From Calcarisporiella thermophila CBS 279.70 (lineage: Eukaryota; Fungi; Calcarisporiellomycota), in NCBI RefSeq assembly GCF_041956535.1, contig NW_027192223.1, positions 45,879-109,878 of the forward strand: DNA of 64,000 nucleotides. The letters run 5' to 3'. The stretch's first letter is position 1. Each line of letters starts with the position of its first letter. The notes beneath the pieces are model-generated. The model was not told the DNA's origin. It searched no databases and saw nothing but the letters and a program-made list of their open reading frames with translations. The translations under genes were made by a program, and so were the position numbers. Positions 1 through 64,000 of the stretch are shown piece by piece.

Positions 1-84
1 ATATGATGTCGTCGGGTGAACCGGCCTACATTAAAGACCGCCACCTCACTCCCCGAATCCCAGAGTGACTGCTTACGTGACTTC

Positions 85-116
85 TCTGTACCAAAAACCA
101 ATATCCTCGTAACAAC
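85..116 (+). promoter_or_regulatory. Conserved tRNA-upstream element, copy 1
   Basis: TCTGTACCAAAAACCAATATCCTCGTAACAAC is 27/32 identical, ungapped, to 7808-7839 upstream of tRNA-Asn. It ends 8 nt before tRNA-Gly. Function is inferred. Confidence 0.65.
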
Positions 117-124
117 AAAGTAAG

Positions 125-195
125 GCATGGTTGGTTTAGTGGTATAATTGCCGCCTGCCACGCGGCAGACCCGGGTTCGATTCCCGGACCATGCA
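125..195 (+). tRNA. tRNA-Gly(GCC)
   Basis: Acceptor GCATGGT/ACCATGC plus discriminator A; anticodon stem GCCGC/GCGGC with loop CT-GCC-AC; T arm CCGGG-TTCGATT-CCCGG; 71 nt, intronless. Confidence 0.97.
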
Positions 196-560
196 ATTAA
201 GAGCATAAATATGTGAATATAACTATTCTATATTTTTATGAGCTACGTTTTATATTTTTATTCTTTTAAAGAAAGATAAACATAAGATATTTAGGAAACG
301 TAATTAATGGTTTCCCTTTGCTGTAGTTATATAATACCTATCTATTATATTTTGATTCAGGTATAAATTACTGAATATAGCCCTATACACTAAATCATTT
401 AGACTCTATATTTATATGTTTATGGTATTTATGGTGGCAAAATTAGTTTAAAATTAAATAAACTTTTCTCACAAACTATTAAAATTTTTTAGATAGCGCA
501 TAAATTATTTAAAGAATTTTTAGAACACAAAGATTAAATCATATAAACCTGCGAAATATG

Positions 561-3500
561 TTAATCGAGACCAGATGAAGCGACTATGTTCTGTTGTTTT
601 ACCAGCTCGCTATAATGCCCTCCTAATGCGATTAATCCTCGGTGATTTCCTTGTTCAACTATCCTTCCCTCTTTAATCACGAAAATTACATCTGAATCCT
701 GTACTGATGCTAATTTATGCGCAATCACGATAGTTGTTCGACAAACAGCCGCATTATCTATTGCCGTTTGCACAAGCCTTTCCGATTCTGTATCAAGTGC
801 AGATGTTGCTTCGTCCAACAAAAGTATCTCAGGGTCACGAATAAGAGCTCGTGCAATAGCAATGCGTTGCTTTTGACCCCCCGAGAGATGTGATCCTTTA
901 TCGCCGACTCTTGTGTGATATCCATTGGGTAAAGTTGAAATAAAATCATGAATATTGGCATTCTTGGCAGCTTGTTCGATTTGCTCCTGCGTCGCTTCAC
1001 TCTCTTCTCGACCATAAAGAATATTTTCCCGTATAGTCATATCAAAAAGAACAGGCTCTTGACTAACTAGAGCGATTCGCCGACGCATTTCTTTGAGTTG
1101 CCATTTTCTGGTGTTAACTCCCTCGATCATGACTTCTCCAAGTAGAGCATCATACCACCTCATTAATAATGCGATGATGGTTGATTTACCACATCCAGAT
1201 GGTCCGACGAGGGCGACTTTCTGATTCCTAGAAATACTCAATGAAATGCCATCGAAAACAGGTACATCTTGTCTGGTAGGATAAGCAAAGGTTACATCTC
1301 TTAATTCGGCGTCTCCATGAGTTTGACCCTTTATATTTCCATCCGCATCTGGATCTATGATTGTGCATTTATCCATAAGTTCAAAAATACCAATGGCGGC
1401 CTGGCGTGCTTTAGCAGCCTTTGGAAGGGAATTCGATATATAGCCAAGACCGACAGCAGTATATACCACGGAAAACATAGTGGTTAAAAGTTGCGAAATG
1501 CTCATTTCTCCTGTTTTAACGAATTGGATGCCAACATAGAATCCAAACGCGAAAACCAAAAACATAAATCCTATTTATTAGTGAAAAAAATTCGTTACTA
1601 TTCATTAAAATTGAAGCATGCAACTCCTCAATTCTATTGTTACCTTGAGATATTCCATATCCAATGGAGGCAAAGTATGCTTTTTTAAGTGAATCGCGAT
1701 GAGGAACTTTGTTGGCTTCAGTGTATTTGTTTTCGAAGAAATTTTCTGCTCCCAAAGAGGCAATTGTACGGATTTCCTTAATTGCTTCCCCAGCGATCTG
1801 TCCAGACTTTTCATATCCTTTTCTTGTCTTGCCAGAAAAACTAGATATAGATCAAGGTTAAGAGTTAAATAACCAAAAATAAACAAAATGCCAAATATAT
1901 TCAAATCCAACCCTTCAAAGGCCTTCATCTCAATTGCTCCTGCCAATATTATTAAAGGGGCAATTGCCAGTAAAATAAGAGTTAGCTTCCACCCGTTTGC
2001 GAAAGCAATCGCAAGGCCCATTGCTATAGTTGCGACAGTTTGGCCGACATATGTGAAAAGGGCTTCAGGCAACTCATGTAATTGTGTTGCTTCATTTGCA
2101 AGACGAGCCGTTAATGTCGCTGTCGAATACTCTGGTCTGTCGAAAAAAGCCATCTCTTGGTTCAAAATGTTACGAAAACAAGTCAAACGAACGCGTCTGA
2201 TAAGTCTTTCTCCGCAATACAACATTAAACCGTCCCTCAAACTATGTCCGATAAATGTTATAGCACCAAGAGCCAGAAATAGGAGTGCCCAAATTCGAGA
2301 AGCATCCTCTACTTGATCCGCAGGTTTAGAAAATGCGTCTAAAAGTTTAGAGAATAAGAAAGAGTAGGAAGGTACCACCTACGAATAAAATTATGAGATT
2401 TTATCAAAAAAAAACTGAAAAGAAACTATGCTGATTAAGCACGTACCAATCCTGCCATTGCACTTCCAATAAAAGAAATGCACATTAATCCCCATTCATG
2501 TCTCATCATTTTAATTATACGTAGTACCGGTTTTGATTCTTCTGATACTTCCAAACATTCTTCTATTGCACTTCTTGATTCTTCCATTTTTTCACTCGAA
2601 TTAACTGAAATATGCTGCGTCTGACTAAACTTCTTTAGTGAAATAATATCCTTAGAATTACTAGAGGGCTCTTTCTTCACGTTTTCTCGTTCCAAATCGC
2701 TCAAATATCGCTGCTCATTATCTTCTCTTTTAAATAGCTGCTGCTTAATTGCATAGCGATAAAAGGCCCCTTGTTGAGATAACAGATTTTCGTAAGTACC
2801 TTGCTCAATGATCTTTCCATTTTCCATTACAACTATAATATGTGCATTCTTGATTGTCGACAAACGGTGCGCCACTATGATAGTACTGCGGCCTTGGCAT
2901 GCATTTTTCAGTGCTTCCTGTACTATATTCTCCGAATGTGTATCGAGTGCTGAAGTTGCTTCATCGAGAAGAAGAATAGAGGGATTACGTATCAAAGCTC
3001 TAGCTATAGCAATTCGCTGTTTCTGGCCACCAGATAATTGCGAGCCCCTTTCACCTACTATAGTGTTATATCCCTTTGGGAGTTTTGAGATAAAATCATG
3101 ACAATTTGCCTTTTTGCAAACTTCAATAATTTCTTCGTTTGTAGGATTGCGATGGAGTGCACCGAGGACAATATTGTTTATAATGCTGTCGTTAAATAGA
3201 ATCGGTTCTTGCCTGGCAATGCCAAAAAATTAATTAGAAAAATTTTAACAGTTTAATGGATTAAGTTCAATCCAGGAATTAAATGGAATTAATTACCCTA
3301 CAACTCCAACTTGACTTCGCAGCCATTTGACATTAATTTCTTTAAGCGCTACTCCATCTAGTAGCACTTCTCCTTGTGTTGGATCATAAAATCGCTGTAC
3401 GAGTTGAAGTATAGTCGATTTTCCGCTCCCCGACGCTCCCACCAATGCAATAATTTTACCACTTGGAATTTCAAGATTAATACCATGTAAAACGGGAGTG

Positions 3501-4972
3501 TTTTTTCGCGATGGATAGTTGAAATTAATGTTACGAAGTATAATATTTCCACTACATGATGAGAGTGTTTTGCCACTTGATATTGATGTTGGAGAATGAT
3601 CAATATCTGGCACGCGGTCGATAGTGCTGAAGATTCTATATGCGGCAACTTGTGCCTCGATTAATGCTTTGAAATTGGGTGGGATTTGTCTAGTTATCTC
3701 ATATATACAATAAGTTTGGGAATTCGTCGATGTTTACGGTAATATATAATTACCCAATTGAAGTTGCGCCGATAGTCACAGCGAAAAAAGCTTGAAGAAC
3801 CGCCTCACTACTGATTATATGCTCCGATATAAGGTGCCCACCATACCATAAACCAAGGCAATAAGTGATAGTTTGAATACAGCTCAAAAATCCCATTGAA
3901 ATTCCTAAAACATAAATAACACTTAAGAGTTTGCTTCATTCATGCCAGTTTTTGCGGAAAAAAGAACAATTACCTGATCCAATAGCCTTCTTCACGCCGG
4001 CTTTGAACGCAATATCGATTTTTCTTTCATAGTCTTTAACAAAGCGAGATTGTAACGAAAAAGCCGCAACTGTTCGAATTCCGGACAATGCTTGCTCCAT
4101 TACTGCACCTGCACCTGAATAAGCGTCCTGTGCCTCTTTTGTTTTAGATATAATTATTCTGGTGATTGAGTATCCCGCAAAAGCTAGGAATGGGACAACA
4201 GTCAGTAGAACTAGAGTAATTTGCCAGCTAACTGCGAATGCCATTATAAATCCGGATATAAACATTGTGCTATGTTGGACAACAAGACCGACTTTTTCAG
4301 AGAGACCTTCTTGAATAAGATTTGTGTCTGCTGCAAGTCGAGATGTCAGAGATTCTGATTCAATTACGTCGAACCAAGCTTGGTCCTGTCTAAGTATTGC
4401 ATGAAGGTAAAGCTCGCGAATACGCTATTATATTTCGTACTGGATCACGGATTTTTCTTATATTAAAGACATTTATAATTTGAATATTACCTTCGTTTGA
4501 TATTCACCTGACAAGGTCCAGAAGCACATAGAGCCGTAACTCGATACAATTAATCCAACACCAAACCACAAAAATGTTAATACTCCTTCAATTAAGAAAT
4601 TATAGCCTTCATCTAGTGAAGTCGTATTCACTATTGTGAAACCTCTAATAATACGTCCAAAAGAGAATCCTATTAGAGTATGTATAATTCCAGCGGCAAC
4701 ACTGCACAATATTCCCAAGCTATAAAAAAATATGGTGAAACTTGATTTTAGCAAATTATTGTTTTGTCGATTATTTAGAAGCACACCCACATTACTAAAA
4801 TTATCTCGAACCATGATGCAAATCGATATAATCTAAAATAAGGAATTCTTTTTATATTCTCTTTTTCACTTTTTCTTTTTCGCCTTATCAAAGGCCAAAA
4901 AATGTTATTTGCTTTCTCAACATCTTGTCCGCTTAACTCTACTTTTTCTCTGGGACCTGAATTATTTACCAT
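561..4972 (-). CDS. Full-length ABCB/MDR1-type ABC transporter (TMD-NBD-TMD-NBD), multi-exon
   Basis: Two Walker A motifs ([18 protein letters not shown]), two [15 protein letters not shown] signatures, [11 protein letters not shown] Walker B/D-loops and hydrophobic TMD exons. The splice junctions I checked keep frame. Confidence 0.93.
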
Positions 4973-5984
4973 CGCGATAGTTGCTTCCTTTTCTAAAAAT
5001 TCTTCGAATTAACTGGTAAGCAAAATATTTTACTATTCTCTTAGAATTTAGAAAATTTACATTTACGAATACTTTGAAAATGTCTACTAGTATGCTTAGA
5101 GTAGTGAAAATAATATAATTTTCTGTAGCCTGATTGAAACTACATTTTTATGAGTGTAAAAAACAAAAAAGCATTTATAAATGATAGAGCAATGTTTTTT
5201 TTTGTATTTGAACTCCATAAACACAACGTAGCACGAATCAATCTATTTATTAATTGGTTCTTCTAAGCAACCCAGAGTAGAGGACGCCAGGCACCTTTTC
5301 GTTTTCGTTCATTTTATCCTAATTTTTCCTCTTATGGTATTTATTCAGAGTGTCATTCCAACATCCCTAAATTTTAAAATTTATAAATTTTTAAGATAGG
5401 CAATTTCTATTACGGGTAATTAGTATTGAGTAATTTTATTTGTACCCCGATAAAACTATAACTATTAGACCTAAGGAGTTTTGTGTGGAGGGGTGTCCAG
5501 ATCTTGATAAAAATAAGAGATATATATTTATAATTCAGGGAATTGGTATGGAACATTAAAACCAACCGAAGGGTTTAAATGAGCCAAGAAAAGTTATTCA
5601 TAAAAATAAGAAAAATAACGATATTGAAAAGATATTAAGGATGTTGAAACCCTTGTTGTACGCGTCGTGCTATCATGCTATTTTCGTCATGTTGCTTGCG
5701 AATATTACACTTGTACCTTACGCTACATTCGTGCTACTCCCCTTTTTTTTCTCCCTTGGAGTGTATTTTTTACATCCACTTGATGTTTTTTTATCTGAAA
5801 GCAATGGAAGTCTTCTACGTCAAAATCACCCAGGTACTGCCCTTGGCTTCCCAATTTTGTGGTTGGATTTTTCCTAAAGAATTTTGCTAACTATTTTTGT
5901 AGCCGCTTGATATTACTTGCTTGTTGCTATACTATTGATAGCGGGTTGAGTCCTGAGAAAAACCGGTACACTCTCACGAACAGA

Positions 5985-6051
5985 TGTCACCTACAGGAAT
6001 CGAACCTGCAACTTAGCACCGGGATTCTCCACCAATGTGCCATCCAAGGAC
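5985..6051 (-). pseudogene. Degenerate tRNA-like Pol III unit (tRNA pseudogene or SINE head)
   Basis: Minus strand reads GTCCTTGGA-TGGCACATTGG (A box)-TGGAGAATCCCGGTGCTAAGTT-GCAGG TTCGATT CCTGT (T arm/B box)-AGGTGACA. There is no proper anticodon arm and the acceptor stem is imperfect. Confidence 0.6.
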
Positions 6052-6075
6052 GGCTCCTGAGATCTCTCGAGTCAC

Positions 6076-7020
6076 TTTTTTTTATAATAGTGAGTCTTTA
6101 TTGTTTAAGTAGACTCCAAATTACAATAGTTACATTAATGAAAGTAATAAAATGAGAGAACGGTTAAATATTAACGCGATATTGCAATTCTGGGTGAGTT
6201 GATCATAACAATTTTCACCTCAAATGGGTAGATGGGTAGTAAAAACTTAGCTAACTGTGGATATTAGAGAATGACTTGATAAGTGAGATGGAGAATGAAA
6301 AGGGAAGAAAAAGAATGAGTAGAAGAAGGGCCTACTGCGTCAATCCAGTTCTAGAACCGCTCTATTATCTCCTTTAACCGCGCCCAATTTGCACCACCTG
6401 CTTCGAAACTGTTAGATTTATCGCTTTTTTGGGCTCTTATTAGCTCAGTCCCTATAGCCTCCTCAATATCCAGTTTGGCCCAGTTGATGATGGTTTCGGA
6501 TGAGGCTCGAGTGTTTTCAAAATGAAAGGCAATACGATCCCGATGGATTTTCCACAGTTCCGAGTCGAAGATAATTTGATCCACGTGCTTTGCTGTTTGC
6601 GAGGATTCAGATAGGTCTCCTAATATGAGGTTGCGAGCACTCAGCACCTGAGAATTCTGGAGGCCTGTGATGGTGACAATACCCCTCTCTGCCCACTGCC
6701 ACACTGGTGTAAGTTCAGGACATTTGCAAAAGGTATGGCGAATTATGTCCCGCGAAGTGTTACAACGGGTGCACTTTGGATCGTGAATAGGGAATGTAGC
6801 GTTATTGATAATTCGCTCTGCAAGGATCCGCCAGCGTAGCGCACGGTGTTTTGGGAGGATGGGTCGTTTGTGAACGGAGGTCCAGACCCTCTCCCAATCC
6901 TTGGGTGTTGATCCAACTTCAGGCTATAATCGAGGAACCAGTGTATTCGGTTCTAGAGAGCCGTTGTGCTGGAAGTGACGGCCTTGTCGAGTGAAGTATT
7001 CCGCGACGGGCCTACCGGCC
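6076..7020 (-). mobile_element. 5'-truncated L1/Tx1-type non-LTR retrotransposon (zf-RVT C-terminus, 3'UTR, poly(A))
   Basis: Minus frame reads DWERVWTSVHKRPILPKHRALRWRIL..CTRCNTSRDIIRHTFCKCPELTPVWQW, a zf-RVT CxxC..H..C motif. One in-frame TAG lies near 6925 and the ORF ends at 6351, followed by a pyrimidine-rich 3'UTR, AATAAA (6097-6102) and an A8 tail (6076-6083). Confidence 0.85.
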
Positions 7021-7035
7021 AGTCTCCCGAGTAAC

Positions 7036-7348
7036 CCTTTTTTTTGATCAATCTACGGAAACTTTTATTTATTTTCGTAGCTTACAAGGGTTTAATGATT
7101 ACAATGAAAAAAGAAAGGGGGGAATAAAGGGGTGGGGATATGGTTAGGTGGCAAGATGAAACTTAGAAATTGACAAATTATATTAGCCCAGAAAGGGAGA
7201 GAAGAGAAGAAAGCAAAGAAACGCAAGGGGGTAGGAACATAGAGAAGGTGATAAACGTGGAGTAAGGAAATAAAGGGTAGATTAGATGTATGTAGTGATC
7301 GGGTATTTGGTGAGTGATATGGAGTAAAGAGGAGGAGAGGAGGTAAAG
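7036..7348 (-). mobile_element. Second retroposed 3' end (LINE 3'UTR plus poly(A)) flanked by a 15-bp target-site duplication
   Basis: Perfect direct repeat AGTCTCCCGAGTAAC at 7021-7035 and 7349-7363. The insert is pyrimidine-rich on the minus strand, with AATAAA (7064-7069) and an A8 tail (7038-7045). Confidence 0.75.
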
Positions 7349-7604
7349 AGTCTCCCGAGTAACTTTGTGACTGTCAATATGACCTACCTATATAAATTCT
7401 AATTTTCTCATTATGAAAATGTTATGTGGATTTTGGGTATACCGTGAATATTTGTACGTAAAGAAACAAAAGAAAGATTTATTATAAACAAGGAAAATAA
7501 GACAATAAATTTCAAGAGTATTTCTCAATATAAAAAAAACTAATCCGCCTCCCCGTTCACTCACGCTTAAATCTCTCTTTATATAATAAAACTAGACAAA
7601 ATAG

Positions 7605-7694
7605 AACGAACCGACTAAATAAACTGGTTAAACGAACTGAATAAGCAAACTGGTTAAACAAACTTATTTAACAAAACAGAACAAACTTGAATAA
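7605..7694. repeat. Degenerate ~13-nt minisatellite (AAAC[G/A]AACTG[GT/AA]T-like)
   Basis: Units aacgaaccgact / aaataaactggtt / aaacgaactgaat / aagcaaactggtt / aaacaaacttatt. Confidence 0.5.
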
Positions 7695-7807
7695 ATTTTC
7701 AAAGCGCTAGTAATTTGCCGAAAGGTTATTAAGGTAACAAAAACTAATTGTGTATAAAGTTAAAGAAAAAAAGTTTTTTTTGGCTTGTAGTGGCGCAGTT
7801 ATGACTG

Positions 7808-7839
7808 TCTGTACGAAATACCGATATTCCCGTAACAAC
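7808..7839 (+). promoter_or_regulatory. Conserved tRNA-upstream element, copy 2
   Basis: TCTGTACGAAATACCGATATTCCCGTAACAAC is 27/32 identical to 85-116. It ends 14 nt before tRNA-Asn. Confidence 0.65.
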
Positions 7840-7853
7840 GTAACAAAAAAGGA

Positions 7854-7870
7854 GCTCTAGTGGCGTAATT

Positions 7871-7910
<40 letters not shown>

Positions 7911-7927
7911 GAGTCCACCCTTGAGCG
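7854..7927 (+). tRNA. tRNA-Asn(GTT)
   Basis: Acceptor GCTCTAG/CTTGAGC (one T-T mismatch); anticodon stem TTCGG/CCGAA with loop CT-GTT-AA; T arm GGTGG-TTCGAGT-CCACC; 74 nt. Confidence 0.96.
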
Positions 7928-8224
7928 AATTTCATTTAATATAAATCCTTTATTTTTTCATATTCTTTATTGTATGTCTCGAGAATTTAGAAATAATTAT
8001 GGATAGCATTTCGACAACGTATACGTCATCAATCTAATACATGTTTTTATCTAAGTAATAGTTCTAAACTACTGCTAAGAATCTTGCCCCATACCTAGAA
8101 TTTCATGTCGCTGGATTCATCTTAATATTTATACGCTAATCATTTGAAAATAACAGAATAACTTAGGTTTAGGTTAGGTAGGTTAAGTTAACCTATCCTT
8201 TATAAACATGTTTTAACAAATTAA

Positions 8225-8461
8225 TTTGCCACCACGTTCTCCACTGCCAAGCTCAAACGCAAAGGAGGGTTCTGGTTTAATCAGTTCCAAACGTGGCATA
8301 TGCTCGGAGGTAGCCCAGTAGCATCACCAAACTGGACTGCGACCGAGGTATTGTCCCTACCTCTCTACAAGTGCCCGTTAATCACAGACGAGGGCCGACA
8401 AATGGAGGAGCCAAAACCCCCAACACCGCCATACCTCCTCAATGAGATACTAACTTTCTAA
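8225..8461 (+). mobile_element. Internal fragment of a non-LTR retrotransposon ORF2 (post-RT linker)
   Basis: A GC-richer island reading FATTFSTAKLKRKGGFWFNQFQTWHMLGG..WTATEVLSLPLYKCPLITDEG..LLNEILT. This resembles the FW..W....EIL..PL...P.I pattern found between RT and zf-RVT in L1/Tx1 elements. Confidence 0.5.
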
Positions 8462-8940
8462 CAAATTTCGTTATGATATTTTTTTGTAGGGAATGAGACT
8501 AATTTGTTCTCCATTTCAAATAATGCTCTCTGTACCACCTCATGTTGATATGTTACAACAAAATAAAAGCAAATAAGCTGATGTATGCAACTCAATATTT
8601 CAATCGGATGTGTATATTGTACTCCAATATATACACTGTGAGAACATACTAAAATTTGGTTAATCATCTAGGATGATGCCATCTATTATTCATCGCATTC
8701 GTATTACCTTTTTTCATTCTAGAAATTGAAATTGAAAGCATACTCCGGTCATAATCTCAGCTTCAAAGCCCAAAAAAAGTGATTCGTTAACGAAAATATA
8801 AGATTATAACTTAGTACAGCCACTGTCAGTGCGATGAATCACCCTCGATTACTGATAGATAATGAAATATATAAAAAATTTTGCAATATTTAATGCGAGT
8901 GCACAGTATGGTGGTTTTGGAATTACAAAAATAATTCAAC

Positions 8941-9330
8941 ATGGCTAAATCTACATTCGCTCTCGTCACCGCTCTGCTCGCTCTAACTGCTAGTGCTATG
9001 GCCCGCAAGGAACAAATTCACGGAAAGGTTAATCGTGACGGAAGTGTAACTGCATTTGGCACCCGTCGCACCACCTCTTCATCAGGCAATATCTACTTCT
9101 CCCTTGTACAGTTCCCAGAATGTGCAGATCTGTTGTATTTACGAGTGAATCCTACTGGTGATAAGCCGCCGTTTGACTGGCGTAAATTTACCCACAGCGA
9201 CTTTGGTCGTAAGATAAGCCTTGGCAATGGTGTGCTAAGTGGAACTACCTTTACTATTGATGCTCGCCTTTCCCCAGCTGTCAATGCAAACTGCGAAACG
9301 AGTTTCAGCGGGCCACTAGAATGGAACTAA
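8941..9330 (+). CDS. Small secreted protein of unknown function, paralog 1 (129 aa, intronless)
   Basis: Hydrophobic signal peptide ending ASAMA; two Cys; about 50% identical to 9921-10307; TATATAAA at 8868. Confidence 0.88.
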   Translation: MAKSTFALVTALLALTASAMARKEQIHGKVNRDGSVTAFGTRRTTSSSGNIYFSLVQFPECADLLYLRVNPTGDKPPFDWRKFTHSDFGRKISLGNGVLSGTTFTIDARLSPAVNANCETSFSGPLEWN

Positions 9331-9920
9331 AATACAAGTTAATAAACAGATATTTATAAATGAATCTATGAATATTCAATTCTCTGAGATTAAAATACTA
9401 AATCTATGATGGGCATTAAAAAGACATTGGTCTATTGATATGTTAACCAATGTTTTAAATAATCCAATCAGGATTATTGCAGTACAGGTTTTCTATCACA
9501 TTAATGAGTTGCTATTGCAGATTAGATCAACTTCGATTTCAAATTTGTTCCCGTGAGTGTACTCGTAATAGTTGTATCTTGCAATGAACTTTATTTTAGC
9601 GGAGAAATTATGCTGAGTACATTGTAGCAATCATATTAACTCAATTTCAATATGCGCCATGTGGTGAAAGGATGATTTACAAGTTTACCTGGTAGCAATT
9701 ATATGCAACTATCTGTAGGATTTACACAGTAAGAACATTTATATTTCAATTTATCTTCAGCTTGTACCATTTTATCTATCCAACAGAAAAAGTGGCTTTA
9801 TGACTGTGTCTTAGTTGAAATTATTTTGAATCTTAAAGATTTTTCCAAGATTGTGTATATAAGCTCCAGCTAAAAGTCTTCCACGTCTTATTAATTCATC
9901 CTCACTACTATTCCTAAGTA

Positions 9921-10307
9921 ATGAAATACATCTTCGCTCTGTTTACTTTCTTGGCAATCCTTGCCACTACTTTTGCCAAGGACGAAAAAATTCGTGGTCT
10001 CGTTAATCGAGATGGGAGTGTCACTAATTTTGGAGTAAAACGCACCACAACAAAGCGCTACAATATTGGATTCTATCTTACAAATTTCCCAGACTGTGCT
10101 AAATATTTATATATTCGAGTTAACCCAGTCAATGCCGCTCCCTTTGATTGGCGTCGCTACCAGAAGAGTGATGAAAATGGACCCACTAATTCAGTTATTG
10201 GAGTTGATGTTCTTGCTGGAACGACTTTCACGCTTGATGCCAAGATTTCTCCTGCTGTGACTTCAAGCTGCGACACCCACTTTGAGGGTTTTCTTGGTTA
10301 TGTTTAA
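9921..10307 (+). CDS. Small secreted protein of unknown function, paralog 2 (128 aa, intronless)
   Basis: Signal peptide MKYIFALFTFLAILATTFA. Shares VNRDGSVT, FPxCA, RVNP, PFDWR, GTTFT and SPAV..C with paralog 1. TATATAAG at 9856. Confidence 0.88.
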   Translation: MKYIFALFTFLAILATTFAKDEKIRGLVNRDGSVTNFGVKRTTTKRYNIGFYLTNFPDCAKYLYIRVNPVNAAPFDWRRYQKSDENGPTNSVIGVDVLAGTTFTLDAKISPAVTSSCDTHFEGFLGYV

Positions 10308-11541
10308 TTGACATCAAACTTAGAATACACTAGGTACTCATCACTCATTGCTACTTTATTTAATTTTAATTTTGAATAAAGCTCTCTGAATGTATTTTAA
10401 AGCCTTTTAACCAATGCATATACTATTTTCAAACCAACTCTGCCTGGTAATAACTACAATATCGTTATCAATGGCACTATTAATTATCAATCGATTCAAA
10501 GTAAATATATTAACATACTAAGAAAAAACAATTATTAACGAAAATACGAGATTACTACAGCAGCATATCATGTAAATTGATATTAATATTAAGAAGGATA
10601 CTTCAGCTCAATATTTTTAATGAGATTGTAGCGGAATGCTTGTATGGAATATTTAGTAGTAAGTTTTGAAAATGAAAAGGAAATAATATAAAAATGCGCT
10701 AGAAGATATTTTCATTAAAGGTCTTGAATTATTTTATATTAAACCGTGAAATTTTCAATAGTTTTAAATAATGCCTCATATATGCTTGAGTATTATGACA
10801 ATATCTTTTTTATATACAAATGCCCCAACAGTCTAATTCAGCTACACATGAAACTTGGTGTTGAGTTATATTATGTTATATATGGGTTAGGTACGAATGA
10901 TCAGAAAATCTTTAATTAAATTAATACATTTTGCTCCTCCTATTGAATCGGATGCTTCATCGAAGCTCTGTGCCGATTTCCAACTTTTAAGTGCATTTGA
11001 ATCCGTTTCAATTTTAGGCTTGCAGAAAACTTGAAGGGCCCTTATTGTTGAAAGACTCGAAATGCTTGAAATCAGCTATGCGGGTGGGATATCAACCAGG
11101 CATTCAGGCTAGTGCACTTTTCTGCCTGCAGGCCAGTGGCAGCGTTGGTGGCTGGGAAAGGATCAAGGAAGTATGATTTAATTAGAGATAACCCAGTATG
11201 GCTTAAATATATATTCCACAAGAACCATGTGAAAAATATTGCGTTCAAGTGGCAATCTGCGTGCTTATTTTGATCTCATTAAAAGATAGAAACTTTATTA
11301 CTCTAGTCATATTTTGGAAATATAAATTTGACAGCTGAAATTAGAATATTTCTATCGAAGTTGCGTTTTATTTCTATTTACGCTTGATATCAAGTAATAA
11401 TAAACAACATAAAATAATGGGAAGAAGTCGCGATGCCATCCAAACAAAGTGTAACTGTAACAAATTATATAATATTAAGAATTGGAGTAACATATCCCCC
11501 CTAACATCCCACTTCCACTATTTTGCAGGATATCCATCTCT

Positions 11542-12244
11542 CTATTCACTTGAATCAGAATATTTTTGATTCTGCTCAACATACTGCTGTAGTGCAAACA
11601 CCAGGTTTTGAGCATTCTGTGAGAGCAGGGCATGTAATCTCCGTGTGGGTTCTTGTAATACTCCTATGAGTTCTGCCCGTAATTGCTCCATTCCAGGCAA
11701 ACTCGCCACACGCTCAAGTCCAGCATGATCAAGTAAGGCGCCCTCTGCTTTGCCGCCCACAACCAATATTTTACGATGCTTTCCAACAACCTTCATAAGA
11801 TCAGTAAGCGAAGCGGTCTCAGAGGAGATAAGACAAATAGGACCAACTGCCAAAGGACTCAGGTTTTCAACAGGAGAATCACGAAGAGCAGCTTGAAGTA
11901 TACGCAAACGCACAACTTGGGCGCGAGCATCCAGAGGAGAGAGTTGTTGACGTAGGAGCGTGAATTCGTTGACATTGAGGTTGTTGTGTTGAGCTACAAG
12001 CAGTGTACGCGCTTTGAGATGCTCAGCATATTGATTATACAGATAAGCGCGGCGCGGAGGATGTGGTTTAATTCGCTGACGTCCAGTGGACGGAGAGGTC
12101 TCGTGAGCCATGTGTCTAATTTGGATCATCTCTATTTAATAGAAGAAAAAATAAATAGGATAAATCAAGAAGAAAATATTCGCCCAACTAACCAATGCTG
12201 GACCGAATGTTCTGATTCACCACACGAGATAGAGGGCAACGCAT
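11542..12244 (-). CDS. Mitochondrial ribosomal protein uL10m (yeast Mrpl11-like), 2 exons
   Basis: L10 family pattern (QHNNLNVNEFTLLRQQL..VVGGKAEG..VASLPGMEQLRAELIGVL). Exon 1 from ATG 12244 is an Arg/Ser-rich presequence spliced in frame. Confidence 0.85.
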
Positions 12245-12471
12245 ATTATTAAGGTTAGGTAGTAGCGTATTCATTGTTGCTTTCAACTAGCCTTGCTAAT
12301 AAATTGCCTCAGTTAAGTCTGTTGTCCCCTAATGTAAGTTGATGTTTGTGGCGCAGTATTCTTTTTCACCAAGCAGATTTTCAATATAAGAGGTGTATTG
12401 AAAATGAGAATAAAAAAAAATATAGCGAAATATGAGCTATGAAAGGAAGAGAAACGGACAAGCTTAATTGC

Positions 12472-14483
12472 CTAAGGATGTTTTTTAGATGATCTAGGCG
12501 TTTTTTTCGAAGGCGCTTTCGCTGGAGTACTCGTGGGAGCTTTTACCGGTGTCTCATTTACAGTATTGCCCTTAAGTTTTTTCTCCACCTTTTGAAGAGT
12601 TTTTCCTGCTTTTCTCTGCTTCACATCCTCCTCCTTCTCTTTAGCCAAGAGTTCTTGCTTTCTGTTCTGCAGCTTAGCAACCTCGGCCTCTTTCCGTTTT
12701 CGCCCGTACTCGATTTTGTTGTATAATTTCTGTTGCTTTCGTGTCATCATAATCTTAGCGAGCTCGTGAACTTCTTTCTCTTCGCTCTGCACCGTAGTTA
12801 TGCGCGATTTCTTTGCCTTTTTGTTTTCATTTTCTTGAACCTCAGTCTTGGATTTGCGCTTGCGAGCTCCAGCAGATTGTTCGACATAATCGCTATATGA
12901 AATGCCCGCTGCTTCAGCTTCGAGTTCCTTCTGATAGACGTCTTCCTCATCCTCCTCCTCCTCCTCCTCCTCCTCAAATTCTTCTTCATTTCCCTCATCA
13001 TCCTCATCATCCTCATTCTCAATTCCCATTTCTCCATCAATCTGCTTGTCATCACCCCTAACATCATCGTCGTTAGTCTTATTTTCCGGCTCAAAACCAT
13101 CTATTGCTTCTTTTGGAACATAATCTCCTTCTTTTACTTCAACGAATGGACTCAAATGGGGTGGAAGCGTCTGACCGGGGCCATAGGGCTGCGTGCGTAG
13201 TAGTTTCTTCGCATTAACGCAATCATATACCCATTGCGGTTGCACGTAATTGCGCGTAAGATGTTGCTTCCCAGCATCTGGTCGATCACACACTTGATGA
13301 GTTATGCGAGCGTCACTTTCCATGTAAGGTGAACCAGCTCCTAGTACTGGATCCCACCCTACGTTTCCACCGAATGCCCGCACAATGAACTCGAGAGAAT
13401 ATCGCGGCACTTCACGTGAAAGATAAATAACACAACCAGCAAAGAGACGCTGGTGCTCACGCTCCTCAATATGTGCCTGTTTAATATCCTCGAGTGTAAA
13501 TCCACGCATCTCTTCGGTCGGCTTTTCAAATATTTTATCCTCCACACTTCCTACCATAGCCTCTTCTCCATCGTCAGCTGGTTTCTCGCCTTCTTCGCTA
13601 AAGTCGTCCGATTTTTCCACTACCCATGCGTCTAATCCCGCAGCCCCGTTGGCGAGAGAAGTATCTTGGCGTGGAGGGTACACCAACTTTAAGTCTGAGA
13701 AAAGGCGGAAATTCACAAACCCAACTAGGGTACGATAAAACTCAAGGAAAGTGAGCATCACTCGAAAATCAACATCCGAAGGCACAGCTTGGCTGAACTG
13801 GTATGGAACGACCCATGTGATGGGCTGCCCGTGGATTTCTGCCTGGTAATAAATCCCTTTGATAGAAAGAAAAGTTTTGCGTAAAGCGCGTGCGCGAATA
13901 ACATAGTGCTGAAATTCAGCCGAGAGTCGCTGGCAATCTTCAATTAATTCAGATTTAACCTTGTCAGTTTGTGGCATAGTTGCAAAAAGAAAGATCATGC
14001 AAAGTGCGTCGTCAAGATCACGAAGTGCGTCAATGAATGATGGGTAACGCTCTTTCACAATGTGGTCGAGAGTATATGTAGGTTTATTTTCGCGAAGTGA
14101 ACGAGCAATACTGTATTCTTTGCGCACGGCTGCCTTGGCGAGCTTGCGAACGAACACTTTGTGTTCGCGGAATTTTTGGAGAAGAGGTTCATGGAGTAAG
14201 TATTGAATGTCTTTGGTGTAATAGAAAGTAGTAGGCTTCGTCGATCCCTTGTTTGCTTTCTTCTTATTTTTAGGCTCACGAGGGTAGATACCCTTGAGAA
14301 TACATAAGCGCCTAGAAGAATGGAGTGGAGGGAGAATTAGTGTCAATTCAACAAAGTTAACGAAAATTGCAATCAAATTTACCGAAAATCAGCCAAGCTC
14401 ACTTGAAGTTTCTTTACAGCAAGTGAACGGGTTATATAATTCGTAGCCGCTCCCGCCTCTCCTTTCTTCTTGATCTTTCCCAT
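12472..14483 (-). CDS. NOP7: Pescadillo / Nop7 (PeBoW complex, 60S biogenesis)
   Basis: [24 protein letters not shown]|[14 protein letters not shown]-terminus, BRCT region (FLSREVPR-like, [29 protein letters not shown]) and acidic tail. Confidence 0.97.
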
Positions 14484-16285
14484 GGTCGAATATCTCTGCT
14501 TACAATAATGAGAAAGGTAGAGGATTTCTAAAAAATTGAGACTAGTAAAATGTTTACATGTGGCTTGGTGCCAGTCTCAGAAAAGCTGTCACATCAATAA
14601 TTGCATTAAACTTCTTGATTTTGAATATAAAGTTGTATATGTAAACGATTTGAAATGGTCCAATTATCAATGACTTTCAACATAGTATACCTGAAAATAT
14701 AATCGAGGCAAACTTTATAGGTTGGAAGCTTACTAATATTTAGTAGAAATCATGGCGATGGTGAAGGTAACTTAAGCAACGATCATTCTGTTATAATAAT
14801 AAACGTTTTGGTTGCCAGTTATACGTCAATTATCCAAAGCTATTGAAATCTAATGGCTATTGGCAAATTGAAATAAACGAATCATCTCATATCTGTAACT
14901 AATTCTAATATATTTGAGCGAATATCCAGGCGCTTGCAATCACAGCAGCAAAACTACAAATATTTATATTCTTATATTATTAAATCCGTTATGATTGTTG
15001 AGTCAATAGAATAACTAATAAAGGGAAATAATTCCATTGTGAAGTAGTTTCACCCACAATTAAAATACCATAGAATTCTGTACAAAATACCAGAAAAACA
15101 CTTGTAACTTGATTTTGAATAGCCCCTCATACATGAAATAGATCTCATTAATCGGAAAATCTCTATAATCACTTTATTTATTTCATATTCACTAGTCCTA
15201 TCAATTTACTTGAGCAGACTTTGTGATTCTATGGTTTATATTCGGCCAATATATCTGTAGAATTGTCATTTGGTTCGACTGATTTTTTTGGTAAGAGCTA
15301 TTCAATATATGTGATCTTAACATACAAAATGAGACTTGAAGAGACCAGGATATGCCTTTAAAACATAAACACAATTCTATTTCATATCTTGACGAATAAA
15401 CAATTTAATATAAAAAAGCTGATCTAAACTTGATTGCATTCATGGAGAAGACATACTAAATGTCCTACATCCTTTCATGCTCACCTAAATACCCTGTCCA
15501 ACATAACAATGAACAGCTAACATATTTAGAATCCAATGCAATCTTTGATTCAGTGAGCACCATTACTTCACATCAAAGATTAATATTTACGAGCTTACTG
15601 ATGTGAAATCATTTAGTTTGCCTTTTTTTTTTATTTATTCTCCTTAGATTTTTACAGAGTCATGTATTTATACAAAATATTTTTATACAGTATTATATTG
15701 GGCCCCATTAGGATGGTCAGATCGGAGGCTATGGTCGAATTGTGAAAAGCCAATAGCAGTACTCTATACCTGTATTTAACCATTTTTACTATTCCTATAC
15801 TCTATCTCGCCAGGCTCTCTCCAAATTTGTAGGTAAAGATTGTAAAAACACACACCAGATGTAGGTTCAATTTTATCAGTTTTTATTAACACCACATCCA
15901 TTTCTTAGGACTACTTCTGTTATTTCAATTTAAAGAAAAATACCTAGACTTTGTACTCCTTATATTTTATTGTTTTTTGGGATTCAACCATGTGTGATTC
16001 TTTTTTACATAAATGAAACCCTTATTACCTTCTGAGTACAGATATTCATATATACATTAAATTTTGTACTAGCGTTTTATTAAATTGATATAGAGGAGAA
16101 AGTTAAAGAATAGTTTAAACAAATCTGTTGACAACCTTGTTGGGTGGCATGTAGAACAATTCTAAGACATTGAAATAAGGTGGCTTAGAAAATACGTCAA
16201 TCAAGTAGCCCACACACTCTTTCCTTTTCTGTTGGAAACGCGTAGAATACCCTTTTGACTTTTTTCTTGACAACATATATCAACA

Positions 16286-17276
16286 ATGGCTGACACTGCA
16301 AAGAACCCCGCTGTAGAAAATGTGCAGCAAGAGGTGAGTAATATGTTATACTGGATGGATGGATGTATCAAAGATGATAGAAGATGAACATGGAGTTCGT
16401 ATAACCATATGGAACATTGAGCAAAATGATCATCTTATTTTTGGATCTCAGTTATATCCATGCTTTTAACTCATAATCTCTATATAATTATCTCAGTATT
16501 TTATTGTTCTAATCTTTATGATCATTTGATCTTAATATAGGAGGAAGTTGAAGCTTCTCCCGATGTTCATTTTGAGCCCATCGTGAAGCTCGAAGAGGTT
16601 GAGGTCAAGACGATGGAAGAGAATGAGGATGTTCTCTTTAAAATGTACGTGTTTACAAAAAGGGTTTTGAGCACAAGCTGATTTATAATTGTGGTTATAC
16701 TGCGTTATGATATAGGCGCGCCAAGCTTTTCCGTTTCGAAAAGTCCAGTAATGAGTGGAAGGAACGTGGCACTGGAGATGTTAAATTTTTGCAGCATCGT
16801 GATGATAAGCTAGTTCGACTTGTGATGCGCCGTGACAAAACCCACAAAGTGTGCGCGAATCATTTAAGTATGCCAAAGATTTCAATTTCGGCATTACATT
16901 GAAGTAATGTGTTAATTTAATTTTTTTAGTTCATCCTGATATGAAACTCTCCCCTAATGTGGGTTCGGACAGGAGCTGGGTTTACGCTGTTGCTGCTGAT
17001 CTTTCTGATGGTGAGCCCAAACCAGAAACTCTTGCCATCCGCTTTGCAAACTCTGAAAGTACGTGCTGAAAGATGTATATTATGTCTTCATTGATTCTCA
17101 CTCGACTCGATTGTTGATTAGACGCTAACCAGTTCAAGGAAAAATTCGAAGAGGTTCAAAAGAATAACAATGAGCTTCTGACAAAGAAAGAGGGTAAGGC
17201 TACCTCCGAAGAGAAGAAAGAAAAGAAAGAGGAGGAGGAAGAGAAGGTGAAGGAGGAGGAAGAGGAGCAGCTTTAA
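16286..17276 (+). CDS. YRB1: Ran-binding protein 1 (RanBP1), 5 exons, absent from the ORF track
   Basis: Spliced translation: [96 protein letters not shown]. Confidence 0.95.
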
Positions 17277-17499
17277 ATATGATATTGTAGCTTAGACCCC
17301 CATGCATTTCTTTTTCGAACATTTATTTTACTTCTTCCTTCTACTCTTACACCTTTTATTTTGGTCGATTTTTTCTTGAAATGAAAAAATATATAAATAA
17401 CTCAAATAATTCCTATTCACTTAATATATCTATATATTTTCTCTTTATATTTCAAAATCTATAAAGGAATCATTAAATCTGCAGATGTTCGATTCGGTA

Positions 17500-17507
17500 T
17501 GTGACTG
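17500..17507 (+). promoter_or_regulatory. HomolD-type box TGTGACTG upstream of NOP58
   Basis: Exact reverse complement of CAGTCACA, about 110 nt before the ATG; recurs upstream of six other genes. Confidence 0.65.
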
Positions 17508-17612
17508 CTTCGTGACAATTGATTTACTGTAAACAATAAAATAGCGAAGAAAAAAATCTTTGTTCTTTCTTTTCACTCTTTGTTAAGAGTTCCGCCATTA
17601 ATCCATCTTAAC

Positions 17613-19530
17613 ATGCTTGTGCTTTTTGAGACACCGGCGGGCTACGCCCTTTTTAAGCTTCTTGATGATGGCAAGATTGAAAAACCAGAGGAGCTCTATA
17701 AAGCTTTTGAGTCGCCAGAGAGTGCTAACAAGCTGTAATTTTCAGGGTTTTGGTACATGCTTAATCTTTTTCTAAAATCCTTTTTTATTTCAATAGTGTC
17801 AAGTTGCAAGCCTTTGGCAAGTTTGAAAATACGACTGATGCCCTTTCTGCGGTAACTGGAATTGTGGAAGGAAAACTACCTAAAAATCTCAAAGAGTTCC
17901 TCTCTGCTGAGCTAAGTGAAAAAGATATCAAAAAAGAGAGCCTTATCGTTGCTGACCCAAAGCTTGGTAATCTTTATATTTTTGGCAAAAGATTCTTTTA
18001 TATCCCTGACTATTTTAACACTTAAATTAGGTTCTGCAATTAACAAAAAGGTTGGCATCAAGGTTGTTTCGGATTCCACTGTACTGGATCTCTATCGTGG
18101 TATTCGTGGCCAACTCGAATCACTTCTTACCGGCCTTTCCTCTCAAGATCTTAACTCAATGATCCTCGGCTTGTCACATTCCCTTTCACGCTACAAGCTC
18201 AAATTCTCTCCCGACAAGGTTGATACTATGATTGTGCAAGCCATTGCTCTTCTCGATGATCTTGATAAAGAATTGAATACCTACGCCATGCGTGCTAAAG
18301 AGTGGTACGGCTGGCACTTCCCTGAAATGGGCAAGATTATCGTCGATAATCTTGTTTACGCTAAAGTTGTGCGTGCAATGGGCTTCCGATCGAATGCGCA
18401 AGAAACAGATTTTTCTGCGATTCTACCTGAGGAACTGGAAAAGGAACTGAAAGATGCTGCAGAGGTGTCAATGGGCACAGAAATCTCAGATGAGGATCTT
18501 ATCAATATCAATGCTTTGTGTGACCAAGTTATCACAATGTCAGAATATCGTGCACAACTCTATGAGTACCTAAAGAATCGTATGCAAGCCATCGCACCGA
18601 ATCTTACAATGTAAAATACTAAAACGGAATCTTTATTTTTGGGTTAACATCAAAATTAATATTTATTTCTTTTCGTCTAGGCTTGTAGGAGAACTCGTTG
18701 GCGCTCGCCTCATTGCGCACGCTGGCAGTCTAATGAATCTTGCAAAACATCCAGCTAGTACTGTCCAAATCCTTGGAGCCGAGAAAGCATTGTTCCGTGC
18801 GCTTAAAACTAAACATGATACACCCAAATATGGTCTTATCTATCATGCAAGTCTCGTGGGTCAGGCGGGTCCAAAACTAAAGGGCAAGGTAACTAAACTT
18901 AGGAGAAATCATACTATTGTTTATAGTTATTTTGCTAACAATTTAACTTTTGTTCATGCTTCAATAGATCGCCAGAATGGTTGCTACTAAGGCTGCTATT
19001 TCCATTCGTGTTGATGCACTTGGTGACAAAGATACTCCTGAAGTTGGTATGGAAAATCGGGCAAAAGTGGAAGCACGCCTACGACAACTTGAGGGTCGCG
19101 CTGGTGTAAAAGTTAATGTTGACAAGAGTGCTAAACAGCAGAAGAAATTTGAATTTACACCGTAAGTACAATTGTTTCTATATATTAAAATCGCAAAATT
19201 GTGATTCACACAGCTTTTTTGTGTTTATTCTGCATCAGATCAAAGACCTATAATGCATCGGCGGATGCTGCAGTTGGAGAGAAGAAAGATAAGAAACGGA
19301 AAGTAGATGACGAGGCTATGGATGAGGATGAAAATAAAGAAGAAAGTGGTGCAGAGGAGGAAGAGGAAGAAGAAGAAGAGGAAAAGAAGAAAGAGAAGAA
19401 AAAGAAAGAGAAGAAGGAGAAGAAAGAGAAAAAGAAAGACAAGAAGGAGAAGGAGGATAAAAAGAGGAAAGCTGAAGATGAGAGTGAATCAAAGGAAAAG
19501 AAGAAGAAGAAGAAGAAGGAATCAAAGTAG
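17613..19530 (+). CDS. NOP58: Box C/D snoRNP core protein Nop58, multi-exon
   Basis: [15 protein letters not shown] start, [70 protein letters not shown] and KKE-rich tail. Confidence 0.97.
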
Positions 19531-19824
19531 GAATGCTGATAGATATGTATTAAGTAAAATGATTCAATTTTTGCAATAAATGAAACAATACAAGTATAAT
19601 ATATAGCTAATTTTTGGCAAATTTGATAGTCTTTTCTCTGTCGTTAAGTATATTAGTATGGTGTGGGTAAGAAAAGAACTTGCAATGAATTTGAAGACAT
19701 TGGATTTTTATTTTCATGTTCACTTTGTTCATGAAATTACTTTGAAAAAAAAAGTTGAAGGGCTTTTTATTTGACTACGTATTTATTAAATAGTCAAATC
19801 ATAATGAACTCTCTTAGAAAGATT

Positions 19825-19832
19825 TGTGACTG
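19825..19832 (+). promoter_or_regulatory. HomolD-type box TGTGACTG upstream of NOG2
   Basis: Exact 8-mer about 130 nt before the ATG. Confidence 0.65.
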
Positions 19833-19956
19833 CTAAAAACTTTGTTTGACGAACAAAGCGTAAACAAACTATATGTGAAATAAATAGGTAGATTTTGAGC
19901 AAATTTTTGGCAAACACTCTTTCTCTCTTATTTTCTTTAAATTTTAATTTTTGATA

Positions 19957-21841
19957 ATGGGTAAAGCAAAAGGGAAGCAACCGGATGATGGCGAACCTCG
20001 CACTCGCGTTAAAGGAGAAAATTTCTATCGGGATGCAAAAAAGATTAAATACATTAATATGTTAAAAGGGGGGAAAGCAATTCGTGATTCTAAAGGACGA
20101 ATCATTAAAGCAGCTGAATTTCAGAATCGTGAGGCCCCTATTGCTAGAGTACAGCCGAATCGAAAGTGGTTTGGTAAGACAATATGCATTGATAATGTAA
20201 ATTTTTAATTACTGACCTTAAATGCATTTTAAGGAAATACTCGTGTCATTGGACAGAAAGCTCTTGAAAATTTCCGTGAGAGCATGTCCAAAAAAATGAA
20301 TGATCCTTATCAAGTACTTCTACATCAGAACAAGCTGCCTATGAGCTTACTTCAAGATCCTCAGAATACTTCCAAAATGCATATTCTCGAAACAGAATCA
20401 TTCTCTCATACTTTTGGATTAAAATCACAACGTAAGAAGCCAAAACTTGCAGTTGGAAGTCTTGAGGAACTGATGGAGAAAGTAGACCAAACACAAGGTA
20501 ATTCGATCGTATGATATTAAGTTTTGAAATTATTGCTTATTCACTCTACCTGCAGAAAATTATGTCGAATCCAAGGATTCATCTCTACTCTCGAACAAAG
20601 TTACTGATTATGTGGAAGAAGCTCGTGACAGTGTATATCAGAAGGGTCAATCCAGGCGTATCTGGAATGAGCTTTACAAAGTAGTCGATTCCTCTGATGT
20701 ACTTATTCATGTTCTTGACGCTCGTGACCCAATGGGAACACGTTGCAACGCAATTGAAAATCATTTGAAAAAAGACGCGCGTCACAAGCATCTTATTTTC
20801 GTGCTGAATAAGTGTGATCTCGTACCAACTTGGATAACTGTAAGTATTTTTCTTTTTTTCTGTTTCTCCTTCCCACAATTAAGTCAGGGTACTCATTTTT
20901 ACCTCTGTGATGGGATACCCGTTACAATTGTGGGAGAGCAATATCACCTCAACCCAGAGCTTCGCCTTGTTATAAGGCATCTCTAACCTGAGAGTGGTCG
21001 TTCTGAAAGAGTTGAAGAGTGTTGGCTAAATATAATCTACCATGCTTTTCATAGTATTAGAACAAACATTTCTTTAACTGTTTTTTTAATCATGACTAAA
21101 TGCTTTTGATTTTTCCACTAGGCACGATGGGTCAAAGAGCTTTCGAAAGAATATCCTACGCTTGCCTTTCATGCTAGCATCAATAACTCCTTTGGCAAGG
21201 GATCTCTAATCAATCTATTGCGACAATTTGCTTCCTTGCACTCTGACAAGCGACAAATCAGTGTTGGCCTGATAGGATATCCAAATACTGGAAAATCTTC
21301 CATTATCAATACATTGAAGAGTGATCGTGTATGCAGTGTCGCACCCATTCCTGGTCAGACAAAAGTCTGGCAGTATGTGACTTTGACACGGCGAATCTAT
21401 CTTATTGATTGCCCTGGTGTTGTGCCACCAAGCACCGAAGATTCAGAGACACAAATTGTACTCAAGGGCGTTGTGCGTGTAGAAAATATAAAGCAACCGG
21501 AAGAGCATATTCCTGCAATACTGGAACGTGTGCGCACAGAGTATATTATTCGTACATACGGAGTACAACAATGGGATGATTCGATTGATTTCTTAGCAAA
21601 AGTGGCGAAGAAGTCAGGGAAATTGCTAAAAGGTGGAGAACCGGACCTTAACACGGTGAGCAAAATGATTTTGAATGATTGGCTCCGTGGTAAGATCCCA
21701 TATTATACCAAACCTCCGTCTGTAAACGAAAATGATGATGGAGAAGATGAGGAAAATACCGAATTAGTAGATGAGGAGGAAGTTATGGATGAAGATGAAG
21801 AGGAATTACAGCAAGGTGAAAGTAGTAAGAGTGGTGCCTAG
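19957..21841 (+). CDS. NOG2: Nucleolar circularly permuted GTPase Nog2/GNL2, 4 exons
   Basis: NGP1NT N-terminus ([20 protein letters not shown]), [43 protein letters not shown] and DCPG. Confidence 0.97.
20870..21071 (+). ncRNA. SNR191: Intronic H/ACA snoRNA, snR191/U19 (SNORA74) family
   Basis: Lies in the 282-nt third intron of NOG2 (20840-21121). It has a perfect 10-bp stem TCCCACAATT/AATTGTGGGA, H box AGAGCA (20935-20940) and ACA followed by TTT (21066-21071). Pocket strands AGTCA/GTTAC and GAGAGT/TAGT are complementary to LSU rRNA helix 69 (GUAACUAUGACUCUC). Confidence 0.9.
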
Positions 21842-22148
21842 AGTTTTATATTATGTTAGCTATATTAGTTTATGCATCTTCGCATACTGTACAGTTTTGT
21901 TTTGTTTCTTTTACATGTTCTGTGCCAGTGGAAAATTACCCTCTTTCAATATATTTTGAAATCGAGTGAATTCTCTAAACTGGCAGGTTCATTTTGTATC
22001 TACATTAAATTGATTTTCCCACGATGCATCAAATTCCAATTTGAAACTATTAAATATGATAAAATATTGCAAAAAAGATATTGGGTTAATTATATACTCT
22101 ACGATGTGTGTCAATTTTTTATTAATAAGAGTGAACATATAATCATAT

Positions 22149-25100
22149 CTAATCGAATTTTCTTAATAATGAGGCCTTGTCAATTACTTCAACTTCTTTC
22201 ACAATTCCTTCTCCAATTCGTTCCATTTGTTTAAGAATTGTTTGCAAATCAGCTGCAATCAGTTCGTCCTGTATACAATTTAGAGTAAATTCCATATATC
22301 ATAGTACAGAAATGTGTATAAAATAACACTTACCTTCGAGCCGAGCTCAAAATCTACCAAACCATCTCCCAAATTTACCCTCCACTTACGAGGTTGCTTC
22401 AGAGACGGTCGCCAAAGCCCTCCAATAATATCCCCGCCATGACAATCATGGAAAAAGATAGCTACATCGCCAAACAACTTTTCTAGTTCTGCTAAATAAT
22501 ACTCGGTGGGATCAAATCCCACAAGTACCTCATCCCCATAGGTTCCCTCCGCCCGCGATTTTTGCCGTTTGAGCTGTTGAATCCCAAACCGCTTCTTCTT
22601 CTCAGTGAAGGCTTTTGGGTTCGGTGAAGCGTTCTCATAGTGACGGGTACATTTTGACGGATTCAAACGGATGATGAAACTATAGTCAGTTAGAGGTGTG
22701 GAGAACAAGCGCTATAGTAAAATTAAATACCAAACATATAAGTATTATAGTGTTTAAAAAATAAATAGGTTATATAATAAAATAATTATACCTTGATATC
22801 TTTGACTTTGCAATGCACCAATTCTTCCATTAGTTTGCATGCTGCCCGAGACAGTGAGGTGATCCTAGCCGCTACCATTTTGGATGGGCTATCCCAGGAC
22901 CACCACCGTGATTCACGATCAAATTTGGTCGCTACAAACATGGCAGCATGATGCATTTGCTCATCCTGTGCGCGTATCCGTTGGAAATTTTCAATTGCTT
23001 CCTCTCTTTCTGCGCCTGTGAGTCCTTCTCCTTCATTGTACAAATCTATTACCAATGGCTCCACACGCCAATCCCATGTTGCCATCATCTCAAGCCAGCG
23101 TGAAAAACCGGCAAAACCACTAGCAGGAGGTGAAAATGGTGCAGGATCAACATATACTCGTACGCATAAAAGCTCCACAAGTTCTTCAGGCACATGTCGG
23201 GAGAGAAGGTGACTGCCAAGCCAGCGTTTAGCAAGTCGTATCGTATGTGAAAGCGAGGGATAGCGATGACATTGACTTTGAATATGAAAAGTATGAAGAG
23301 GTGCTCGAACTAGATACTTTTCGTAGCGCGAGAGGGCGTCGATGTAGCGTTGTCGTCGTGACTTCGTTGATTTTATGTCTGTTATGCCTCGGTTCAGGAG
23401 TGTGATTTCACGATCATGGCGGATGCGGCAACGAAAAACGAAGCCAGGAGGGTAGAGAATATCCAAATAGCTGTTAATACCAATTTCTTGACGAACTAAC
23501 TGTTGCCCATTGCTCGCTAGTGAACCATCATTCTTGAAGTCTGGGACTACAACCTGAGAGGGTAAACCAAACTGCGTCTTAAGTCTCTCTGCAATTTTCA
23601 AGTAAAATGCACTCTTGATTTTCTGGATCGCAACAAGATCATCAGGCCATCTTCCACTCTCTTCAAATTCAAGCACCACCTCTATCGGATAGAGGTAGCG
23701 AGCAGCATCTGGATAATCTGTAATATTCGAAACGTCAAGGGGTTGTGGGAGGAGCATTGATGCATATCGGAGGGCAGGTGATGCCGGCAAGACAGAGGAG
23801 AGTTCAATAGGAAGTTCAGTTAGCTCTTTCATCTGTTTTACGAATTGTTCGTAAATAGATGTGACGAATCCAAATCCTACTGCAGTAATATCACTATTAA
23901 ATAGTTGCGCTGGTACAATGGGTGAGAGATGAATCATCGTATTAAGCTGCCCTGCCCAGTACTGAATCTGGTCTGGCATAATATTGAAGTGACGATGTAG
24001 TAAGTAAATTGTCATTTGCCCTACAATGAGTGACCTTTGTTCTGATCCCTTTGCATCCCATACAACGCTCTCCAAGATACTACCGTCTTTAAATCGCCTC
24101 AGCTCAGCCTTTTCTCCCCATAGTTGACGAAATTGAATTGACGCTTGCTCATCTTCTGGGGTAGGACCCTGATCAACCAGACGATTTGCCTGCTGGGGAT
24201 TCAAAACCATGCCTATGTATACTGTAGTGTTCTCAGCTGTATAAACCGGAGGAGATATTGAAATAGACCAAGGTGGAAGTGGGTCATGCTGTATCGATAT
24301 AATTTGAACTCGGTTGGTCAAGCCGTGTTTCAAGATAGCAGGTATTGCCCTCGTAAAATGCTGTAGTCTATTCGGGTAGTCAAGCTCTGCTGCTTCAGTG
24401 TAGGTTGTGTATCGCTCAATTGGTAATCGAACCCTTGCTAGGTTATCATATCTCAAACTAAGCTTGTCCGCTCTTTTTAAGAAAATATCATCAAAATGGT
24501 CCTCTTTTGCGTCATTCAAATACTCCATAGTGAGTTTCGCTTCGTGTTGTAATTCTGCAAAAGTAGAGCGTGAAAAACATCCGGTCAGATTGACACGACC
24601 CGTCGGATCCACAAATACAATATCGAATTGTGAAGTGAATGCTTCAGCTGAAAATTCATCATACTTGCTGTGAGTGGACATGAATAAAGGTTTGCTTGCA
24701 AAATCATGTGTAGCTAGGAAATCCATAGTTCCCTTAAATAATTGGAAACTACTTAATCCATTGCTTAGTTTGCGCGAATATTTTCCATCTCCTTGAAGCA
24801 AATAGGCCATCAACATTGACCATAGGAATCCGTTAAAACCAGCACCGCTTTTGCGTTCTGAGGAAGAGAGACCGCGCTGGTGCAGCCAAACTTTAGCCAA
24901 AAGGCACGCATCTGCAAATGAAGGACACGCTTTTGCATGGCGATAAAGGAAAGTAAGATGGCTAATATACGATGCATCCTGTAGAAGTGCAGTGTTATAC
25001 TGAGGGGTTGGTGGAGGAGAAGCTGAATTATCTTGAGCCGAGCCAGATGGACGGACATTATTGCGCTTGGGTGCAAGCCGCTGTTCTGGGAAATAATTTG

Positions 25101-26365
25101 CAGCGATAGCAGGCAACACACGAATTATGCATTTCAATTTTGAAAAATCGGTATCAGATTTGTCTAGATATAATAACAGTCAGGTTACTGCATATTTAAA
25201 TATTGCAAATAAATATGTACCTTTTGCACTTTTTAGAATCAAAACCGGTCTCCTATTGTCGCCATTTAACGCTGAGAACTCGAGGTTTACTTTAAGTTCT
25301 TTGGAGCCTTGAATCTCTTTTGCAAGGACAGCAAGGTAATACGCTCTTTTATAAAAGTAGCGATAATTTAAATGATCTTTCTCTTGGAATAGTGCCTAAA
25401 ATAATTAATAAAAAGAGTCAGGTGTAGTTTGCGATTGACACTATTAAATAATAATTCTTACAGCTGGCATTTCAACAACAACATCAACATTGAAATTCCC
25501 ACGAGTGCGCACAATTGTTTTTAGGGGAAAACTTCCAGCAACGTGAACAGATGTAGGCCGCTTAAATGCAAACTTATATTGTGTTGCACTAGGAGGCTTT
25601 GGGTCTGGAAAGGGGATGGTAACGTTATATTTTGCTAGGTTTTTTGTAATATCAGAGAGCTATAGCAACGAAATCGTTGAAAAATATTTGTGTCAACGTA
25701 TTAGTTTTGTTTAGGTTGCAAAAATAAACATACTGAAGCCTCTGGAATATCTGGAATGTTATCCAGAATTGTTTTAAGTTTGTGTAAAGCAGTTTCTAAG
25801 GGTTGTAGCTTATTATAGTCGATGCGAACTTCGGAAAGCAATTCGTCGATCTTCGGAAAGAAAAATCAATTAGTTGGAATATAAAAATATAAAGTAGAAA
25901 TAATTTATACCTGGAGTTTAAATATATTAGACTTGAAAAGCTCAGAAGCCTCCTTCAAACCTTGAATTTCATCGTTTGTTGGTGCAGCGTAAAGGTGGTA
26001 GTTGTTTTCTTCTTTCTTAGGCCTTTCAACACCATGTACCGCATCGTAACTGGCCAATTCTTCATCACTATCATGTTTTCCAGACATCGATGCCTCCATT
26101 AAGTCGTCACCATCGTCGCTTATATCTTCTTCATCCGAATCGTCGATATAATCATCAGATCCGAAGTCACTATTTTCGTCGCTTTCCTCTTCGATGTGAG
26201 CCCGTTTAATTTTCAATACTGAGGATTCATGCTTTTAAATATAAAACGATTTTCAATAAATCTTATTCTAAAAGTAAAGGAATATTCTCTTTCCAGAAAA
26301 AAGCTCAAATTTACCTTCATATCCTCTTCATTTTCGCGGATTATTTTCCGTTTTAATGGTGCCAT
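22149..26365 (-). CDS. UTP22: Utp22 / Nrap (NOL6), SSU processome, multi-exon
   Basis: ELFKSNIFKLQ, PPTPQYN, FRQLWGEKAELRRFKDGSILESVVW, FEESGRWPDDLVAIQKIK, TIRLAKRWL, VGFDP. Confidence 0.95.
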
Positions 26366-26433
26366 TATTGAAGCAAGGAGTGATCCAAAGTCAAGTCGAA
26401 GTCACAAGAACTATTTACAATTAAATAATTAGG

Positions 26434-26441
26434 CAGTCACA
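26434..26441 (-). promoter_or_regulatory. HomolD-type box in the divergent UTP22 / MIC12-like promoter
   Basis: CAGTCACA exact; a second partial copy AAGTCACA at 26399-26406. Confidence 0.65.
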
Positions 26442-26564
26442 AATGTATATCAAATTGATGACGTTAATATTTTCATAGAGTAATAAAATATCCAGCGGTT
26501 CCCTCGATCTTGATATCTACATATAGAGCGTTGATTATTATATTTGTTCAAATCGCATCAAAAG

Positions 26565-27007
26565 ATGGCCAAAATTGTTGCTGCTCTTACTGGCGCCATT
26601 GCTTCATCGGCGCTTATTTATCATTTCAGAACTGACATTGATTCAAATACAACTACTATTCGTCGTAAACTCGAACGCGTCCAAAAACAATTGAAAGATA
26701 TTGGTCATGAAGTAAGCAGAGCTATTGTGATATTTAATACCCATATAAATGATTTTTTTTAAAAAAAACTATAAAGGAAACTAAAATATCTAGCGAGTCT
26801 ATTTCTAACCATTCTATCTTGCCAACTCTCTCTGCTGCTAATAAGTATACCCAACAGCGTTTAATCCCAAGTATAAAAGATTCTTGGAACGCCCACATTA
26901 TCAGCCTTGCTCGTTCGGCGAATGATGCCATTTCGCATGTGGCTGCTACTACAGAAAACATTCCTACTTTTGTGACCAATGATGAGAATAAAACTTCTAA
27001 AAAATAA
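26565..27007 (+). CDS. Small membrane protein, possible MICOS subunit Mic12-like, 2 exons
   Basis: N-terminal TM (AALTGAIASSALIYHF), short coiled coil and IKDSWN motif. The gene is well supported; the family assignment is tentative. Confidence 0.55.
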
Positions 27008-27940
27008 TTTCAATTATTATCCTCCGTGTAAAAATAAAGCCATTATCTTTTTATTATAAATAGATTTAATGAAAATTCCAAAATATAATTGTATTGGTTA
27101 TGTAAGATAAAGGCAAACTATATTGTTCATATACGTCAATGGCTGCGAAGTGGGTTCTTGTGTTTAAAAATAGGGCAGGTATTGAGATAACTCGGACCGA
27201 AAAGCATCTTTCAGTTCATATAAATAATAAATGAAGCATATTCTCTCTCTCTGTTTAAATATCAGTAGATTGAAATTACGAAGAAACACTTCCAGATTAG
27301 CCTTTGGTGCATATCAATTAGTACAACAATTCTATTGCTTCGATTATTCGCGATTTTTAGTTGGAATGTTCAAAGTAAGTAGCGATTTATACCTAAAGAT
27401 TAGTATTATCTTATACTAATTATTTTGATATTGAGAGAAAGCCAAAAAAAAAAAAATACATTATTAAAAACTCCAAACAGATATTTAGATTTCTGGTTCT
27501 ATTTTGATTATCACATTTTTCTTAGTCAAAAATGTAGTCGAAAATGTGTGAAGTTGAGGTCTACACCTTCTCAAGAGCTAGTATCTCCGGGTAAAAACAC
27601 CAAAAATTATCACTTCATCATTTTCATATTTAAAAATTAGCATATTAAGTTCATAGTTTATCGAGGACTGATTTTTCAGCTTTAATTTAACAATAAAAAC
27701 TCTACGAAGATGATCATTATTGATTGATATGAGGCGCAGCATATCTTTGGTAAACATCACCTTAAAGGCTTTCATACTATAGACCTATATTGATTAAGAT
27801 CAGACAGGAGTTGAAAAAATAAGAAGGCTGATTTCATTTGCCTTTCGACACCCGTGCTTTAATCAAAAGTTCAATTGATATAAAGCATCAGCACAATGCT
27901 CTCGTCGTTTCGAGCTTTCGTGCGTTGTATGCTTTGAGAT

Positions 27941-30565
27941 ATGTCAGCTTTGAGAACGCTTCGCTTTCTACGAAAGACAGCAAGTCAAGCAGGATCCACT
28001 TCTACTTGTTCTGTAACATCCAGCCATGCCCATCCTAAATTTTCAAATACAGGTACAATCGCAGTATTTGATTCATTTTTTCATCATCAGAGGATGCAAT
28101 CTCGCACTCCTATATCAAAACACCTCTTTCCACCACCACCGCGTGTCCCTCAATTGCAACGTCTCGAGATATACAGCCTATTTGCACGTCTGTATAGCGA
28201 TTGTGCTGTCATTACTAAACGTGTTCGGAATAATGGCAAATGTATTCAAAACATCGCTAATCTTGTAAGTTTTACAACATTTATATACCAGCTTTTCGCG
28301 TCGAATTTTAATTTATTTATGAATTTCATATTTTTTATGTTTATTGTATAGTCTCTGGAGGAGCAACTCAAGAATTTGCTGGAAGCACGAGAACCGCACC
28401 GTGCGTTCAAGGTATATCTGGCGCTTAGAGCCCCATCATCACCAGCAATTTTAAATGTATCTGCTAAGCGAATGCACAACCGCCACAGCCAAGTGGATCC
28501 TATTTGGTTATCGCATCATGTATCGCAGGAAACTATTCAGAAGTTACGTGCTCTCCTTTTATATACACATGCTCCAGAATGGCAGCCTGCGTTACTACTA
28601 TCGGATGCTGCTGCATGCGGTTATGACACTGTAGAAATTATCCGCAAGGGTAGACCACCTGCAAATCCATTATTCTCTGAGTTAGAATGGCACCTTGATC
28701 GCAGAAATGTTCAAAAAGCCTGGCAAACATACCTACAACTCCGAAATGAACCGAGCGGTGATCTTGCTTTAGGCAAAATTTTACGCTCACGTTTGGTAGC
28801 TTTACTCTATGAACATTTTGGGGAAACCTGCAATCATATTGGACTTGTACTCCGGTATTACCTTGATTCACAACGACAAAAAACGCGATTCATACGCTCA
28901 GCTTGGATGGGAGAACTTGTGCGCCGTGAAGATTGGGATCAAGCAATTGCATTCCTCCGATATAATCTTCCGTTGAGTTCTAATACCCAACGACCGGCGA
29001 GTATTGAGACCGACAGAGAAATGAGTGAGAGAGCCAATACTTCGTTGTTATGGAAAGTAGAGCACATGGCCCGCGACCTTATCACAGGACTCGTGAACGT
29101 TTCGCAATTCGATAAAGCACTTTTGGTGTTAACCATGGTGCGAGAGCAATGTGGGCGCGGCAGTCGCACGATGTATGAGGCCCTATTAGAGGGATATGCA
29201 CATAAAAACAATCCGATGGCAAATATTAGGCAGCTGTTAGATACTATGCAAGCTGATGGAATTGCTCCAAACAAGAACACGCTTAAGGCGATGCTTCGCT
29301 CATCATCTCTTGCCGGCAATGTGAAGGAGACTAAAGAAATCATGCGTTTGTCAAAAAGTCGCTACGATATAAGTGCCGATTCTAGGCTAATTGGAGAGGT
29401 TCTCCGCAATCTCGCGGAAATCGGGAAACTTCGTGAATGTTGTGATCTATACAACACTCTCCATCTGGGTCGCTTGCATACACGCGCATATTTGCAACAC
29501 GAAACCATCCGTCTCGATGAGTATACGTATGGAATATTGGCTAATGCATGTGCTAAAAAGCAGAACCCAAAGGGTTCGTTGAGGTGGTTAAACCGAATGA
29601 TGAAAGATGGTGGATACCGACCTACAACTATCGTATGCACAGCAGTTGTCAAGGCTTTCTTAGCGCAATCAGGTGGTGCTGGACTCCAGCGCGGAATAGA
29701 TATGCTTGAGTTTATGCGAGAAAACGAGGTCCCTCGAGATGTAGTTTTATATACATCCTTGATTACGGCTCATGCAAGACACCGTAAAATTGATACCGCA
29801 TTAAATTTATGTACACAAATGCTCAACGAAGGGATAGCACCAACCCCACATACACTTACCGCTCTAGTTGATGGGTGCATGCGCAGCACTCGAATGCAGA
29901 CTGCACTCAAATTATTGCGATGGCTGCGCGCGCCTCCTTATAAACTTCGGCCTAATGTTGCAACTTATACCTCACTTATGGACGGTCTTAATGCACGAGG
30001 GCATTTTGCAGAGGCAGAAGAGGTGTATCATGATATGATCGCTGATGGAATCACTCCCGACGTCGCTGCTATTAATTGTCTGATGGATGCGTGCAATCGA
30101 GCAGGTAGAGGACAGGAGGTTCTTACCATATTCCACAACGAATTCTTACGGCATCATTTAAGACCGGACGCATACTCGCTCTCTATCTTACTTGACTCAT
30201 GTAACGCCAACAACTTGCCTGAAGAGGGAAGACGTATATTCGGCTCTTTCCTCGACAAAGGGCTATCAACTTTAGATATACGTTTGCATTGGAAAACTTT
30301 CTATGCATATGTGAATTTACTCGGGCGGCATGGACACACAGAAGATATCTTGGAGGTTTTGGCTCAGATGAAGTCACTAAATGTGCAATCCCACCCACGC
30401 ATCATACTGGCGGCAATTAGCTTTTTGGCAGATACACCTCGTGGAGAGAAGAAGGTGAATTTGGCACTTGAAACAATGACTAAGTGGTGGCCAGATATCA
30501 AGTTGGACAAACTTGATATTGACAACTACTTACGTTTGCGTCCCGTACCTAAATTAGACCGCTAA
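27941..30565 (+). CDS. Mitochondrial pentatricopeptide-repeat (PPR) protein, 2 exons
   Basis: Arg/Ser-rich presequence; tandem ~35-aa repeats (DVVLYTSLITAHAR, PNVATYTSLMDGL, PDVAAINCLMDAC, PDAYSLSILLDSC); intron about 28265-28351. Confidence 0.9.
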
Positions 30566-30888
30566 AAGTTGAATTACTAATAGATATTAACTATTTATCA
30601 AGTTGAAGAGGTGTTTCCTTGTTTGTATGGGGCACATTGTATATAGTCTCTTGCACTCTTTCCTCTTTTGCTTTTTTGTATCGTAATACACACTATATCC
30701 TTCTAATATTGAAATACTCTTGTATATCACAAAACCTATCTTTGGAACCTCTCTTTTATATATAAAAAAACCCTATGAATGAGTTTTCAAAAATTTCGTA
30801 GATTTATAAATAATATTTTGTCCAAAGGACAAAAAAAGCTATGATTTTTTTATTGATTCATAAAATAAGGTAAGCAGATAATAAAAAT

Positions 30889-31280
30889 CTAGTGGTGTTC
30901 GACATTCTTGTGGTGCTCTATTTGATGTAATATGATTAAATTATATATTTCATCTAATTAAATTCTTTCTAATTGCAACAATACTTACTAAGATGGAAGT
31001 GGTAGTCAATCGCGTACGAAACACCGCCAACTAGAAGGATGGCATGAAGAATAGGCATTGCTGATGCGTTTCCTCCTTCAAAGTAACGAGCCTTATAACG
31101 GCCCCAGAAGCCGGAGGGGCGCGACACCTCAGGGGAACCCTTGGGGAGCTTCTTATAGAAATCGACTAGACGTTCCATACGGGCAGCGTCTTTGGGCGCC
31201 CCAATGGATTTAGTAGACGAGATGGTTGGAGGAATAAGTGAGCGTGTGCTGTAGGCACGGCGAATAATGTTGAGCGACAT
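30889..31280 (-). CDS. ATP17: Mitochondrial ATP synthase subunit f, 2 exons
   Basis: SLIPP..ARMERLVDFYKKLPKG..GRYKARYF.G.NAS..PILH..YAIDYHFHL|KHHKNVEHH*. Confidence 0.93.
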
Positions 31281-32422
31281 TTTGCGTTGTTTTAAGAATG
31301 CAAATGGGATCAAGTTTATGTTTTGATCTCTGAAAAAGAGACTAGGGTAATAAGAACTTAGTGATGTCACATTTTCGTAACCTAACCTGATTTCTCATTC
31401 TACCTACTCTATATTTTCTCTAATGTAGAAATCCTCATTCATATTCGGGTATTGACCAAGGTGATAAAGGGACTACTACCCCACAAATATAATATCAATG
31501 ATATATATTAATAGTTCAGGAAAGATTATGTTATAGTATAGTATCTAAAAATGAGCAATGCGTTTATAAATTTTGCGGAGACACGATATATATTTGTTAT
31601 CAATTATCCTATTAATATCACTACGGTAGGTTGAGAGGGATTGTCTATATCATCTCTTCGTGCTCGTAGCTGGATTAAAAGGAAAGTCAGGTTATCAAAA
31701 TTGGAATCGAAAATATGCCATTGTACATTTTCCTTGATTAAAGATATATATTTGTTGAAATGAGCTTATCACTAAATTTATGAGCTTTTTTCAAAATACT
31801 CGTTTAATAATAAGTGCTGGTAAACTAATGTATTGAACTGTATAAAACATATGACTATCCAAATAAGTATCAATATTAATTGTAAAATAACAGGATACAA
31901 AGCATCATGAAGGATGTTGATGGTCTTTTAATGCTGAGCACTCCCTTCGTAATTCCTTGATGACAGCCTTAAAATTAAAATTAAACATAAGAAAATTATT
32001 AAAAAAGAAAAAAAAATTTATCTATACCACTAACGCATCTGGATTTGCTCCGCGTTCGATCAGCGAGACACATAATGATAAGCTCTCACGATCAAGTCCC
32101 GTCTTAAGCAAGGATGAGATCTCGTATAAAACTACATTATAAATATTGTTCACAGATGTAAAATAATGTGAAGATTAAGGGGATATAAATTGAAATATGT
32201 GTACGGTCTAATGTCTCTGATGCTTCCTGTAGTTGGATGTCTTGGTGCTGTTCCATCATTTAGTCGCGATAATTTTAACCTAAACTCGATTTCAAGAGTA
32301 TTGGCTTCTTTTGATTTTACATTCTTAATTTGGAGTGCCATGTTCAAAATCGAATCGTGTGTAGAACCTGAAAATAGCCTCGTAGACAGATTCAGAGATC
32401 TGTAACTCAATTAAAAACACAG

Positions 32423-33450
32423 ATGGCATCTTATTCTCAACATTACTCCCTCCAAGAGCCTAGCGTTGCTTATGAATTTCTTACAAATCTCGTATGGAAG
32501 AGAATCCATACAATTAACTACATAAAGGGGGCACATGAGGGAAAAGTGCATTGGTACAACACCATCTTATTATCACGAGAAGATTTCGCACCGTTACAAC
32601 AGAACCCACGGTTACGTAAAAGGTATATAAAACAATTCCAGTTGTGATCTACAAATATTATTCTAACTTTTGCATAACAGAACATACCAATATTTTGTAC
32701 TAGGAATGTCGTTGGGGACTACACTTGACATAACTAACCCAGAGGATTACATCAAAGCCCTAAGCAATCTACTACAAGAATTCGAATATTTTTCCAATGA
32801 TCAATCCAAGCCGAAGATGGTATTATTTCCTTCACTTATGCTAATGATCTACATATATTTATCTGATCTCTTTACAATTCTGACTGAAATGTTATCTAGA
32901 AAAACATTTTTTTCCGCAAAAAACCACTTGATGAAGGTTCATCAGCTGAGGATGCTGAATATTCACTGCTAAATATAGCAAATTTGGCAAGTATATTCTG
33001 CCTCACATCCAAGAAATTGCTTTCTTTAATTATCCAATTGCTTTGTATTTTTCAGCCATTTGAACCAGATTATTTCCAGGTTCTTTGCACTTTATGCGAT
33101 CTTCTCTCGGAGGTATATTATCGCTTGTTAGTAGGAACCAGTGATTTGTGCACTCATTCATTTTGCGAAACGGTGGTAAAAGTGGACAGCAAATTTAAAG
33201 TAATATATTATACTTGTAGATTTTGAAAACTCTATGCCTGATAATGCTATTATTAATCTTATTTTAGAAAATAATTAGTAGCATAACCAAAGAGATTGAT
33301 ACCATTGCGCGTGCAGTCATCAAGGAAGAGTTGTTGCTCATTGATCCACTTGCACAAAGAAATGGAGGAATAGCAAATGCTAACGCAAATAGTGGAAGGA
33401 TGACTCCAACGGATGAGCATTGGGATGCCAATAGTTTGTCAGGAATGTAA
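32423..33450 (+). CDS. Uncharacterised helical protein, 5 exons (one GC-AG intron)
   Basis: Exons splice in frame: KRIHTINYIKGAHEGKVHWYNT..YFVLGMSLGTTLD..LLQEFEYF..LPFEPDYFQVLCTLCDLLSEVYYRL..KVDSKFKKII. Function not recognised. Confidence 0.8.
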
Positions 33451-33960
33451 GGTGGCGTTCTATGCTTCAAACAAGAATGTCAAATTTTTATATAATATAT
33501 AGTAATAATTCGTTTATATATGTCTGATTATTACTTTCTTTTGCGCATATTTTCTTTTATCTCCAATCTCTTTTTCTGTAATATATGCATCCGTTTATCA
33601 TCTTTCTTTTAATATTTAACATTGCTAAATGAGTCTAACATAAATAATGGAGGAACAAAACGAAACCTTTTAAAATAGTAAGTTTAAACGTATATATTTT
33701 CATAATATATTTCTTATCCTACAACTAACTTATTGCTTAATATCTGCTGATATCCAGCTCTAAGTCTTCTTCATGGTTCATAGCAGGCAAATAAAGGTTT
33801 AAAATCTGGGTTGAACTATTATTCATTGATAATAGAATTATTAAATTATTGTTATTAATTTATGATATTCGAGTTGGGACTGTTTAATGTGACGTTGATT
33901 TTATTTTGAGTAAACAGTTTTTTGGCAATAGCTTTCTTGTGAGAAAGTGAATTTATAATA

Positions 33961-34988
33961 ATGTCGGAAGGTAAGTGATTTCACGGATTTTGCCTTGGCA
34001 GTTTTACATTGTATTTATACTATTAATCATCAAATCTTCATATAAAAGATAGGTATCCTGACCAGCCTCTCCAGAAAGTCGAAGATCGTGATCATAGTGT
34101 CGAAGATGTCTCGGACGATGAAGCACCCGAAGCTGTTTCTTCAGCAGCAGCAAAATCACATGCAATTGAGGCTGTGAAGCGTAAAAAAGTGGCTGTTCAA
34201 AGGTAATTTCTTCTATTTTCTACTCTTCTTTTTACATTTTTGTTAAATTTTCTTTGCTCATATTAGGCTTCACAATGAAAAAAAAGCTAGACAACGTAAT
34301 CTCGATGCTAAATTGAAGGAGCAGAGTATGCAATCAAAGAAAAAGAAGGAAAATAGAAAAGAGGAGAATAGATATACTGAGAATGCATCGGAAGATATGA
34401 AAGATCTGAAGCAAAATACTGAAGAAGAAAAAGAAATGCCTACACTCTTACCGACTGAATTATTAGAAGAAGTTGCAAAGAGAGAAAAGGAGGAAAGGTA
34501 TGCGTTTCTTTTCACCAAACTTCTCTCTCTTAATATATTAAAAAAAATCCTTTGGATAGAAAACGGAAGCATTTACGCGCAGAAGAATTTGAAGCTCTTT
34601 TATCGCAGGAAGAGGAAAATGGGAGAAGCGAGCAATTGAAGCGTTCAAAACAGGAGAAAGATGTCCGGCATGTCGGGTATTGTCGTAATCTTATATAGCA
34701 ATTATATTCAGCCAATATTGAGTGCTGCCTTTTATAGACAATTTACTGTTAGGGCACTTGGAAAGAGAAATGTCGTAAGACCACAGCCTATACCCGAGCA
34801 AATTGAAGATTTCCGTCGAGATCATTTTTATAGCAGGCGAGTACCGCGAAAAGATGGTAAGAATCCTCAAACTCCCCAATCTTGACTGCTTATTAATGCA
34901 ATATCTTATACTTTTAGCTGTGCTAAATTTAAGTCAAAAAAAAGGTCCTGCAATCAAATTCGCTCGTTTTTCGCGTACAAATACATAA
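33961..34988 (+). CDS. U3 snoRNA-associated protein, Bud21/Utp16/NOL7-like, multi-exon
   Basis: SDDEAPEAVS motif followed by a basic coiled coil and LLPTELLEE, the hallmarks of this family; basic C-terminus. Confidence 0.65.
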
Positions 34989-35130
34989 TATAACATATTA
35001 TCTATACTGTAACATTTTATAGTAAAGTCTTAGTTTGCTTTCTAAATATTTTTTTCACTTAAAATATCACCATTTATTTATTCAATTATGAAAAGGGTTG
35101 ATTAAATCTATAAAATTTAAACAAATTTCA

Positions 35131-35138
35131 TGTGACTG
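35131..35138 (+). promoter_or_regulatory. HomolD-type box TGTGACTG upstream of the PIN/Swt1-like gene
   Basis: Exact 8-mer about 90 nt before the ATG. Confidence 0.6.
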
Positions 35139-35222
35139 CCAATCTTTTATAAATATCGCTCTAGTTTATACATAGGTTGCCACTCATCTAATTCACTATA
35201 CTATATCCAAAAGAGTTGAATA

Positions 35223-36929
35223 ATGGACCAAGATGTTGAGTATATGGACCTCGATGATCCTGACCTTCTTCGAGGTATTGCCTTTGAAGTCAAGACTATG
35301 CGCAGTAGCGCGGATAATTTGTTTACACTGGACAATGTGATTCCTGTTCAAGAAACTGACGACTCTGACAAGTTGTCGATTCGCTCCGCGCGTGCACTTG
35401 TCATAATAGATACAAATTTCTGTCTCACGCATTTGGGCTTTCTTCATGGACTTGTATATCGCTCGGCCCCATCAAATGGAGTAGTTGTAATTGTTCCTTG
35501 GATTGTAATACAAGAATTGGATGGCCTTAAATCGCGAAGCAGCAAAAGTCAAATTCGAGAAATAGCCATAAGAGCAAACGACTTTTTGTGGAAAGCACTC
35601 GGCAGCAAAAGGGATCAATCCTCATTGAGGGGACAGAAACTAAACGAAAGATTGAGAGAATTTGGTAATAAGAACAAGTCAAATGATGATGAAATTCTTA
35701 ATTGTTGCAGGTAACGAGCGGAACGAAGCTTAGAGGTTCTCCTCAATCTAATCATTTATAGGATAACAGGTATTTTCAGCAGGCCGTTGATCATAACATT
35801 ATGGTTATGTTACTCTCGAACGATAAAAATCTTTGCGTTAAAGCTCTAGTACATGGAATAGAGACGTTCTCTTACTTTAAGAATGGCCTAGATCCAGATA
35901 CAGTTGTTCAAACAATCTTGCATCAATCTACTCAGCGCAAAGGAATGAATAATGTCCCCGCTAAAAATGAAAAGCCCAATGCAAATAAAGCTGCTGATAT
36001 ATCTTTAAAAACAACGGTAAATAGCTCTAAAACTACCATTAGAGAATATATGATTTATTGACTTTAGTTTTCAGGATGATATCGATTTCATGGATGCAGA
36101 TAAATTTTCTTCGGAATCAACTTCGCTTTCCAATTCATATACTACCCAAATGCCAAATGAGGCTTCTACTCATAATGACTATCCCACAGCTAAGAGATTG
36201 AAATTTGACTCTAATCGGTTTACATCCAATACCACCGCTGATTTCAAAGTAACTTGATTGGCGTTATCACAGGCTTTTTATAATACAAAATTATTGACTA
36301 TACCAATTCTAATATTTTAGGATGAATTAGAATCTATGCAGACTGACAGTGAATTACCTACAGTTTCACTAGTATCCACAGATTCCTATGATAGTATTCA
36401 TGCCCCAGAACGATCTTTATATCCTCGCTCATCTTCAATCACCGCAACATTAATACCTTATTTCCCCGCTGATGGCCCTCAATACACTCTCCCGAACCAG
36501 AAAGCTATCGAACGTATAATCAATGAAATATGCATGTGTCTAGAACAAGCCCTTCCCCAGGCTATGGAATTCCACTATATAAATGCATTTGGGGAACATT
36601 GGACTTATGTGTTGGAGAAGGACCTCCCGCCTTGGCCACTAAAAAAAGCACTTTCTCTAATACAGCGACACGATTTTACCGTTTTTCAACAGGCTACTGA
36701 ACCGCAGGCATTGGGGCGGTTAGTTCGTAGTGCTGCAGAAGGCATATTGAATTTCATGCGGAATTATGAAAAACCAGCCCGGCAAAACATGTTAAATATG
36801 GGACAAATGCAAAAATTCCTGACAAATGTCGAAGTGATTTTAGCGATATGTGTTGGTGCACGAGTAGTCACACAGGAAGAGTGTTATTATCGCTTGGAAC
36901 AATGGAGAGAAATGTTGTGGAAAAACTAA
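35223..36929 (+). CDS. PIN-domain RNA endonuclease, Swt1-like, multi-exon
   Basis: VIIDTNF, VPWIVIQELDGLK, LRGQK, NDDEILNCC|RYF, LLSNDKNLCVKALVHGI. Confidence 0.85.
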
Positions 36930-37066
36930 AAACTTTGTATATATGGTTGATCAGACGTTAAATATTTGAAATTTTTTTTATTTCAATTTTAATTAATGAA
37001 AAAAAACAGTACTGTCATTTAAAATTCACACTACTTTTGGAGAACTCAGACAATAAGGTCAAACAT

Positions 37067-38305
<1,239 letters not shown>

Positions 38306-38654
38306 TTATTCTCCCGGTGCTTTTTATATTCCTAACCCTTGTTTCGAACGCGAAACGCTCTGCAGATCGTTCAAGCCACATTTGATGTTTAACTAAACTA
38401 TTGCTTAATGCAATTTTAATGCATTTTGAAATCTGTTAAGGCTTGAACGATACTAATACAGTCGAGGATTTTTGTTTGTATCATAAAAGAAATTTGCAAT
38501 CTTTATTTATTCCAAAAACCTTTTGCTATAACTTTTATTTTAAAAATATTCTGAGAAGGCAATAAAAAAAGCGAGCAAGATAAATCGCAATACTGCGAAG
38601 TAGAAAAAAGGAATAAAATATGATTTCACTGATATGAAAGAAGTTCTAGGAATC

Positions 38655-41600
38655 TTAATATCTATTTTCGAGGTCCACTAAAATGTCAAATGAACCGGTT
38701 CCTCCTGGCACGGGTTTTCCCATCACTATTCTTGCCGATGGGGAATCTAGAGTATCATAGTCGCCATAAAGGGTTGCCTGGGTCAAGAAATGGCACGTTG
38801 TCTCAAAGCTCATCTTAAGGAATGGTGATACGTTTGATTCAATACCCATTCGGTTGAAGGGTTTGTAACCGCCTTCAAAGGTCATATAATCTGCAATTAT
38901 TGACAAGTGGCGGTGGTCAACCGAAATATGATAGGCGTCGAATACCTCTGTGATTTCACGAACTATTGCATTGCGAGCAGCTTCCACGCCATACGTGCGT
39001 AAAATAGCAGCAATGTCATTAGTGTAAATTCTGTTTACATCAAGCACATTGTCCAGCTCCCACATGCCACGGAGATTAGTGCCTTCAGCTAGGATATTGC
39101 GTTGAGTATCAGATTCGTTTTTCGGTGGAGCAATATGGCAACGAGAAATGCCTGGCACTTCACGAATAACCGTTCGATGACATACTTGCTCAACAAGTGC
39201 GAGCATAAGAATCTTGCGAGTGTCCGCTGGGAAGTGAAGTTCGATTTCACACCAGGCACCATGCATCTCGTCGAATCGATAAGCCTTAATGTAGTTGCTT
39301 GATGAGATTATCCTCTCTGCACGATCAGCCTGGAGTTTTTCAGCCTTCGCAAGACGGGCTTCCTCGTCCATTTCCTCGTCCGAGTCAGTCTCAGAATCAC
39401 CTTCCTCTCCTTCAAGCTCTCTTTCCTCTTGGGCCAATCGCTTGTCCACCGATCGGATAATTTCCTCGTCTTCCTCATCAGGAGCATCGTAGGAAGCATA
39501 TTGTTTACTCCTTGCCGCAATCTTAGCCGATGTGGCATCGCCTTCATCTTCGGAGTCGTCTTTTCTACTTGTTACAGCACGGTTGTCGTCTTCATCTTCA
39601 AGGAAGCCTGAGCTGCTCTCGTTTACAGGTTTACCTTTGCCAATCTCGTGCCCCTCGTCATCTCCACCAGCCTTTGATTTACGCTGTGCTTTTCGTAAAT
39701 CACGAACAATTGCTTGCTCAAGCTGCTTCACAAATCGACGCTCAATAGTATCTTGCACTACATCGGAAGTGACGTTGTATTCTTCACTGTATTCTTCGCG
39801 TGGGAACATGTTGAGGCGGACTGAATATATGCGTACACGGCGGTGCCCTGTCTTTGCCTGCCGTGCAGACATGCGCTCAGTAACAACCACTTCATCCATA
39901 AGATCAGCAATTGTTAGGCGACTGACATCTTTACAGAAGTTCTTTGCTTGTTCTTCTGTAATGTGCTCATGGAGAGGGAGTGTCATACGTGGGGTTTTAA
40001 TTTGTGCGCTTGCTGTCATAATAATTTCACGCAATCGAGGTATACCAAGGGTGACATTACCACCAGCACCAGCCAAATGGAAGGTGTTGAGAGTCATCTG
40101 TGTAGACGGTTCACCCACTGATTGTGCTGCTAAAAGGCCAACTGCTTCACCAGGATCTGCCATACTTTTCATATATTTGACATGCATTAGAGAGCGGAAA
40201 GATTTGGGAGCGAGGTCGCCGCGGTTTGCGCATCGATCGATTTCTCTCTTGCGGAGACTAGCAGGATCATTGTTCTCTTTATCTTCGTCGGATCTCAAGA
40301 GACGGCCTGGGTTTGTCTTGATATATTTCTCAAGAGCGGCATGGAATTTTTCCGAGACTGACCCGATGTTTCGACTTGGGTTGAATTGAGAGAGTACAGG
40401 ATCATATTTGTGTGGTTTCTTCAGCGCCTTTTTCGAATAGGAATATGCATCTTTCGTATTGACCATATCACTTTCCAGCATTGACGCAAGCTTATATTTG
40501 CTCGCTATCGCTTTACAGTTTTGAGCAGAGAAATCGAACTCGTATAAATGCGCTTGTTTCGTTACATCAAGTGAGTCTTCTCCATAATTGAACTGGAGTA
40601 CTGACCCATCCGCATCTCGAACCGTATAATCGTAGTTGACTTTCAGCCCCTCCAAATGTTTGATTAAACAACGCTGAAGATAGCCAGAACGACTTGTCTT
40701 CACAGCTGTATCGATCAAACCGACACGCCCTGCCATACAATGGAAATAATATTCCTTTGAAATTTTAAAGAAAAATTAGAACAAGAATAATCATAATTCA
40801 TAATCAAAATATTTACCTGAGGTTTAATACCAGTTAAGAATCGACCTGAAATAAAACCACCCGCACGGCCACTGGTATCATTTGGCAAGAATGAAGGCAA
40901 TGTTTTTCCGCTCACCATCACAGGTACACGACGGCCCTCGAGAGCTTGCTGCCCGAGACAGCAAGAAATTTGCGAAACATTCACACTACTCCCTTTTGCA
41001 CCTGCTGTCACCATCATTTGCATGTTGTTGTGGGGGAATTTGACCTGTAGCCCACTAGGCAGCGTCTCTTTAATTACTTTTGATTGAATTTGATTCACAG
41101 TCTGCATCATAGCCATATCATAATTCTCATGTAGATCCGGGTCGCGGAGTACCCCCTCCAACCGGCGATTGAACTCTGCCTTCAGATCAGATGGTGATGC
41201 TGTCTTGGCCATATCTTTAAGGCCAACATATTCTAATGCAGTTTCATAGCTTTCTTTCTCTGATTCTTTGAAGATTTTGTCACGTACGTTATTGCCATCC
41301 TCCTATTCATAGACCATTATTTTGTTATTATAAAATAGAAACTGGAAAAATAAATAGAATTTACCGTGAAGAGTAAATCATCCATTCTACAAGAAAATCC
41401 CGAGTGTTGCAGGTATTTCGTAAACAGTCTTCCCAGAATGCTAAGCAATTGTCCTGCCAATTCTGCACTGTACAGCTCGTAGCAAGAGTGAACAAGACCG
41501 AATTTTGATGCACCGAATTGGGATTTGTCAAGCACGCCAGTAAGCAATTCACCCTGATAGAATATAACTGTTCCCTCTTCGGGATGACCGGGCCAGAATT

Positions 41601-44307
41601 TACCATCAACTTTTGCTTTTGAACGCATATTAAGTGGGATATGGTTGACAGTGAGATTGAGTAGAATCGTGGTTAACACTTGTTTGCCTGTCCACAAGGG
41701 GCGTGGTTTGAGAATAGCCGATTCGACCGTGAGAATAGTGCGGCTACCAATGTAATCCGGATCTTCAGGGCGAAGAGCACCATAGATAAGCTGCTGGTAT
41801 TCTTCACGAGTGAAAAAGGTATCTTTTGATGTCATCCACACACCGGCGTCAACATGGTCTTGAATTAAGCCACGAAGAGGAGATCCAGAAGTCGGCACAA
41901 GATACTGCGAATCAGTATTTGCAATTAATTTCGCTTCAGCGCGCGCGATTTCATTCTGAGGAAAATGTAAATTCATCTCGTCACCGTCAAAATCAGCATT
42001 GTAAGTATTACTAAATATCGGTGAGGAAATTTGTTATCCTAATATTTAGAGTAATTAAAGTATAATATACCTACCAATTTGCATAATGCATTCGAATGGT
42101 TTTTTCTCCTGGAAGAATACGAGCACGATGTGCCATGATAGAAGGTTTATGTAAAGTGGGTTGACGATTCACTAATAGCATATCGCCATTGCGAATATGG
42201 CGATAAACCTTTTTGTTAATCGCAGAAGTTGCCGTTGGATAAAGAGCACTGCTTGAACTCCCTGATACGCTTTGTGGTGTAAGGAGCTGGTGGGCAAGAG
42301 CAATCCGTGATTCGAGACTAAGATGAGTTAAAGTTGTAAGTGACCCATCCTCATGCTGGACATGAGTTGCTCCCGGCCAGACATCAGGTCCATTTATGAT
42401 AGCTTTGCGAAGCTCCTTGACATTAAATGAAGTCACTGGCTCAGGATACGTGAGTTTTTTGGCAAACACAGGTGGTATCTATATTGAAAAAAAAAATGAA
42501 GTGAGCATGATTGTTATCAATATAATGCTTATATCAGCGCATACTCCAATCTCATTTGTCTCAATGTTGGGATCAGGCGATATCACAGAACGAGCAGCAT
42601 AATTGACACGTTTTCCCATCATATGTTTACGGAAGAGACCTTCCTTCTTTTCAAGCACTTGGCGAATACCTGTGGGAGGATTGCGTCCACGAGGGGTTGT
42701 TGTATTCTTGCTTGAATCAATGTAACCATTTACTTCTTGCTGTAGTCGAATAAATGCATCGATAAGGGATTTGTAGACAACACCCTCGTCCACTTGCTTC
42801 TCTTCTCCGTTAGATTCGCTTCGTTTGGAAAGAAGACTATTAGTGTTGCGGATTTCCTCGCATAGCGAGAGAATTTTACTAAGAAGTTCATTTTGTGGAT
42901 TTTCGAACATTTTGTCGTTCATTACTGACGGCGGGCGGAATCGTGTCGGAGATACAGGAAGTATTTCAAGAAAGAATGCATCAGCTGAGGCGAGTTTTGG
43001 TTTAGATTTACCCACCGGAGAACGAGCACCAAACATCAGAGTAGTCATTTGGTTTTCATTCTCAAAGAGAAGCTTCAAATGGCCCTTAACGTGCATAGAC
43101 GTAAGATATTTAGACGACTCGGTGACATCTTCATCGATATCTATTGAATTTTCCTTATGAGCCACCTCGACTGTCTCCTCATTATCATCGGCGGATCCCT
43201 CAATTTCCTCGTCGATATCCATTATATCCTCGTTATTCCGCCTTGATGATAGTTTACTATTGGTCAAGAGCACATTCCGCTCTTTCATGCCCAATGCCTC
43301 CACATAAAGCCTCTGCTTTTTATTCAATGGAAGCTGGAAAATCTTAACAAATCCATCTTTACGCAGAGCATATGCGGGACTATAATAGATTTGAGCAACA
43401 TTTAAGTTGAGAATATAGAGAAAAAAATAGTTATATACTTACGCTTTACAATTTTCGCATTTCTTTTTTGCGAGAGCTCGTTTCATAAACTCACTTATGA
43501 CTTTTTTGCGTTCATCTGTCACTACAGTTACCTTGTAAGACATGTCCGAGGATGCGTTATTTTTTATGGCATGCTTTACAAATGCATCTGTAAAAAGAAA
43601 TTAGTTAGTGATGAAATATTTATTTATTGGCTATCGACTGGTACTAACCTAACTTTCTAATATAGTTCTCTCCATCCATTCCTTCTTCCTCAGCCTCATC
43701 TTCGGCGTCCAGCTCCATTTCTTCTCCTCTTTGCTTCATTTTCTCCGCTGATATTGGAATTCCATCTATCCTATTAGCCTCAACCACCAGACCGCGATCA
43801 AGTAATATTAATTTCGATATATAACGATGTAACTAAAAAATTAAGGAGATGAATAATTTTTACAAAATATTCTGACATAATTAGAATTTATACCTCTGGC
43901 CTGGACATACGGAAATGATGACAATTCCAACAAGTGGATCGTAGTAATGAAAACATTTGATTAAAAAACAACGGGTTGTATACGGGGGTTGGAAGTTCAA
44001 TGTGACCAAAATGTCCTGGACATGAAAAGTGATCGAGTGTACATGTTGCACAACTAATAGAAGACAATTGCATGAAATTTATGATAATTTTTTGTAATCC
44101 TTTAAATTGTGTAAACACTCACACATGGCTCTTGCTGAATGGTCCTAGTGCAGGGTCGTAAAGCCCGCCCTTAGTGGGGTGCATTAAATTGTCAAAGATT
44201 ACAGGGTTGATGATCTGCTTGACAGATATCTTCTTGATCTCCTCGGAGTCATATAATGAGAAGGAGACCGAGGAGATCTCTGATCCCACCGGGCGGGCGA
44301 TATTCAT
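38655..44307 (-). CDS. RPA190: RNA polymerase I largest subunit, multi-exon
   Basis: [94 protein letters not shown] and the Pol I acidic expander. Confidence 0.98.
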
Positions 44308-45201
44308 GTTTGCAAAAAAAACGAATGAATTCGTTAAATGTCTGTTGAAACTGAATAATGTAATAAAAGCGGTCCTACAAACAATAAACAAATCTAAGCC
44401 ACTAATCTCGTGACGTTATCAAGTTCAGTCGTTTCCTATTACTTCAAATATACCATAGGTCTTGCAATCGAAGGATTCAAATTCTCACAAACTGTTATAT
44501 ATACTGTACATTAGTCTTCCTTTAATAAAATCTTTCGTTGAATGTTGATAATTCAGGTACACTATTTTCACACGTATTTACACACTTGATATACAAGAAA
44601 AGATTAAGTATTCAAAAATCCGACTTTTATCTAAAATATCTCTCTGTTTTGGGCTAGGGAGTTCATTGTAGCAATTATAAAGATTACTGGAATATGTTAA
44701 TATGTGATAAGTTGAATTAGTAAATTTCTCTTAATCCAGTTCACGCTTAATGATAATGGTGCAAACTACAATACTATTTGGCCTAATTAAGCCAAAATTA
44801 ATTTTGAATAATAACTATAAAAAAAATCAATATTTAATTCTTTGATTCTAATCGTTAGAATGCATATTTTTTACTTTGATTGTGATGTTATTAAATTCTA
44901 TTTTGATTATTATCTGGATAAATAAGAGATGTTGTGAAGCTTTCGAATTCCTAACTCCCACCATTGTAGTGCTATATTAATATTTTGAGAAAACCTCTTT
45001 CCGCAAAATATAAAAATGCTTTTCTTACGGAAATACCACCTAATTTATGCAATTCGATTGTAAATATAATGGTAATTGCCACCTCTCCTTTCATCCTAGT
45101 TGATGATTAATTGTGGCTTGGCATTTAATTCTTGTAAACATGAATCATAATTAATATTGATATTGTATAAATCGCAAGTATTTTTTCTTTCTTAGTATTG
45201 C

Positions 45202-47291
45202 ATGCATTTTTTGCGCTCGATTCTACTCAGACGATTCGTACCAAATAACATAGGAAATTTCCTTCATACATCGAGAATAATTTCTTTCAGAATGACTATG
45301 TCTCAAATTCCGCAGATCCCAGGCACGGATCCCGAATGTAATGTCATGGATATATTCCGCAACATGCTTGCAAAACAAGTAGCAGAGCTTGCGGATGTGA
45401 CACCGGAGAAGGTGGTTGAATGTATTGATTTTCCTCGACAACCTGAGCATGGAGATCTGGCAATTGCAGTCCCTCGTTTGAGACTCAAAGGAAATCCAAC
45501 GCAAATAGCCAAAGATTTGGTTGAAAAGGTAAATAGTACTTTCCAATTTCTTAACCACAATGGATGGAAATTTTAATCACTTTTTATTTTATTAGTTTGT
45601 CCCAAATGACTACATTACCAGTGCCTCTTGCATTAGCGCTTTCGTTAACTTTTCTATCTCGAAGCCCCTGCTCTCGCAATTGACTCTCTCTTCTGTTATA
45701 AAGCGCGGTGAAGATTTTGGAAAGAATCGATCTGGCGAAGGCAAAACTGCATTAGTTGAATTTTCATCTCCTAATATTGCCAAACCTTTCCACGCCGGAC
45801 ATCTCCGCGGTACCATTATTGGTTCGTTTGTAGTCAATGCTTTGAAGGCAAATGGATGGAAGACAATCAGTATGAATTATTTGGGAGATTGGGGAAAGCA
45901 ATATGGTATGATATTAAATGAAATGTGAAATACAAAAGATGTACTTATATTCTCTTGTGATTAGGACTTCTCGCTGTTGGATTTGAACGACACGGTTCTG
46001 AGGAGGCACTTGAAAAAGATCCTATTCATCACCTGTATGAGGTCTACGTTAAAATTAATGTAAGTTGTGCTGGAATTTTATTGATTTACTCAAAATATCC
46101 TGATTTCGCTTTAATTAGGCTGATGCGGAAAAAGATCCATCCATTCATGACGAGGCACGGGCATACTTCAAGCAAATGGAAGATGGTACTGTATAGTTAC
46201 TGCTTGGATTTTAATTTGGATGCTAACTTTAATTCTCTCTTTTTATCACAGGCGACGAGAAGGCTCTTTCTTTATGGCGTAAATTCCGCGATTTCTCTAT
46301 TGATAAATACAGGTCGACCTATGCTGCGCTTAATGTTTGTTATGATGTATACTCGGGCGAGTCGCAAGTCCCTCGTGAGACAATTGAGCGTGCTCTTGGT
46401 GAGCTTGAAGAAAAAGGATTGCTTAAGGACTCCGATGGTGCAAAAATTGTTGAGCTTGAAAAATACAAACTGTCCAACTGCGTTGTTAAGAAAAAAGATG
46501 GAACCTCCCTCTATATTACTCGTGATATTGGAGCTGCTATTGATCGTTACGAGAAATTCAAGTTCGATCAAATGTTTTATATAGTCGGTTCACCACAGGA
46601 TCTGCATCTAAAACAACTATTTAAGATTCTTGAGCTTCTTGGATACGAATGGGCTTCGCGCTGCACACACATCAATTTTGGTTTGATCACCGGTATGTCA
46701 ACGCGCAAAGGTACTGTAGTATTCCTTGACGATATTCTTGAACAAACGAAAGAGACTATGCACTCAGTAATGCGCAGGAATGAGCGTAAATATGCGCAGA
46801 TTGAAAACCCTGATGCAGTTGCTGAGCAAATTGGTGTTAGCGCCGTATTCGTCCAGGATATGTCTGCTCGTCGTATCAAGAATTATGAATTTGATTGGCA
46901 ACGATGCTTCTCCTTTGAAGGAGATACTGGTGCCTATCTACAGTATGCGCATGCTCGAATGTGCTCAATAGAAAGGAATGCTGGCTTCCCTGTAAATTTT
47001 GAAGCTGACTACGTTAATTTGGTGCAAGAGCCCGTTGCTATAGAGCTTGTGAGCATGCTTGCTCAGTATCCTGATTTGGTTCGCTCATTAACCAAGGCAT
47101 TTGAGCCTTGTAACGTGATCACGTATGCGATGAAGCTTAGCCACTTGGTGTCAACATGTTTGGAGTCCCTTTGGGTACAGGGTCAAGAGAGGCCGCTCGC
47201 CGAGGCTCGGTTATTGCTCTACTATTGCGCTCGTTTGACACTAGGAAATGCAATGCGATTGGTTGGAATGCGCCCCTTAGAGAGGATGTAA
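45202..47291 (+). CDS. Arginyl-tRNA synthetase, multi-exon, probable dual cytosolic/mitochondrial starts
   Basis: VEFSSPNIAKPFHAGHLRGTIIG (HIGH), NYLGDWGKQYG, DGTSLYITRD, GMSTRKG (KMSKS equivalent) and YLQYAHAR. Confidence 0.96.
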
Positions 47292-47450
47292 AAAAAGAGG
47301 CTACAGAGTTTCATAAAATAGAGATCTTATTTGGTATACACTGCATTAACTTCAATTAAAATAAAATCTATTGTATACGATTTCCCGGATTCAACTCGAG
47401 ATCAAAATTTTATGTTTATTTAAAGGCTTTTAGTGGCATATATCTAATAT

Positions 47451-49101
47451 TTATTTTTGAGGCTCGGATCCTAGGCCACCAACAGGCGGTGGCACTCCTT
47501 GAGTCATAAGTTGCCAAGCCGTCAATTTCATTTCTTTCATCTGCTTCTCCTGCTGTTCGCGCTGCTGCCGCCATTCTTCTTCTACGGCTGCTTGCATCTG
47601 CTCGTGTTCACGGGCAAATGTTTCACGGTGTTGTCGTCGCAGCATTTGTAAGTAGGATTCAGGAGGACGTTCTTCTTGCTCTCCAGCAGAATGTCCAGAC
47701 AAACCACCTAACAGGCTACCAAGGCCTCGCTTTTCTGAACGCTTCTTCTTTTCTTCTTCCCATTCGCGGCGAAGTTTTTCATCCCATAGACGCTCACGAC
47801 GCGCATATTCTATCGGAATATCCGTATTCTCGAAAGATTTGAGGGTTGGACGAACATCTTGGATACCAGTCAATGCAAGAGCTTAACATGGAAAAATGAA
47901 AGTGTCATTCAAGTGGACAATTTTTTAGTCTATGCAGCTATTCAATTATTACCTTCGAGGAAGGGAATCATGTCTAACAATCCAGTATCATTTGGGTCGC
48001 CTTTCCATGGCTTCATTGGAATTGCATTTTCTGGTTGTAGACTATAAGAGTCGGGATTAGAATCCATAATAATGACCTTTGAGAGATCACGATTTAGACA
48101 AGAAAGATCCTATTAAAAATAAATTTTTTTATTAGCACATTATTCCAACTTGTGATCATCAAAAAAATTCAACATACCTTCACAACTTTGCCATTAGCAT
48201 AGCGTGTCGCTTCTCTAAATAGTTTATACATCGCATAGTTATAGGGATCAAGTTTTTCAACGATTGGGATAGCGGTGAAGGCTTGTTGCGAAGTAAATAT
48301 CACGATTTCGTAAAATTGGCTAAGGTAGGCAAGGAAATAGTCAACTCCTGGTCGCTTAGCTGTTCGCCATCCGTGCTGTTTGTCCCAAGTAGAGTAAACA
48401 AGCGTCTCATCCAAGTTAATTACGAGTGTAAGAGGGCGTTGATATGGCTCAGGGAGCGGGTCAGGCAATAGCTTATCCCACGCCGGGTTGCTGAAGAACT
48501 TAGAGACAAAAAAAAAAAAGGAAAAAGAGAATAAGTAAATAGGGTTAAATCAGAATGTAATAAAAAGAAATAATGAATTTCCGCTGATTATTATTTTACC
48601 TCTTCAAAATCATGTATACGTTTCTTCATGCGTTGGATGTGAGCTGACAAAGTATTGAGATTGGAAAAAGGTGCTTCCTCTTCACCCTCAAAAGGACGGC
48701 CTAACAAATATTATATTGTAAGTAGAAATTCTTAATTATCATTATTTCAACAGATATATACCAAAATACATGACACTTCCTACGCAGGTTGAAACAAGAA
48801 AACCGCAAGAAAAGGCCCAAATCTTCCATTTGCGATTATCGCTTCCGGGTGCTCGCGCAGGCTTCTTTGGGTTTCTAGGTACGGTAGCCTTTGTTACTGT
48901 TGTCTGTCCAGTCTTCTGAGCTAATGCTTCAGCAGCCAGTCCAGTGACAGAATTAAGATTTTGGGGGGATTGTGAGGTTTGATCAGCAAAATTGCGAGAA
49001 AAAATAGAGGATCGTAGGGGTGCCACAGGTGATCGCAATAAAGGACGTGCAAAGAGACGTGATACCACACGTCCTGCAAAAGGTACTGCCAGATTTGCCA
49101 T
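47451..49101 (-). CDS. TIM50: Mitochondrial import subunit Tim50, multi-exon
   Basis: Presequence, single [76 protein letters not shown]. Confidence 0.96.
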
Positions 49102-49414
49102 GGAAGCCGAGGAAATTTGCTTGACAGTCAATATTGAAAAAATAAAAATTTCCAAAATATAAACGTGTAAATATGAGGTCATCGAAACCACAATAAATTT
49201 GTTCAAGCAGTTCTAAATATTAAATTTTGAAAACCAAGTATATAAAAAATCGAAGACATTGATAATACATTTACTTCACATAATTTAATTCAACTCTGAA
49301 AGACTTTTTATTTCAAAGAAATATAGATTACAAGAAAAGCTATAAGGCATACACTTCCTGGACTCAGATACTCTTATTTTTGACCATACCGACACAAATG
49401 CGGGTATATAAACT

Positions 49415-50047
49415 TTAGTCGCTCTCACTAATGATTAACCAGCATATTATTCACTAATTGTCATACTAAGAGTATACATATTTAAAATTACCTATCGTCA
49501 TCCGCGATCCGTGCCCGCTTAAGGCTTGCGATCTCGTTTTTGACTGCAGCTGATAGCTTAAAAGTCCCATCAAGTTTAGCGACCGTATGAGATTTGGATT
49601 TAGCGTATTGGATTTCCTAAATATGTTTGAAAATAAGTCTCATAATAAGAAAAATCAATAGTAGTACAAATGGATTCTTTACTATTGTCTTGTCATAAAA
49701 TTTGAAACCATTCAATCCCCTCATGGCCGCCGTAGCGGAAGCAATATCGTTAAAAACGATAAATGCCTTGAAATGAAGAGGGAAATTAGCATACTTAGAT
49801 TAAAACCAAACGATTTTGTCGAACTATTACCTGACCCCGCATCTTCAAAGTCTTCATTGCAACAATATCTAGGACACGCCCATATGCTGAAAATAAGTGG
49901 TATAAAGATCTTTTGAGATCTGAGAAAATAAATAAATAAGTACAAATCTTAGCTCAATCAAAAAATCAATATCTTTTGACCTTCTTTATGGATTTTTTCC
50001 GGAAGATGATGTATATATAAAGTTTGATTTGGCGCTGGACCGGACAT
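49415..50047 (-). CDS. MSL1: U2 snRNP B'' / SNF-family single-RRM protein, 5 exons
   Basis: [17 protein letters not shown]|[30 protein letters not shown]|AFIVF..FYDKTI|EIQYAKSKS. The DIVAxKT loop is U2B''-type. Confidence 0.85.
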
Positions 50048-50105
50048 GATCGTATTGCAATCAATTAAAACCAAAATCTTTTCTTTTCTTTCTCTATGAC
50101 ATTGA

Positions 50106-50113
50106 CAGTCACA
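50106..50113 (-). promoter_or_regulatory. HomolD-type box upstream of the U2B'' gene
   Basis: CAGTCACA exact, about 60 nt before the ATG. Confidence 0.6.
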
Positions 50114-50234
50114 CGCTGCGGCACAAACACAAATATTAAAGTTCACACATGAAATAATAGGCTCAGCTCAAAATTTTCCATTATACCAAATTGAAAAAAG
50201 TTCAAACGTTTTATATTTAAAAAGATAACCCTTT

Positions 50235-53200
50235 TCAATTTTTGAAATAAGTAGCAAGAGGAAAACGCTCACTCCCCATCAATTTCACCTCGTTGGCACA
50301 ATCGGCATGTTTCAAAATTCCATTAGAAAGCGACGAGTGTGCAGCAATCCAATCTCTAAGGGCCTCGTTCCTAGTTGTAGTTGAGGTCCGCATTGCATTA
50401 ACCAGCAAACTGGCAGCCTCATCCCGGCTGGTATTATCCAATATCACCTTGGCTTCTACACCTGCAATTACCCTCGCAATCGAAACATTGGCAGATTCGA
50501 TGGCGGATTTAATATATTGGGCGTTTGTTTCAATAATATCCCTATTGCCAAGAAGCTTGGGCAATTCTAGCTCTACAACTTTGATGACCGCAGGTGAAAG
50601 ATGCTCTTTAACCGAAGAATAGGCAACATGAAACCGTGCTAAGTTGCGATGATAAGATGGGTATTCTTGGTCGATGCGAGAAGCTGAGATAAGCGACTTC
50701 AATGCCAACAAGAACCGTCCTGGATATAGAAAATAGGTTATTCATAAAGTCTATGTAAAAAACTTAAATGTTAATTGTAGTCATGAATAATTAGCACTTA
50801 CTCTGACGAATATAAATTTCAAAACTCATCAACCATGTTTCCATTCGTTTAGGCGCCAATTCTTGCACAGGCCGCAAAAACTTTAGTGCGTCACCCAAAG
50901 GATCTTCTGTTTTAGCAAGCTTGGCTCCGTTTGGATCATCGTCCGTTTGGCGGGTGGACGTTTGAATTCCAGCCTTCTTACCATCTTGCTGTGAGGCTTT
51001 CTTTGCCTCAGCCTCTTTTTGGGCTTTAAGCTCTGCCTTTCGTAACTTATTGCGCACTTTTTTCTTCTCTGATTCGGTCATGTTTGCTAGAGTATTAGTA
51101 AAGTCATTAGCATTGATTCGTTGCACTGGAGGACTTAAGGCGAAAAGTTACCAAAATCTATGGAATCCTTATCGGATTTCATTGCATCCGGTCGATCAAA
51201 TAAGGTTAAATAGCATTCAACTACTCCTTCCACTGCACGCAGATAGTAAGGGTGGGATCTGAGCTGATCCTCCAGTCGTAACATGGAAATATAGGCGCGC
51301 ATTGTTACTTTGCGTAAACAATAAGTATGGAAGTCAAACTGATCGTCCTGGATATCCGCAAAATGGCGCTCAATTTGATAGAAGCGTTTTAAAGCTCGCC
51401 CAAACTGCCCTTGACGGAGATAGCTGAGTCCAGATTCAAGTGCGAACCACATGCACTGCATATCAACAAGATCCTGAAGACGATCCGGAATATCTTGCTA
51501 TAAATCCCCAAAGACAATAGAGATGCGTTAAATATTTAATAGCGGTTTTTTAAACCTCAATCAAGTATAACGGTAAAACCTTAGTAAATAGCACAACAGT
51601 GTTCTCAGCTTCCTCGGTTTCGTTGTTTCTGAGTAAATATTTGACACACTTAGAATTGATGAAGCGGTCCTGCAAATCAAGTTCGCGCGCGTCGTTCATC
51701 ACACGCACAGCGCCTGACAGATCTCCTCCGTGCTTAAGAATGCGTCCTTTAGTCATATGTAATTCGACTAAGGTGGGAGTGTGGGCAATTGCTTCGTCAA
51801 TTAGCTCGAGTGCCCGAAGGGTTTCGCCTTTAAGGTCGTGGTGCTGTGCAAGGAAATAGAGAATCCACAGGTATGTAGTTGGTGGCTCCTTATTTCCCTC
51901 ACCTAGATATGGTGATAGGTTAAGTTATATATAAAAGAAAAATATTTACTGAAGTTTACCTGCTGTGGCCGAAAATGCTCCGTTTTCTTTTATATTTTTC
52001 AAATATTCATACATCAGCGTTTCAATTGTCGCAGATTTATCCGAATCCTGATACAATTTCTTTAGGTTCACAAACAATGAAGGGACACCTTTGCGCAGAG
52101 CATTCCGTAAATAATCATCAATCATAGACGTGAATTGTTCTCCGTTGGTATAGTCAAGCGGAAATCGGCGGAGAAGATTTGATCTTGGAAACTTAGGGAG
52201 TAGCTCCGAAATATAACTGACTAACTTCTCTGGTTCTTCTCGAGGATGAGTGCCTTTGCATTTCAGGATCCCATCGAGATAAGCGTGGCAATCTGGGTTT
52301 TCGTGGAAGAGAATAAAATACATTTTCTCTGCCTCCTCTAGCTTATTTAGGGCCAAAAGGTACTCCGCTAAAAAATAATGTAATATTGATTATTTCATTT
52401 AAAATTTCGATAGATTGTGAACAAATTACCTTTTTTCTCTTTCCAAGCTCGTTTGTCACAGATAGAACCTTCGATGTGGTTAAGATGCTTAAGCGCAGCT
52501 TCATAGTCTCCACTCTCACCGATGACCATGTTGTGGTACATCAGTAGCTCGCTATGTTCGAAGTCGTAGGGCTTCACAGTTTCCTAAAATGAGAAATTGA
52601 GAATATACTTTAAATTTTAAAGAGCCATTTTAGCTAGTGGTAAAATAAAGATATGAACCTTTAAACTTTCTTCGTATGACTGCAATACTTTTGCAGCCAT
52701 GTCATATTTTCCTAGCAGATGATATGAGACTGCCAGGCCAATCCAAAAGGGTCGATTTTGCGGACGGAGCTGCAAGAGCTGATGCCGAGTATCCTAAAAA
52801 AGGTCGATAAGATAATAAGGCAAAGACAGAAAGTGTACACAAAATTGTTTCAGTTTTACATTATACGCCTCGTAATTACGCATCTGTATTTGCAACAAAG
52901 AGAAATCTCTTAATATTTGCAAATTGTCCTTATCGTATTTGAGTGCATGCGTGTAACATTTGGCAGCCTCCTCATAATTTTTGTCTGCACGATATAATAG
53001 CCCAAATACGTGCCAACAAATGTGCGAAGTTAGATCACATCGTAGCCCTTTACGCACAAAGTCGTAGGCCTCCTCCTTGCGATCGAGATGGCTGAAGAAA
53101 AGCCCTTTCATTGCAAGAGTTTCTTAAGAGAAAGATGTTAGTGTAAGCATAAAAAAAAAATTTGAATTAATGGTGCAGTTTTTTACCTCCGTGATCGGGG

Positions 53201-53389
53201 AACTTTTTCAGAATCTGCTCAGCGGCCTTAAGACCTTTCTTGTATTGCTTATGTTCATATTGTTTCTACATAGTAATTTTGCAGATCGTATTTAACCGAT
53301 TATGTGGAATTTGGCAAGATTGAGGAAAGGACTAAAATTACCAGAATGGTCTTGAAAAGAGCCGCTTCTTTCGGAGGTAGTTCCTTCAT
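50235..53389 (-). CDS. NAT1: NatA auxiliary subunit Naa15, multi-exon
   Basis: [90 protein letters not shown]. Confidence 0.96.
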
Positions 53390-53852
53390 CACTAGTTGCT
53401 TCCACGGCCAATCTCACCTGCGTTCTATATTTTGTTATACTTAGCGATTTCGAGAAAACAAAGATATAAAATTCATTTCGTCATCGCATTGTTTATTTGT
53501 GTGGCGCGGAAATACAAGGTGGCAAAAAATCGAAAAGTACTAAGGGTGTAAATGTGGGTAGTATAAGTTTTGGGTTCTTTTTACCCTTCTAATTTCTAAT
53601 TATACATACACAATAAGTATAATATAGATTATTGTAGTGTTCAAAGTTCTAATAAAAGATTCTTTTATGATTATCGCACGATAAGTTAGTCATTATAATG
53701 AATGCAGCCACAAGTATTTTGGAATGTTATATTCGTTTATTTGCTTAAAAAAAATAGAGAAAATGAAGAGACAAAAGCTCAGTTTAATTAGATCTAAAGA
53801 AAAAAGAAAACCGAAAAATAAAAAATAACCCAACTACACAGTGTGAAAATTA

Positions 53853-55499
53853 TTAGTCATCTGCATCCCAGTTTCCAGACTTTTTCGGGGGTTTGGGACC
53901 ACCAGCAGGTTTGCTAATAATGATGTTATCCACGCGGAGGACAGTCAGCGCGGCTGTGGTTGCCAAATGAATCGCCCATTGTTTGGCGGCAAATACATCG
54001 AGGATGCCACTTTTCTCTGCATCAATTGTTCCTCCTTCTTCTACATTTACCCCAGTTGTACGACCAGTCTCGGCGTCCTGGTGATGCGCAGCATAAAGTT
54101 TCGCTAACATCTCAGTCCCATCATGGCCAGCATTTTCCGCAAGCGACCGTGGCACAACTTCAAAAGCTTCAGCATACTTTTTGAGCACATGTTGATTCAA
54201 CCCAGGAGTCCGCTCAGCAATAGCCGATAGACGCTTTAGAATTTCCATTTCACTCGCACCTGCACCAGGAACTAATCTTGCGTCTTTCGTCAGTGCCTTA
54301 ACCACATTTACACCATCATCGATGGCACGCTCTACATCATCCATTTGGTTTTGTGTTGCTCCGCGGATCACAATTGTAACTGTGCGAGTGAGCTCTTGCT
54401 CCTGGCGGAAGACAGTGACATTATCACTTCCAATTTCAACGGTTTCAACCACATCACAAAAGCCCATTTCCTCAGCCATTGGAGCACCTAGACGCGCAAG
54501 AGCAGTGGCCCCCGTCACGCGACAGAGTCTGCGCAGATCAAACTTGGATAAGACCTTGACCACCATAATTCCATAACGATTCAAATAGTGAAGAGCTAAT
54601 TCTCCAACACTAGCCCCCGTGACTGCGACTTTGACGTTAGCATTGACAAGTTCCTTGACTGCAGTTTCGATTTGCATTTCCTCGCCGCGAGTGTATTCAA
54701 GCATTTCGGAAGCGTTGCGAAGAAGAACTGTTCCCTTTGTCTCGGTTTGCGAAATATCAATGGGACATGTAAATACAGCTATTTTAGCTTTTTCGGCGCG
54801 TTTCACCACTCCTTCTGGCTCGCGTCCAAAAACCATACCTCGTACCATCTGCGACTCATAAATACTTGCGCCCATCACTTTCACGACACGCACATTATCA
54901 ACATTGAAATGCTGGGGATTGCTAGGCATAATTGCGAGCGCAGCATCGATCACCAAATCTGCAAGAAGTTCTTCATGTCCACTTTGCTTAGAAGCAATTG
55001 CTGTGCGGACGGCGCTAGTCAGAAGGGATGATTTCTCCTTTAAGTTTTCAATCTTTTGAACGGGAAGCTCCTTGAATATTTCATTCGTTTTTTCAATAGC
55101 AAGCTCATACCCCGCCACAACATCGCTGGGGTGCAGCCCCATGCGCAGTAAATGTTCCGCATTTTGGAGCAATTCTCCAGCAAATACCAACACAAAGTTA
55201 GTCCCATCTCCAAATTCGCTCTCTTGTTGCTGAGCGCTCATCACAAGCAGTTTAGCCGCGGGGTGCACAACATCAAGCTCCCGTACGATTGTCGCCGCGT
55301 CATTTGTTACAAATAGTTTTTCAAGCTGATTGACGACCATTTTATTGCGTCCATTCGGGCCAAATGATGTACGTGTGATCTTGGCTAGTTCATGGGTAGC
55401 ATTAATGTTACGCAGGACAGCTTCGTCAATACCCTGCAGGAATTTGTAGCCTTCATTGAAGAGTTGCTGGTAACCGCCCCTGGGAATGCGAAGTGCCAT
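53853..55499 (-). CDS. CCT8: Chaperonin CCT theta subunit (intronless)
   Basis: RTSFGPNGRNKMVVN, TNDAATI, HPAAK, GDGTNFV, TETKGTVL, SKFDLRRLC, SKPAGGPKP..WDAD. Confidence 0.97.
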   Translation of the reverse strand: MALRIPRGGYQQLFNEGYKFLQGIDEAVLRNINATHELAKITRTSFGPNGRNKMVVNQLEKLFVTNDAATIVRELDVVHPAAKLLVMSAQQQESEFGDGTNFVLVFAGELLQNAEHLLRMGLHPSDVVAGYELAIEKTNEIFKELPVQKIENLKEKSSLLTSAVRTAIASKQSGHEELLADLVIDAALAIMPSNPQHFNVDNVRVVKVMGASIYESQMVRGMVFGREPEGVVKRAEKAKIAVFTCPIDISQTETKGTVLLRNASEMLEYTRGEEMQIETAVKELVNANVKVAVTGASVGELALHYLNRYGIMVVKVLSKFDLRRLCRVTGATALARLGAPMAEEMGFCDVVETVEIGSDNVTVFRQEQELTRTVTIVIRGATQNQMDDVERAIDDGVNVVKALTKDARLVPGAGASEMEILKRLSAIAERTPGLNQHVLKKYAEAFEVVPRSLAENAGHDGTEMLAKLYAAHHQDAETGRTTGVNVEEGGTIDAEKSGILDVFAAKQWAIHLATTAALTVLRVDNIIISKPAGGPKPPKKSGNWDADD

Positions 55500-55675
55500 G
55501 TTTTATGATGATGCTTTTTGAAAAGTTGACGGAAGATCAGCGAAGACAGTAGAAGAAAACACGAAATTGTTTATTTCGATAATTGACTGCGCCACAACAC
55601 CACTTTTAAAGCTTAAATAGATACTGTAAATTCAAAGATTGAAGCTGAAAATATTTTGATATATTAACTATTTAT

Positions 55676-58653
55676 TTATATTTCTGACGCTATATTAGGG
55701 AGATTGTATTTCTTATGTTGGTAAACCATTAAATCTTTAGATGAAATGGAAGGTGTAATAATTCGGAGAGCTTCTAAAAAATGTTCCATGCCCTAAGAGG
55801 AAAAAAAATGAAATATGATAATTCAGCAGCTGACAAAATCATACATACCACTTCACTTGAGACGCACATGTCCCGTAAAACTGTCATTGCGGCCTCACGG
55901 CAGAGATTTCTTAAATCTGCACCGCTAAAATTCTGTGTCTAAAGGCAATATAGTGGAATTATAAAACATTTCCCTATAAAAATCCTGCGATATTGATTCT
56001 CTACTTTATCCGCAATAACTTTTAGATCAACGTCTGCCTTGAGAGGGACGTTGCGAGTATGTATACGAAGAATCTGGAGTCTTGCGATAGTATCAGGCAG
56101 TGGAACCTAATAAAAATGATATTTAGAATTTTAAATGTTGAGTTTGGACAATAAAATATGAATTTAACCCTCACATAAATCAGTCGATCAAATCTTCCAG
56201 GGCGGAGGAGTGCGTCGTCAATCATATCCAATCGGTTCGTCGCGCCCTAATAGTCATATCATATAGTCAATAAGTACATAGTGAAATATATTCTCTAGTA
56301 GGTTTGTCAACACCAACCATCACCAGCAGAGAGGAGGCTATCTCTACCCCGTCCATTTCATTTAATAATGTACTCAGTACTCGTTCACGCACGCTATCTC
56401 TTCCTACACTGCCCTCTGAATTAAAATCGCGCTTTCCAACGATCGAATCCACCTCATCAAAAAAGATAATTGCTGGTGCACTTGCTCGGGCTTTCTGAAA
56501 CGTTTCCCTGATCGTCTTCTCCGAATCCCCTACATATGGCGAATAAAGCTGCGCACCATTGATAGAGAAGAAACTTGCTCCTGCAGTGTTGGCCACCACC
56601 TGCATCAAAAACATCATCTTACTAATAACCCCCAAATTATTTTTAACCAATATCTCTTACTTTAACAAGAGTTGTCTTGCTACATCCGGGCGGACCATAT
56701 AATAATACACCTCGCGGTGGTCTGAGCCCTAGGCGATCGAAAGTAGAGTGAAATTTCAGTGGCCACTCTACGGCCTGTTGAATTTGCTTCTTGACTTGAT
56801 CAAGGCCCCCAATATCATCCCACGACATACTCTCAACCGGAACCTGTAAACCGCGCTGAATCGAGGGGGGAATTTTTGCTAAAGCTCGCGAGAAATGTTC
56901 ACGAGTGACAAAGCTTTTGATAAGCAGAGATGTAAATTAGTCGTTGCCACTAAAGTTTTATAAATATAGGCTTCAAGAGAATAAATTATTATTACCAATT
57001 ATTAATTTTGGATTTATCTTCAATATGGTCCTGCACTGCTATCATCGCGGCCTCTCTAACGACGGCAGCTAAATCTGCGCCTACATATCCATTTGTAACA
57101 TTCGCTAACCATTGAATATTTATATCACCCTCATTATTTGTCTTATTAAGTGGTATTTCTTTCAACATATCCTTCAACATTCTTCTCCGTGTTCCCTCTC
57201 CAGGAACTTCTATTGCAACCTCACGGTCAAACCTACCCGGTCGACGAAGTGCTGGGTCTATAGAATTCGGACGATTTGTTGCTCCAATCACCACCAGCTG
57301 CCCTCGCGATTCCATCCCATCCATAAGGGTAAGAAGCTGAGCAACAACACGCGATTCATGCGCTTGTGCGTTAGCGCGCTGAGGGGTTAGAGCATCAAGC
57401 TCATCCATAAATAAAATACAAGGTGCATGACTTCTGAGAGCAAGATCCTTTGCCTGCTGAAATTTTAATCGAAGATTCGCTTCACTCTCCCCTGCATGTG
57501 GGGCATACACAGAAGGACCGTGGAGTGTAACAAGACTAGCACCACATACTTTAGCAATCTTAGTAACGAGATATGTTTTGCCCACACCAGGAGGACCATG
57601 CAACAGAACTCCTATATAAAAACTAAGTTATAAATTTGCAAATAAATCAAGAGAATAAAATGAGTAATGAGTATTAACCTTTAGGACATTCAACATTAAG
57701 TTTTTGGAGATAATGCGAAAAAACTAATGGATATCCAACAACTTCCAATAAAGCTTCGTATGCCCGTTCCAGCCCGGGGATGGTTGAAGTCTCGAGTGTC
57801 AGCGCGCGTAAAGAACTAACTAAATTTTTTTGGGCATGATCGGTCTCTTCTATTACTGCTATGCGAGTGGTTTTGGTAACAAGAAATAATTCAGCTGGAC
57901 TAGAGGGGGGAATAGTATTGTGAACCTGAGTTGAAGGTTGTTCACAAAACAGAATGAGGTTTATGAATGAAGATAAAAGAACAAAGTTAGGCAAGTATTC
58001 AATACCTTTATCTTTAACGATTCACATGCTTCAGAGCCAATAGTGCATCCCGATGATATTGCGAGACCATCAAGTATATTTCGCAATATCTGCATAATTG
58101 ATATGATAAATACAGTGCATAATATATTGAAGCAATAAACTGCGATTTTCGTATTTCTCTTTCGTACCTGTTCTTGTAAATGGCCAGGGGAATCTAAAAA
58201 TTTCTTTAAAATATCAGAAGACCGTTCTTTATCGATGGAAATTGTGACATTAATGCAGGGTTTTGGAGACGGTATTAGAGAGATAGTACCTAAGGAAGAG
58301 TGCAATCAATCTCTTAAGTTACCGTTATATTCGAATTATCAAATATTTACATGCATCAGTATCCAATATTTCATCGTCGTAAGTTGTTAATTTAATAAAT
58401 AAATCTGCCTGTACAATTTCTTCTGACAAACTTGAAGGCCAGGCACAACATACCCAGTGCTATTCCAAAAATATTTATGCTCAATTAATATATTATTATT
58501 GATTGTAATTCCTTAAGTCACCTGATTTCGTGTAGCAATTCTAACCCATTCACCTACTCCAACCCCCGCTCTTTCCATTCCCCTGCGAAATATTCTGCAA
58601 CGAGCTGTACCTTTTTCATCATTCCCCAGGGGCAAAATTCTATATTTTGACAT
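55676..58653 (-). CDS. AFG2B: Type II AAA+ ATPase AFG2B / SPATA5L1-like, multi-exon
   Basis: D1 has [42 protein letters not shown]2 has [22 protein letters not shown] and [13 protein letters not shown], closer to SPATA5L1 than to Afg2/Cdc48. Confidence 0.8.
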
Positions 58654-58940
58654 ATTTTAACTAGGTTTAAAGTACGGAGATTTTTGCCACTCTATCTAAT
58701 AAACAATAAGCGCAGCAATTTGATCATCGCTTACATGGGAATTGTATGTTCGGATATTTTAAATCTTTATTTTTTGGAAATACCAGGTACCGTTTTTATA
58801 TTATATTAATGCAGGAAAAAAGTATAAAAAGGGCAACCTCCACAATACAATCTTATAATTACAATTATTTTTTTCTTAATTATTTGTATATTCTTTTGTT
58901 AGGCATAATTATTCCATTGTGACTGATTTAATTGCACAAG

Positions 58941-59443
58941 ATGCGCATTACCGCAATACTACTTCTTTCTCTTGCTGCATATTCGCACGCGATTCCAGTC
59001 ATTCCCAAAAATGTAAACGCTGTAGACCTGACTGCGATAGAGCGCCGCGGCATGTTAAGCACACTCGGCAAAGTGATGACCGCATACGGATATTACAGAC
59101 ATTGCAAGAAAGGCATGGGGGAATGTCTAAAATACGGGATGGAGAGGCAGCTGAAAAAGATGAGGAAAAAGAAGAAACAACAATCAAAGACGAAGAAGGC
59201 TAAAGACAAGGAAAAGAAGGCGAAAGAGAAGGAGAAGATGGAGAAAAAAAGGAGAAGGCGAAGAAGAAGGAGAAGATGGAGAAAGAGAAGATGTTAAAGG
59301 CAAAGGAGGAGAAGGAAAAGGCGAAGGATAAAGCGGAGAAGGCAAAGAAGAAGGCTAAGAAGGTGGAAGAGGAGGACGAAGAAGAAGTGGAAGAAGAAGA
59401 GTGTGGAATGATGTGTTGGTTTAAGAAGCACTTCGATTGGTAG
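58941..59443 (+). CDS. Secreted pre-pro-protein with cationic core and K/E coiled tail; one frameshift at the A7 run 59244-59250
   Basis: Signal peptide MRITAILLLSLAAYSHA and dibasic ERR site. The K/E repeat continues in the -1 frame to ..EEECGMMCWFKKHFDW* (TAG 59441-59443). TATAAAA at 58823. Confidence 0.7.
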
Positions 59444-59640
59444 GCAAAACCGTTTGATCTATAGAGCACATTTTTTCTAAGTTAAACGTTTTCCAATATA
59501 AATGTGTAATAGAGAATTTAGTTAATAAAATATTAATAATTTACTACATATAAATTCATTTCATACAAAATGAAGAAAAATAACTTAAAAGCTTTATTTC
59601 GTTTCAACGTTATCTGGGTTGCTAAAATTTAAAGCTGATA

Positions 59641-59648
59641 TGTGACTG
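59641..59648 (+). promoter_or_regulatory. HomolD-type box TGTGACTG upstream of NOG1
   Basis: Exact 8-mer about 125 nt before the ATG. Confidence 0.65.
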
Positions 59649-59765
59649 TTTATTTCCCTTATCCAATCAAAAAGTTTGTTGACAATTTATTGTTTTTACC
59701 TTGACTTCGTTTTTTGTCCGAAAATTTTTCTTTACTTTGCATATTTTCTTTCGCCGAAATATACA

Positions 59766-61902
59766 ATGTCATTATATAATTTCAAACGAATCCAGCCGGT
59801 TCCAACGGCAAATGACTTCATTGATATTGTTCTATCAAAAACACAACGCAAGACACCCACAGTAGTGCACAAAAACTATGCCATTTCCCGTATTAGACAG
59901 TTTTATATGCGGAAAGTCAAGTTTTCGCAGGATGCGTTCGAGGAAAAACTAAAGGATATGCTGGAAGAGTTTCCAAAACTCGATGTATGTCGATTGTGAA
60001 CACCTTATTTTCTTAATATTGGGTAAAAAAATACTGACGCTTGAATTATTCGTTTAGGATATTCATCCATTCTACGCTGACTTGATGAATGTGCTGTACG
60101 ATCGTGATCATTACAAACTTGCTCTCGGCCAAATTAATACTGCCCGCCATTTAATCGACCAGGTCGCAAAAGATTATATCCGAATGCTGAAATTTGGAGA
60201 TTCACTCTACCGCTGTAAGCAACTTAAACGTGCTGCGCTCGGTCGCATGGCCACGATAATGAAAAGACAGAAAGATAGTCTTGCTTACCTTGAACAAGTT
60301 CGTCAACATCTGGCCCGTTTACCTACCATTGATCCCAATACACGCACCCTACTGGTATGTGGTTACCCCAATGTTGGTAAGTCGAGCTTTATGAACCGGG
60401 TGACTCGGGCAAACGTCGAAGTACAGCCGTACGCTTTTACAACAAAGAGCTTGTTTGTGGGCCATCTTGATTACAAGTATTTGCGTTGGCAAGTGATTGA
60501 TACGCCAGGTATTCTCGACCACCCGCTTGAGGAAAGGAATACGATTGAAATGCAATCAATTACTGCCATGGCCCATTTGCGCTCGTGTATTATGTTCTTT
60601 ATGGATTTATCAGAGCAGTGCGGTTACAGTGTTTCCGATCAGGTAGTGTATACCTCTTTCTTTCCAATACTTCTCTCACACAATTACATTCCAAATGCAT
60701 TAATTAACTTGTAAATATTATTTTTTATAGTGCAAATTATTCCACAGCATCAAACCTCTCTTTTCGAATAAACCTACCATTCTCGTCATTAACAAAATTG
60801 ATGTGATGCGACCGGAGGATTTACCTGAGAGTGACCAAGCGCTGTTGAAGGAGATAATTGAGCAAGACGGAGTGCAGATGGTGCAAATGAGTTGCCATAA
60901 TGAAGAGGGTGTGATGGAAGTTAAAAATACGGTTAGTTGTGGGAATATCTATTTTTCAGTTAGCGCTCTTGTTAAATTTTGGTCTCCTTTTGTTAGGCTT
61001 GTGACAAGCTTTTGGCTTCTCGTGTAGAAGTGAAGATGAAGAGCCATAAGATCAATGACGTCCTTAACAAGCTCCATCTAGCTGAGCCAGTTGCTCGCGA
61101 TGATGTTTCCCGACCACCCACTATTCCAGCGGAAGCTGTTGGTCGTGCTAAATATGATTGGAACAACCCTGAACGACGTAAATTAGAGAAGGATCTTGAA
61201 GTTGAATCTGGAGGAGCTGGTGTATACAATGTCGACCTCAAGAAATTATACCTACTCAAGGATGATTCGTGGAAACACGATGCAATTCCAGAGATTTGGG
61301 AAGGCCACAATGTTGCTGACTTTATTGATCCAGATATCGAAGAAAAACTAGATGCCTTGGAGCGAGAAGAGGAGCGACTTATGGCCGAAGGCTTTTATGA
61401 ATCGGATGAAGCTGAAGAGCTGGACCCCGAGGAGGAAGAGACTCGCGCAATGGCAGAGAAAATTCGTGAACGCAAGAGGCTGATTGTGCAGGCGCATCGC
61501 TCGGCAAAGGGCAGAAATGGACCCATCATTCCAAAGAAAGTTCTTGCAAAGAAAGCAACCAAGCAACAAATGGATTCAAAACTCGGGGATCTTGGTCTTG
61601 ACACATCCGAGGTGCGTGCACGCAGCGTGACAAGGAAGCGTGCACGAAGCGAATCTCGCGCGGAAAGCAGTGTTCGATCGGAAAGTGTTGCGCGTGGTAC
61701 ATCGAGCATGGGACGCGATAGAAGCACAATGGGATTGCGCAATGTACGGCAGAAACTTGAGGCTGACAAAAAGCAGAAAATTGTCCAGAGAGGAAAGGCT
61801 CTCTTCGCCAAAAAAGGCGAGGCAGATCGCGAGATCCAAGTCAAAAAGCCGAAACACTTGTTCAGTTCAAAGATGTCCATGGGCAAGCGCGACTGGCGCT
61901 AA
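59766..61902 (+). CDS. NOG1: Nucleolar GTP-binding protein Nog1 / GTPBP4, 4 exons
   Basis: [67 protein letters not shown]. Confidence 0.98.
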
Positions 61903-62097
61903 ATGGTTGGCGCTATGGGCCAAGCTTTATTTTCTTCACCCTCTACACTACTGTTCTCTTATTTTTCTTTTCTCATTTTTCGATTTCGCCGTTTTTCTTC
62001 GTATTTCTTACACCCAGTATATCTAATAAAAGTATAACATATTTAATTCGAATGTCATATTTAAAGGTCACGAAAGTACATTTCACAGTCATATCTA

Positions 62098-62105
62098 CAG
62101 TCACA
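62098..62105 (+). promoter_or_regulatory. HomolD-type box CAGTCACA upstream of ESF1
   Basis: Exact 8-mer about 55 nt before the ATG; near-copies CAGTCATA (62086) and AGGTCACG (62065). Confidence 0.65.
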
Positions 62106-62155
62106 TTGTAAATATCTCAAGAGAAGGATAAACTCACTATTTCTGGTTTACTCGA

Positions 62156-64000
62156 ATGGTTAGAGCAATGCCAGACAAAAATTCGAATAAGAATAGATCA
62201 AATACGAAAAAAGACGGATCGAATGCTCGGAGAGGCAAGTCCAATGAGCGCAATAAAGGTCCGATCACAGTCGATCCTCGTTTTGCTCATGTTCATAATG
62301 ATCCTCGCTTCAAGCGACCAAAAAAGAAAGACCAGAAAGTGGTCATCGACAAACGATTTTCAGTGTTGTTAAAAGATAAAGAATACACTGGTGCACGTAA
62401 GTCTATATATGTATCTTATATTTAAATTTTGCTTTTGTATTTATGATTATAATTTTCTAAATAGCAAAGGTCGACAAGTACGGGAGGCCAATTGCAAGCG
62501 ATAAGGCAAAAGAAGACCTGAAAAGATATTACAAACTCGACGAAGAGGATGAGTCAGATTCAGTTGAGGACAGTTCTGATGAGGAAAAATCTTTGGAGGA
62601 TCTGGAAACTCTCCTACAGAAAGAGGAGGAAGAGGAGGAAGAGGAAGAAGAGGAAAAGAGAATATATGATCCAGCGAGAGGCGAAGGAGTCTTGTCCTCT
62701 TCAGATGAATCGGATATAGAAGAATATGATGACAAAGAAGAGAGTGAAGAAGCTCAAGAATCCGTGAGTTATATAGACTTTTTTTCTTTCAGAACCATCT
62801 TGATATATTTATGTCAATTTAATAGTCAATACCACTTGGCGAAGAAACTCGTAGAATAGCTGTTGTCAATATGGATTGGGACCATGTCCGTGCTACTGAT
62901 TTAATGAAAGTGTTCAGTGGATTCAAGCCAAGCGGGGGTGTAATTCGATCCATTAAAATTTACCCTTCAGAGTTCGGCAAAGAGCGGCTGGAAAAGGTAC
63001 ACATTGAAAACTGTTTGCAGTTGACTGCAATGAAGGACTATATTCTATTTTAATATTATTAGGAGGCTAGAGAAGGTCCACCCAAGGAAATTTTTAAGGA
63101 CGTAAACAGTAGTGACGTGGAGGATGAAGAAGAAATAAATGAGAAGACAATAATTAAAGAGGATTCAGGAGAGGAATTCAATATGGAGCAACTCAGAAAG
63201 TATCAATTGGAACGTTTAAGGTAATTCAACGCAAATTACAGGATATTATAATTCAGTATCAATTAACAAGTGCCAACATTCTCGTAGATATTATTATGCG
63301 GTTATTGACTGTGACACAGTGCAAACTGCTCGTGCCCTCTACGAAGCTTGCGATGGACGTGAGTTTGAGAGTAGTAGCAATTATTTTGATATGCGATTTA
63401 TTCCTGATGAGATGGAGTTTACTGATGAGCCAAAGTATGCTAAATCACCTCTAATAATTTATACTCACAATATTAAATGATTTTCTTATGAATGCACAGA
63501 GATGTTTGCACTCAAGCACCTGACAATTACAAACGTATCGATTTCGTAACCGATGCATTACAGCACTCTAAAGTAAAGCTTACATGGGACGATGATGATC
63601 CTGACCGTATGAATATCACACGTCGCAAATTCACAAAGGAGGATCTAAAGGATATGGATTTCAAGAGCTATCTTGCTTCTTCTGACGAAGACGACGAAGA
63701 CGATGAAGAGAAAGGAGCTGCAATGCGCGAGAAATATCGTAGTCTATTGAATGGTTCGGAGTTGCCAGACGATGACGTTGACAAAGAAATGGAAATTACA
63801 TTTGCGCCGGGGCTAAGTGAGGCAGCCGCAGAGCTCTTGGAGAAAAAGAAACAAAAAGAGGCAAGTGTTCAAAATTGATAACAGACAAGTTAAATCAAGA
63901 ACTTACACTTATTATCTAGGCTCAAGAGAATGAAACCTCCTTAGAGACATATCTCCGAAAGCAACGTGAAAAGAAACAGGCCAAAAAGCAAGCGAAACAA
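62156..64000 (+). CDS. ESF1: Pre-rRNA processing protein Esf1, multi-exon, truncated by the window end
   Basis: DPRFAHVHNDPRF, VDKYGR, DPARGEG, RIAVVNMDWDHVRATDL, IYPSEFGKERL, LRKYQLERL|RYYYAV, DFKSYLASS, MEITFAPGL. Confidence 0.96.

Follow-up and report, generated by a model that had tools for sequence, protein, structure and literature searches.

Does a segment of DNA that carries many genes for ribosome biogenesis (RiBi) constitute a co-regulated neighbourhood, or do these genes merely lie near one another? The question is raised by a 64,000-nt window of the heat-loving fungus Calcarisporiella thermophila, taken from the 242-kb contig C33, in which a sequence-only reading had assigned nine of 23 protein genes between 11.5 and 64 kb to RiBi families and had proposed a common control that might extend past the right edge. 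To define the gene content, each exon of the spliced genes was searched separately for domain and family matches. The nine RiBi genes were recovered, within a total of 24 protein genes rather than 23 (38%); seven are firm and two are probable (Table 1). NOP58 matched PDB Nop58 with 224 bits and Nop56 with 139. For the first probable gene, Atlas gave 0.93 to the U3_snoRNA_assoc cluster and 0.92 to the NOL7 cluster, Pfam PF08297 remained under the cut-off (E 0.02) and a six-frame genome scan gave no match; it is probably BUD21/UTP16/NOL7-like. The second is probably AFG2B/SPATA5L1, AFG2B being the only eukaryotic chain that aligned to the N-terminus of this double-AAA ATPase (E about 1). The identities proposed for ArgRS, NatA, CCT8 and uL10m were confirmed, as was YRB1; the other 15 of the 24 genes are unrelated, general housekeeping genes (ATP17, MZT1, DPM1-like, TIM50-like, PPR) and do not mostly serve translation.

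Table 1. Genes, snoRNA and Homol-D boxes of the RiBi segment (positions in the window)
Feature	Position	Strand	Remarks
NOP7/pescadillo	12472..14483	-	Pescadillo_N E 8e-113; 60S, PeBoW complex
NOP7 Homol-D			two 1-mismatch sites, -96 and -110
YRB1/RanBP1	16286..17276	+	interspersed, outside RiBi count; no Homol-D
Homol-D box TGTGACTG	17500..17507	+	-113 to NOP58 ATG
NOP58	17613..19579	+	box C/D snoRNP core; Nop domain
Homol-D box	19825..19832	+	-132 to NOG2 ATG
NOG2 GTPase	19957..21841 (3' end approximate)	+	NGP1NT and MMR_HSR1 domains
snR191-like H/ACA snoRNA	20871..21071	+	NOG2 intron; E 8.6e-8, 45.5 bits vs gathering score 46
UTP22/Nrap	22149..26365	-	SSU processome; Nrap domains
Homol-D box	26434..26441	-	-76 to UTP22 ATG; 200-bp promoter common to MIC12-like gene
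BUD21-like Homol-D			1-mismatch, -86
BUD21/UTP16/NOL7-like (probable)	33961..34988	+
Homol-D box	35131..35138	+	5' of SWT1-like PIN nuclease gene (RNA metabolism; outside RiBi count)
RPA190, largest Pol I subunit	38655..44307	-	264 bits vs RPC1 85, RPB1 79
Homol-D box	50106..50113	-	5' of RRM gene at 49.5-50.05 kb (non-RiBi), which we take to be U1A/U2B''-like
AFG2-family double-AAA ATPase	55680..58653 (3' end approximate)	-	Cdc48/AFG2 group
Homol-D box	59641..59648	+	-125 to NOG1 ATG
NOG1 GTPase	59766..61902	+	NOG1_N and NOG1 domains
Homol-D box	62098..62105	-	inverted orientation; -58 to ESF1 ATG
ESF1	62156..64000, continuing beyond edge to about 64.65 kb	+	RRM_ESF1 E 9e-21
URB2	about 70-75 kb		outside window, after ESF1
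RPA34	about 78.5-79.8 kb		outside window, after URB2

The order NOP7-YRB1-NOP58-NOG2-UTP22 is consecutive, as had been claimed, since the gap at 14.5-16.2 kb contains no ORF of at least 70 codons. NOP58-NOG2-UTP22 and NOG1-ESF1 are directly adjoining, non-homologous RiBi genes. The block does continue beyond the right edge, where URB2 and RPA34 bring the count to 11 RiBi genes in 68 kb, laid out as one triplet, one pair and six singles. After a RiBi-free stretch of ∼47-48 kb, a second island follows on the same contig (POL5, UTP21, YTM1, RPL4 and NUG1, that is, four RiBi genes plus RPL4). C33 also carries NOG1, NOG2 and NUG1, two subunits of Pol I and, of the three PeBoW subunits, all but ERB1, which is encoded on C19. 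An AAA gene at C33:191-193 kb, whose first ATPase motif is degenerate, was excluded from the firm RiBi count. Six stretches of C33, 16,868 N in all and each lying outside 46-217 kb, did not enter the analysis. The pathway genes do not form a contiguous block, given the unrelated genes (15/24) and the 47-kb gap before the second island, and no CpG or ApT signature was found at the C33 islands. The snoRNA noted in the block is snR191-like, and emerged in Rfam in E-value mode only; at the gathering threshold Rfam returned two tRNAs only, and it revealed no further snoRNAs at 30.5-64 kb. A NOG2-intron snR191 is widely conserved in fungi (PMC8476143), and the H/ACA snoRNA-in-intron layout found here shows no difference from that system. 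Because this is a conserved host-gene arrangement, it lends no independent support to clustering.

PAC, RRPE, Homol-E, telobox and site II motifs were searched and not located at RiBi promoters. The sole shared element found in the island, which occurs genome-wide, was Homol-D (CAGTCACA/TGTGACTG): less than ∼200 nt from the start, five of the nine RiBi promoters of the window contain an exact copy and seven contain one with at most one mismatch, placed 58-132 nt upstream of the ATG. RPA190 and AFG2B present no Homol-D inside 250 nt; the site nearest to AFG2B (58918-58925, about 265 nt upstream) is nearer to an orphan gene at 58941. When one mismatch was allowed, Homol-D was present in 11 of 13 RiBi promoters versus 6 of 15 others (Fisher p 0.02), whereas with the exact motif the two groups did not differ (p 0.13-0.25); the shuffled rate of the 7-mer core was 1.3%. 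Genome-wide, 561 sites were counted versus 109 for the reversed control. Sites on C1-C4 showed no overdispersion (p 0.83), and therefore there is no general clustering of the regulon at the 64-kb scale. Besides the enrichment and the continuation past the edge, the earlier proposal is supported in that the shared element is consistent with one regulon. Control at the level of the neighbourhood is unsupported: any co-regulation of the RiBi genes looks promoter-autonomous, because most of them have a box of their own and such sites are spread over the genome, and two of them have no nearby box. In our reading, the island is not an operon-like unit with a single control element.

To evaluate the enrichment, we assumed 200-280 RiBi genes as background, drew on a genome sample of 36 genes and estimated a ∼2x concentration in core-gene regions. 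The density of RiBi genes in the segment is 11-16 times the genome average. The enrichment persisted at the 2x core background, where nine genes in 52 kb gave a scan-corrected P of 5e-5 to 8e-4 and 15 genes in 151 kb a P of 2e-6 to 1e-4, the latter figure omitting the AAA gene at 191-193 kb (16 with that gene). In the rest of the genome, close pairs among 36 RiBi genes (21 contigs) are 6x as frequent as under a uniform distribution, compared with 1.6-1.9x for cross-function pairs and 11x for within-complex controls (proteasome, LSm); RiBi pairs do not significantly exceed cross-function pairs (Fisher p 0.09). On balance, we lean towards a non-random RiBi-regulon neighbourhood that represents the extreme tail of a genome-wide, function-based gene pairing, set on an old housekeeping segment.

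The main competitor, to which we give a lesser though appreciable chance, is that a gene-dense core compartment and ordinary RiBi pairs and triplets were juxtaposed by chance, proximity mattering only within pairs. When adjacent genes were counted once, the window came down to six units in 52 kb, with a scan-corrected P of 0.07-0.4 at 2x core, which fits chance, but the 68-kb island, taken as eight units, still gave a P of 0.003-0.035, and the contig carries a second island besides. Chance is likewise favoured by the unrelated housekeeping genes (15 of 24), by the links surviving in other fungi, which equally involve non-RiBi genes (POM152, TIM50-like, CCT8), and by the Homol-D count, as seven sites per 64 kb are expected ∼0.16 times genome-wide and C3 reaches six. 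Against it stand the gathering on C33 of the three GTPases and of the Pol I and PeBoW subunits, and a measured core concentration of just ∼2x.

There was no RiBi-rich block around NOP7 (five species), UTP22 (four) or CCT8 (three), that is, at 12 loci in eight species, and in 12 fungal species NOP7 and UTP22 lie on separate contigs, each longer than 100 kb. In Endogone, the closest sampled relative, no RiBi gene adjoins UTP22. The block is not conserved in relatives; only fragments are, and these link non-RiBi genes too. NOP58 and UTP22 adjoin head-to-head in Radiomyces, NOP7 and UTP22 share one scaffold in Phycomyces, ∼29 genes (accessions) apart, NOP7 and CCT8 are 35 apart in Fennellomyces, and UTP22 and POM152, the latter also on C33, adjoin in Endogone and Basidiobolus. 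The last three of these links speak for an old segment. NOP7 and CCT8 are 710 kb apart on one contig in Radiomyces and 505 accessions apart in Savitreella, and CCT8 neighbours showed no conservation in three species. The tendency to pair persists across species with changing partners, NOP7 lying near RIX7/NVL in Powellomyces, RRN6 in Umbelopsis and, head-to-head, uS8 in Radiomyces, and UTP22 pairing with NOP58. Among the UTP22 neighbours of four relatives, 3-4 of 32 map to the C33 segment versus ∼0.3 expected (P 0.0004-0.005). Three candidate links were rejected. The Powellomyces AAA gene near NOP7 is RIX7/NVL (554 bits) and not an AFG2B orthologue (371), which removes it as a case of conserved synteny; an S4-domain gene close to UTP22 in Basidiobolus proved not to be IMP3 and is presumably a mitochondrial S4; and neighbouring accession numbers on short Linnemannia contigs are a sorting artefact.

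These comparisons bear on a stronger possibility, namely that the ∼15 RiBi genes of C33 form a domain under joint control, or jointly positioned, in association with chromatin or the nucleolus, and that this domain is what best survives of an ancestral supercluster of Mucoromycota or early-diverging fungi, broken up elsewhere, yeast-type pairs being its leftovers. The high density, the Mucorales fragments, the UTP22 neighbours that map back and the two genes lacking a box, which could depend on their neighbours, argue for it; we nevertheless consider it improbable in view of the missing blocks, the separate contigs, the isolated UTP22 of Endogone and the presence of an own element at each Homol-D promoter. 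RiBi over-calling or mis-assembly is hardly credible: BUD21-like and AFG2B are probable calls, but 11 other genes (seven window and four flank genes) have firm family matches, the firm window genes by themselves (7/24) give a P of 5e-6 at a 3% background, and the genes are single-copy, mutually unrelated and separated by intact intergenic regions.

In the favoured reading, that of an extreme tail of function-based pairing, Homol-D would act in the core promoter and be recognized by an Rrn7-type factor, by analogy with S. pombe (PMC4138321), and each gene would be switched via its own promoter alongside several hundred other Homol-D genes. An ancestral segment may have been shuffled by local rearrangements, while the genes may have been kept or gathered by weak selection that favours RiBi genes next to one another, or by a common chromatin domain that is open and responds to growth, with partners that would turn over between lineages, as described for RiBi pairs in yeasts (PMC3500266). 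Selection for proximity is inferred.

In yeast, adjacent pairing of RRB/RiBi genes (Arnone et al. 2012, PMC3500266; reviewed in PMC7653285) involves 44 of 282 genes, and up to 24% in Candida (PMC3500266; PMC7653285). The C33 island resembles it in that unrelated RiBi genes adjoin in tandem, convergent or divergent orientation with lineage-specific partners, and differs in that yeast has pairs, where 68 kb of C33 carry one triplet and one pair next to six single genes, and in that Homol-D replaces PAC and RRPE; unlike yeast MPP10-MRX12, with one common promoter, each gene has an element of its own. Homol-D has been described in fission yeasts (Ascomycota) for ribosomal-protein and snoRNA genes (PMC4138321). 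The octamer, its location ∼60-130 nt 5' of the ATG and its use in either orientation are the same here, but in this mucoromycotan it accompanies RiBi protein genes as well as certain other genes of RNA processing. Fungal metabolic clusters (GAL, secondary metabolite) also join functionally linked, non-homologous genes over tens of kb; the C33 segment, in contrast, is non-contiguous (62% of genes unrelated), appears to lack a cluster-specific regulator, has only ∼5% of its pathway and is not conserved as a block.

RiBi clustering in fungi was previously known as scattered pairs. C33, where 68 kb hold 11 factors and a 150-kb stretch ∼15, exceeds by far any such cluster that we found in the literature consulted, although the absent block conservation limits the value of the locus. 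Homol-D marks RiBi protein genes outside Ascomycota, and since the C33 island mixes unrelated bystanders with RiBi genes that have or lack Homol-D, it offers one locus for asking whether proximity adds to co-regulation through a common promoter box.

The 28.2-Mb assembly of Calcarisporiella thermophila, a thermophilic mucoromycotan (PMC11393059), comprises 116 contigs, and the 242-kb contig that carries the window at 45879-109878, C33, was examined beyond it as well. The NOP7 and UTP22 of the window match C. thermophila VTP21DRAFT_7803 and VTP21DRAFT_7807, respectively, without a difference. Testing each exon separately, and not as joined gene models, we counted 24 protein genes between 11.5 and 64 kb of the window. 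The sequence-only reading had listed 23, and the nine ribosome biogenesis (RiBi) genes it had claimed were all recovered, seven firmly and two as probable factors. One of these two, a BUD21-like gene, reached 0.93 to U3_snoRNA_assoc and 0.92 to NOL7 in Atlas, with a Pfam score under the cut-off. The other, a double-AAA gene of the Cdc48/AFG2 group, is probably AFG2B, its N-terminus matching, weakly, AFG2B alone among eukaryotic chains; the human counterpart has a role in RLP24 release (PMC10068337). The snR191 gene lies inside a NOG2 intron, a widely conserved arrangement (PMC8476143) that carries zero independent weight for clustering.

The suggested continuation past the right edge was borne out by URB2 and RPA34, which bring the total to 11 RiBi genes in 68 kb. 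In the more GC-rich ~47 kb after RPA34, a search for RiBi genes by recognition revealed none. A second island then holds POL5, UTP21, YTM1, head-to-head with RPL4, and a gene that we take to be NUG1 from its GTPase domain and by recognition. Withheld stretches of C33 fall elsewhere than in the two islands. NOG1, NOG2 and NUG1 all lie on C33, and ERB1 lies on C19 instead. A GlnRS gene is divergent from POL5. On its left side, uL10m marks a sharp accessory/core boundary.

Features of the C33 locus, of other contigs and of relatives (L-numbers, retrieved stretches); '-like' names of bystander genes are presumed from a Pfam domain or by recognition
Feature	Location	Description
Genes 1-8	window 11.5-64 kb	uL10m, NOP7, YRB1, NOP58, NOG2, UTP22, MIC12-like, PPR
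Genes 9-16	window 11.5-64 kb	ATP17, MZT1, unknown, BUD21-like, SWT1-like, DPM1-like, RPA190, ArgRS
Genes 17-24	window 11.5-64 kb	TIM50-like, U1A/U2B''-like, NAT1, CCT8, AFG2B, orphan secreted gene, NOG1, ESF1
Left of uL10m	window 1-11500, C33:1-45878	ABC transporter, tRNAs, LINE fragments, secreted enzymes, transposons
LINE fragment	window 6354-6923	zf-RVT
Orphan gene	window 58918-59443	secreted-peptide-like, between AFG2B and NOG1; exact Homol-D 23 nt upstream
URB2	C33 116-121 kb	
RPA34	C33 124.5-125.7 kb	
POM152	C33 158-162 kb	
Second island	C33:173600-209100	
Double-AAA ATPase	C33:191250-193500	divergent protein, first Walker A motif degenerate, without obvious N-domain; head-to-head with UTP21
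Proteasome subunit genes	C19:301000-303000, C26:87800-89600	two divergent pairs among 15 loci
LSm genes	C1:96-100 kb	pair
CBF/Mak21-family, Utp12-family, probable RPA135	C12:409000-431800	three likely RiBi genes in 23 kb, which may be a further RiBi neighbourhood
Brix-domain genes	C15:36000-39000	two side by side; six Brix loci in the genome, usually five
ERB1/BOP1	C19:542400-545200	head-to-head with DEAD-box helicase gene
Homol-D 10-mers	C3:989000-1053000	six in 64 kb, almost the window's density
RIX7 near NOP7	L024:14889-17257	Powellomyces
RRN6 near NOP7	L020:18407-21901	Umbelopsis
uS8 head-to-head with NOP7	L022:8886-9537	Radiomyces

Background was sampled by position-only family scans, which located 36 further RiBi genes, spread over 21 contigs, together with 42 control core genes; the families had been picked for their absence from the window, so that the sample describes the background rather than the share of C33. 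For cross-function pairs no more than 15 kb apart, the frequency was 1.6-1.9 times the uniform rate, from which we estimated a core-compartment effect of about twofold, compared with 6 times for RiBi-RiBi pairs and 11 times for within-complex control pairs. Assuming 200-280 RiBi genes and the twofold core concentration estimated from this sample, the scan-corrected P was 5e-5 to 8e-4 for 9 RiBi genes in 52 kb and 2e-6 to 1e-4 for 15 in 151 kb; the enrichment claimed for the window thus survives the estimated correction for a core-gene background. When adjacent RiBi genes were counted once, P rose to 0.07-0.4 for the window alone and was 0.003-0.035 for the 68-kb island, indicating that the enrichment is real but partly ordinary pairing. 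Function-based gene pairing is general in this genome, as in the proteasome and LSm pairs. Neutral accumulation of ordinary pairs within a core compartment, which the merged count for the window alone would fit and that for the island fits less well, is a rather unlikely explanation.

The conserved linkage in relatives that was to accompany the cluster did not appear as such: no conserved block was found in eight fungi, in which twelve stretches of 20 kb around NOP7, UTP22 or CCT8 were compared, and two weaker signals remained. NOP7 and UTP22, 8 kb apart in C. thermophila, appear to lie on separate contigs, each >100 kb, in 12 species. Their partners in relatives are often other ribosome genes, and in Radiomyces UTP22 is head-to-head with NOP58. 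UTP22 is adjoined by POM152 in Endogone and Basidiobolus, and in the latter a TIM50-like gene lies 9 kb from it; 3-4 of 32 UTP22 neighbours are shared with the C33 segment, against ~0.3 expected. With accession order taken as gene order, four Phycomyces assemblies have NOP7 and UTP22 on one scaffold at a distance of 28-30 accessions, and in Fennellomyces the distance from NOP7 to CCT8 is 35. Pieces of the C33 segment are old; since the retained links include non-RiBi genes, they date the segment and do not demonstrate selection on RiBi linkage. A reading of the locus as what is left, under domain regulation, of an ancestral supercluster, with these old pieces in its favour and the missing block against it, seems improbable. 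In contrast to an operon-like cluster, the RiBi genes of C33 are neither contiguous nor, in the neighbourhoods compared, conserved as a block.

Homol-D has promoter function in S. pombe, where Rrn7 binds it at ribosomal-protein and snoRNA genes (PMC4138321). Exact copies of TGTGACTG stand 58-132 nt upstream of NOP58, NOG2, UTP22, NOG1 and ESF1, and one-mismatch copies at NOP7 and the BUD21-like gene; within 250 nt of RPA190 and AFG2B the box is absent. Exact or near copies accompany RPA34, UTP21, YTM1 and NUG1, and POL5 has the 7-mer core directly upstream. The box is also present at the SWT1-like, U1A-like and orphan genes, and that of the orphan may serve AFG2B instead. Allowing one mismatch, 11 of 13 RiBi promoters carried Homol-D versus 6 of 15 others (p 0.02), several of these six being divergent promoters in common with RiBi genes. 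By the exact motif, the two groups could not be told apart (p 0.25). The 10-mer occurs at 561 sites across the genome versus 109 for the reversed control, and the window has seven versus 1.3 expected; on contigs C1-C4 the sites showed no overdispersion.

In its testable features the C33 locus works like the adjacent RiBi pairing of yeast, where 44 of 282 genes are paired and partners are not conserved (PMC3500266), but it is larger in scale and has Homol-D in place of PAC/RRPE. A literature search, with most subscription papers outside it, found neither this locus nor a RiBi neighbourhood of such size. That the locus is an artefact is hardly credible. The account towards which we lean, if only somewhat, is that the locus would be the extreme tail of function-based pairing, on an old housekeeping segment that would have been shuffled locally, with Homol-D control autonomous for each promoter and perhaps weak selection for a common permissive domain. 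With a factor presumably binding the boxes and co-expression expected, the clustered RiBi genes would be co-regulated one by one via a genome-wide Homol-D regulon, so that clustering would not be needed for their co-regulation.
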